From Tricharina praecox (Eukaryota): 64,000 bases of DNA. Below the pieces are notes generated by a model, which saw only the letters and a program-made list of their open reading frames with translations, did no database searches and had not been told where the DNA came from. The stretch is taken from the NCBI RefSeq assembly GCF_024521635.1, contig NW_026250410.1, positions 62,001 through 126,000 on the forward strand, in the 5' to 3' direction. Positions 1-64,000 of this stretch are shown here, piece by piece. How positions within the stretch are numbered: the stretch's first letter is position 1; every line of letters begins with the position of its first letter. The translations under genes and the position numbers were made by a program.

Positions 1-1503
1 ATCCTCTTACTCGCCAGCATGTCCGAATGATTTCCGGTGATCCCGATCCAGATACAATTCCGTCACTTTCCCGCACGAGCAAAAAAAAACCTCCTCGCCC
101 TTGCTGAATCTACATACTTCCGATCCATCTGCTGTCGGCTTGTTGTTTATCTTTTCCATTCCACTCTGCTCTACTCTGCTCCACTTGTATACACACATGT
201 AAGCTGTTCCTGTTTTCGGTACCAATATTCTGATCCAGGCTGTCGCTAATTATAGCTGTAGGCTGAGCTAGCCTCTAGGAAGTGGAACCTTACTACTTAG
301 CGGCTCGTCAAAACGCCAGCATTCCCAGACCCACGCATAGGAGTGCAAACGTCGCCTCCTGATCCCGTCCTGACAATCTGTCAGTCAGTCAGGCGTCCAC
401 AATCATTCCTTGTATCGTTACAATGCTTACGGACGTCGGACAGCATATACACATATATACATAGCCGAAAGCGTCCTGCTGATCATCCCGGGAGTCGGAA
501 GGGAAGAGAAGCGAGTCGCGACACGATGGGGCCTGGAGGCTGAAGCCGGATGCCAAAAAGGGCATTTATCAGCCACCAATTCTCGGCTCGTGATCACGCC
601 TAACCTCGTGTTGGATATCCATCGGGCTTGATCGATCATCGGACAATAGAATGTGGCAGATCGTGGATTCTAAAATATCTCCGGTATGCAAGCCTTGCCT
701 GGGGGCTGGCAGTGGCGTTGGGTAGACGCCATTTCGACACTTCCTCGCGTGTCGCGGCGTCTGGGATGTTCGGACGCCGCCCACGGCCACTTGTGTCATC
801 ACTCGCTCCTTTGGGATTCCGTCGGTCGGCGCGGACTTGGATTGCGTTTACTCAACGGCTAATAACCGAATTTCTCCGGTAAAAAAAAAGTAGACACGGA
901 ATTCAGAGTTTACCTACCTACGTTGTCCCGTTCCGAACAGTGATATACCGGTATCGGGCTGATGGCTTGCGGGATGACTGGTTCGTCCCAGACGCTCAGC
1001 ATATAGTAATATCCACAAGCGTAGAATTCCTTCCATCCCCGACCCAATCATGTACTCTACATACAAGCTACGGAAATTCCCACTTTCCGACAGTACCCAT
1101 CACAATGTCTCACTCCGCCAAGCCTCCGTGGCGCCGGCCTCATGTGGCGCAGTGGTGCAGGAATCTCCAGTATCTAACTAAGTACGATGTTATGCCGTTA
1201 CACGCATTGATCTGTGCCTCCCCGTCCGTGCTGATGCTGCATATATCCTGGCCGGAATGCTTAACTCAACCCCAGGTCTCGGTCTCGGTTTCCCGCGCCT
1301 CGGTGAGTAATGTTGTGCTAGCGGCTATCCGCGAGCGGCTATTGGGGCCCGAGAATGTCAGTTGGAAATTGGTGATACTACTGTACGTAGCTAAGTATAT
1401 ATAACCAGCCTTTGTCCCTCAATCTACGTCGTCATCATCATCATCATCGGCCAACTCTTCCTTCCTTCTTTCTTTCCTTCCTTCCATACACACAGCCATC
1501 ATA

Positions 1504-1973
1504 ATGCACGCCACACTGTCTTTCCTCCTCCTCAGCCTCTGCACCGTTTCCACAACCCTCGCGGCCCCGGTGGCCAGCACAGGCCGACGGAGCGATGCCA
1601 CCACCATCATCTGCGACACGCACGCAGGCTCCCCACTCCTCACAGACGCGCTCCTTGCCACGGGCACGCTGGCTGCCCGGACGAAGTGCGCAAAGCCGGC
1701 AGCGCCGTATTCCACCACAATGCTGAGTCTGTTCTCGGCGAACCTGAGCCTTGTGTGAGTCGCTGCATCACGAGTGTTTACGTACATAGAACACTGCTCA
1801 CTGACCGTGCGAACAGCGGCGACGAAGAGTGTGCCATTGACTGCGCCCAGGCCGCGGAGATGCTGGCGCGCGTGGCGGAACAGTGCCAGACTATTGTCGA
1901 TGGCGAACTTAGGACCGGGGGCCGCGTAGAATACACGCAGGGCACGTTCCTGAGATTGGCGTATGATAATTGA
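1504..1973 (+). CDS. Small secreted cysteine-containing protein (~135 aa, 2 exons), effector-like
   Basis: Signal peptide MHATLSFLLLSLCTVSTTLAAP followed by a dibasic RR. Intron 1755-1816 (GTGAGT...CTGAC...CAG) joins ORF 1504 in frame to GDEECAIDC...YDN*. Five Cys in the mature part. Confidence 0.8.
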
Positions 1974-2748
1974 GGGTAGATCGGTGGTGGTTGGCGGCGC
2001 GGTGGATGTACTTGTATGATGTCTTTTGCGGCGTGGTTCCGCGTGCATGTATGTGTATGATATCCTCCGAGGACTGGTTCCCCACGGGACGTTTGTTGGC
2101 TGGCTAGGAATCAAAAGACGTCCGGCGTATATACGTGATTGCCGAGCGATGTAGTGCGTACTGTGACGGATACTATCATACCTAGACTACTATGAACACT
2201 GAACAACCTGGCTACCTACATTCAACCGGGAATTTGAAAATCACCCACGTTGAGTCCATCCGAGGTATCTTCGTGATGTTATCCAGTACTGGCTACATTT
2301 GATCGACACTCTGAGCGAGAGCTCCCTGAAAGACTCACTTCCTTCCTTCGGGTCGTGGATGGTTCTGTTACGGGTTGACTTAGAGTTTGTTGTTTTCCGC
2401 CTTACAGTGTGCATGGAATGTCACTCGGATACAGAGTGATAGCGTGTGATCAAATGTATTATTTCGTCCGAAGAACCTGTGTATATTTGCGCGGGCTAAG
2501 CTCGTGAGCTTAGCATCTAGATCTGCGGATTGTCAAACTGAGATGTACATACGATCGGGATACATATACCTTGGATACCGGGAGCTAATGGGAAGATTGG
2601 AAGATCACAGAGCAAGGGAGTGAGGAGACGCGAAATGAAGAATCGAAGGTGCTGGGGTATTGGATCGCCGTCATCGCGTCGGCTACAAATTAGACTTGCA
2701 GCTATCCACCCCATCCCAACTCGCTAACAGTACATGTACGAGGCCTTC

Positions 2749-3734
2749 TCATTGCATCATACCGTGCCCTCCGGAAGCCGAGCCCTTTAGAACGGCGAGG
2801 ATCGCTCTGGTATTATCCTTAATCTCGTCCATTGCTTTATCAATCCGCTCGATACAATCGGCAATCCTCGCCATATCCGAGCGCTCGAGACGTGGTGGCT
2901 GCGGTTGCGGTTGCGGTCCGACGCTGTGATCTGTAGCATTTTTCAGTATCTTCATCCTCGGATCTGTCGGTGCCTGCAGCACATGCGCGATTTCCCGCTC
3001 CATCTGCCCATCCAGCCCCCTCTGCTCCATCTCATCGCGATACTTCTGTGCCCGTCGTCTCGCTTCGGCTTCGGCGAACTGTTGCCTCCATCCTCGAGGC
3101 CTGGCTTGCCTCAGCGAAGGAGTGGTTGCAATACTCTTTTTTTTTGCCACTCCTCGTGTAACGGTTCTTTGAGGAGCGACCGGCGATTCCTCGTCTTCCG
3201 TGTCTCCAGTATCGTCTTCACCGCGTGCTGCATCACGCATACCCACCGCCTGAGCCGTAGACATTTCCGAAATCCGCCGTTTACGCTTGAGTCCCGTCAC
3301 GCCCCTACCATCACCACTCTACGCGTCCCCATCAGCTCCACCACCACCACCTGCTCTCCCACCCCTTCCCCGCGCCCACCCAGGTTCCCAACGCGTAGTA
3401 AAATACACACCTCATCGACCCGTTTCTTCCAGGCCTCCATGCACACTCCCAGCTCGCCGGTGCGTCCCACGCCGGCAATATACATATCCAGCAACTTCCT
3501 AACCATCTGGCTCGGATTCCTCACGTCGCGGCCGGTCTTCTCGCTTGCCAGCTGCGCGATCTTCTCCCAGAACGCGCCTCGCCCGCCCGGAACTGAGTAC
3601 TCCGCCCCGTGCTCCACGCACATCTTCATGATCTCGAGCTTTTCCGGCTTCGTCAGCCGCACGCGCATGTTTTCGCCGCGGGCGCCCGGGGTGCGCGGCG
3701 GGTGGGGGCCGGTGAACGAGGTGGTGGTGGGCAT
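2749..3734 (-). CDS. Hypothetical nuclear protein with an N-terminal Myb/SANT-like helical domain (2 exons)
   Basis: Intron 3410-3319 (GTGTGT...GCTGAT...TAG) joins ORFs 3297..3734 and 2749..3300 in frame (VDE|SGDGRGVTGLKRKRR). RVRLTKPEKLEIMKMC...FWEKIAQL resembles Myb/SANT-like domains. KRKRR is a likely NLS and the C-terminus is coiled-coil-like. Confidence 0.7.
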
Positions 3735-4317
3735 CGCGCTGGCGTACGTGAGTGGGTACGGAAAAAGATCGCGTCGATGTTGCGCACGTGGTTACATAAG
3801 GACTCGGCTTGTGATTACCTAATTGAAGCGCACGGTTGCTATGGGAACGGTGGGATCGCGGGTGATCCAACCCGAGCGCAAGAAGCTGCACCGAAAGACG
3901 ATAACTATTTTTGTCTCCATTCTACCGCTTATGTAGACAATTGAGACCGTTCCGGTCAGGATCCTTTCCTCGTTTCGGAACGTTCTGGGGGCATACCAAA
4001 TCGACGTTTCCGAGTGATTATTCATGCGTACGAAGCGTCAGATGGAATCGAACAATCAAGACGACGGGAATAAATGTGGAGATGATGAAAACTACTACAT
4101 AGTGCACAGATATGGAGCTTTTTTCAGAGCCCAGCCAAAGGCTTCTGGGAGAGACGGGCATACAGCGCGAGTGACAGCTGAAGAAGCGCATACCGGGATG
4201 TTTCCTGCCATTTCCTCGCTCGCAAGCAGTAACGAATGCCATAAAGCGAGCCGGTGAACGTGTGCTCTGCGATTGGATCATTGAAACCGTGATAAAACGA
4301 CTCGAAGTGAATATCTA

Positions 4318-4600
4318 TCTTCAGCCCCACGTTTGCAACCTGAAAGCCAACGAAAAACATCGTATATAAGAAGCCAAAAATTCCCTGGCGCCGCCGAAGC
4401 AGGCCAGGAGCAGTCAAGGTTTAGTTTTCAACCAGCAAAAACCAGCTCTCGGATTAAATCCTCACTGAGACTTGTACTGCCCTTGCACTAGGATGGAGAA
4501 GAAAGACGGAGGTGCGGAGGGGAGAGGGGGGTTTTATAGGTGTTGTGGGGCGCTAGTGCGGGTCGAAAATTGGCCGACGGGGTCATTGTTCGAGTGATAC
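4318..4600 (-). repeat. U4 snRNA cassette, copy 1 (~283 bp)
   Basis: Aligns end to end with 25081-25371 (opposite strand) and 33978-34265. Ends are GTATCACTCGAAC...GGGGCTGAAGA. Confidence 0.9.
4368..4494 (-). ncRNA. U4 spliceosomal snRNA, copy 1 (3' end approximate)
   Basis: Minus strand reads AUCCUAGUGCAAGGG (U6 stem II arm), UCAGUGAGGAUUUAAUCCGAGA (k-turn 5' stem-loop), UUUUUGCUGGUUGAAAAC (stem I arm), a cUUCGg-capped 3' hairpin and Sm site AAUUUUUGG (4382-4374). TATAAAA at 4538-4532. Confidence 0.9.
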
Positions 4601-4742
4601 CTACTTGAAAGCTCATACAAAGGCATCTGGGAGGGACGGAGCATACCACGCGAGTGAAAGTGGATGATCCGACATGAAGCGGCGCACACCTGGATGTTTC
4701 CCGCCATTTCCTCACTCGCAAGCGGTATTGATTGCTATATGA

Positions 4743-5025
4743 CAGATTGAGGCGTCCGGAGCACATGAAGGATTTCTCCTCATGTCCGCTGTAAGGCGCT
4801 AGAAATGGTGATGTTTCAAGGAGCACTGTTTGGAGGAGTCAAGAACTCGGTCATACGAACTATATCCGGAGAAGGAGATGTGTTCTCACCGGCGGGTCTA
4901 TCTCCTGATGGCAGACAAATTCTGTATATATAGAAGCGCACCGGCCCGTAGTAAACGAAGAAGCAAGCAACAAAGCAGTCACATTTTCCTACCTATCCTC
5001 CTATCGATCTCAGTAGATTCGACAA
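4743..5025. repeat. Second dispersed repeat family ('BD'), fullest copy
   Basis: 4743-4935 is reverse-complement homologous to 33716-33908. 4922-5025 is reverse-complement homologous to 25384-25490. All copies share the core CTGTATATATAGAA. Confidence 0.8.
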
Positions 5026-5144
5026 CTAAAAACCATGGAGACGCCGGGAAGCAGCCGTGGATCGAGAGTGCAGACCACAATCGATTAAGAAGCCGATGTC
5101 ATCCTCTCGCACAGCGGCCAGAGCAACAACATTTGGCCAATGGC

Positions 5145-5520
5145 GCATGCATGCCTCACTGCATGCATGGCCAGAGGAAAGACCTTTGCTCTGAAAGGAA
5201 GAAGACCTCCGTGTATAACGTGGGGGGGTAGTAAGCCAAGTTATACGCGTATAACTTGGGGCGGTAGTAGACCAAGTTATACCTTCTTTGGGTTTTTTGT
5301 TTCATCGTCACGAAACCGTCTGTAGCCCGGTTTGGAGATTCTTGGGCCTTGACCATGCATGCGGCATGTCTCTCACACATGTGGCATGCATGGCCGGGAG
5401 GAAAGACCTTTACCCTCTCACAGCAAAGGAAGAAAAACCCCCGCGTATAGCCTGGGGGGTAGTAGACCAAGTTATACTTTGTTTTTTCTTCCTCGTCAAC
5501 ACGAAACCGTCTGTCACCCA
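5145..5520. repeat. Degenerate tandem duplication containing three 33-34 bp palindromic-arm units
   Basis: Duplicated units at ~5145-5328 and ~5353-5519. GTATAACTTGG-N12-CCAAGTTATAC-type units at 5213-5246, 5249-5282 and 5445-5477. Confidence 0.8.
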
Positions 5521-6876
5521 GTCTCGGAGAGGCCATCCAACGGGGGCAAGTCGGCTCTCACCCGACTTGGACCCCCGGAGGAAGGGGGAAAGAACTTTGC
5601 CGGCAGCAGAAGAGAAAACCCCGTCCTTGGACCTTTTCTACTCAGCCTCGAGGGTTAGATGCGTCTATTGTCGCTGCAACCGTCTACTTTGTAGACAGGT
5701 TGCACGGATCCCTCAGTTCCTCGCTGCTACGGCTGAGCAGGATAGCTCTGTAAGGTTATCCTGGAAGTAAAAAGAGGGCGGGGGGAGAGAGCACGTACCT
5801 CAAAGAGTAGGCCTCGGGGCCGATATCGGACCGTGAAAACTAATCATAAGTCAGTAGCATGAATCAACAAGTAGGTGGTCTCGCACGGGAAAGAAGAGGA
5901 AAGGGTTCATGTATGGGTACTGATTGTTCTGGATAGCGGTTGGTTCTGGATGTGTGGAGGAGAGGGAGGAAGAGTTGGTAGGAAAGGTGGAATTTTATAA
6001 GTGAAGTGGGTAAGATTCCAAACAACCACTGCTAGCGCACTAGCCGCGACTCCAAAGCTAGCTTTTCAGCAAACAACCGCTTCATTCCAAGGTGTCGGCA
6101 TGTGCTTGGCATCACTCGAAGTCACTCGAAGTGCGAGTGAGTATTATTGAATACGATCCCACAGCGCGGAACAGAGACAAACGTGAGATGGTGGCGAGCA
6201 CCTTTGCTACTCTCCATATAAACTCTTCTAAGAGAACGCATGTGTAACTTCCACCATCAGCACTTGCTACAACTCGGCATCACCACTAAGTCCACAACGC
6301 CGGTTCTAAAACAAAAACATCACGTTTTTGCACACGGCTCTTTCTTTTACCAACACCAACTCTATGCTGCCGGCGGGGTTGAGAGGAGATACAGCGCACA
6401 CAGAAGAAAGAGCAGATAGAGGTTGAGCATCTAAGGTATTCTGTAGAGAATCATGAGAGAGAGCGGCCTCTCGGACAGCTTTTCAGGCTGAGTTCACTCC
6501 CCCGCTGGCTGCCGTAATAGTTACCATCCATACTCCCTCCATCCGTTTTCTCTCGCCGAAAGCTTTTTTTATTTAATCATCTTAAAATTCGACCTTGGTA
6601 GATCATGGTTGTAGTACACATCCGGTTCCGCCCTACTGTCTCCGACCGCTAGCTGTGAGCTCGATACACGAGAGATCCTAGGGAAATAAACAGATATAAA
6701 AGGAGAGAGAGAGAGATAAATATGGAGATATAAAGAAAGCGCTTAGAAACCTGGCTCCCATCCTTCCTTCTTCCCTAGCACTGGCTTAGGACAGGTTCAG
6801 GTAGGCACAGGGATTGTGTGAAAGTTATATACCATGAGAGGTTGTTAGAGTTCATTTGACGTTGTGAGATCCTGCT

Positions 6877-7086
6877 TCACAGCCACACATCTGCACCCCG
6901 GCGCGGCTGTGTGGCGCCATGCCGCCGGCAGTGTCCTAGCGTCCCAGTCCATTCCGGGCCCTGTAGGGTACCCGTCCTCACTTCGCCAGCCCGGAAGACT
7001 ATATTCATTGTTCTCCTCAGCCCTACTAATCCCTTCCCGTCTCGGGCAACCTCAAAGACGGACTGGACGGACGGTTGACCGCCCTG
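6877..7086 (+). mobile_element. Solo right end of the hAT-type element at 39953-43250
   Basis: Colinear with 43042-43250 and ends in the TIR GGACGGACGGTTGACCGCCCTG. No matching left TIR or TSD found nearby. Confidence 0.85.
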
Positions 7087-10000
7087 GGCGGAGTAGGGAG
7101 AGGGGGCGGAAGGTGTCTTTTCCTAGTGTCATTTTCTTGGTGCATTCTATCTTCATTAAGGACACAGGCCGTGGCGGAGGGTATGGAAAGCCACACTGGG
7201 CCGCTTGATGAAAGTTGGGTTGGACAGTGATGTGGAAATGGAGTGTGTATGGGTGGATATTGCCATGATCTAGATACGTCGCATGCAATCAATCATTCAA
7301 CAAAAAAAAGGACTGGGTAAGCTGTACTCTAGTATGTACGACCCGTGGCGTAGCAGCCTGCAGGTAGCTGGACTCTAGCTTCGGCGTCTCCACGCAGTCA
7401 CTCGCATCGAGTGACATATAGACAACCACCCGTTCCTATTCACGAAACTCAATTCCCACCAGTCAGACATGTCCAGAACCTCATGTAACGTCTCCTCCGT
7501 CTTTTCCTTCACACATATCATCATTCTTGGGCGAGTCTCAGCGCATATGTGTGCCGAGGCGTGCCGAGTCGTTTTCTGGCGGGGATCATGGGATGGCCTA
7601 CCTATAAAACCAGCGAGAACTCGTCATTATCTCTTTCTCTTCTTCTCTTCTACACATCACTTCATCATCCTTTCTATCCTCCTCATTTACTCATCGCTCT
7701 CTCATTCTCAAGACCAACTTACTCGTCCTTCTCTCCTACACATTGCTTCCTCGCCCTTCTTCCCCTCTCTTCCTCATCACTTCGCCATCCTCCGCCATCC
7801 TACTCGACATCCGGTTGATCAGGTGAACTGACTGGCGGTTCAATCGAATGGGCAGTTCAATAAATCAATCGGTTCGGCACGACGAATCAATGCAACTTTC
7901 TCCCTCGTCTCCACTTACTATTCGACTACTGGATGAAGGGAGCCTAACGAGACTACGGACGTGAATACCCTGTGGGGGGGGCTCCAGCAGCACACCATCT
8001 AACTGGAGGTAATCACTACAGTCACTATACCATCTGAGACTCACCGTGGCCCGGTACACTAGCTAACTACTCGCAGCCTCCGGCCGATTCTCCCTGATCA
8101 CTCGCATATTTTGTCTGAAAGATAGCAGCGGCACACACGTATTACATCGCAACGAATTATCACGTACGTATATGAGTACCTAGTACGCTGCGACCAAATC
8201 CGGTATCACGACCATCAACCAACAGACCTTCCCCCGCGCCCCGCAGAATCAGACTTCAGTAACCACAACGACAAGTTCATAATGACGAGGGTCATAGACG
8301 GAGATACAGGTAGTGCCTCGACTCTCGACGGGTCTAGACGATACTATAGGCGCTCTGCGGCTCGCTGATCGGGGAATCCTGTGAAAGTTCGAAGTTCTCG
8401 AGTGATGAGATATGAGGTGGTCACCTCCAGCAAGCAAGCACACTCGATTTTGCAGGGTATATTATCAGAGATCTACTGTGTCCTTCTCACAGCGGAGTCT
8501 CCTACTCCCATGTGCCACACCCGGGAAGCATAGGTAGGTAAATGGTTGGACCATCTCAATGACCGGCGCCGCAGTGTATCGCCAGAAATCGGTAGTTGCA
8601 GCGTAATCTAGTGGAAGTATGTAGTGGTTATATCGCAGCCCGCGGACTGCACAGTGCAATTGCGGAACCGAGTGGGCTTCGCGGCGAGTAGGCAAGTCCG
8701 GTAATGGTGCTAGTGGTGGTAGTAGTGGTAGTGGTGGCGCCTGGCAGGCTGGCAGTCGAGGGATGGGGTCCTCGATAACGGATGGGTTAGGCGCACATAC
8801 GAGAGAACGATGGTACTATGCGATCTTCGGCACAGTGTAGCCGCTGGAAATAAGGAAGCAGCTAATAGAACGAAGGAGATGTCCTTGGTGGTGGTCTTGA
8901 CATAGCGGCTGATGGCAGTAGTAGCGGATGGGGCGGGAGTAAGTGTAGAGGGATGAGGGGGTGGAGGGATTCTCAAGGCAAGAGCAGCAGGGAAGAAAGT
9001 ATTGGGTAGGAGTCTTGCTATTGAAGTAGAACATCTTTACATGATGTGGGAGATCTCAGGATCTCAGAATTGAAGAAAGGTCGTTGGGTCAAGAGTAAGT
9101 TTCTCGCATAGGAGCTGTTTAAAGCATGGTGAAGAAGAAGAAGATGAATCAAGGGAAGGAGTAGGTTGAGTGGGAGGATTGGTAGGCCACACGGGTTCAT
9201 AAACTCCCGTCGCTATTTCCCAGCTCCAAAAAACTCCGATATATCCTAGTGGTATATAAGGGCCTGTCCTGTGCGGGCTTCACCGGTTCAATTCCCTGAA
9301 TGGAGTTTCCTGGAAGACTCACCTCGAGGTGGAAGGTTTTTTGTTGTGGGCTTGCTCGGAGTTGCTGTTTTTTTTTTACGCTGGTATACATGCGACGTCA
9401 CTCGGTGATCGAGTGACGGTCCGTGGAGAAGGTAGTTGTATTCGCCTACGAGAAGAATTTTGCTGAAGTCTGTGTATATCTATCTTTGAGCATGCTACTC
9501 ATTCTTGCCATCGAATCCAGCCGGGTCGATTGCCACTGACCGAGTGTGTGGCTTAGATGAATCGTCCGAAGCCAACCGACATTCCTCTAGAATGAGCAAC
9601 TTTCCTCAAACCCGCGCGTTCGTCACAGCCAGTTCCCGTCTTAGTACCGGTACATAGCACCCATCCTCCTTGTAAACAGCAAAACCCTCCACCGTTTTAC
9701 TACCAACATTGGTGCGTCTTCCGCAGCCCAAACTATTCTCGCCAGCGCAGAAGGAAGCGCTCCCGGAGAGGTCGGTCGCCAGTCGTGCCATTTCGCATTC
9801 ATTGATCGACGACAATAGTTTTCTTCTCGCTGTTGCTATGTACTTATGTACCGTCAGATGTGCAACTGTATGTAGTAGGCAGAATATCCTATCCTATCCG
9901 ACAGACCCTAAGCTCGAGACGCCCCGACAACCGCGCCGCACCTCATACTATAAACAAGGAGACCAGGGTAAGATCCGCGATACAAGATCGCTCGAGTCGC

Positions 10001-13000
10001 GGAAGCCAACTCGGCCGCTGTCTTAGAATAGGAATGCACCGTGGGCTCTGGGGTGATATCGAGCCTGTTTCCTGGTTCCTCCGCCTGGAATATCTACATA
10101 TGTATCGCGGCCCCAACTAGGTAGTCTGGGAGTTCCGGAACAGTTCATAGAGTAGATGCTCGTCTCCAGAACGAGCGATGGTTGGAGCATAACTGGTCCA
10201 CAGTTTCGACTCTTGAGGACGGCGCGTGGCTGGTATTGATGATTGATCCCGTTGGGGCTGGGAAGTAAACGTGCGATAATGCTTCATAGGGGAAGCTCCG
10301 CTGGTAATGAGTAGACCCATAGAGTACATCTACACGGCGCGGCAAATGTCATCATAAGGGTACATAAGCCGGTGCGTATTTACATACCAGTTAGACCTCC
10401 AGATCTCAGAGCAGTATCCCAACGCGAACGCAGTCTACGGCGCAGTGTCGGGTGCCTATATACATAAACCCATTAGTTACATACTCCTACATATCTAGAT
10501 GCATTACTTACCAAGTCCCAAGTCCCTATGTAAGTCCCCAAGTCCCGAACTCCGCATCCCTCCCCCGCCAAGCGCCCAAAATCCGGGGTGAAAAAACGGC
10601 GCAACCCTGTCCGCCACTAGAGTATATAGTTACCGCATCACCACCGCACCACCACCGCACCGGGTATGCATCGGAGCATTGACTCTTAAACTGAGCCTTG
10701 ACTCTTGAGGACTCTAGAGGCTTCGCTAGATATTTTTATTTTTGGCGGGCGGGGACGGGGAGTTGAGGGCGGGGACGGGCATCGGGGACGGAAGGTTCTC
10801 GGCCGGCGAGCATAGCGTTCTAACTACCGGGATTCGGCAGAGGGATGATCCGCGGGGGTAGGCGGGGGTAGGTGCGCACGCACGATGCGTTCGCAGCGGG
10901 ATGAGGTTCCCCGTGGGGAAGGGAAGCTTTACTTCTTTACTTTCTGTAGTAGGTATGACAAATATCTGGACCGACAACATGCAACGACAACGACAACGGC
11001 AACGATGGCAGCATTCTTTTGCATTCTCTGGCAATCAATACGCAGGGAACATGCGTTGATGCGTGAAACCGGGCGAAAGGTGCCCTTCGACCGGGCTGCG
11101 TGGGGTCCGCGCGGGTATGCGAGTATGTAGAGTATCCGGATGACCGCAGGCAGAGTGCACGCTCTGTCACTCGAGCACGGTGCTGTGTGCGAGAGTCTGG
11201 GATGCGAGAGATGTGTATAAACAAGACGTGTATCATCATCTGTATTGAATCCGGACGCCGCCGACAGTCGACTTGCATGGAGCTCGAAACGAAACAACCA
11301 TGCCACTGGACCTGTCACTCCAGTAACAAGAATCGTATCATACCGGCATTCAGACGGGGCGGTGTGTTATGGTGTGGTGTGATCGCCAAGTGTGCGGGCG
11401 GACATCGGTCTCAGTGTTCGCCGACGGTGGGCCGTTGGCGGCGGCAGTCAAGACTCAAGATGAAAAGAAAAGGCCAGTTCCCGCTCCTTGCCCTGCACCG
11501 GCAACTTAAGACAGATATGTACCGGTATGTAGCGGTGGCTGTTCTACACGTTCAGATTCCGCACTGGCAACGGCAGTGGGAATGGCGCCTGTATTATACA
11601 CATCACCATCTATCTGCTGGAAAAAATATCGGCAGAAGTCATCCGCAACCAACTATAGAGAGAGCCCATACTCTTTCCATCATTCGCTCGCTCGTTCCAC
11701 ATGCCCCGGATAATCTTCATGCACATGCTAGCCAGGTCCGCAGTGTCGGCCCCCAGTCTCGCACTCCCAGCAGTAGTGTAACGGCGGGGAAGCTTGGGGA
11801 TGTGCTCCGTAAATAGCGGGGTTGGCTCGAGTAAATCACGCATGTGCTTGCGCAGCGCAGCGCGTTGGATAAATGATAATTCCTCGAGCTAGAGTACCTA
11901 GAGAAGAGGAAAGAAGATGATAGCAGTTGTGATATCTATGTAGGCAGAGGAGTGTAGATATCGAGAACTCGAGATAGAGTACGATACGGTAGGTACGGAT
12001 AGTGATGATAGATAATTCCCGTCTCACGATTGGCCGCGGGTGAGATAGATACGAGGTGTTCCAGAAGCGCGGCAGAAGCCCATCCTCCGCCGAGGGTCCG
12101 GGCAGCGCCAGCCATCCTGGGAAACGCAGCAATCAAACCGGCAAAAGAGAGGGGACAAAGAAAAAGAAAGCTCCGGATTGCATGATGAGGTTTGGGCAGA
12201 GATGTGATGAAGAGTTTTTCTTCTTCTCTTTCTTCCTTCGATGGGAATGGGGCGAGTGGAGGAGAGGGAGAGGGTGGACGCGCCTCGCCCGTGACAATGG
12301 TGTCAGGCCGGCAGAGTCTTGGCCGTCATCGTTCGCGGACCGTGACCATACCGCGCGACCTCGACTCCCCAAGACGTAAGCAGACATTTGGAAGCCAGTG
12401 GTGATGGAGAATGCCCGCTCCTAGCCCTCGGCCGTTGTCAGATGTCGGGTCGGCTGTCGGTCGGCACCATCAACGCTGGTCCTCGGGCCAGAGTACAAAC
12501 TTGAGGGCAGTTACATATCAATAAAGTCGCTCGTCCGATGCTTTCCCCTCGCCGTTCTCATTCCTCAACTCCTCAGACCGCAAACGAAGCAAAACGTAAT
12601 ACCAACCTTTGAGTCTCCGCTCTTTCGCCGTCTTCGATCCTATCCACAGCAGCAGAGCATCGGCAGGTGAGTTGATCGTTCTTCTTGGCCAACCTGGCCC
12701 TGCACTGGCGGTGGAGTTGCATACTGCGTGCGCGAGGCAAGCATCCATAGGCTAACTGGGGGTGTGCCATAAAAGGACATCTAGAGCAGCAGAGAGCTTT
12801 GCGAGTCGTCAGCATCAGCAGTTGACCATCTTGTCGTATTCGAACGGGCCAGCGGAAGAAAAGGGGATAGCATTTCACAGAAGCAGAAATTCGAAAGGAT
12901 ACTCGTACGGACGACCACGGAGCGAAGAAGCAGAAGGAGAGGAAGCCGTAGTTACTCTACACGAAGCGTCACTGCGTCAGTCAACTTGCCAGGACGGGAC

Positions 13001-13085
13001 ACAGCTGGACCGCCCTAAGCCAAAAGCAAAAAAAATAGACCATCCGCCGGAGTACATAATAACCCCGCCATCCGCCGCCGCAAAA

Positions 13086-14656
<1,571 letters not shown>

Positions 14657-15588
14657 ACCAACCGTGCAGTAGCCGCGGGAATTTTGTCTTTTTCTTAGTT
14701 TTGGGAATGTAATTACGGTGTTTGTTGCTTTGCTTTGCTTTGCGTTTGTTACTTTGCGTTTTCGTTTTTTCTCTCTCTCGGGAGAGTCTGTCTGTCTGCT
14801 TGCTTGCTATGCTCTTCGGTATGATACAGGATTAGGGGATTAGGGGAAATACAAATGGGATTGACACGTGGGATCACACAATGTTGCGTGCATACCTATA
14901 CACTTGCGAAGACAGGAGGTCTAGTTCTGCAGGATGTTTTAATGATGGGCATGGCGTCATTCAAGCCCTGCCCCGCCGGGTATTGTGCTGAATTATCCGC
15001 ATTATGTATGCACATGAGTGAGTGAGGGAAGTGCACGGTTTGGGGCAGGATTGGGCGGCGGCCTGGCGGGGTTAAGACTTGCGAGTACGTAAGGGGGGAG
15101 ACTCCGGAGGGTGAGACTCGGGACTCGGGAGGGGCTGTTGAGGGGCTGGCGAGTGGGGGGTTTGTGCGATTGAATGAGGCTGTAGGTAGAGTAGATCGGT
15201 GATGGGAATTGGAGGCTTGCTTTTGCTTTGTGCGCTTTGCCGGTAGGTCTCTGTGAGTCTCTGCAGGTAGCCGGCCGGTTGTACATATGATGCCCAGAAC
15301 CTGTGGATTGTGGATCGTAGTCCGTGGATGACTGGCAAAGCGCGGGAGATGTGTAGATACATACTTATTTACGCCGTCACTTCACCTCCAGAGTCTAGCG
15401 GTCCAGCCAGTGACTTCAGCATCCAGCAGGGCTCGGTAACTTCCGCGCTGCGACATGGATCTCGGGCCACCTAACCGAACACAACTACATACACAGCTCC
15501 CATAGTTAACCTCGACACCGCGCGTCGTCACCAGCACTTCAACACCTCCGCCGAACTTCATCACGACCTCCGAACGCACACATACACG

Positions 15589-17619
<2,031 letters not shown>

Positions 17620-18006
17620 ATGATGTTTTGGCTTGTCTTGTTTCTAGATTGCTTTGTTTTGTTTTGTGCGTGATGATATACGGAAGATTGGATTACTATA
17701 GATTAAGGATACCCCGATACATATGACTGGCCAAATACCGGCATGTGCAAACAGTGCCGAGTGACCGCACCATGCGCCACCCACCGCGACCAACCCAACC
17801 GCCGCTTACCATAACCCGCCTAGCGCAATGGCAATGCGGCTCACCAATAACCCGACATTTTCCTCACCACCGACCACCGCACCACCGCACCCATCCGACC
17901 GAACCCATCACCACCACCTACCCGCACCCGCACCCGCACCACCCGCACCCGCACCACCCGCACCCCGCACCCCACTCAATCTACCCAATCCACAACAACT
18001 GCAGCA

Positions 18007-18423
18007 ATGGTCCAATACTTCACCGTCGCCGGCCGCCAAGTCGGCTCGCACGTCGTGCGTTTCCCCCGCGTTCCCCTTCCACCCGCTTCAACCCCCGCCT
18101 CCGGAGCCGCAGTGACTGACGTATTGGTTTTGTGGGGCAGCTGGCGATGGCGACGCTCGGCGTTACGGGCGTGGGCGCATACCTGGGCCTCCGCGGCGGC
18201 GATAGCGGCGCCGAGAAGAATACCCCGCCCATTAAAGCCGATAGTGGCGAGGAGGAGAAGTTTATCCGGTACGTACCTCCGTACTCCGTTGCAAGTAATG
18301 AGAGGGGAGGGGTGGTGGGCGGGGAAGGGAGTGGGAGTGGGGTTGCTGGGCTGGGCTGACCTGACCGGCAATAGCGAGTTCCTGGCCAATGTCGAGAAGG
18401 AGGAGCAGAAGGCGAAGCATTAG
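18007..18423 (+). CDS. ATP19: Mitochondrial ATP synthase subunit k (3 exons)
   Basis: Spliced product MVQYFTVAGRQVGSHV|LAMATLG...PPIKADSGEEEKFIR|EFLANVEKEEQKAKH*. Introns 18055-18140 and 18269-18374. Confidence 0.88.
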   Translation: MVQYFTVAGRQVGSHVVRFPRVPLPPASTPASGAAVTDVLVLWGSWRWRRSALRAWAHTWASAAAIAAPRRIPRPLKPIVARRRSLSGTYLRTPLQVMRGEGWWAGKGVGVGLLGWADLTGNSEFLANVEKEEQKAKH

Positions 18424-19294
18424 AGGGCTGGACTGGATGAACTGGATGAACTGGAGGAACTTCGCCGAGGCGAGTCTGTAGATTACACAAAAGGCAATTG
18501 CAGTGGCGGCTAGACCTAGACGGATAGACACGTACGTACGTACGAGACGATTTGGGCGGGCGTGCTGTGGTGCTGTGAGACGGCGAGAAGTGGGAGTGAT
18601 TGAGTGATGGATATACCGAAGCCGAGTTGGAGAAATGTGGTTACGCCGTTCCGGCGAGGGCCAAATGCTACCATAGTGACTTCCCGTTCTCAAGCTGACC
18701 CGAGCGTGTAGGCTCCAGCAAGCTGTCCCACAGGTGTCAGGCAGAGCTGGTACGTGTGTGTGGTTAGTTTTGTTGAACAATGAGGTAGGTAGAAGAACAC
18801 AGTGGTATTCAGCCCAGCAACATCGTGAGCAGCGAGCTCTCTCTATGATATATACAAGCTTCATAAACCAGCAAGTCTCTGCATCGATCCTTTAGGAAGG
18901 GGTGGGCCTTCCACGCCCGGATACCCCACTAACTAGGGACATCGTCATCGTCATCCCCGAGCGTCCCATATTCTAACAGGTTTGTTTGTTTGTTTGTTTG
19001 TTTGTCCATTGATTTGTATAGTGAGTTGGTATGATATACAAGATCTGAGGGAATAAAGAACGAGTTTGAAAAACAAAAAACCACTCCTATCGCCTATTGT
19101 AGTAAAGGCAGACCCAAACATGCCTCATGCCCAAAGTAGAGAGGCAGAAAAAAAGAAAAAAGAGTAAGAAAAAAGATAAAAGAAAGAAAAAAAATGCGTA
19201 ATCAAAACCATACGCCCCGTGCCCTCCCGCCTATACCTCCCAATTCATTCAGTCCCCCCCTCCCCCCTCCCCTCTCCCCACCGTCGCCCCCTTT

Positions 19295-21018
19295 TCAGTC
19301 GTCAAACAGGCCCTCGATGGCCTTGTAGTTGATCTTCTTGCTGTAAGCCCTCCGCTTCAGCATCTCCTTTGCGGACTCAGCCGGCGAAGCAGCAAGATCT
19401 GGCGCGCTCGAGTCACGCGGCTTCGTCTTCTTTCTCTTGCGCATGCTCTTGACGATTCCCATCCTCGCGTCGGAGGCGGCCTTGAGGCGCTTCACCTCCT
19501 GATCGCGGATCCAGTCCTTGTTGAACTCGGTCCAGATCTTCTCCCTCATCTCGGCTTCATTGTCGTTAAGAATGGCGCCTTGAACTTCCCAGTCGTCGTC
19601 GACGTCGTTGAGATTTTCGGGGTCGTCTGAGACTAGGCCCTTGGGGAGCGCGGCGAGTGTCGCTTCGTGTGCGCGGCGGAGCTCCTCGACGATAGCGGCG
19701 GAGTCCGAGTCGTTGACGAGTCCGGAGATCTCGCTCTCGATGGTCGACATGATAATGTCGTTGCTCTGCTCGTCGGGCATGAAGATGCCGGAGTCCTTGA
19801 TGGGTTTTGGGTGCTTGCTAGTAGCGGGAGCGGTGGGTGGTGGAGTTGCGAGTCCTTCCTCGCTGCCGACAAGGGCGGGATCGATCGGTATCTCGGGGAT
19901 CACGAAGCCGTCCGCGTCTCTTCGGAGTTCCTGTTGCTCTCCGGTCTTGGCTTTCTTCGCTGGACTGCCACCAGCTTCTTCGGTCTCCTCCTCGGCGTCG
20001 CTGTCAATGACTTCACCGTCGTCGTTGACCTGCCGTACCCTCTTGCGCTTCGACTTCTTCGGGCCGAAGCTAGGCGGATCGTGTTCTTGCTCGAGCCATA
20101 TGCTTCTGAACTCCTCCACCGTCAGGTCTCCACTGCGAGTCTCCTTGAACTCCTGTAGTCGCTTATGGATGGTGAGATCCGCAACCTTGACCACGTAGAC
20201 CACCTCCCTGATGCTCCGCCTGAAGTTGTTCATTCTCGCCGCGAGAATCAACGCGGCACCACAGATACCCGACGGCCGACGACCTTGCACGATCCAATCT
20301 CTGTTCATGCGCTTGATGAGTCTGAGGGCGTCCTGGGCGACCTTGTACTGATCGTTTCCGAACTCGAGATGCTTCGCGAAGCGATGGATGTATATCGTGG
20401 GGTCGATGTGCGGGAGCTTGAGGTTCAAGGTGCGCAAAAGCTTGAGGTACGTCTGTCCGAGGGTGAAGACGTTGATGTGAAGGATGTCCGAAAAGTCGAT
20501 CAGCATGTGCGAGGACTTCTCCATGCGGCACGCGATGTAGAGACAGCATGCGACGACGTATTGCGCCTTGCGGCCCTTCGTAAAGTTGTGTGTCAGAGCA
20601 AGGGTGTAGTTGCGCTGCGCGATCTCGGCATAGTGGTCGGGACAGGCGAGGACCGCGGCGAGCTGGTTGATTCTTCGGCGGGCTGAGGGAGCGCGTCGGT
20701 CAGCCAATCGGTTCGCGTGCGATCAAAGAATGCGGGGGGAAAAGCATAGAGACACGTGCCTTCAGCGATCGTCTGCTCGCGACTCTCGATACTCGTTCCG
20801 CTGCGATATCTTCCACCGGTAGAGGCGTGAGTCTGACCGGCGCCGACACGACTTCCCTGGACGGTTGCAGCACCCGCACTATTTTCGCCGAAAGTGATTT
20901 CCGAGACAATGTGCGATTCGTTGACGACGGTTCCGCAATTGGTGCAAACTACCTGACCCGAGGAATCATCGAAGTCGGCAGGATTCGAACAGCCACAGTT
21001 CGGGCATGTGTTGGGCAT
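19295..21018 (-). CDS. BRF1: TFIIIB subunit Brf1 (2 exons)
   Basis: N-terminal Zn ribbon CPNCG...VCTNCG, cyclin-fold repeats (FTKGRK, WIVQGRRPSGICGA) and C-terminal SKKINY. Intron 20759-20683, probably GC-AG. Confidence 0.95.
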
Positions 21019-22008
21019 CTTGACGACTGGGTTATCGGTGCAGAGCAAGGATGGCAGGGAAAATCTGTAAAGCAGATACTCAATGCGGGATTGGGTACTT
21101 AAATGTCGCGTGATGGATTAGAGAGTGAGGTTTGCGCGAGGAGGAGAGGTGTTGGTGGGAGAGTGCTTGTGTTGCGGGTGTGTGTGTGTGGAGTGGAGGG
21201 GAGAGGAGGAGGGGTTTCCGTATCGGTTAAGGACTTACAAATGCGGCTCAAAAGACCGACGCCAAATTTTTCAGTTTTCCAAGAGCGAATAGGACTAGCG
21301 AGCACTGGGACTAGCAAGCACTCATACTAGCGTGTACTAGAATTAGCGAAGACCAATCCAAAACTAATATTTGATTGAATCTCGATTGAAATTCACAAAA
21401 AAAGTAATGTTATTCACGGGTAGGAGGACAACCATAAGCTCGAGCGCTGTAGATAATGAATTAGGTAACAGGGAGATTACTTTGTTCAGCCAGCCTGGTC
21501 TTGATCAATTGATGCATTGGGAGAGAGAGAACATCAACCTATCGTCGCATACGGCCTGTCTAGACCGATTAATGATTTGTGGTATTCTTTTGGTTGAATT
21601 GTTAATCACATACAACCTATCTATGTAAATCATGGCGATGTACACACACACCGGTTTCTTATCCACCGTCCAACCCGGCCCCGAAGGGTCTGCAGCGGCA
21701 CGCGGTGGCTCACTCCCTCGCCGCTGCTCTCCGCCTGGCATCCAACGCAATGAAGCGCATTAAGGAAAGTATACGGTAGAGACTGATACCCACGGGCTTG
21801 CATGGCCGCTCATTCCCACCTCTCCTCCTCTCTCCGAACGGGCTGTCGAAGATCTAAAACTAAACTTCTATCGAGTGCTACTTAATGATGCACTCTCCAA
21901 AGCTCACGACCACACACGACCGATAGAACAAGCACTCAGCATCATCCGTAAACTCATAAATTTCCAGATACAGGATCAGTCACGATCCAAGACCTCCAGA
22001 TGCCTAGG

Positions 22009-22467
22009 CTACTCCATCCTCGGCATCCTGCCACCAGCCCCTTCAGGCTTCTTCATCCCCTCATCCCCCATCCGCTGCTGTCCTCCAGCCCCCTTCCCCA
22101 TCCCTCCACCTCCCGGCATGTTCTGCTTATGATCTCTCCGGGCATGGTGCTCACCGTGATGTCCCTCGGCTTTCGCCATACCTCAGTCCCAGCACCGCAT
22201 TCAGCCCAAAGATTACTCACCGGTCTGCCCACTTCCGCTCGAGTGCTTCAACCCACCATGCGCCAGCGGCTCCAGATGCGACGACTGCATGACGTAATCG
22301 TCACCGATCACGCCGTGGGTGTGCTCAGTGCTCGAGTGGTCTTTGAGCGGGGACTTAAGAGGGTCGATCTTGGTCGAAGAGAGCTCGTCCTCGTCGTAGC
22401 CGGGGCCATTGGTGGGGTGCTCGAGGGCATCGAGAGCCTTGCTGCTGGGTTTATTCTGACGATCCAT
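22009..22467 (-). CDS. Small hydrophilic Gly/His-rich protein (hydrophilin/stress-protein-like), 2 exons
   Basis: ORF 22213..22467 has a GTGAGT donor at 22220. After an acceptor near 22170 the frame continues AEGHHGEHHARRDHKQNMPGGGG...MPRME*. Confidence 0.7.
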
Positions 22468-22912
22468 TTTTTCGTTGTTGTTTCAGTGTGGTTTTGTTCG
22501 GTAGAGGAATCTGGGCACGGTTGGTTGTGTGCGCCGTTTTTTTATACGTGCTGGCGATACGATGACGACTGTGCGCGGAGTCGTTGGCCATGATGCTCCA
22601 CTGACGTCAATTGAACGCCGCTGAGAATAGACGGCGGCCGATGCTTGACGGGGATAAGCGGCGTGAAGCGAATGTTTGTGTGGTGGTATATTTGTCATGT
22701 GGTAGGTACCAGGCCGTACCTCTCCCCCGGCGCCTAGAGTACAAGGTGAAAATTGGCCTCCAGTCTCGAGCTCGATACCGAGACACCTACGATAGACTAC
22801 GGTAGGATACGTCTATTGCGGCAATTCACACTCCACGCTCCTACGACTGGCCTCATTCAGTGCCATATCGTCTCCATCCTCCCCCCATCTTCTCAATAAG
22901 CCCACCATATCC

Positions 22913-24079
22913 TTAAAGCGTCTTCCATCCCAGTGGCCCCTTTCCCCTTCCCTTCGTCTCCCTAACCAGACACTTCACCATCCCATCCTGCTCCCTTAAC
23001 TCACTCACCTCAGGATAGAATCTATCTCTCTGCTCAAGCGGCACGCTCTCCAGCTCTCTATCAGTCGCACAAATCTCCGTGATAACCCTCTCCCTCCGCT
23101 GCATTCCCGCAACCAATCCAGTAATACTAAAATCCTTCTCCATCACCTTCTCCTTCACAAGCTCGTCTTCCGGATCAACACCAACCCGCTCTGCCAACCG
23201 CTTCCAAGCAATCCCATTTTCGTTCGACCGCCCAAAAGTATCCGCAAACGCCTCATAAACGGCGAGATGATACCGGCGCCACACAGCGTCTCGCTCGGGA
23301 TGGTACACGACGACTGAGGGGAGCGGCCATGCTTGCCTGTCGTGAAGCCGGAGGAACTCGGCGGGGAAGGGCGCGTCGCGCGCATGATGGAAGTTTGGGT
23401 AGAAGGTTTGGAAGAACTTTACCACCGATTGAAGTTTAGCGCGTGAGGGTCCTTGCTGTTTCCGTGCCCTGGGGGTGCTTGGGGTGCTTGGGGTGCTTAG
23501 GGTGCTAAGGGTAGCGGTGTCATATTTTTCTCGGGTTTTAGAAGCTCGTGGTGGTTTTGGCTGCGGGCGGGCAGGTGTCGGGCTCGTAGCGGTGCGGGTT
23601 TGGGTGTCATCTCCGTCCTTTTTTCCAGGCGGGAAGCGCAGTTTCGATCGGGGTTCCGATTGCGGCCGAGTTGCTGTCGAGGGCGCTGCAGCGCTCCTGT
23701 AGCTGGAACTGGGCCGTCGCGGGGGACCTATGGGTTCCGGTGCTCTGGCTGTGCTGAGTGTGCTGGCGTCTTTTCCAGGTCGGGGCGGGAACCGCGGCTC
23801 CACTTTTGGTTGCCGCTGAACTCTCGCAGCGGGCGTTTTCAGGCTCGTAGTGGCGAGGGTTGTGATATAATTCTCACGTTTTCGACGCGTCAAAGGCAGC
23901 TCTGCTTCTGATTGCGGTCGGGCTGCTGTGGGGATCGGTTCAGGTTGCTGCTGCGAGACTGTTCTGGGGGGCGCTTTTGGGTTCCATTTTGTTCGCTGCG
24001 TCTGGATTGCCGTAGACGGCGTTGGGGCGCTCCGTGTACTGAAGACGAGTCGGCGCAAGGCGGGGGATGGTGTGGACAT
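22913..24079 (-). CDS. Hypothetical 388-aa protein: basic, low-complexity N-half and globular C-half
   Basis: Long single ORF. The R/S/T-rich N-terminus resembles a mitochondrial presequence. The C-half (FFQTFYPNF...EFLRL...W...TFG...WKRLAERVG) looks like a folded fungal domain. Confidence 0.7.
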   Translation of the reverse strand: MSTPSPALRRLVFSTRSAPTPSTAIQTQRTKWNPKAPPRTVSQQQPEPIPTAARPQSEAELPLTRRKRENYITTLATTSLKTPAARVQRQPKVEPRFPPRPGKDASTLSTARAPEPIGPPRRPSSSYRSAAAPSTATRPQSEPRSKLRFPPGKKDGDDTQTRTATSPTPARPQPKPPRASKTREKYDTATLSTLSTPSTPSTPRARKQQGPSRAKLQSVVKFFQTFYPNFHHARDAPFPAEFLRLHDRQAWPLPSVVVYHPERDAVWRRYHLAVYEAFADTFGRSNENGIAWKRLAERVGVDPEDELVKEKVMEKDFSITGLVAGMQRRERVITEICATDRELESVPLEQRDRFYPEVSELREQDGMVKCLVRETKGRGKGPLGWKTL

Positions 24080-25142
24080 CGAGTGAGGATAATTTTGCGG
24101 TGGTGGGGGTGAGTGATGTCGTACAGCAATGCATAACTACAGGGTTTAGGTGGCGCGTCTACTCTATGTAGGACAAAACAACCGCGCGCCACTCCTCTAT
24201 TAGCTTCCCGGCTCCTGACGCCGATTGCATGCCGCTCTTTAGGCTGGGATTCCCGAGCTATGTATCGTTCGGCATGTTCGCGACGTGAGCTTGACTACAG
24301 AATACCAAGCAGGTCCCCACGGCCAACCCAATTGGCTGGATTGGCTGCACTGTCCCGTAAGCGCACATACACATCGAGGAGTGGTAATCGGCATGTAAGG
24401 GTTCGAGATACAAACACAGCTTTGCTCTTGATATGGCTTTGATGATGATGGAAAACAAAACAAAACAAGACAAGCACGGAAGACATAAATGGCCACAGCA
24501 AGCAGAAACTAAAAGTTGGATGCACATCATCAAATCTCCCCATCACAGGAAACTAGCATCACCTCCGCGACAGCTGGTCTCACCAGGTCTGTACAAACTC
24601 CACTCCCTCACCAATAAGTCCCGCTCGTGTCCCGCAAATTCCCACTCAGGCTCGCTGGGTCCCCAATCCCCCGGCCGCTGGTCCCACTCGGGTCTCGCCA
24701 AGTCCCGCTCAAGTCCACTAGAGTCCTACTCGATCGGTGCTCTCTGGAAAACGCTAAGTCGCCTCTGCTCCTGCGCCCCTCAATATGTACCTATTGCAGG
24801 GTCCACTTTAGCTATACGGAAACGAACCGTCGGTGATGACGGACGAAGGATGGTCGAAGATAGCAGAGGAGACAAGGTCTAGAAGGGCATTGGTTTAGCT
24901 GCAATGACCGCAACTTTCTACAGCCCTCCTCAGCCTCGATTCCCACAATCAATCTTTCACTGCGGGAAATGATGACGTTAATTTCTTGACTCCGGCATAT
25001 GCAGCCTTGCTCGGCTGTGCACGCAGCCTCGGTTTAGCCTCGTGCCTCACGACAGGGCAGCAATCGTCACACAAAACCAGGTATCACTCGAACGATGGCC
25101 CCGTCGGCCAATTTTCGACCCGCGCTAGCGTCCCACAACATC

Positions 25143-25149
25143 TATAAAA
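25143..25149 (+). promoter_or_regulatory. TATA box of U4 copy 2
   Basis: TATAAAA followed by a pyrimidine tract, about 50 nt upstream of the U4 5' end. Conserved in all three copies. Confidence 0.75.
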
Positions 25150-25193
25150 CCCCCCCTCTCTCCCCCCCCTCCTCTCCTCTCCCTTTCTTCTCC

Positions 25194-25321
25194 ATCTTAG
25201 TGCAAGGGTATTACGAGTCTCAGTGAGGATTTAATCCGAGAGCTTGTTTTTGCTAGTTGAAAACTAAACCTTTGACCGCTCCTGGCCTGCTTCGGCGGCG
25301 CCAGGGAATTTTTGGCTTCTT
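25194..25321 (+). ncRNA. U4 spliceosomal snRNA, copy 2 (3' end approximate)
   Basis: ATCTTAGTGCAAGGGTATTACGAGTCTCAGTGAGGATTTAATCCGAGAGCTTGTTTTTGCTAGTTGAAAAC...CCTGGCCTGCTTCGGCGGCGCCAGG-G-AATTTTTGG matches fungal U4 architecture: stem II arm, k-turn, stem I arm, 3' hairpin, Sm site at 25307-25315. Confidence 0.92.
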
Positions 25322-25383
25322 ATGTACGATGTTTTTCGTTGGCTTCCAGGTTGCAAACGTGGGGTTGAAGAAAGATGTACACT

Positions 25384-25490
25384 TTGTCAAATATACTAAG
25401 ATCGATTAGATTATTGGTAGGAGAGATAATATAGATGTTTATTTGCTTGCTTCTTTTCTACTCTGGGTCGGCGCTCTTCTATATATACAG
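25384..25490. repeat. Partial copy of repeat family BD
   Basis: Reverse complement aligns with 4922-5025 (CTGTATATATAGAAG...AAGAAGCAAGCAA...TCCTACC...ATCGATCT.AGTA.ATT.GACAA). Confidence 0.8.
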
Positions 25491-25850
25491 TTGCTCCTCC
25501 CCGTCTCCTTCCGAACTTCTGCCCACAGTGTTTTCTGCTGCATTTTGCATTCGGGGCAGTTTTTGAAGAGGTGCTCCCTGGTCTGGGTCTTGCAGCGACA
25601 CCATCCTCAGCGGACGTCTGGGCGGTATTTCATCCATTGGAAGTACTGGCCGGTGAGGAAGTGTCCTGTCTTCAGCTGGTAGAACCTTGAAGCCAGGCGC
25701 TTGGAGGCCATGGCCGGGATCGGGTCCAGTCTCTGGCCAGGTTCTCTGCTAAACCGGTAATTCTCGTTGGTAACCTGGGCGTCGGCCCATGCTTTGGCTT
25801 CTCTCCACATACTTTTCGTGATGCCTCGTCTCAGGTATGCGAGTGACGGA
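25491..25850 (-). pseudogene. Decayed non-LTR retrotransposon (LINE, Tad1-like) ORF2 C-terminal fragment
   Basis: SLAYLRRGITKSMWREAKAW...LASRFYQLKTGHFLTGQY...R*GWCRCKTQTREHLFKNC is the post-RNase H region plus CCHC knuckle. It carries an in-frame stop and is truncated at both ends. Confidence 0.85.
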
Positions 25851-26385
25851 GGAGGTAGCGATTGATCACTAGCCTATTTCCCCCCACGACACAGGATATC
25901 ACGCAGCGAGTGAAAGCTGATGAAGAGTCTAGTTCAACGACTTCAATCCTTTGCAGCTAGAAAGCTATGTGCTTACCTCGCGCTGTACTTACCACTTACC
26001 TCCGTAGATACCCCCGTCCATGCGATAAAGTAAACAACTTGAAGTAAGTCACCCACGACCCAGAACGCACTAGCGGCACCGCCGTCTCTTCTCATTCGAG
26101 ATGCCAGGAATCGTGTATCGCAGTCGCTCTGCTTTGACTGACGCTACTTACCTCGGAGAAAGTCGGTTTACATCTTTTGGAGTCACGTTATAACACACAC
26201 TTCCGAGCGGTTGCTCCTCCAGCACTGATCCTGGTGCATCCCTAACAACCTCTTCAGTCCGACCCCACCATCGGAGCAGAAGCGACACCCTTCAGCGAGC
26301 ACATATCGACCGCAACAAATCCGCACCGTCGTTCGGCGGGGATCAACGCCGTTTCACCAACCCCCTCCCCTTAAAGGTCGATATA

Positions 26386-26781
26386 ATGTTCGACATCACC
26401 GATCTCATCAACCTCACCCATGGCAAGCGTAAGCCGGTCATCCCGCTGCGCTCCGACACGGGCACGACGTTCGACACCATCTTCCTCCGGAGCCACCGCG
26501 AGGAGATCCTGTCGATTTTCCTCGCCTTCAAGCAGACCGAGCAGCTGCTGGACTCGATGGAGGAGCACACGATAGCCAAGCACTTCGAAATCCTCCTGCG
26601 CATGCTCCAGCACCGCCGGCAGCTGCGCCAGTTGAAGGAGTGGCTGGTGCACGACGGCATCGGCGCCACCGGCGACGAGAGGGAGATTCGCTGGATGTGC
26701 CGCATGTGCCAGGCGATTTATGAGGGCATCCGGAGGAGGATGGGCATGGGACGGAAGTGGGGGATGACGGCGGGGTTCTAA
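26386..26781 (+). CDS. Hypothetical helical protein (131 aa)
   Basis: ATG-initiated ORF with gene-like GC3-rich codon usage. No recognisable domain. Confidence 0.55.
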   Translation: MFDITDLINLTHGKRKPVIPLRSDTGTTFDTIFLRSHREEILSIFLAFKQTEQLLDSMEEHTIAKHFEILLRMLQHRRQLRQLKEWLVHDGIGATGDEREIRWMCRMCQAIYEGIRRRMGMGRKWGMTAGF

Positions 26782-28138
26782 TTGGGGTTGTGCGGAGACG
26801 TCCCGAATTTTCCATAGGGAGACTTAATAGTAATTAAAATGTGTTATGGTGCAGTGAAACTTTTGCAACGTGACGATTTGAAGATGTGTTGATGTGGAAT
26901 TTAGAAATATACACCGCTCAAGATGCCTTCAAAAGCATCGGCGACATACTGGAAGTGCTGAGCCCAATACGACACAGTCATCACTATTAATCACCCGAGT
27001 AGTTACAAGGAGTGATCTGATATGAAGTCCACCCTTCATCGACCTCGAATGAAGCTTTTTCGCGTCACTGAATTCCATGTAACCCAATCTCTGCGGACCT
27101 ATATGATTTGCCGAGCTGCGGCGTCACTGTGCCTAAACTCAATCAAAATAGCTGGTGGGTTTCATACTTTTATGATTCCATCTTATCTGCATATGTAGAC
27201 GGCGGTACACCATGCGTGGAGACACGACGTTGAGATGAGCTAATCGGTTGCAATTATTGCATGGTTAACTACGGTACTCTAGGTACCCCACAAGGTCCCC
27301 TGGCTTCCCCACAAAATGCTAACTTTAAATGACCTTTCTTTTTGGTTCAATCATGGATTGCATGCGACCCGCCTGAATAACCATGGACCTACTCCAGGAT
27401 ATTCTGTATATTAATCGCTGGTGATGCTTAGTGTTGTAGCATGCCGTCTTCGTTCTGGAAGGTTCCTTAACGGGAACATCCCAACCATATTCTTCAAACC
27501 ATTGTTCTTTATTTGGATGCAAGGAGACGACCTTTGTCTGGAGATCGTTAGTCCTTGAAGTGGTGGCGCTATTACACTCCCGGGTCTGGAGTAGGTGGTG
27601 GTCAAACGGGTGAGGGACCACGGTGAGCCTAAGGAGGTGCGAATTGTGGTGTCGGTGGTATTCACTGGATGGCTTGCTGTCATTCTTGTAAGTTTGGAGG
27701 TGATTTGGTTTATGGCGTGGGCCAATGGCTCGTAGGCTAGAAACCCGCCATTTTCTGTGGGTACTACTACTGCTAGGTAGTTCGTGTATCTCCTCTCTCC
27801 AAAATGATTAAGTCATAAGAAAAAGTAAGCATTAACTACCTAGGCGAATCTCACTCACCTGCAACGAGCTACAGAGCACCACCGTGGGAACGGCCACGCG
27901 ACTGCACGGGTAATCTTCCGTGAAGACTTATGCTTTGCTCGATGAACCTGGGAAAGCCTAAGTGAAATCGCAAGTGAACCGCAAAAGTCAAGCGATTCAA
28001 CAGACGGCACAATCTACCCTTACGGTCAATCATCGCGTATAGCTCGGGCGTAAAACGTCCCTCGGTCGTTGCTTTTATTATGCGTGACAATTTCCTCCAC
28101 GTCATGAGGACCCCTCTGCATTCCCACAACCCATCCGA

Positions 28139-29054
28139 CTAGGTCGCCGACCTCTTCGCAAATTCGACTCTCAAGATCAGATGTCCATATCCGACACCAT
28201 CCATCTTTACGCACGCCCTCTCAGCATCGCTACGTTCCGCATAACTGACAAAGGCGAAACCCTTTGCTCTGCCAGTCTCACGATCCGTCGCCAAAAAGAC
28301 TCTGGTGACCCGTCCAAATCGCTCGAACATATCCCTGAGATCGTTCTCTTCTGCGAACTCCGATACGTTCGTAACACGGAGAGTGGCAAGGTCGTCGCGC
28401 TCGCGGTTGTTGCTGCTGCCTGCCATCGAGTCGCCCGCTCCACGTCCTTTGCCTCGGAGATGCGGCGCGATATATGCGCCTCCGACCTTCTGCTCCGTGG
28501 GCTCCGGGTCAGAAGCGCCACCGGCCGCAGCATCGTCAAGTGGTGGGAGTGTGTCCTTGAACGGACATCTGGCGGTAAAATGGTCACCTTTACAGATACG
28601 ACAAGCGACTTTCGATCCCTTGAGGGCGTTCTTCAAAGCATCCTCGGCGGGGTCTTCCTCCCTGGAGTTGGATTTCCAGGTAGCCGAAGGGCGGAAGATG
28701 ATATTTTCTCCGACGGTCGTGGTAGACATGTCAGGTCCGGGGGCGTGTCCTTTCTCTGCGCCAAACTTGGCCCACTCCTTACGCTCGGCGACCCGTGGGT
28801 TGACATGCTCCTGGACCACTGTCGTGCGGATCTTGCGCATGGTCTTGATCTTCTTTCCTGCATCGCTTAGGCGGTATGTGATGATTGTCTTGGTGCCGTC
28901 GGGGTTGGCAATGATTTGCTGCGGCGGCAAGGCCGAGGGATCATCAAATTCTTCGTCGTCGGCCCAGTTTGCGCGGCTGTAGACATAGCGGGGTCGGTTA
29001 GTGGGGAGGGGTCTTCAAGAGCCACAAGAGAGCTTACGAGGTGTCGGGGGCCAT
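28139..29054 (-). CDS. TIF35: Translation initiation factor eIF3 subunit g (2 exons)
   Basis: [15 protein letters not shown] (intron 29037-28977), Zn knuckle [14 protein letters not shown] and C-terminal RRM ([30 protein letters not shown]). Confidence 0.96.
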
Positions 29055-29357
29055 GGCTATTGAGTGATCTTTGATATTGCGATTTAGTCGTTGCTGTGGT
29101 CTCTTGCTACTCGTCGATACTCGTTCCCTTCGTTGCTGTGGTTGGTTGGATGTTGGTGGGATCGGAATGGAGAGGCGAGATTGTGTGGCCACTGAAGTTC
29201 TAGGACGGTTGAAATCCTGAGTGGGTGCCAAGATTTCGCGCCTGCGTTGAGCATGCGAGCTAACGCACGGACCAACGCGACGACCCCACCAAGTTACTAA
29301 TTCCCGCCCCGCGACCAGTTCTCCCGCCGAAGATATCACCACATACAGCTGCCCGCC

Positions 29358-30554
29358 ATGCTGCGACCACGGATCTTCCGCCCGCCTCCGTACCTTTTCA
29401 CCGGCGCAAAGGTGTCTTTCCTCCGGCCAATCCAGCTTTACCGTCCTCTCTCGCCAATGACCATTACTCGCTCCGCCGGCGTACACCATCGTCGTCCGGC
29501 CCCATCTCGACGTGGAGACCCCGTCGTAATCCAGCGCGAACCACCACCAACATCCGAACCACCACCAACATCCGAAGAACGTTATATACCAGAAGAAGAA
29601 CGCGAGCCACCAATGGCAGGCCGTGGCTTTCTAGTCCTTTTCGCCTTGATCGCCGCACCGATCACGTTTGCCTACCAATTCCCGACCCGGATTCTCCCAC
29701 CAGTGCCCGACCCACCAGAGTTCAAAAACCTCTCCAAGACACCCCTCACGCTCGGCACCTGGGTCTCCTCACCCTGGCAGAGCTGCCAACTCCTGATGTT
29801 CCGTCTCCGACGCGGCGAGTACGTGGTGCCTCTACGGAAGAACTTCTCGTTCTCACCGCTGAACTACCTTGGGATATCGTCGCAGCCTAATGATCTACTC
29901 AACCTCGCGTCGGGCAACGGAGGTGCTCCTGAGAAATGGCGCTGGTGGACCTGGGGAACTTATATGTTTGCGCACGGCGGGTTATTCCACTTCGGATTTT
30001 GCTTCATGGCCATGAGTTCATTGGTGCCGATGTTCGTGGCTCGCTATGGAGTGGGCCGGACGCTAGCGTCATTCTTTGGGGGTGGTATCGGTGCTGCGGC
30101 ACTGTGCTGCCAGATAGAGGATTATCTCCACGGACAGGATGTGAAGGATGGGAAGGGGATACACATCGTGCAGCGCAAACAGGCCACGCCGAATGGCAGT
30201 CAAGTAACAGTTAACGAGCTCGCGCCTGTGCCGGGGTACAAGGGGATGTTTATTTCAAGCATCGGCTCCAGCGCAGGGCTAATGGCGATGATCACGACTA
30301 CCGCGATCGCGATGCCGCAGTCGAAGTGGGGCCTCATGTTTTTGCCTTTTACTGTGGGCGCGAGACCAATGGTGGGAGCGTTGGTGGCTTGGGATTTGGC
30401 CGGTGCGCTAGGGTATGCCCCAGACATGGGGGTGGGACATGTGGGACATCTCTGTGGAGATGTAATAGGGCTTTTGATGTATGCGCTGTGGTTGAGGAGG
30501 TTGCCGGTTAGTAGAGTAATGGCATGGCGGAGGAAGAGAGAGGGGTATTGGTAG
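29358..30554 (+). CDS. Rhomboid-family intramembrane serine protease, probably mitochondrial (PCP1/PARL-like)
   Basis: Presequence-like N-terminus, YMFAHGGLFHFGF, catalytic GSSA, GHVGHLCG and several TM segments. Confidence 0.82.
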   Translation: MLRPRIFRPPPYLFTGAKVSFLRPIQLYRPLSPMTITRSAGVHHRRPAPSRRGDPVVIQREPPPTSEPPPTSEERYIPEEEREPPMAGRGFLVLFALIAAPITFAYQFPTRILPPVPDPPEFKNLSKTPLTLGTWVSSPWQSCQLLMFRLRRGEYVVPLRKNFSFSPLNYLGISSQPNDLLNLASGNGGAPEKWRWWTWGTYMFAHGGLFHFGFCFMAMSSLVPMFVARYGVGRTLASFFGGGIGAAALCCQIEDYLHGQDVKDGKGIHIVQRKQATPNGSQVTVNELAPVPGYKGMFISSIGSSAGLMAMITTTAIAMPQSKWGLMFLPFTVGARPMVGALVAWDLAGALGYAPDMGVGHVGHLCGDVIGLLMYALWLRRLPVSRVMAWRRKREGYW

Positions 30555-31192
30555 GAGAGCATCGGTAAGAAGGACCTGTACATACCTACATGGTATACTT
30601 ACTGGAGATTAACTCCCCTAAAGGGTCTTCAACCATCTCTCCAGCAATCTTTTTAGACATTTCCGCGACGGACTTGTTGGTTCCTCAATACCAGGAAACC
30701 AGGTTGCTCCGTACAATCAAATACGAACCTGTAATAAACAGCAGGTGTTGATGAGGCGTCAATTAACGTCATGACTAAACACAAAGAACTGACCAAAAGT
30801 TTGTAGAAGTCACTCTTCGAATTTCTACCTTTCCAGGAGACTTTGATCCGACATGTATACGCCTATTTACTTGGCTATTAAGTACTCAAGTCCATACCTA
30901 AGTAGCCATGCAGTCATGCTGATCGTCCAGTAGACGCCTGTGTGAGACTGTACGCAACGATGTCTGTCTTTCGAGTCTATCAGATATCCTACACGCTTCT
31001 GAGCCTAAGCATCCGTCAAGACGCCTCGGTCACTCGGCCCCGTGCCCAGCCTTCCACGTGGCCTCCGCTCACCGCGCCACTGTGGCCCCGCCACACCTGT
31101 GACACCACGACGTCACTACCCCGCCACCAGCGTGCTTTTGTCGCGGTTCCCAGAGCTGCTTTTGCACCGTTCGCACCGTTCTCATCCACCAG

Positions 31193-33283
31193 ATGGCGGC
31201 CCGCATTCATCACCTTGCGGCCGTTTCCCGGCGATGGACCAGCAATCCTCGACTAATGCCAAACCTTCCTCCTACTCCTTCTCGATCTACATTCCGGGGC
31301 CTTCGTACTCGTCCTCGAGCAGTACCAGCGCCTCCTCCTATTACTCCTACTGCTGGGGTGAATCTATCACCTGAGCAGCTGACCGCGCTCAAACTCGTCG
31401 GGGAGGGAAAGAACGTGTTTATCACTGGCCGCGCCGGCACGGGAAAGTCTAAACTGATCGCGGAGATTCGGATTCAAGCGTGGAACAGAGGACGGAAATG
31501 TATCGTTACTGCGCCTACTGGTGTTGCTGCACTGCTGGTGGGTGGGAAGACGCTGCATTCGTGGCTTGGCGTGGGGCACGGTGACGAGCACTTTCAGCAC
31601 TATATCGATAATTTAAATCCCCCATCGAGATTATCGTCACAGGAGAAGGAACGTGACGACTGGCAGCCTTGCTCGAAAGTCAATTTGCTGATAATTGATG
31701 AGATATCAATGGTGAGTTTTCACAGTCGGGTTCGGTAACTGTCCCTTGTGTGGGTCTATCTTGATGGATGGGTGATACTAGGTACATCCGCACCTTTTCA
31801 ATTTGACCAACTATTTGGGAAAGATGATGAGGGGGAACAAAAAGCCCTTCGGTATGTACAGCATGCATGGGCCACACGGATTGTTAAGTCTGAATACTGA
31901 CTGTTCCCTAGGTGGGATCCAAGTTGTGGTATGCGGTGACTTTTTCCAGCTCCCGCCGGTGAGTAAAACGATCGGGGGTATCTACGAACGGTGTCCCAAC
32001 TGTGGTATGTCGAACGAATTCATGGCTGCGGGGAGACGGGGCTGAAGACTGACAGACGGCTTAAACCATTCCAGGCCTCGACCTTCCTCCCGACTGCCTA
32101 TTACCTAATGATTCACTACTCTCCGGATTACCAGACGGAGTGCACTCTCAGGGTATCGACCAGTACCGGTGGCGATGTTGCACCGATCCCACGTGCGGGC
32201 ACCTTCACAATGAAACGATCAAATACGCGTTCCAGACTGAATCGTGGCGCGAGGCCGGGTTCGAACCAGTTGTTTTGGAGACAGTTTTCAGACAGAAGGA
32301 TATTAAGTGGATCGATTATCTTGCACGCATTGCGAAGGGGAAGGCGGATGAGAAAGTACTCGATTTCCTGGACGGCCTGAGACGGAAGTTGCCATCAGTC
32401 AAGGGCATCAAGCCGACGAAGCTATACTCGCACCGGGAGAAAGTGGATGAGGAGAATGCAGCGGAGTTGGCAAAACTTCCAGGGCCAGAATATTCATTCC
32501 GTTCTACCGACTCGAAGACAGTCTATCAGAAAAAAACTTACTATCCAATCCCTAAACGGGGAGTGAAGTGGAAATGGGATTTGGTCGAGAAATCCACTCC
32601 GATTGACCCCGATGATCCCAACAATGCAGGTATGCAGACCGAACTCCCACAGATGACGAGAGGTCCTGATTACTCGCGTAGATTTCCTGAGAGCCCTTAA
32701 ATCGCTCCAATGCCCTATGGAACTCAAACTCAAGGTTGGAGCGCAGGTGATGCTGCTGGTTAACATGCTCGAAAAAGGGCTCGCAAACGGGTCACGGGGA
32801 GTCGTCACCAAATTTGAACTACACACGTTACCACAACCTACCGAACCCAGCGGATCTGCCAATGATATCAATGAACCGACATATCACGAAGTCTTACCCC
32901 CGGGCGGGACACATTTTATTCCGGTGGTACAATTTGTGAACTCTGATTATGAAATCCCGATCTTCCCCGAAACCTGGAAAATCTCACACTACCGCAAAGC
33001 CAGCCACGAACATCTCAAGACTGTACTATACCGATCCCAGATCCCACTAGCACTTTGCTGGGCTACTACAATCCACAAGACCCAGGGCCAGACTCTCGAC
33101 TATGCCATCGCCGATATCTCGCAGTGTTTTTCCCCGGGACAGGCGTATGTGGCACTCAGCAGGTGCAAATCTCCACAGGGGCTGCAGATTGTGGCGGGCA
33201 AGGGGAGGGAGGCACTGAAAAAATCGTTGTGGGCTGCGTGGCAGGTCGTCAAGTTTTACAACATGTTCGACAAGCAGAGATAG
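31193..33283 (+). CDS. PIF1/RRM3-family SF1B DNA helicase with a Cys-rich insert (5 exons; start could be 31256)
   Basis: Motifs FITGRAGTGKS, APTGVAA, GKTLHSW, IIDEISM, GDFFQLPPV, VFRQKD, LKVGAQVML, LANGSRG, WATTIHKTQGQTL and GQAYVALSR. Introns 31712-31781, 31852-31911, 32005-32074 and 32630-32681. Confidence 0.92.
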
Positions 33284-33698
33284 GCGAGGAGTGGTACTCG
33301 GAATGATAGAGTAGAATAGGGGCGCTTTTGAGGACGGAAACATAGTCTACCTATTCTCCGGGAATTTTTGGAATCTATTACATACTTAGTTGCTCAAAGC
33401 ATGTATCCAATCGCTGACAGGGTCGGCGAAAGAATCGGACCGGGCGTGAGCCCGGTCAGGGCGGGGTGATCCCACCTTGGTACTCTATGTCAGAGTTTGG
33501 ACGTCCGGAATGGGTCGATGACGACCGCAGCAATTCTGGCAGTCCACAGCAATGCTGACAGACAATGTATCAGTGCGCACCGTCATCTGTATGCTATACC
33601 ACGACCTAGGTATGGGAGAGATTCGAGATTCTGTATATATTGAGGACCTCCGGTCCGGAGAGATTGCGCAGTAATTAGAACACTATGAGCATTTGAGA

Positions 33699-33908
33699 TT
33701 GTCAAAGATACTGAATTCTATATATACAGAATATATCTGTCATTGAGAGATAGACCGGCCGGCGAGACTAGACAACAGAAAAATCTCCGGATACAGTTCG
33801 CATGATCGACTCCTCGACTCCTTCAGAACAGTACTCGTTGAAACTTCAGCACCTTACAGCGGACACGAGGAGAGATCCTTCATGTGCTCCGGACGCGGTA
33901 ATCTGACG
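33699..33908. repeat. Copy of repeat family BD with an internal deletion
   Basis: TTGTCAAAGATACTGA (matches 25384ff) is fused to TTCTATATATACAG... The rest is reverse-complement homologous to 4743-4935. Confidence 0.8.
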
Positions 33909-33977
33909 GAGATCCTCTTTTTATTACACTCTACTCTACTCCAGCAACACGCTGCCTACTTATTCAATCATGATCAT

Positions 33978-34265
33978 TCTTCAGCCCCACGTTTACAACC
34001 TGGAAGCCAACTAAAAACATCGTACACCTCAAAGAAGCCAAAAATTCCCTGGCGCCGCCGAAGCAGGCCAGGAGCGGTCAAAGGTTTAGTTTTCAACCAG
34101 CGAAAACAAGCTCTCGGATTACATCCTCACTGAGACTTGTACTGCCCTTGAACTAAGATGGAGAAGAAAGAGAGGGGTGCGGGGAGGAGAGGGGGGTTTT
34201 ATAGGTATTGTGAGACGCTAGCGCGGGTTGGGAGTTGGCCAACGGTGACATCGTTCGAGTGATAC
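33978..34265 (-). repeat. U4 snRNA cassette, copy 3 (~288 bp)
   Basis: Same boundaries as copies 1 and 2. TATA at 34203-34197. Confidence 0.9.
34032..34159 (-). ncRNA. U4 snRNA, copy 3 (possibly a pseudogene; 3' end approximate)
   Basis: All U4 modules present, Sm site at 34046-34038. Both U6-pairing arms carry substitutions (GUGCA>GUUCA; UUGCUGG>UCGCUGG). Confidence 0.85.
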
Positions 34266-34917
34266 TGTGGGATCCGGGGGGCCAGACCCTATCCGGTCGC
34301 ATCAACGTTGAGATGTTCTCTGCTGCTGCAGCGCTGCTTTTATGTTCGTCTAGTCTTTCGGTCTGTCGACAAGACACGAGGCATAAGAGACTATCACCAC
34401 CGAGACATTATAAGCACTTCAACATCGCGGAGATCCTTAGAGGTTGTTCAGCCTGACGAACATCAGGCTGCTTTCTTTTCTTGCTGCTCTCTGGTTAAGT
34501 CAATCAGTCTCATCAGTTGCCTGCACTCTTCGGAGGTCTCTCGCTGCCCAGTTGTGAGCCACGGAGCTGATAGCTAACCCAGGGCCGCCGCGGGCCCAAT
34601 CGAGCACGGCTGGAGCCTAGGTGTGGAGGATCAGTGGTGTTCGCTACGCTATCGAGGGAGATGGATGATCGAGTGCGAGGGTTGAAGTTGGGAAAGGCGA
34701 TATCTAGAAGGTTGTGGTTCCGCGCAGCACTGAGCCAAATGCCTACTCGTGCACAAGGTAGAGTAAGATGGGGATCATCATTTCGTCCTGTGTCCATGAG
34801 ACTTTTCCGCGCCATCTCTTAAGGGGATGAACACAGTGATACACACGCCATGCCAACAGCCAACAGCGAGAAGATGTAGATATGTGAAGAAAAGTTATCC
34901 AACCTGGTTATACGGTA

Positions 34918-36779
34918 CTACCTAAAGCTAACCCTCATTTTCCCGGCCCTTCTATCCTCCAACCTCTCCATCAACACGCTCTCATAAACCTCCGTAACCC
35001 ACTCGGCCAGATACCCCCTCGTATCCTGCGGGACACACATCTCCTCGACATTAAACGTATTCGCACTCCTGACCGGATTCCCGAGGGCATCATAAACCTT
35101 CCTCAGCCTCCTCAGGGCCTCGTCGCGATCCCCCGCTGCGTCCAGCTCCTTCTTGTGCGCCACCTCAATCCCGCCATCAAGCGGCAGACTCCCCCACTCG
35201 GCGCTCGGCCAGGCGAGGCGTCTGCGCACCGGGCGGGAATCACACATGACGCCTCCCGCGACGCCGTAGCATCTCCTTACAATGACGGAGAATACCGGAA
35301 CTGACGTGGAGTAGTAAGTCTTTGCCATCTCGACGCCCCACCTCATGGTGCCGGCCTTTTCAGCGGCCGTGCCGACCGCGAAGCCGGGACAGTCGATCAG
35401 CTGGATGATTGGCAGGTTGAACACGTCGCACAGACGCAGGTGCTTCGAGATCTTTTGGCAGCCCGCGGCGTCGAGCGCCCCGGCGTTTACTTGCCCGTTC
35501 GAGGTGATGAGCCCGATGGGACACCCCGAGATACGCGCGAGCCCGACGATTGCTGTCGTGCCCCAGAGCGCGCCGATCTCGAAGAAGCTGCTGCTGTCGA
35601 CGAGATTGCTGATCGCTGTGTGCATCGAGAATGTGCGTGCGGAGCGCCGCGGGACGAGGGTGTTCAGCGAGGGGGATTTGCGTGTGGGCTCGTCGGTGCA
35701 CGGGTGGGTGGGTGGCAGTTGGCGCGTGCCATTGGATGGCACGTAGGAGAGGAAACGCCGGATTTGTTGGAAGCACTCGGTTTCAGATGCGGCTAGGTTA
35801 TCGATCGTCCCGTTTGAGCAGTGTAAGTGGGCGCCGCCCAGATCCGCGAAGGAAAGGTCCTGCTCGAAGGTGGCACCTTCGACCACTTTGGGACCGGCAG
35901 CGAAAAGGACTGAAGGAAACAGTTAATGGGGATCGCTGCTTTGAGGGAGAGGAGGCCTACAGCCTACGTCTGCAGCGCAAACGGAGAAATGGCATATACT
36001 GGCTCTTCCGGCACCGAGGCCTACCGAGGGCCCCAAGAGTGCTGCAATGTTCGGAATTCCGGCGTCGAGTTGCTTGACCTGTTTACTGGTGAGAACATTG
36101 TACGCTGCCTCCCAAGAATGCACGAGACTCACCACCGGGCTGAAGAAGGGAAATAGTGCGGGAAGGTGAGTGTATCCAGTCGTTTTGGTAGTGGTGACCG
36201 ACCCTCCACCTGGAAAGCTACTGCATCAGTTCGCGTGGCGGCCACAGCATGCAGTGCAACACCCACCACTGGATCCATCCACCAATTTGATAATCGGCAA
36301 TCCCATCTCCAGCGCCATCTTCTCGACATATATCTGCGCCGATCATCAGCTTCTCAGCCACTTCACCGATCACAACCCAGACGCACCGTCTTCTCCATGA
36401 GAGCCCCGTCCGCATGTCCCGCTCTAACGCTATAATCGTCTGCAGTAACGAGCACCTTCCTGCCCTCCACCTTTCCCGCGCCCTGAACATTATTGCTTGG
36501 AGTGAATCCCTTCACCTCGCCATTGTCCCCCCACTTCACAGATCCCGCGAGCGCGCCAATCTCGCGGAAGCTATCTTTGTCGAGCAGCTGTTCGATGCGC
36601 TCGCGTACCCACAGCTTTCCACGCGTCTTCTGCCGGACGTAGCCGGGATTTTTCGTCGGCGCGGTTTGCGCGATCGTGTGCAGCGCACTCATGTGCCCGC
36701 TGATGTCGGACCAGTCCTTGGGCGGAGCGAGGTGCGCGGATACTTGCGAGAGACGCCGCTTGGGCGTTGATGGTGCCAT
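34918..36779 (-). CDS. Acyl-CoA carboxylase carboxyltransferase (beta) subunit with PTS2 (5 exons)
   Basis: Motifs RGKLWVRERIEQLLD, DDYSVRAG, LVDGSSGGGS, AGPKVVEGAT, DLGGAHLH, DCPGFAVG and RRCYGVAG. Introns 36386-36334, 36266-36210, 36132-36079 and 35960-35910. N-terminal RLSQVSAHL. Confidence 0.92.
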
Positions 36780-37124
36780 TTTGATGCGTGGAGGCGTGTG
36801 TAGGGAGTGTCAGGGAGGAAGATTGGACGGCCGCATGTTGTACTCATTGGATATCCCCCGGTTGTGGAAGGCGGTCCGCTTGTCAGATGCGCCGAGGTGG
36901 GCTTGTGCTAACTAGTCGTCGGTAACTACCGTCCAGCCGGATGATCCGCAGGGTGCATGCATAGGGCCGAGGTCTAATGTTCCCCACAGTCTTCCTAGCC
37001 GTAAATAGAGTAGACGGCAACAGATGTTCATGGGAGAGTGACGATGGTGATATCTGTTTAGATACCTCACACGTCTACAAACTACATCTCCAGAAGTCGG
37101 CGATTGGAAGTCATACGCATTGCA
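36780..37124. promoter_or_regulatory. 345-bp bidirectional promoter with two CCGAGG (FarA/FarB-type) sites
   Basis: CCGAGG at 36892-36897 and 36967-36972, between the divergent start codons. Confidence 0.6.
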
Positions 37125-39121
37125 ATGTCACCGCTCTGGAGCGTCCCACCATCGCGACCCACAGGCCGCATCCGCAAGCTTCTCGTAGCCAACCGGTCCG
37201 CCCTCTTTCCACATATCTCGCTTCAACCGCTAACACCAACTCCTCCCGCAGCGGCGAAATTGCCATCCGCATCCTGCAAGCCGCCCGCGAACTCAACCTC
37301 GAAACCGTAACGTTGCACACCTCCAGCGACACGACACACACCTTCCACGCGCACTTCTCTCACCTGCTGTCCAGCGTCAGCGGCTACCTCGACAGCGCCC
37401 TGATCCTTTCCCTCGCCTTGCAGTCCGGCTGCGACACGATCCACCCCGGTTATGGCTTCCTCTCGGAGTCCTCATCGTTCGCGCAAGCGTGCGCAGACGC
37501 AGGAATCCGCTTCGTCGGCCCCGACCCGCGGGTGCTGGAAGTCACTGGGAGCAAAACGCTTGCGCGGGGGCTGGCGGTAGAGTGTGGTGTGCCCGTGCTG
37601 CAGGGGCTGCACGAGGCGACGGATGATCTCGAGGTTGCGCGGAGGTTTGCGGAGCGCCTGGGGTGGCCGGTGGTGGTCAAGGCGGTTGATGGCGGGGGCG
37701 GCCGCGGGATCAGGTTCGTAAACGCGGCTGGGGAGTTCGTGGATGCGTTCCGTCGCGCTTGTGGCGAGTCGCCGGCTGGAAAGGTTTTTGTGGAAAGGGC
37801 GGCGGCAGCGGGGGCTAGGCATGTGGAGGTCCAGGTGGTGGGTGATCTCCATGGGAATGTACAACCCGTGGGCACGAGGGAGTGCTCGGTCCAGCGGCGG
37901 TTCCAGAAGGTGGTCGAGTTCGCGCCGTCGCTGGTGCACGCGGAGGTGCTGCGGGATCTAGCGAATGACTCTGTGCGTATGGCGCAGACGATGAACTACT
38001 CATCGCTGGCGACATTTGAGTGGCTCGTTGATCCCACGACTACTCCGCCGGCAGCGTACTTTCTCGAGATCAACCCACGCTTGCAGGTCGAGCATACGGT
38101 TACGGAAGCGGTGCATGGCGTGGATCTGGTCAAGCTACAGCTGCAGATAGCGCAGGGCCACCCACTCACTAGCACCCTACTCCCTCCACCCCGCGGCCAT
38201 GCCATCCAGCTCCGGATCACAGCCGAAGACCCGTCCAAAAACTTCTCCCTCTCACTCGGCCGGATCAGCCGGTTCGTGCTGCCGACCGGCAACGGCGTAC
38301 GAGTAGACACGCACTTGCGCTCAGGGACACCAGTGATCATCGGCCCCGACTTCGACTCGCTGCTTTGCAAGATCATCGTTCACGGCGAGACCTGGGAGTC
38401 AACCGTGAGCAAGGCGCGTCGCGCCCTCGAAGACAGCGTCATCGACGGCGTCGCAACAAACATCCCGCTCCTCCGGGGGATCCTGGCGAGCGACGACTTC
38501 CGCGCCGCGGACGTGGGTATCCGCTGGCTGGAGACGAACATCCACAACCTACTACTACCTCCCCGCCAATCATCCTCACTCTTCGCCCCGCCGTCGACAT
38601 CCCCACACTTCCCCACCACCAGCGCGGCTGTCGGCGCCCCCATGCTCCGCAAAGACGACGCCTGGGCCGTCCACCTCTCACCCAACACGGCACCGGAGCA
38701 CATTCAAAAACACCACGTGACGATCTCGCGGCTGCTGCAGAACGACTTCCCGAACTCGCTCGCCGCCGAGGTGACATACACCACGGCCGCATCCGTCAGC
38801 ACGTACAAGCTGCTGCTCAACAAGACCGTGCTCGGCGCGGCTGTGGGTAGCCACCGCAAGGGCGAAGCTGCGCGACAGGACCACGTCACTGTACCGTTTG
38901 GTGGTGAGGTGGTAGAGGTCAATGTACAGCACGGCGATGATGTGCACACGGGGGAGGTGCTCTGCGTCGTCAGGCAGATGAAGACGGAGTTGGAGGTTAG
39001 GGCTGGTGTTGCTGGTAGGGTCATCTGGGTCTGGGAGGTAAAGGTGGGAGCGATCGTCGAGGGCGGGGAGTTGGTCTGTGAACTGGATATCGGTATTGGA
39101 CAGGCGGAGGCGAAGTTGTAG
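37125..39121 (+). CDS. Acyl-CoA carboxylase alpha subunit (biotin carboxylase plus biotinyl domain) with PTS1 (2 exons)
   Basis: KLLVANR|GEIA (intron 37196-37251), IHPGYGFLSE, GGGGRGIR, ECSVQRRFQK, FLEINPRLQVEHTVTE and biotin-attachment variant RQMKTE. Ends AKL*. Confidence 0.94.
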
Positions 39122-40232
39122 ATATACCTACTGTATAGACGGCAATGGAATGCTGGTAGAGGCCTTCATGTTTCATCACTCGCTAAAATCCACACCGTGG
39201 ACGGTGATATAAATGAGCCCGTATTGCTGGATACGAATGATATAGATTTAGACGGTGGCTGATGAATCGGGTGTTATATCATACACCCTTCTGATCATTG
39301 GATACCTATAACATCACGTGCGGCCTCCGAGACTATGGCGACCCTCCGCGAGTAACCTGCTGCCCTTGCCGTGGATATGATGAGAGACGGGGGGAAGCCT
39401 CTCGGACAGCCGGCAGCACAAAAGCGTGTCACATGATATCACCGAGTGATATCCAGTGCTCCATCCGTCTTGCCAAAACCAAAACCAAAAACCGTCACCA
39501 CCCCCGGCGGGTGGCTTGGAAACCCCAAGAGCTGAATAAAAAGGTCTTTCACCTGGGTTGAGCCCGGAACCTTCCCTCAACTCCCCTCGCCGATTGCATG
39601 GCCCAGACCACTAGACCACGCGGGGGTTTTTTCCGTGCTGGAATTATGAATTCGATGCTCATAAAGTGGTGAGTGCCTCACGCGCGATGGACAGAAACAA
39701 CGCCGAAGTGCAGTCTATTGGATCGGAGCGCCTGCATTATTCTTCCATTTCATACTGCGGTATCGCCTGCTTTATACACATGCGACTTATGGTGCTACGA
39801 ACATTGTTGCAGTCTATGAAAATGGCGCATTTATCACCACCACCGCAGCTATTTGCTTACATGTCTTACGTATTTAAGATCTAGAGGGAGGGGGCTGACA
39901 TGGTCAGCGAATAACGCATACAAAATCAGCTAGAGTCCCGTTCACCTGATTCCAGGGCGGTCAACCGTCCGTCCGGACTACAGTCCACTAGTGGCTGTAG
40001 TCCCGTCCCGTCCCGTCCCGTCCCGTCCCGTCCCGGGCAGGCTTTCCAGAGGACTGATCCGTCCCGTCCAGGGGATAAAATGCCCGGATACCTACAGGTA
40101 CCTATCCCCTACATGTCCGGGCGGGAGTATGTTTGTTGCACTGCAAAGTATGCCCGATTAGGAGGCGGCAGTGCGTCTACACGACCACACGTCTCACTAT
40201 CTCTATCAGCTTGGTTGCAGTTGTGCTGGTAG

Positions 40233-40328
40233 CAGTCACGGTTGCTACCAGTCACGGTTTCTACCAGTCACGGTTGCTACCAGTCACGGTTGCTACCAGT
40301 CACGGTTGCTACCAGTCACGGTTGCTAC
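40233..40328. repeat. 16-bp minisatellite (CAGTCACGGTTGCTAC)x6 inside the transposon
   Basis: Read directly from the sequence. Confidence 0.95.
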
Positions 40329-41804
40329 CATAATAGTCGCCGCCCCCGTCTCTGACCCACGGAACTTCAAATATCCTCGGTGCCAATGCTAGAGAAATGA
40401 GCAACGGCGCTTCTGATACAGAGGTTATGGGGCCGAGACTTGAGTCACAAACAGGCAGTCATGTTGCAGACGGGCCACCGGCGGATGCCACTACACTGCC
40501 AAATGTTTAGAAAACCTTCAGGAGGAGGGAAGTGGGAATGTACGCCGCTAGGTACGTAATGACAGAGAGCCCGTTTCTACTAACTTACACAAGTTTCTCT
40601 GCGGAAGTCGCCGAATGCTTTTGATATCACTCGGGTACCAACCTTTCTTCATCGGTCCAGATTGGGCCAACTTAGTGAGCTGGGATAAATGTACAAGCGC
40701 CGAACATGTATGGGATAGATAGACTGCAGACATGATATCTACCCGGACAACGTCTCGCATAACTCTGGTTAAATACAGGCAGGTATTTACTTAGCCAGGC
40801 TACATGCGAGCAACGAAGAAACAAAAGCCAAGATTGGACTCGGGAAGCGCAAATTCGCCGATCCCGTTACAGTCCCAGAAGATGCCTACATCTCTGTGCG
40901 GTACATGGCGGCTGAGGCAGTGAGATTGGGTTTGCATGTGCGAACCTGTAGCAAGGCGAGCGCCGGGACTGGGTGGCCTCAGAGCGTCACTCGCGTAACG
41001 GATGAGTAAACGCCATATCCTCACATCACTCGGACCTATCGCGAAATAAACTGGTGTTCCCCCTCTCACTCGCACTAACCACCCACCATTCTAAGCCTCT
41101 AGATAATAGATCTCACACGACACAAACATGTCATTAGCGGTATTATCAGATGTGCATCGACCCCACTAGCAAATAAAGGTGTAGCCCTAAGTCCCGCGAA
41201 AAGTCGCACATGACACGAGCTCTCTTCTCACCCCTCCTCCTCCTCATCTCCTACTCCCACACATCTCACTTCTTCCTTTGACCCTTCTTCCTCTTCCTTT
41301 CTTACACGCACGTCATTTTTCTTCGCTCCACCTTTCTCCTTCCATCTTCCTTCCGCCGTTCTCCTTCCACCTTTCTACTCCTATCTTCCTTCCACATTTC
41401 TTCTTCCACCTTTTTCCTTCCACATTCCTTCCACCTTCCTTCCACCTTTCTCCTTCCACATTTCTCCTACCACCTTCCTTCCTACACAACAACTTCCAAT
41501 TCCTCCCAATACTACGGCCTTCACCGGCCATAACCAGCTCCTCCATAACAGTTAGTAGTAAGCACAACATCCTCACACCAATACGGCCACCACAGAAAAC
41601 ACTTCCTCCCTTCTCTGCAGGCTTTTTACTCTAATCCACAGCAGCGAGAGCAACTTGAGTTTAATCATCGGATTAACGGAAAGGAAAAACGTGGAGGACT
41701 ATGCTCCAACAACCCAGTTATAAACGAATTGATTAAACGAATTGATTAAATGGCAACAGCAGCTACGGCGGCAACGGCGACAAAAGCGAAACCAGCAATC
41801 GAAA

Positions 41805-42470
41805 CAGCAGGTTAATATCGGCGGACGACAGTTCAGCATCTCGGCTGACGATATTAGCAACAGCAGGTCGGCCATTCGGCGGACGATACGGGCAAAAGCA
41901 GGTCAGCAATCGGTTGGGAAGCAGGTCAGCATCTCGGCGGAAGCAGGTGAACGGAAGCAGGTCAGCGATTGGGCGGAAACAGGTTGGCAATTGGGCGGAC
42001 GACACGGGCAACAGCAGGTCATAAATCGGTTCGGAAGCAGGTCAGCATCTCGGCGGAAGCAGGTGAACGGAAGCAGGTCAGCGATTGGGCGGAAACAGGT
42101 TGGCAATTGGGCGGACGACACGGGCAACAGCAGGTCATAAATCGGTTCGGAAGCAGGTCAGCATCTCGGCGGAAGCAGGTTAACGGAAGCAGGTCAGCGA
42201 TTGGGCGGAAGCAGGTCAGCAATTGGGTGGAAACAGGTCGGCAATTGAGCGGACGACACGGGCAACAGCAGGTAATCAATCGGTTCGGAAGCAGGTTAGC
42301 ATCTCGGCGGAAACAGGTTAACGGAAGCAGGTCAGCGATTGGGCGGAAACATGTCGGCAATTGGGCGGACGACACAGACAACAGCAGGTCAGCAATCGGT
42401 TCAACAGCAGGTCAGCAATCGGCGGAAACAGGTTACCATCGGCGGAAGCAGGTTAACATCTCGGCGAAAA
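41805..42470. repeat. ~116-bp higher-order tandem repeat built from ~20-bp GCAGGTCAGC sub-repeats, inside the transposon
   Basis: GCAGGTCAGCATCTCGGCGG recurs at 41921, 42037 and 42153 (period 116), with a variant at 42291. Confidence 0.9.
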
Positions 42471-45461
42471 CAGCAGCAACCCTCCTTTGCGATCTGCAGC
42501 AATGTAATGTTGTTCTTCATCAGGGGAAGAAGATGAAACATGCATCCGCCCGCCACGCCATGGCTCTCAATGCTGTGGTTGTGGTGGATGCGAAGCCGAT
42601 GCAGACATGTAGGCATTCCGGGGACCATTAATGGATATTTCACGCCAGCAACGTCAGCAAAGCACCATTCCTAGGCCAGGAACGTACTGAAGAGACTCAG
42701 AAACTACCAGATGGCCGGGAACAACGGCCTTCGGATCGGTTGTCCGTTCGCCGGTGGAAAGGAAATGCACAGTATGCAAGTATATGGTTGCTGCAAACTG
42801 GCCGGCCGACCACTCGATTTATGAGCACCAGCGGGCAGAGGAGCAGAGCAACAACAACCAAATTTTCAAGTAGTGTGGAGTAACTTATCTAGGTAGAGCA
42901 AAGCACAGTATCCACCAATCCTCGTGTCCGCCGTCAATCGAAATGTCGTACCAGTAGTAAATTCTAATGTCTCATCAAAGCAGATCCTCCATCCTCGTCT
43001 ATTCCAATCAATCCCCGAATCCGCACTGTGATGTCCAGCCGCACAGCCACACTTCCGCAAACCGGTGCCACTGTGTGGCGCCACACCACTAGCACTGTCC
43101 TAGTTTCCCAGTCCATTCCGGGCCCTGTAGGGTATTTGTTCTCCATTCGCCAGCCTGGCAGACTGTAGTCCTTCTTCTCTCTAGCCCGACTAATTCCGTC
43201 CCGTCTCGGGCAACCTCAAAACCGGACTGGACGGACGGTTGACCGCCCTGCCTGATTCCGATGATTCGAGGGACAGCCGCGTAGTTTTGCCGCAGCGAGC
43301 TCGGCTGTTTTGTAGGGGCTCCCGGATTGTGCGGAAAGAATGAGTACATACATCATATGTAGTAGGTATCCTCTCACGCTACGCGCTAATCTATCTTCTC
43401 GCGGGATTCCTAGCTGTTCTGGGGTCCGTCGGAAAGAGACAACAACCAAACACCACCGACCTTCCAAACACGGGTAATCCTTGCAGAATCTTTGACCGTA
43501 TGCCGTTTGCTTGCTTCTGCTTCCTTTCATCCTCACTCCCTTCCTTTACTGTCATGAGCGAGTCGAGCCCGTACCTATCTAGCGGCTGCGCTGGGCCTCG
43601 TTTGTACATACATCGATGAGTCGCGTGGTGCGTATTTTAGTGGTGTGGGGTTTAGTCAAGCGATCCTGCCCACCATCGATCCTGTCCAATACTGTATCGA
43701 TCCCAGCCACGACCAGAACTCGCCCTGAATAGGTATTTCCGTGACTCTCCGTGACTCACTCGCAATCCATGCGATTGATATTGATCCTCAAGGCAAAGCA
43801 TTCTCCTAGAAATGGTTGTAAAATTAGCCACCTTTATAGGTAGGTACCAGTCGATTAATCATCAATGCATTCTGCGTACATAGATATCTATTCATGGTCT
43901 TGGATGCGTTTTCCATTCTCGAAGCCCCGGATGCCCGTCCACGACTCCACAGCGGACCTATGGCCGTCGCATGGTTCCTGCATACCTACCTAGGTACTCT
44001 GCCTATATCAGGTATGGAAGGAGGATACGCGGGAGAGGATGAGTAAGCGACGTGACAACTGTATCCTCCATCGAACCGCCGGACTGGTCGCAAACTTGCA
44101 GTGGGGGCCTCGGGAGCGAGTGATAGCGCGTGCATGCCTGCACTCAACCCTGTCCTACTATACCCACCAACCTAGTCGTACATACAAGTGCGGGAGGTGC
44201 CAATTAAAACTCCGACTGCGGGCCGCAGGTCAGCCAGCCTCCTAGTACATAGGTTGCACTTTCGTCTTCCTCTCCTCCGGTATCCTCCGGCGGCCGGTGC
44301 TCCATACGTCCCCCTCAAACGACTGAGCATAAGGGCAGGGATGTGGTGAGTTTTCCGCCCCGGAAGCCGAGTAGAGCTAGTCGGCTACGCGGACACCGGC
44401 ACCGCCGCTCACAGTTCACAGCCACCAGGCAGCCAGGCGCCCAGGCTGACCATATTCGAGGTTTGAGAACATACACATCAGCATCTCGCTCTACGGACCG
44501 AGCTTCGCCCTTCGAGCAGCTATACCCTTCCCATTACCTGTATATCGCCCTCTTACCGTCTCACCTTAGCCTTGCACCTTGTACCTTAAGGCTCAAAGTG
44601 GGGGAGTGTGGAAGCAGTCGCAGCCTGATCTTCCGAGCCTTATATCCATGCACAGTGCACACACACAATATGGGGATAAACTCCGACCCGACAACCATCT
44701 GGCATTTGGCACTCACCGGAGGGCGGCTAGCTAGCGTCCAGATCGAACGCACAGCTTCAAACTCGTTCACTGAAATACCTATGCTACAAAATACGAAGAA
44801 GTCTCGTGGCTCGTTCTCCGCCAAATTACCTACTTGCTAGAGTACTCAATACCACCGAGTGATCGCGTGAGTGAATAGCCAACCAGGGTTAGGGACTAGT
44901 TAGTGGTGAATTGATCGGATGCGGAGTAACCCCGCACCGTGTGTGCCATAGATACCTAGATTACGCTCGTCCCGGCACGTAACTCAGCCGGCCGGCTGGG
45001 GATCTATAACTAGGGGCACTGTCTTCCCCAGCTTTCGAAGTGAAAGAGTAATTATGTAGAGTATCTAAGATACATCTACTATCGCCGGACGTGTCCTGTA
45101 ATCCACCACCACTGCAGATGGGTGACACCCGTACTCCGCGTTTGTAGGATCCGCACATGGACCGCCACTACTACCTAGCACTAGTAGCTAGCTGCTCACT
45201 AGATTCCATGGTCGGCTGTTGGATGAACTAGTGGGGTACCACCACAGCCGCACAGCGCGGGCCAACTACAGCATGTAGCTTGCTTTTTTCTGCAGAGTGC
45301 ACACCTCCACGGAGAGCTTGGTACGGTATGTAGTACAATACATACGAGTAGAATAGGTAACTGCTTCTCTTCAGAGAACGTGAAGCAAAACCACTGTCCT
45401 GTCCTTTCCTGTCCCTGCATTTGTGATCCCGTCCGCCCACCGCCGAATGGCGAAGGGTCGC

Positions 45462-48400
45462 GTCCGAGTCCGAGTCCGAGTCCGAGTCCGAGTCCGAGTC
45501 CGAGTCCGAGCGACTCGGAAACAAGTATTTTCTCCCCCCCGCCCCTCCTTTCGTTTCTTTTTCTTTTTCTTGTTCTAAAACGATTGGTGGCGAGAGAAAG
45601 CAGAATACGAGCGACGCCTCGCCCCCGGCCGCAGAAGGGCTGAGGCATGGAGGGAGCTGGCTGCTGGCTGCTGGCTGGCAAGAGATGGCAATCACCGGAC
45701 GGGGCCTTCCGCAGGAAGGTCGCTTGCATCATTGCATGTGCCCGCAGTGGGCTTGCGGGTGAAAATACTCACTACTCATGTATAGTACATAACGGGTGAG
45801 TTCGCGAGCAGGATTACATACCGGTAGACTATCTACTATGGAATCGATTGCTTGGGCCTAGGCAGCACCGACTCCCTCCCTCCAGGCGCCCGCCCTCTCT
45901 GTCTCAGCCACGATGCTAACTAGAGTATCTACATATCACCCCACGCCTCGCCGCTCCCTACATACTCTACATGAGATACTCTACAGAACACACGCTCTCC
46001 GTGGAGATAGGTAAGAGTCAGCCGACCGATAGCGAGAAAAAAAAAGCAAAACGAAAGAGTGGCGCGGAAATAGATTGGGCGGCCTTGTGTTTTAATTATT
46101 GTTTATTTTTTATGGAAGGATAAACTGCATTTATTTACATACAATGTATGTACAATAGAGTACTTTACCGCAGAGTCTGAACCCCCGGAAAATGTTGAGC
46201 TCGGGAAGAAACGAGTTTTGTCAGATGCCTCACGTGATGGCGCTGGTAGGTTGGAACCGGCGAAAAACCTGCCCACTCCGAGGTGCGCTCCAGAATTTAC
46301 CGCGAGGCTGACGACCGCAGAACAAAGCAAGGCTAAGGCTTGGGTTTATCGATTGCTTGCGTACTACTAGTACCTAGCCAGAATCTAGATCGTGGTAATA
46401 ATACACACTCAACCCAACTTCCAGGCGCGTCTCCTGCCAGGCGCCGTCCCGGCCTTTATACTTTCCCAGAGACCTATGCAGAGCGGATCGCTCCAAGGAA
46501 ACAACATCTTGATCAAGAAAGCGCGTTTCAGACATGGCGAGTGACATTCCATGCCCGTACCCGTACACACACGGTACCGTATCTACTCGCACACTAGGAC
46601 TCAAGCTAAGAGGTTAGAATAAACTCACTGAAAGTGGTGATGGTGATCTATAGCTATGTGGCAAACGTACATCCTTGTACGGAGAACTCGATGCCCAACG
46701 AGGAAAACAAAAGCGGATCGGGGAGAGTAATGCATTGGGCTAAGACGCGAGGATACGGTATTTACTCGTACTCTATGTATGATACGTCGACGACGACGAC
46801 GACAACGATCTTCCGGATACGAGCTTTTGAAGCAAGGCCACGCCGACCAAAGAACCCCCTCGTTCCATTAAGCGCCAGATCGTATCCTGCCGCAGAGCAT
46901 AAGGTTAAGGGGAGGCTATAGTTACACAGTTACACAGTGATCACCGTCCGGAGCGAGTATTGTTTGTACAATACATAATCCCGTTGTGGCCAGGTCCCCA
47001 GAACACGGCTTATTGCCGTCCGACGTCCGGAAAGGGCTCGGCGAAGGCGGAGGCGAAGCCCCCCATAATCGCATAGGCAGCTAAATTGTATTGTACTTAC
47101 GGCAGCCAAAACATACCGCGGCAGTCTGCAGGAAAGATGCGATAAAAAATCGGTCCGTGTACGTAGGTAGGTAGGTACTCCAGCTGCAGGACCGTAACGG
47201 CGTAACTACTCCGTGGGGAAAATGTTCCATAGCAGTTGAAACTTGATGTCTTCCTTCCTTCCGTACTGCTTACTATTATGTACCGGTATGTACCGTATTC
47301 TGCTAATGTAGCACCGTACCGTACCCCCCTCCACCTCTCCCACCGCCGCACCGTTCCACCCGGGCAGTACTTTCGCAGCGGGGACTGGGAGGCTGCGGAA
47401 AATCTAGATAATTCTAGAAAAGCTGTAGAGTACATACTGAAAGTGCCTGCGAAATGCCTCAACTCTCGTGCAGTTCAAGCACCAAGTACCAACGCAGGTA
47501 GTCGAATGGAAATCCATGGAAATCCACAACTTCATATGTACCTCCACGTCCACCGACTGTCGAGCCGCTCGTTCACGACTCGACGCACCTACCTTGAATT
47601 CTTGGATTCTTGGAAGCCGGCGGACCGAATAGCACATCTAACTGTTCTTGGGAAACTCAAGACAAAACAAAGACGATCACCGCCCCTAGAGGTTGTTACT
47701 ATTCTTTTTATTAAGCAAGGACGAAAGTAGTCCTCGTCGCGGCAGCGGGCTGCGGAACACAGCCGCGCTTACAGCGTACCAAGCTAGCTACCAACTTTAT
47801 ACCAGTAGCAGGTAGAAGCGAAAGCCCACGTTTAGCCGCCGGTGCCGCGCACTGAACAGTCCGCAGCACAGCGCGCAAGTACTATCTAGACTCTTGAGTA
47901 CCTACATCTTATCTGGAACCGACAAAGCGCTATTGCTCACGGCCGCTTGCGCGCGCACCGAAGGTCAGAAAGTCAGAAGCAGCCGGCTGTGCGCGGTAGG
48001 CCTGTGGCTGCGAGTGATGGAACGTCACAGAGTCACATACGACCACTCGCCACTCGCGGACACTGGCGAGCCGTGTATCACACGTGACCTCGATGTGCTG
48101 CCGTTAGCGGAGGCGGTGGCGACGGTGCGGCCTCGAAGAGTCCCCCAGCATCCGGTCCAGCACGGTGCAGCTCGGCTGCGCGGGCGGGCGGGCGGGCGGG
48201 CGGGCTGGGCTGGGATGCGCGTGACAACTCTGCCGTCTCGCGGCATCACTAGATACACTGGGCGCCTCAAGCGCGGTACGCGGGGCGGGCGAGTTCAGCG
48301 CGCAACGACGACCGTAGATAGCGTCCGCGTACTCCACAGGCCCGGGCCCGGGCCCGGCCACGATGTATGTACTCTACGCGGACTTTTACCTACTGTATCC

Positions 48401-51400
48401 CCCTCAGTGCCCTCACCAACCGGCCTCGAAGGCCGAGTGACCACTGGAGACTCCTCGGGGTTTTTTTTGGATATTGTAATTTTGTGACTTTTTTTTTTTT
48501 TTTTGATTTTGTTGATTTTGAAACATCACCCATCCGGAGGAACGCCATCGATCGCAGTCCGGAGGATCAATTGGTAACTCCTAGTAATCCAACATCCGCC
48601 AAGGTGTCTAATCGCGGATTCGCCACCAGCTACTGCGGTATACCTAGTGTGTGGTGCGTGCGTGGCGGTGCTGACCCTGCTGCTGCTCCGTTTCCTGTAA
48701 CCTGTAACCTGTCACCCGTAACCTCCGTCTCACAAGGCGTAGCCCTTCACACGATACGTTTTATACATGCCTACATGCCTACGGTGCGGTGCGGTGGCAC
48801 GGCGACGGTCGGTCGGTCGGTCGGTCGGGGCGGCTATGATTCATACATACGAGCTGTTGCGGGTACGTAGCGGTAGGTATGCCACGCCGAGGCCAGAAAG
48901 TCAGTCAGTCAGACGGGCATGGCAGGGCAAGGGCATGGCATGGCAGGGCAGGGCATGATCGACGCAGTTAGTTAAAGCTATGTAACTACGCCCTGTGGCC
49001 TGTGGCCTGTGGCTATCACAGGGATCTGACTGACGCAGTGATCGCCGCGGCGAGCGAGCGAGCGAGGGGGACGGCCTACAAGTAAGTAAGCACGTAAGTA
49101 AGCCAGCACGCAAGTAGGTGAGATGTAGGTGGGTATGCGAATATGCGAGTAATCCCGTGCGGGCGGATTTCTAGAAGCCCTTATTCCCCCCCCCCGCCCG
49201 CATCGGTCTGTGGTACGAGCAACGAGCGAGCACACTACCTCATACCTCATACCTACTCTACCTACCTGCCTGCCTACGCTCGGCAGAGGCGTATGCACGA
49301 ACGGCGGGAATACACATCGCATCGGCAACTATCATGCTGCTGTTGTGCTCCCCAATATCATGTATGCTCGAACTTCGTACGACGGACAAAAATAATTTTA
49401 TTTTTCGAGTACCGTCCGTGCGCTGTGATGCCTGCTCTGCTTGGTGGAGCACACACGAGCGCCGCGCCGGTACCGTACATATAACTCTACTTCTTCTTTC
49501 ATACAAACCACGTGGAGGGGAATGTTCCCCGTACGTATGTGTGAAGTATTTTCCTAGGTAGAGTATATAGACAGAGTAGGGACGGAGTACTAGGTACGGT
49601 AGATAAGTACCGTATCTTGAAAGTTGATGGTGGGCTGTGCCCCCCTTCAGGCTTCCTTCCCTTCCTTCCCTTCCTTCCCTACTACTATTCCCTACTAACT
49701 ACCCAGCTACTACCAGTACAACTAACTACTACTACTATTCCACTAACTACTACACCCCCCCACCCAATCGTTTCCCACCGGGGAATGCATAGATCTCACT
49801 GTAGTACGGTAGATTATGTATGTAGTACACACGATCCGCGCCGCGTCGCGCTGCGCCCGACGGGATCCTGTGCTACGGAGATCAAACAATGACAGCAGGT
49901 ATGATGTATCTAGGCATGTAGATATGTAGGTACCGGGGCGGGGCGGGCGAGGCGTTGCAAGCCTCATGGCGACGTCTGTTACATACGGTACATACCAGGT
50001 GAGCCGGAGCGCCGCCGAATCGGCATATGTGATCGTGGGGTTTCACGGTTTCACTAACTAGTACCTAGGACTCGAGTGCGGCGCTGCCGTCGCCGCTGCC
50101 GCCGCTAAAAGAATCAAGGGTCCATGTTTCTGTTTTGTGGCGAGTGAGCGTGAGCGCGGGTTTACTGTTTGCATATGGTGCTTACTTCTGTACGGTACTT
50201 GCCCGCATGTCTTCAGCTAAACGGTACTCGAAATCGAACGATGGACGATGGACGCTGGACGATGGTTGCGATATCGGATGGACAGATGTGGTTTTTACAT
50301 AGGGCATTTCCCTAGCCTCCCGAGTCCCGCCTCAATCATCACAATCATCTCATCTGTTCGCGCAGAATGCCGGAGGCAGGCAAACGGACAAAAAAAAAGG
50401 CCGCAGCTTCGACGGCCGGACCTCGACACCCCACAAATAGTCTCTCCCCCGGAGGACGGGAATATCCATCTATCCATCTATCCATCTGTCGAAAACAACC
50501 AACCAACCAACCAACCAGTCATATCTACTCCTCCGAGTAATCATGTGAAGCTTCGAGAAAGAAAAATATGACGAACCCCGGCCTAGATATGTAGAGTACG
50601 TCAGTCAGTCAGCTAGGCAACGCAACTCGTCAGCAGTACGTTCGCAGCGCGGCGCGGATTCGATTCGATTCTACTCGGCATACCTTATCGAGTAGAGAAG
50701 AGTAATCGCGGGCTATTGCGTTGCGTTGCGTTGCCCGCGCTTGCACTTGCACTTGTTCTTGCTCATTCGCGGGCTGACATAGCCGCTGCTGCGACTATAC
50801 ACACTCGTAACTCGTCCGCTACCCACCTATGTAAATATGATGCATTACGTACGGGCGCCGGGCACTAACCAGGACGATGACGATGACGATCTCGTGGGAT
50901 CTGAAATAACACAGCACTACACAGTTTCTTTTGCCTTTCCTTCGGAAGTTGGAACACACCCTCTCGTGTGCGTAGGCAGGTATCCAGCCATTCCACTATA
51001 CCTAGGACCTAGGTATTCTTGCTGTGGATTAGAGCGTGTAGGTATGTACCAACGTCGGCCAACCGCAACGAGTGCCCAGAGTGTCCGGAGTGTCCTGAGT
51101 GTCCGGACTCCGGAGCGAGCGAGCGGTGAATGACAGATTCGGTTTTTAAAGTTTAGTTTAGTTACTCTACATACTTCACTCTAGTTAGCGAGGAATTACC
51201 GGTATCTACACATCATTTCCTGAGGAATGATACATACCGTATATGTACCTAAAAGAAAACCTTCCCGGGGGCCGGGGGGAGGGGGGTGGCACTTCTTCGT
51301 TAAAGTCTTCCATTTGCGTCGAACGAACGACGACGGGGACTGGGAGTCGGGGACAGGTGATGGATCATGGGAGGGACTTGGGAGGGAGAGAGGGAACCGA

Positions 51401-52021
51401 CAGGAACCGGCAGGAACCGACAGGAACCGACAGGACTGGACAGGAAAAGACAGGAAAAACAATCTATCCATTCATCAGATCAGGAAAAAAGATGATAGAT
51501 TAAATCAAAAAACACCCGAATTCAGCCATTTTCTTTTCCTGAATCTTCTCTTCCCCGAAGAGAAACCCGAACCGAACGGAACGCATCACCATCGCCATCG
51601 CGGGAATGATCTGCTGGAACGGGATGGATGAATGGATGGATGGATGGATACTTACTAAGGACAACTATGAATATGGATATGGATATGGATATAGTTAGAT
51701 ATGGCCGGCGGTCGGTCGGTGATCTGTGCTTGTACTGTATATTGCGTTAGATTTTTACTTGAGAGGATGCGGAGAAGATGTGCCGATACATATGAAATCT
51801 CGAGTACTGAAACAGTGGGGATCCCGGGGGGTGGGGGATCCTGGGGAGGGCGGGTGATGCGATCGGATAACTCTCACAGAACGTCAATACTCTAGAGTAT
51901 GTATGTACATGATCTATCAGAAAGGCCAGGGAGGGCCAGTGCGGACGGACGGACGGACGGACGGACAGGTAACGAACGGGTGAGGTCCTGGAGGCTGGAG
52001 TTCATGTGTCTGCTGGTGCCC

Positions 52022-52059
<38 letters not shown>

Positions 52060-55000
52060 GTCCTGAGTCAGAGTCAGAAGCGACAAGTCCAAGTCCAATT
52101 AATCCAATAATCCCAACGGCCCAACAGCGCTCACAAGCGCAGGTCCGCAGCAGTGGGGACTGCATACCACTCTATTTGCCCTCTACTCTGGAGTCCACTC
52201 TTGGAGGAGGCTTATTCAAAAAGAGGAAGAGTCAAAAAACGGTTGCCTGCTCCTTGGCATGCGCGGGGGAGGGAGGGCTAAAAGTAACTGACCAAATAGC
52301 AGGCCTAACTATTTCAGGCCTAACTATGTCGTGCATTAACGACCATCGGATTGGTCCTTCCCACTTCATCACCAGCGTCATGAACCGTCACTCCCACACT
52401 CCCCACAGTGCGACAGTCCGACAGAACACTTCGCCCCCCGCTGCCCTGCATGCATACATAGCCACCAAAATCAGCCACGGTCCATGGAGCTTCGTAGTCA
52501 TCGCTTATCGCTCCCCGCAGAAGCGAACGCGAAGGGGCCCTCGCGGCCTCTTGCTTCGTCGAGTCGTCATGGATTCATGGCTGGCTGGCTCGGACTGGAC
52601 TATTCGCCGTTGCGCGGCGCATCGGACAGGTTCAGGTTCAGTCGGTCAGCTACGGCCGTATCTACAGTACGGCTGTAGGCACCAACGCGCATGAACTGCT
52701 GCAACCCCCCCCCCCCCCCCCCCCCCCTCCCAGCACCCCCAGCACGTCGAACTCCATGGTTGACAGCAGGGGTGCTGAACCACCAGGGAGTCCTGGGGAT
52801 CCGAAGACGCCTGATTCGCGTCTTTATCCCAGCGCCGCGCCGCGCTGCGCTGCGCTGGGGACTGGGGAGGGTGGAAGATCAAACCAAACCATACCGAAAA
52901 ATAGTACCAAACTCTCTCTCTCCCAGTCCCAGTCCCGACTCCCACTCCCTAGCCTAGGGCAGGGTGCGATGCATACTGCGGATAACTATTTTTCTCCTAA
53001 CCGTCTCTGAGCTCTCTCTCGTCTCCTTTTCCGTTCCTTCGGTCGGTCGTCTTCTTCCTCGAGACTCCAGACTCGAGTTAACCATGGCACATGGTTATGG
53101 GGTGTGCATAATATACTCTAGGTACATACCCTTGGGAGAGCTCGCGGTTCCTGCCCCGGCAGCCCTGGGCCCTGGCAAGACGCAAGTTCCACTGTTGCAC
53201 CGTGCACGTCGTCGCTTGATGCCATTAATAACTACCGGACGGCGGGCACTGGGCAGGCAATAGCAATATGGGAGGTGGATCTTGCAGAGCGACGAGTCGC
53301 AGGGGCCTGGGGATGGCCATGGACATTGGAGAGGGAGGAAGGGAACGGGGGATAGATTGATCTTCGCCATGTATGTACCGCCGTACCTACTCTAGGTTTT
53401 GGCATGATCATCGACATTGGACTGGGTTCAGGAATAGTTGCCCATGGTATGAGCTTTCCTGGGGCTGGGGAAGCAAGAACTCAAACTTCACGGAACGAAT
53501 AACTAATGCTCACCTCATCATAGCATACCCGCATTGCTGCTGCTGCTGCCAAACATAACATAATCCTCCGTTTTTTGTCTTTCTTCTCGGGTTGCAGGAC
53601 AGGGCAGGATAGGGCAGCGAGTATCATGCAGGAACGGCGAGTCTCGACATCAGCTAGCCCCCGTTCCCCGACAGCCAATACATGCTCCGAGCGGAGCTGA
53701 GTTCGAAGGAAATGTCTGATACATGTTAGCTACAGGTTCGGGCGCTGCCGGTTGACGACAGATAGACACGCCGGTAAGGACTGCGGCGCTGTCCATGGGA
53801 TGAGGGGTGGTGTGGCCGGGCGAAACGACTTCTTCCATCCTTCCTTTCTTCCTTCGGACCTTCGCGGTGACTTGCAGCCAGGCAGAGACAGCCAGGCATG
53901 CAGCCAGGCTTCCTCGGGAGGGAGGAAGATCTCCATCCCGATGGATGAACACAGTGGAAACGTAAGCGGAGGAGGGCGGAGGATGGTAGGCGTACTCCAG
54001 AGGTGCTGTTGTAGACTTGCACTCCGGGTGAACTATACCTTACTCTACCTCTACCTCTACATGTGTGTGTGTGTCTGTGTGAGAGTGAGCATGAGGGCGG
54101 AGAAGGGGGGTGCGTATCTGAATCTCGGAGTATGATGTAGCCATGACTGCCAGTCGTCGCCCTCGTCCTCGTCGTCAGTAGGAAGCAAGCACCTGTAGCT
54201 GCGAGACTTTGCGAGACTTTGCCACCAGTGGCCACCACCGAGGAGCAGGATTCAGTCCGAGACTCCGAGACTCCGAGACTCAGAGTCCAACGTTCTGGAG
54301 GTCCTGAGCTCACCGACGAGCTGTAACTGCTAGTAAGTGCCTACTAGTACCTACGGCACCTACCTGCTGCACTGCACAGCACAGTTTGTTTGGTTCCGAA
54401 AGCCCTACGCCCCTACGCCCCGCCCGCATCCACCGTACATCAACAATATCGATCACCGTGCATCGACAATATCGATCACCGCACACACACGTCTCGTCCG
54501 GACCCACGAAAGCGACGTCGTTTGCAACCCTCCGCCGCCCGTTCGCCGTTCGACTCGACTCGAGTCACGACGAAACGCCATATCCGTGCGTACATACATC
54601 CAATCTTAAACGGCGGCGGCGGGCGCTACCCTGTGTTTCCATCCATCCATCCAACCAGTGACGTCCTTTACCAGCAACAGCAGCAGCAGCACCACCACCA
54701 CCACCACCACCACCAGCAGCGAGCGAGACAGACAGGGCCGTTGAGCATCCGAGCGTCTCTCGCAGCCAAGCAAGTCAAGTCAAGCAAGCGGAAGAGTTAG
54801 GGAAAAAAGAAAGGAAAAAACAAAAACAGAACAGAAAAAACAAAAAATAGAAAAACAAAAGTTTACTCTGGGTCCCATCCCAGCACAAACATTCAACAAG
54901 CTTGCAGCAAGCAGCAGCAAAGCATCTGCAGCCAGTCATTCGCTCCGTCCGAGGCTCCCTCCCTCCTGTCATTACGGCTCTTTGCGTCGAGCTTGCGTCG

Positions 55001-58000
55001 AGCGAGCTTGCCTTCACGTCCTCCTCCCTCACTCTTCCTTCAGTCATTCTTGCTTTTTCTGTTTGTTTTCTTTTCCGATTCACATCTACATAGCCTCGGC
55101 TGCACTGCTCTGCGGCAAGCCAGACAAGCCAGACAAGTCCAGGAGGGTAGAGTCAGTAGTTGCCGGTATCAGACCCAAGTAGGGAAGCATCCGACTCGAC
55201 TCTTTCGAAGTCAGCCTCCGAGAGAGAGGAGAGGGTCGCGGAGGTTATTTCGTCCTAGTCGCCACCAACTGTCAAGTGTGGGAGGGAGGGGGGGAGGTTC
55301 GTCCCGCCGCAACCTATCACCGCCCTTAGTTACAGACGATCTGCAATTTTGCCAAAAAGCCCGGCCTCCAGTTGAATAGCAATCGTTCCAACCCGTTCAG
55401 CCTACTGCCTACTGGTCTGGTCGACCCTGCCCTGCCCGCTCGTTCCAACTCACGGGATTGGGATTGGGATTCCACTCCAAGCAACCCCCCCCCCTCCCCC
55501 TCCTTCACCACCACCACCACCACCACCACCACCACCACCACCACCACCACTAACTCCACCACCCACCCACTAGTTTCTCTACAACCACCACCACCCCAAC
55601 TGACCCCCTTCCACCCCCCCCCCCCCCCCCCATCCCTCCCCCTCTCCCCTTACGATAATCATTCGGCTACCACTATATCGTTTGGGCAGTGCTGTTTCTC
55701 CACAAGCGTTGGGGTTTTCCGTTATTTAGTCCACTGGGTTGCCGTCGCCGTCGACGTCGACGTCTCCTCTCGTTGGCCGATTTCAATCATCTCCTTGCAT
55801 AGGACCTGCGTCTCTGCGTCTCTGCGTATCGTATCGCCTCGCATACAGACATACATAGCATCCATTATTTCATTTCACCACACGAGAAGAAGAAAGAAAG
55901 AAAGAAACCAGACGGACTGACTGTGGCTCGACTGGAACTGATCCCTGCCGAGAGAGCTTGAGCTTGAGTGACATTTCGGTACGTTGCTCGCTCGCACACT
56001 TCACTTGCTTCACTTGCGCTTCGTCCCGTTGTTTTGTTTTCCCCTCGCTCCTCCCGTTGCTTGCTTCTTCCGTTGAATCACGCCTTTTTTTCCTGTCGTT
56101 TCTGGACCGACCGGTCGGTCTGTCGGTCGGTTTGTCGGTCTGTTGGGCCGGCCGCCTCCGCCTCCGTCATCTCGCACGCACGCACATGTCTGGCGTGAGA
56201 AGCCGGTCTAGCTTCAATCTATTCCGCCATCCCCACCCCCATCTTTCCGGTTTTTTATTTTTATTTTTATTTTCCCCCTTCGCGTGCCTCACTCATGATT
56301 CTATGACCTCGCGTCACTCCATCTCCTTCCTGCTGGGCCCGCCGTCGGCCGGGATGGGGGATGGAGGTTGGGGTTTGGTCGATGATGATCATGATCGGGC
56401 CATGCAAGAGGGTTTAGCGGCCGTTTGTGGGGAAGTTGCGCACTGGCGGTTTTTTTTTTGGCGGGGAGCTTTGTCTTGCATCATCATCATCGCGGTGGGG
56501 AAGGCAATATCTCGGCTGACTTTTGGGGGCGGTGTGTGTTCTCTCCTCACATTCACGCAGTTGGTTCACGCTTTCACGCTTATACGTTCCACGCTTTCCC
56601 GCTTTCCACGCTACGCAGCCAAGTTACGCAGAGTGTCAGATACCGATACCGCACCCTACTTAGTACTGACTCCGTCGACGTCGACGTTCCGGGCCTTTGG
56701 TTCCTCTCTTCTGCTCGTCCACTTCTCGGGACTCGAATCGACCTCGAATAATACTCGCCTTGCCTTGCCTGCCCCTTCTGAGCCCGCCAGCCCAGCCAAT
56801 CACACGGCCGGCCAGCCCAACCAACCACCAACCGCACCAACTAGGCCCAGACGCACTCTCCCGACCTTCCCTTCCACCAGCAACCACCCCCGGCCTTCCA
56901 CCTCTCCACCCTTCCCCCTTCGCCGTCCCGCTGGCTGTCTTGTGGTCGTTGCGCCCCAGCGCGGAAGCTGGGATCATGAACAACAATAGTGAGTAACTAA
57001 AACTACCTTCCTTCTTGCTAGCCTAGGCCTGCCTATCTCCCCACTGCTTCTGTTCGCATTCGCTTGAATTGAACTCTATCTCCCCTTCTCTCTATCCCTC
57101 TTCCTTTCTCGTTTCTCTCTCTGCTGTTCTGAGTGTCATTTCCCACACCCCCCGTCCGCTCTGGTGGGGTCGCTTGCAGTTCGCAGCACCCGGCCATGCC
57201 AATAGCAGCAGCAGCAGCCAACAGCCCAGCAGCAGCTCGCAGCGCGCAGCAAGCATAACATCATGTCAGTAATTCTGCCAGATGCGCGTAGGTGGTGCAT
57301 CTCTTGATCGATGCAGTCCTCTGGTCCAGATAGCTGCTGCTGCTGCCCTGCTAGTCTGGCCTGTTTTTGGAATACTCTCCCCTTCTCTGATCTCCTACCT
57401 GCCCTGGTCCCCCCCCCCCCGTCAGAGTTCAGTTCAGTCGGTCGGTTTTCGTGGCTCCCACCACCACCCTCACAAACTGCACCTGCTCACCACTACCATG
57501 GCGACACTGCCCCCCTAACTTGAACCCCTCCATCATTATCATCATCATCATCATCATCATCTATCCAGCCCCCCCTCCCTCCAATACCCCTCCGACTTCC
57601 CCCAGTCGCGCCCGACGCCTTTCTCATAGTTCTGGCTGCTTCTGAATCGTCTTCCCTCTTGGTCAATCCTTCCCTCCTCGGTTTTGGCCCTCGATTCATT
57701 GCATAGTGTAGAGTACAACCCCCCCTAGCTACTACTATTACTATTGCTCTAGAGTACACTCTACTACCCTAACCTACCCTACCCTACCCACCCCCCCCGC
57801 CCCCCCTTCCCCTCCACCCATCCCTTGTTCCGGGAGCTTACCTACCTTCCCTCAAGGCTCCCTCTGTGGCTGTTTGGCTGTTTCAAGCTTGACGGAGAGA
57901 GAGTGCGCGGTCATCCATCCGCATTGCTTGTTTCTTGCCTGCTTGCCTGCCTCTGCCTGCCTGCCCTCCTTCCTTCCTGCCCTTTCGCACGTCCGATGCA

Positions 58001-59717
58001 CCTCCGCACCGATTAGTGATGCCTAGCGAGGTCTTCGGCACGTGGTTTTGAAGACCCCGTCGAGCGGGCCAAGCTCGAGGGAAGAGGAAGCGGCGGCGAC
58101 GACAACCATGGAAGCGCATGGACTGAGCACATCGCTGCTGTTGCTCCTGCTTGCCTCCTGCACAGCCATCCAACTACTGAGCACCTTGCCCTTCGACCTT
58201 GCTCCTTCTCCTGCCTACCTCCTCCTCCTCCTTCGAACCTAGCCTAGTCGATACCAGCCCATAAGAGAAGCCCATTAATTCCTACGCTTTCCAAACGCGA
58301 TTATAAGCACTTAATTTTTGTCTTTTTTTTACTTTCTTTTTCCTTTCGATTCTTCCTTTTTTTGCCTCTTTAAAAAAATTACCGCGTATATTATTATCGA
58401 CGTCTCTGGTTACGAGTCCTTCTCTAACGCAAGCACCTTTTTTTCCTTGCGTGCGCTTCACAGGATTCGGTCCCGTTCAGATGTCTCCGAAACCCGATCA
58501 CCTCAGCAGCTTGTCGGTTGAGCGAGAACATCACCATCTCCATCACCACCAACAACAGCAGCACCAGCAGCAGCAGCATCATCACCACCAACAGCAGCAG
58601 CATCATCACCAGCAACAGCAACAGCAGCACCACCATCACCTCCAGCAGCAGCAGCAGCACCCGAGCTCACACAGCTCGATCCAGTCGCTCCCCGTTCCAT
58701 CGTCGTCGGGCAACAACAACCGGTTTGGCGCACCACTTCCGGCGCTGCAGGATCCTCGGTATGACTCTCTCCCATTCCTTCCACCACCACTACCACCTTG
58801 CTTCCCGAGTGGTTGGTTTTTGCTTTCTGCTCCCTTTGCCCCGAGAGAGAAGTGTTTCCCCCCCGGCAGACAGAGAGAGACAGAAGACGAAGACAAAAAA
58901 AAAGAAAAAAAAGACAGCGGCGTCACAGAGTACATCGTGCGCCGCTGTCGAATTCGGCTTCAATGATTTTTTTCCTTTGGTTCCGGGTGCTGTGTCACTC
59001 ACTCGCTTTGCTTGTTTCTGGTACTCGGAAGTTCCGTGATTTTTTTATATTCCTTTTATATTCCTTTTATATTTTTTTACTTCGTTTGGGATCGTCCGAT
59101 CCCGACGATTCGCGGTTGACGATTGATTCGGACGGATGGTGTTGGATCCCGTCGCCGACGAGAGGAAGATGCTGGTGACGATAATCGCTTTCGGTTCACT
59201 GCCGTAGCGTAATCGTCGACCATCTCTCCCTGTCTGTCGAGGAGATATTCGACAGATAACCGATCTTCGGCTTCATTCCTTCCCCCGCGTCGTCAGTTTC
59301 ATTTCCTTCTTCCCGTCGGTTTCATTCCTTGCACCGTTCGCCGTGCTGCTGCGGCTGCTGCTATACCCCTCCCAAGCCCTCCGTACCCCTCCACACGCTG
59401 CACTCACGGTCCATGTCATGGACTCGTACTCGCTCGCGCGTTGATTCGCTCGGTAGCCTGGCTACTCTAGTGTGGCGTTCGCTCGTTCGCTCGTTGCTCT
59501 CTTTGGCGTTGCTCGTGTCATATTCCCTGCATAACTCTCCCCTCCCCCTCCATCTCATTCCTCCATCGCTCACTCTGCAGCGTCCGACCTTCTCGGTGCA
59601 TTGCCCTCGCAGGAGACTCGGCGCGGCTGGCTGTATGAGCTCTGATTGCTGCCGTGTGCATTGCCTCGTCCTGCCACAGCTGCAGCCCGCCGCCGCTTGT
59701 GCCGCCCATCCCATCCA

Positions 59718-59749
<32 letters not shown>
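45462..59749. repeat. Microsatellite-dense non-coding region
   Basis: Examples: (GTCCGA)n 45462-45510, (CT)n 52024-52056, (CAC)n 55505-55550, poly-C 59719-59749. Confidence 0.85.
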
Positions 59750-59752
<3 letters not shown>

Positions 59753-62700
59753 CTCCCTCCCTCCCTCCCTCCACACCCACCACCACCCCACCCACCGCGC
59801 ATCGGGACGCTCGCTCACCCACACACCGACATCCTTCTGCATACACCTCCGACGCTGCCCCTCTTCTGCCTTCTGATTGGTGACCCTTGATTGATTGATT
59901 GATTGATCGATTGATGGGGCGTGTCGGTCGAACGATCGAGTGAGCGACCTCTCCGTCGAGTCGCAGTCATCGTCGTTGGCGGTGCTGCGTCGCGTCTTAC
60001 CATTTTCTCCCGCCGGCCACGGGCTGCTTCTGCCTACTGCCTACTGCACCTACCCCATCACCATCCCGGTCATTCTTCACGCACACACACACACCCCTCC
60101 CCCAGCCCCACAGCCTGACTCTGGGTCTTCGACTCAAGCAAGCAAGCGAGCGGCCAGTGCAGCAGCAAAAGCAGAACAATCAATCTGCCCCATACACGGC
60201 GTTGGCTGTGATAGTAGTCAGTACGTCTGTCTGTCTGTCTGTCAGTCAGGCCGCGGTCAGTCGTCTGTCCCCAATCGCTCACTTCTGTTCTCGCATTATT
60301 ATTCATTTATTCGTCGTTTTATTGCTGCTGTTATTTTCGTTGTCGCTCTTTTATCTGTCTGTGTGTGGTGCTTCGTTCTCTGCCCGGCCATTCACCTGCG
60401 CACTCATCGCTCTCTCTCAACTCAACTCATCCGTTGGGTTGCTGGTGGTTGCTGTGCCTCATCTTGATCCCGCGATTCTCGAGACTCCCCCCCCCCCCCC
60501 CTCCCAACTCTATTTTCATCACGTTCGCATTCTCATTCACTCTCACTCTCCTTCTACCTCCCCTTCCCTCTCGCCGTCAAGTCGACCGCTCTCCGAAGTC
60601 TTGATCGTCTGCGGTCCGTCTGTCTCTGACTCCGTTTGTCCTCTCTTCCTGCCCTCTCTCCTAGCTCTCGCTTCGTCGTCATCACGCGACGGGCCTAGCT
60701 GAAGTCTTGTCCCGTCCGCTATTTCTCTCCCCCTCGCTCGCTGCTCACTCACCCTCGAGAACACACCCCCCGTCAGAGTGAAAAAACACCGCGCTGACCC
60801 TTGCTGCCCCCCCCGCCCCCTGCTCGCAGATACACGGCCACAACCTCTACCTCTTCGGGTTACGAAACATCCACACCTACTCCCACCTCCGCTGCTTCCT
60901 CCATCGCGTACTCCTCCTTCAACAACGGCTTCCAGCCCACCTCCTACCATCCCCCCTCCTCATCCGCCTTTAGCTACTCGCTTACATCACCGCACGACGC
61001 CAGACCGCGAATCCCCTCAATGTACGGAAATACCCTCGTTGCTGTTTTCTCCCTTCGCTTCGTGATCGTTCGCCCTCGTCAGCGTGTTCCGACGTCGTCG
61101 TCGTGATCCGTCGTCGTCGTGATCCGTCGTCGTTGGCGTCCGTTGTATTGCTGTAGTCGTAGTTGGTGTCGTTATTATTGTTGTCCTGTCGCCGTTGGTT
61201 GTTCTGGAAGCTCACTCCCGCTGTTGCTGCAGACAAAGCCCCACGTCAGGAATGGCGCCGCACAACCGATCTTCCTCGGGGAGCACGAAGTCTGTCTCAC
61301 CATCACAAGGATCTTCCTCCGTGCGAACGGAATACACGACGAGCACACCCGGCGTGGCGCGACACCTTCCATCGCGCGCATCGCAGTCCGAAATCCTCGG
61401 TTCCCCGCACTCTTCGATGAACCCCACCACCGCTGTGTCTCCCACCATGGGCAGCCTCGCCTCGCCCGGCCACGATCACAGCACGAACGGCCTCGGCGTC
61501 AACACTGGCGGTCCCCCGTTGGGCGAAACCCAGCAGCTACAGCATCTGTCCTCGGCCGACGGACACATCGTACGACCCGAGATTCACGCTCGCGTCGACA
61601 AGGGATTCTTCCTCTCGGACCGTGATTGGACGTGCTACCGACGAAACTACTTTTCGGTGATCTGTAGCTACTCGCTTCTTCCCGCGTCGCTCTCGCTTCC
61701 ATTGTATCTGCGCAGGACACCCAGCTCGCAACGCGAGCACATCCTCTCCTTCGCCATGTGCATCTCGGCAGTCGTCGACGCGCCCGGCGGCAAGACGGTT
61801 GAGCTCGTGCAACACACGCCGAAACGCGATAAGGGCCCCCAACACAAGCCCGCCAAGGTCAAGCTGAGCCCGCAGCCCGCAGGAGGAATGTACGCCGGCA
61901 CGAGTGCGAGTCCGTCGATCCAGCAACAAGGACACGCCTTGCAGCAAGGCTTGGACCATGACTACACGTTTCCGCAGCAGACGCAGCAGCAGCAGCAGCA
62001 CCAACACATCGCGGTCTTCGATCGTATTCAGTTTAAGTCGGCGACCGCCAACAACGGCAAGCGTCGCGCTGCGCAGCAGTACTACCATCTCATCGTCGAG
62101 CTCTACGCAGATGTGGGCAGTCCGGCTTCATCCGCGCCCGGCCAGCCCGACGCAACGGGCGGTGACGGAGGTTGGGTCAAGATCGCGCAGAGGATATCGG
62201 CTCCCATGGTCGTGCGCGGCCGTAGTCCCGGCCACTACGCGGATGAGCGACGTCAGAGCAGTACGTCGAGCCCGGGAGGAGGCAGCACCGGCGGAAATCC
62301 ACAGGGCGGCCCCCACGCCCCCTCGCACACCTCGGCCGGTTCCGGATACATGGGAACGGACGGACTGTCGTCTGCTGGTCCTGGCGGTTCGAATCAGGGC
62401 ATGAGTAATTTGCAGCACGTCGCTTCGCCTCCGACATCATCGGTGAACCACCATTCGACCCCGTCCATCGCTAGCGCTTCGCCAGCCTCGCATTACACAC
62501 CGATCGATCCCAACCTCGGCGATGCCTCTCCACAGATCTCGGGTACCTTTGACAACTACACGTACGTTCCGTCGACACTGTATCAGTCGGCACATCTCCC
62601 CCCGCCACCGAGCGTCGACAGCGGTTACGAGACCCACACGTCGTACAACGGCGATCGCAAGAGCGAACACCCCCTCGACACCTCGTGTCCGCAGTACGAG

Positions 62701-62934
62701 AATGAGATATCGGCGTATATTCCATCGTCGGTTGCGAACGCCGAATCGTATCGCAACAAGACCATTGTCAAGGAGGAATTTTCCCCAGCGGGTGCGGTTC
62801 CCTGGCACGGAAGTGGCGCTATCGCCGGACGCGATCAGCGCTTCAGTCACAGCAATAACCTGTTTACGAAGTGCGGAACCTTTGAGACGGCGGAGACGTC
62901 CAAGGGCTACTACCCCGACATTCCTCCGCTGTGA
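56976..62934 (+). CDS. NDT80/PhoG-family transcription factor (NDT80/FSD-1-like), 4 exons: 56976-56988, 58464-58758, 60830-61021, 61233-62934
   Basis: Domain motifs DKGFFLSDRDWTCYRRNYF, LVQHTPKRDKGP, FKSATANNGKRRAAQQYY and VRGRSPGHY. All three upstream introns have GT donors, CTRAC-like branch points and CAG acceptors and join in frame. The domain call is secure; the 5' exons are less so. Confidence 0.88.
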
Positions 62935-64000
62935 TGCGCATCCCGGCAGTTTTCAGTGTGTGTGTGGGGTTAGGTGTGTGCGTAAGGCGTCGGGATCGGC
63001 GGCCTCACCTCAGCCGTCTCACACTAATCACGAACGGATATTCAACCTACCGCTGGCCGTTGACGAAAATGGATGATGAAGCTGTTACGAATGGCATTTC
63101 TAGTTGGCGCGATTTGTGGACTTGTGACTTGTTTTCTTTCCTGCTTCCGGTTCGGAGCAGCTGCTTTGTAACATCATTCATATTGTTTGCTATTCGGGTT
63201 TTACATCTATTTCCCCTGGGTTTGTGTTTCTTTTTCATTGATTCCATTTCCTTTTCTTCCGGGGGTTTTCCATTTTTTTTTTCTTCTCGGCGTGTGTTTC
63301 CATTGCGTGGAATTTCTTGATTGTTCGGGGGATGTTGCGGGTTTACGGCAAAACTGGAGCGCTGCTGGAGCCATGGAATTACTACTTACATCTTCATCAT
63401 CGTTAGGATTGGGATCGGGATATCAGTTGTACTTGCGTTTTGCTTTTTGTTTCTGCTCTTATTGTTTTCTGCTTTTCACTGACATTTTCCTCTTGATAAT
63501 CATATTGTCTTGTTCTATGGTGTTACTGGTGGAGATATCTCGGTTTGGTCAGGGTGTTTAGTTGACTTGATGTCTACTATTTGGGCGCTGTTTTTTTTCT
63601 TTCCGTTCTTCATTGTTTTTTTTTCCCCTCCTCATTTTTTTTCTCCCCATTTGTTTTCTCACCATTACTATTCTCCGAGTGTTTTTTTTTCTTCCACTTT
63701 TACTTTTACTTGTGTGTTTGGCAAACGTAGGGACTGTTTTCTGTGTGTGGAATGGAATGGACTGGACTGGACTGGACCTAGGGGCGGACGGGGAATGGGG
63801 GAAATGGCGAATATTAAGGGTTTTTTTTCTTTTCTTTCTTCTCACTGTTTACCGCAATGCTGGATGGGATGTCGGGATGTTGGGGGGACGAGGGGGACGG
63901 GGACGGCGAGGGGGATGATGGCGGGTGGACGTTGGACGAGGACAGTGGCGGGTGGATGTGTGGGTGGTCTGTAGTTCACTTTACCTTTACCTTTGATTTT

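Follow-up and report, generated by a model that had tools for sequence, protein, structure and literature searches.

Fungal 5S rRNA genes are dispersed through the genome in tens of copies, evolve by birth and death and carry an internal Pol III promoter. Like them, the U4 snRNA genes of Tricharina praecox described here are small RNA genes that multiply and decay at scattered sites but, unlike them, they are clustered locally and are transcribed by Pol II from external promoters. As far as the available text of the relevant surveys goes, fungal U6 averages 2.3 copies with up to 20 (PMC5855946), while U3 is mostly present in three copies or fewer, with up to 11 (PMC5832005). These families resemble those of T. 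praecox in that a genome holds several copies, DNA-level duplications are recent and specific to a species or genus, and paralogs retain introns (PMC5832005, PMC5855946). In the portion of the U3 survey available to us, diverged U3 paralog families were not found (PMC5832005), unlike T. praecox U4, which falls into two classes that are each syntenic across species. A total of 12 annotated spliceosomal RNA genes is given for Podospora in the accessible part of its report (PMC2441463), a number exceeded here by U1 (22 matches) and by U2 (15). Our literature search turned up no study of how many snRNA copies Pezizomycetes carry, and supplements or subscription papers may cover U1, U2 and U4 counts or U2 introns. 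Two further systems bear on the structure of the units, both taken from partial text. The SINEU elements of crocodilians are snRNA-headed SINEs and, as here, place snRNA sequence in repeated units, but they were retroposed with an snRNA-derived head, whereas the U4 copies keep their promoter and 3' hairpin and number five (PMC4494074). In fission yeast, snU1, snU2, snU4 and snU5 have downstream hairpins bound by Pac1 and, as in T. praecox, a hairpin with a small loop and a bulged stem lies directly downstream of mature U1, U2 and U4, although the predicted stem is about 15–16 pairs in T. praecox compared with 23–32 nt in fission yeast (PMC8421224).

We analyzed a 64,000-nt window of one contig (C83) of T. 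praecox, a species assignment backed by a protein identical at 100%, in which a sequence-only reading had proposed a mobile cassette carrying a complete U4 gene. We consider it likely that the copies are instead a small, locally clustered U4 gene family under DNA-level birth and death. The three genes themselves are real, with full-length matches to the Rfam covariance model RF00015 (model positions 1–138) at 4361–4494 (minus strand, copy 1; 90.3 bits), 25194–25328 (plus, copy 2; 93.6 bits, the top Rfam score) and 34027–34159 (minus, copy 3; 83.6 bits), compared with a gathering score of 46 bits. An Rfam-scored search of the genome revealed five U4 copies above the cut-off and one relic at 37.7 bits on contig C18. 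Four of the five lie within ~70–71 kb of the window's contig, including copy 4 beyond the window, and the fifth is unlinked, on contig C1. The Sm site AATTTTTG is present in the U4 copies, and cofolding with the genome's U6 formed both stem I and stem II in all 12 U4 sequences compared (copy 1, −36.9 kcal/mol). Pairing was weakest in copy 3 (−31.2 kcal/mol versus −36 to −40 in the other 11), where G9T in stem II and T58C in stem I weaken it. Changes in copy 4 fall in the 5' stem-loop and k-turn region. Decay is evident in copy 4 and the C18 relic and possible in copy 3. Sites diagnostic of individual copies are U4 positions 9, 16, 18, 38, 52, 58 and 62. Counting confirmed the three to four private changes per window copy inside the U4 body, but the 'star-like' pattern drawn from them was rejected as the sign of a burst because it is an artifact of comparing three sequences, which alone make every two-state site private by construction. 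With copy 4 added, two of three shared sites in the U4 body split copies 1 and 4 from copies 2 and 3.

The units measure 283, 291 and 288 bp from GTATCACTCG to GGGGYTGAAGA and, as previously noted, each includes upstream sequence with a TATA box, a full U4 and a trailer without poly(A), with direct repeats of at most 2–3 nt at the junctions of all three window copies and therefore no consistent target-site duplication. What does not hold is the view of their fixed ends as element boundaries, as both coincide with functional elements. Promoters occupy 4495–4600 (minus), 25081–25193 (plus) and 34160–34265 (minus) for copies 1–3. The copy 1 promoter contains TCACTCG (4591–4597), CGGCCAA, CTAGCG, TATAAAA (4532–4538) and a pyrimidine tract, and U1 and U2 genes carry the same motifs upstream. 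Within 130 bp upstream of TATA, TCACTCG occurs in 12 of 20 U1 promoters, one of 14 U2 promoters and the four C83 U4 genes, for a total of 17 of 39 compared with a shuffle mean of 0.5 and maximum of 3; these counts use motifs chosen by eye from the same promoters, include related copies that are not independent and, in divergent U1 pairs, score one motif twice. What marks the 5' end is a promoter motif that U1 genes also carry upstream, not a transposon terminus. A related search for the 13-mer GTATCACTCGAAC with up to one mismatch gave 87 genome-wide matches versus 75 for the reversed control, which is close enough to argue against a hidden family of cassette ends. Four of its five exact matches are the C83 copies, and a hand count showed the first 10 bases intact in 48 of the 82 hits with one mismatch, a hint that this 10-mer start may be a common motif.

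At the other end, the trailers of copies 1–3 contain a predicted hairpin at 4315–4359 (minus), 25330–25374 (plus) and 33975–34019 (minus). Across 12 sequences, 96.1% of 180 cells were paired and four of 15 pairs had changed on both sides. Between two and four of 500 shuffles scored equally high, a test that related sequences can pass even without structure, and slid controls reached 42–53%, a comparison that favors a structure derived from the tested sequences. The hairpin evidence from the automatic trailer survey covers the set without its rows for copy 3, the C18 relic, two U2 genes and most U1 genes. U2 trailers fold into a hairpin resembling that of U4, and the hairpin end is common to the unlinked C1 paralog and other fungi. 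The 3' end marks the base of a conserved RNA hairpin in which compensatory changes have occurred, not a transposon terminus, and by analogy with fission yeast the hairpin probably serves as a processing signal of the RNase III/Pac1 type.

Similarity had also been described as stopping at the same bases in all copies, whereas we found homology passing both ends (pairs 1/2, 2/3 and 1/4). Copies 1 and 2 are alike for 13 bp beyond the 3' end, until a 5' fragment of a ~290-bp dispersed repeat, module D (25384–25490, plus), cuts copy 2. Copies 2 and 3 have ~180 bp of upstream sequence in common (24886–25061, plus, versus 34543–34743, minus; local score 63, equaled by none of 500 shuffles), which is hidden in copy 3 by repeat H, a ~280-bp element dispersed genome-wide (at least 45 matches including itself) and inserted at the cassette boundary directly upstream of TCACTCG (34266–34542). 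Between copies 1 and 4 the homology spans 565 bp at 84% (C83:24802–25365 in copy 4), and the two groups of flanks follow the same split as the U4 body. Repeat X, upstream of copy 1 (4601–4739, minus) and shared with copy 4, has four matches in the genome, all flanking these two copies; another repeat X, which has diverged further, lies on the downstream side of copy 1 (4128–4290, minus), and the resulting X-U4-Y-X arrangement (~496-bp period) may be the trace of an old tandem duplication. Other copies of module D lie at 4740–5034 (minus) and, downstream of copy 3, at 33716–33910 (plus); it has a short imperfect terminal inverted repeat, and its label as MITE-like is based on six copies. Eight of nine flank comparisons were negative against shuffles. 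Comparison of the upstream flanks of pair 1/4 with those of pair 2/3 gave no homology above shuffles, nor did comparison of C83 U4 flanks with those of a related fungus; downstream, copies 2 and 3 had no detectable homology to copies 1 and 4 beyond the 13 bp, and 24765–25080, immediately upstream of copy 2, had no repeat match. The 5' break between the pairs falls within 2 bp of GTATCAC, exactly where repeat H lands, which counts against a simple gene family.

Copy 3 lies at a syntenic position. On one side are genes for eIF3g (minus) and a rhomboid protein (plus) at 28142–30551, with 77% nucleotide identity to L063:3567–6017, and on the other are a carboxyltransferase (minus) and a biotin carboxylase (plus), subunits of a biotin-dependent carboxylase, at 34921–39121, with matches to L063:1055–2150 (all assigned by Pfam). 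In L063, a contig of the related fungus, U4 lies between the same two genes as copy 3 in identical orientation, and synteny also holds for the C1 copy, in L061/L064 and L066, with metagenome contigs of one or two relatives as the basis in each case. In a protein comparison for the relative, no named protein exceeded 46% identity. The relative has nearby U4 duplicates of its own, with a pair in L062, which lies ~16 kb from L063, and a tandem pair in L068; the L062 flanks had no coding match to C83. In a tree, the relative's copies group together (99/99), apart from those of T. praecox, and the C1-class genes form their own clade across species (100/99), with the order among the four C83 copies left unresolved. 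The sequence-only reading had held that mobility would be refuted if these were the only copies in the genome, at syntenic positions in relatives; this is essentially what we found, with five intact-scoring copies and a syntenic copy 3, the one window copy for which synteny was shown. Among the listed contig joints of four runs over 23500–36000, none skips a cassette; these contigs break at repeats and leave copy 1 uncovered. A contig over copy 3 has a plus-strand GT..AG joint at 33670–33730, so it may represent read-through of the opposite strand and was set aside as evidence of expression; contigs of this kind do not show from which strand a small RNA comes or how abundant it is.

Under the favored birth-and-death explanation, an ancestral U4 gene stood between the rhomboid and carboxyltransferase genes, at the position of copy 3, with a second old locus on another contig, as synteny shows. 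Short DNA-level duplications of a few hundred base pairs including flank, as the shared flanks show, produced the other copies within ~70 kb, and the route may have been, for example, tandem duplication and inversion or repeat-mediated ectopic repair; the retained promoter and absent poly(A) agree with the earlier proposal of duplication at the DNA level. Selection, perhaps with gene conversion, would hold the transcription unit alike (TCACTCG/CGGCCAA/CTAGCG, TATA, U4 and the ~42-nt hairpin), with a Pac1/Rnt1-like RNase III probably cutting the hairpin to give the 3' end and the Pol II stop, as in fission yeast. The flanks would meanwhile decay and gain small-repeat insertions, and similarity would consequently seem to end at fixed bases. 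Intact and decaying copies are mixed (copy 4, the C18 relic and possibly copy 3 being the latter), as birth-and-death evolution predicts, and the relative's duplicates cluster by species. With few copies in all, the alternative offered by the sequence-only reading, a birth-and-death U4 family, is thereby upheld.

A related but improbable account is that the copies are ancient paralogs whose likeness is maintained chiefly by ectopic gene conversion, with tracts limited to the conserved unit giving sharp ends and with positions that may be older than the divergence from the relative. Likeness between copies 2 and 3 is 85–94% within the unit but only weak in the flank next to it, the relative's U4 genes share side and relative orientation with copy 2 yet group by species, and site 38 of the U4 body conflicts with the (1,4)|(2,3) split. 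However, each copy has several private changes, some of them damaging, copy 4 is in decay, the flank likeness of copies 1 and 4 (83%) is about what selection alone would leave, and synteny of the L062 flanks with C83 lacks a coding match. Gene conversion is compatible with birth and death and may add to it.

We regard as very unlikely, and as largely refuted already, the view of the ~285-bp unit as a fixed-ended, non-autonomous DNA element of MITE-, Helitron- or Pack-like type that a transposase or a rolling-circle enzyme mobilizes, perhaps with help from a nearby Pif1-like gene. The sharp 5' break, the mixed orientations and the dense small repeats around every C83 copy would fit such an element, as would a stand-alone Pif1-like helicase gene between copies 2 and 3 (31103–33283, plus; spliced ORF of 612 aa) that is missing from the relative's syntenic interval. 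Yet three reading-frame pieces of this gene match helicase families only in a Pfam scan, and PF14214, which we take to be the Helitron Rep family, was in none of 120 listed longer homologs. Terminal inverted repeats are absent, the 5' end being unrelated to the reverse complement of the 3' end; junction repeats do not exceed 3 nt, the only four full-length copies are on one contig, and run X4 contains the repeat H/copy 3 junction unchanged. The flank homology of pairs 1/4 and 2/3 and the 3' end conserved beyond C83 also speak against it. Helitrons have a 5' TC, a 3' CTRR with a subterminal hairpin and insertion at AT. A CTRR-like end, read by eye in both orientations, was seen in one of four copies, with homology continuing past it. 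Retroposition, as U4 pseudogenes or a SINEU-like element, can be dismissed almost entirely, as dispersal is all that favors it and it is refuted by the external promoter (~110 bp of homology), as well as facing a downstream precursor hairpin in every copy, absent poly(A) and target-site duplications, and sister U2 copies that all retain their intron.

A mobile U4 cassette, or snRNA-based repeat family, would have represented a novel type of repeat, but that reading fails on copy number, ends, flanks and synteny. The locus is instead a clear case of the bounds of a fungal Pol II snRNA unit, from upstream motifs to a predicted RNase III-type hairpin, combined with local multiplication, and can guide the annotation of Pezizomycetes snRNA genes and their promoters.

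Expansion was uneven across the other snRNA families. The U1 matches (19 of 22 on contig C12) and the 15 U2 genes above the cut-off form local clusters, and the U2 duplications were DNA-level, since all 15 copies keep their intron. U5 and U6 were each found once, with the search for extra U5 copies giving one match by family (48 of 1,130 candidates scored) and one by DNA. The two U4 classes differ in promoter, the C1 type carrying GCCCTAAGCCC, and together with the U1 and U2 numbers and module C, a unit beside copy 1, they could bear on the biology of variant spliceosomes, provided that the classes differ in expression. A broader and rather doubtful proposal is that two ancient U4 classes persist in Pyronemataceae beside large clusters of variant U1 and U2 genes, with CCCTAA-type housekeeping promoters versus TCACTCG-type promoters (the latter shared with the U1 cluster and module C), as condition- or development-specific variant snRNAs and a Pol II small-RNA family not previously described in a fungus, local micro-duplication of DNA having amplified them while U5 and U6 stayed single. 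Module C, present in ~30 copies, had no Rfam match at E ≤ 5, and comparison by eye with motifs of U3, snR30, telomerase RNA and MRP/P was unconvincing for each. It adjoins the U4 unit without being part of it (5040–6250, minus) and is the more open lead, a multicopy, highly structured RNA-like unit with a TATA box, an intron and a U2-like trailer at its end.

Searching the window against Rfam returned three RNAs in total, all of them U4: copy 1 at 4361-4494 (-; 90.3 bits), copy 2 at 25194-25328 (+; 93.6 bits) and copy 3 at 34027-34159 (-; 83.6 bits), which confirmed the identity assigned by an earlier sequence-only reading. In the alignment, the three window copies have a common unit of 283-291 bp, from GTATCACTCGAAC to GGGGYTGAAGA, each with a TATA-bearing promoter and none with an A tail, again as first described. 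Unit ends carried no terminal inverted repeat, and direct repeats at the junctions were at most 3 nt. Based on Rfam matches, alignment and junction inspection, the anatomy therefore matches that description, save for the 'fixed ends' and 'star' pattern of divergence that it had also proposed. DNA and Rfam searches of the T. praecox genome (Pezizomycete family Pyronemataceae; 38.4 Mb, 104 contigs) agreed on at least four full cassettes (U4 gene, upstream promoter and 3' trailer hairpin), all on contig C83, of which the window takes up 62001-126000, at 24930 (copy 4, outside the window), 66318, 87081 and 95978. One U4 on C1 has the trailer and a promoter differing from those of the C83 cassettes, and C18 holds one relic (37.7 bits). 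The genome search scored 42 of 1,554 U4 candidates, and snRNA gene counts throughout are lower bounds.

Homology passes the supposedly fixed ends in two pairs of copies. Copies 1 and 4 have 565 bp in common at 84% identity. This stretch includes repeat X on either side, an arrangement that seems to be left over from an old tandem duplication of ~500 bp. Copies 2 and 3 also have upstream sequence in common, lying at 24886-25061 in the flank of copy 2 and at 34543-34743, beyond repeat H, for copy 3 (alignment score 63, 0 of 500 shuffles). Repeat H itself (~280 bp, at least 45 matches genome-wide) starts at 34266, directly upstream of copy 3. One low-depth contig spans this junction (34168-34681); it comes from sequencing run X4, whose sequence shows scattered differences from the window. 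Copies 1, 2 and 4 agree for 13 bases past the 3' end, until a module D fragment interrupts copy 2. With four copies compared, the star pattern also dissolves, two of three shared U4 sites giving the split (1,4)|(2,3), as the flanks do. Two observations count against non-fixed ends: flank comparison found no homology linking one pair to the other, and similarity between the pairs breaks off sharply on the 5' side. Short dispersed repeats of three families, H, D and G (34266-34542, 4740-5034, 25384-25490, 33716-33910 and 7148-7310), cluster round snRNA genes, G also beside U1 and U2 genes; insertion of H exactly at the TCACTCG motif edge could reflect targeting or selection.

Both cassette ends mark functional elements. 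The trailer forms a bulged hairpin with GAAGAAA at its end. In a set of 12 sequences (the T. praecox genome supplying 5 and metagenome contigs 7, near-duplicates L064, L065 and L067 being left out), 96.1% of 180 cells were paired and 4 of 15 pairs had changed on both sides; 2-4 of 500 shuffles reached the observed values and slid controls gave 42-53%, although these controls are lenient because the structure was derived from the tested sequences. Automatic location of U2 trailers gave a similar fold for 13 of 15 copies. In fission yeast, hairpins lie directly downstream of snU1, snU2, snU4 and snU5, and termination requires Pac1 (as described in part of PMC8421224); by analogy, the U4 hairpin probably has the same role. 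The 5' start of the unit is TCACTCG, 59 bp upstream of TATA, a motif also upstream of 12 of 20 U1 and 1 of 14 U2 promoters. Of the 39 snRNA promoters compared (4 of 43 genes were left out for want of a TATA match), 21 contained CGGC(C/G)AA and 14 contained CTAG(C/T)G; all these motifs, TCACTCG included, were picked by eye. The C1 U4 copy and most U2 copies carry, in place of TCACTCG-type elements, GCCCTAAGCCC repeats, which resemble Tbf1-type sites. Among 82 genome matches that differ by one base from a 13-mer of the cassette end, 48 by hand count retain GTATCACTCG unchanged, which suggests either a widespread promoter motif or a repeat so far overlooked.

A pattern scan of metagenome contigs, including those of a relative, revealed ten U4 loci. 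At one (L063), U4 has carboxylase genes on one side and rhomboid/eIF3g on the other, the setting in which copy 3 is found, and it points the same way; neighbouring genes have 77-81% nucleotide identity to window genes. The L063 rhomboid has 75% identity to an entry presumed to be the window's own, whereas its named relatives reach 46% at most. Two further U4s (L062) sit ~16 kb off on the same contig, L068 holds two in tandem on a contig that may be a chimeric assembly, and synteny ties L061/L064 and L066 to the C1 copy. The tree unites C1-class genes from different species in a single clade (100/99) and puts the C83-type copies of the relative in one group (99/99), with no resolution among the four C83 copies. 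Cross-species similarity begins at GTCGGCCAA and includes the same 3' end, the relative having a CCCTAA element at the place of TCACTCG.

Overall, the copies were made at the DNA level, with pairwise common flanks, an old syntenic source and a conserved hairpin. They were probably produced by short local duplications and inversions within repeat-rich intergenic DNA, after which selection, perhaps with conversion, would have acted on the transcription unit while small repeats eroded the flanks. The main alternative, long-term gene conversion among old U4 paralogs, seems doubtful, and a true mobile element is unlikely; we reject the proposed mobile cassette, whereas the birth-and-death U4 family put forward alongside it is supported. 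Between copies 2 and 3 lies a spliced gene for a stand-alone Pif1-like helicase (31103-33283, +; 612 aa; four joints, two runs). Neither the scanned pieces of this protein nor its listed homologs, which are all distant (31-48% over most of the queried exon), showed a Rep domain. The gene is missing from the syntenic L063 interval and is perhaps transposon-derived or relocated.

Copies 1 and 2 look intact, and all U4 copies are predicted to pair with the T. praecox U6 through both stem I and stem II. Predicted pairing is weakest for copy 3 (-31.2 versus -36 to -40 kcal/mol), via G9T and T58C. Copy 4 has a cluster of changes in its 5' stem-loop, and these extend to the kink-turn GA as positioned from the Rfam consensus.

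U1 gave at least 22 genome matches, 19 of them on C12 and all under the Rfam cut-off, with a canonical 5' end among the matches listed. The cluster at C12:230-320 kb (loci L042-L049 at 239-306 kb) contains 17 U1 5' ends, ten of which form five divergent pairs spaced by 189-196 bp, a ~190-bp bidirectional promoter being common to both genes of each pair; at least two sequence variants of the U1 body occur there. U2 gave at least 15 matches above cut-off, including five on C37, three on C32 and two on C31 (genes L029-L038 and L054-L057, on these contigs and C72, C75, C39, C19 and C9). A GT-AG intron of 55-99 nt with a branch site interrupts all 15 at the same position, 10-11 nt past the AGCTC start of exon 1, and its retention in every copy indicates that U2 was copied as DNA. 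Such introns are seldom reported: one is on record for Rhodotorula hasegawae (in part of PMC5855946), and the relevant section of PMC5832005 names U3 and U6 alone as often intron-bearing. For U5 there was a single match, and for U6 one match and a fragment (lower bounds); the U6 fragment is a decayed 5' part (C72:1145597-1145659; L041, 29.5 bits) lying within unrelated sequence.

Sections of the literature describe fungal U3 as multicopy via recent DNA-level duplication (PMC5832005), U6 as averaging 2.3 copies and reaching 20 (review PMC5855946) and 12 annotated spliceosomal RNA genes in Podospora (PMC2441463). The T. praecox U4 cluster resembles multicopy U3 and U6 in its DNA-level duplication and, since fungal snRNA-type genes are often multicopy by this recent route, represents a further case of a known pattern; mildly unusual features are how large the U1 and U2 clusters are and the existence of two classes of U4.

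Beside copy 1, module C (5040-6250, -) combines a TATA box, TCACTCG and GCGCTAGC motifs, a GT-AG intron and a U2-like trailer, and its promoter motifs and 3' trailer are those of a Pol II snRNA-style unit. It had no Rfam match and contains long hairpins, a 668-nt stretch folding at an MFE z of -9.4 (20 shuffles; internal duplications contribute). About 30 copies occurred among the 96 matches listed, with local clusters at C2:1.00-1.10 Mb, at C28:0.29-0.40 Mb and on C83, where further copies lie at 129793, 136912 and 152062; indels between copies shift the reading frame, and the module is possibly a novel ncRNA family or a non-autonomous element. The window also encodes Brf1 of TFIIIB (19298-20722, -) and an NDT80/PhoG-like transcription factor (61123-62934, +), and contains tandem repeats at 41836-42473, 41312-41482 and 40211-40338 with periods of ~116 bp, 11/14 bp and 16 bp.
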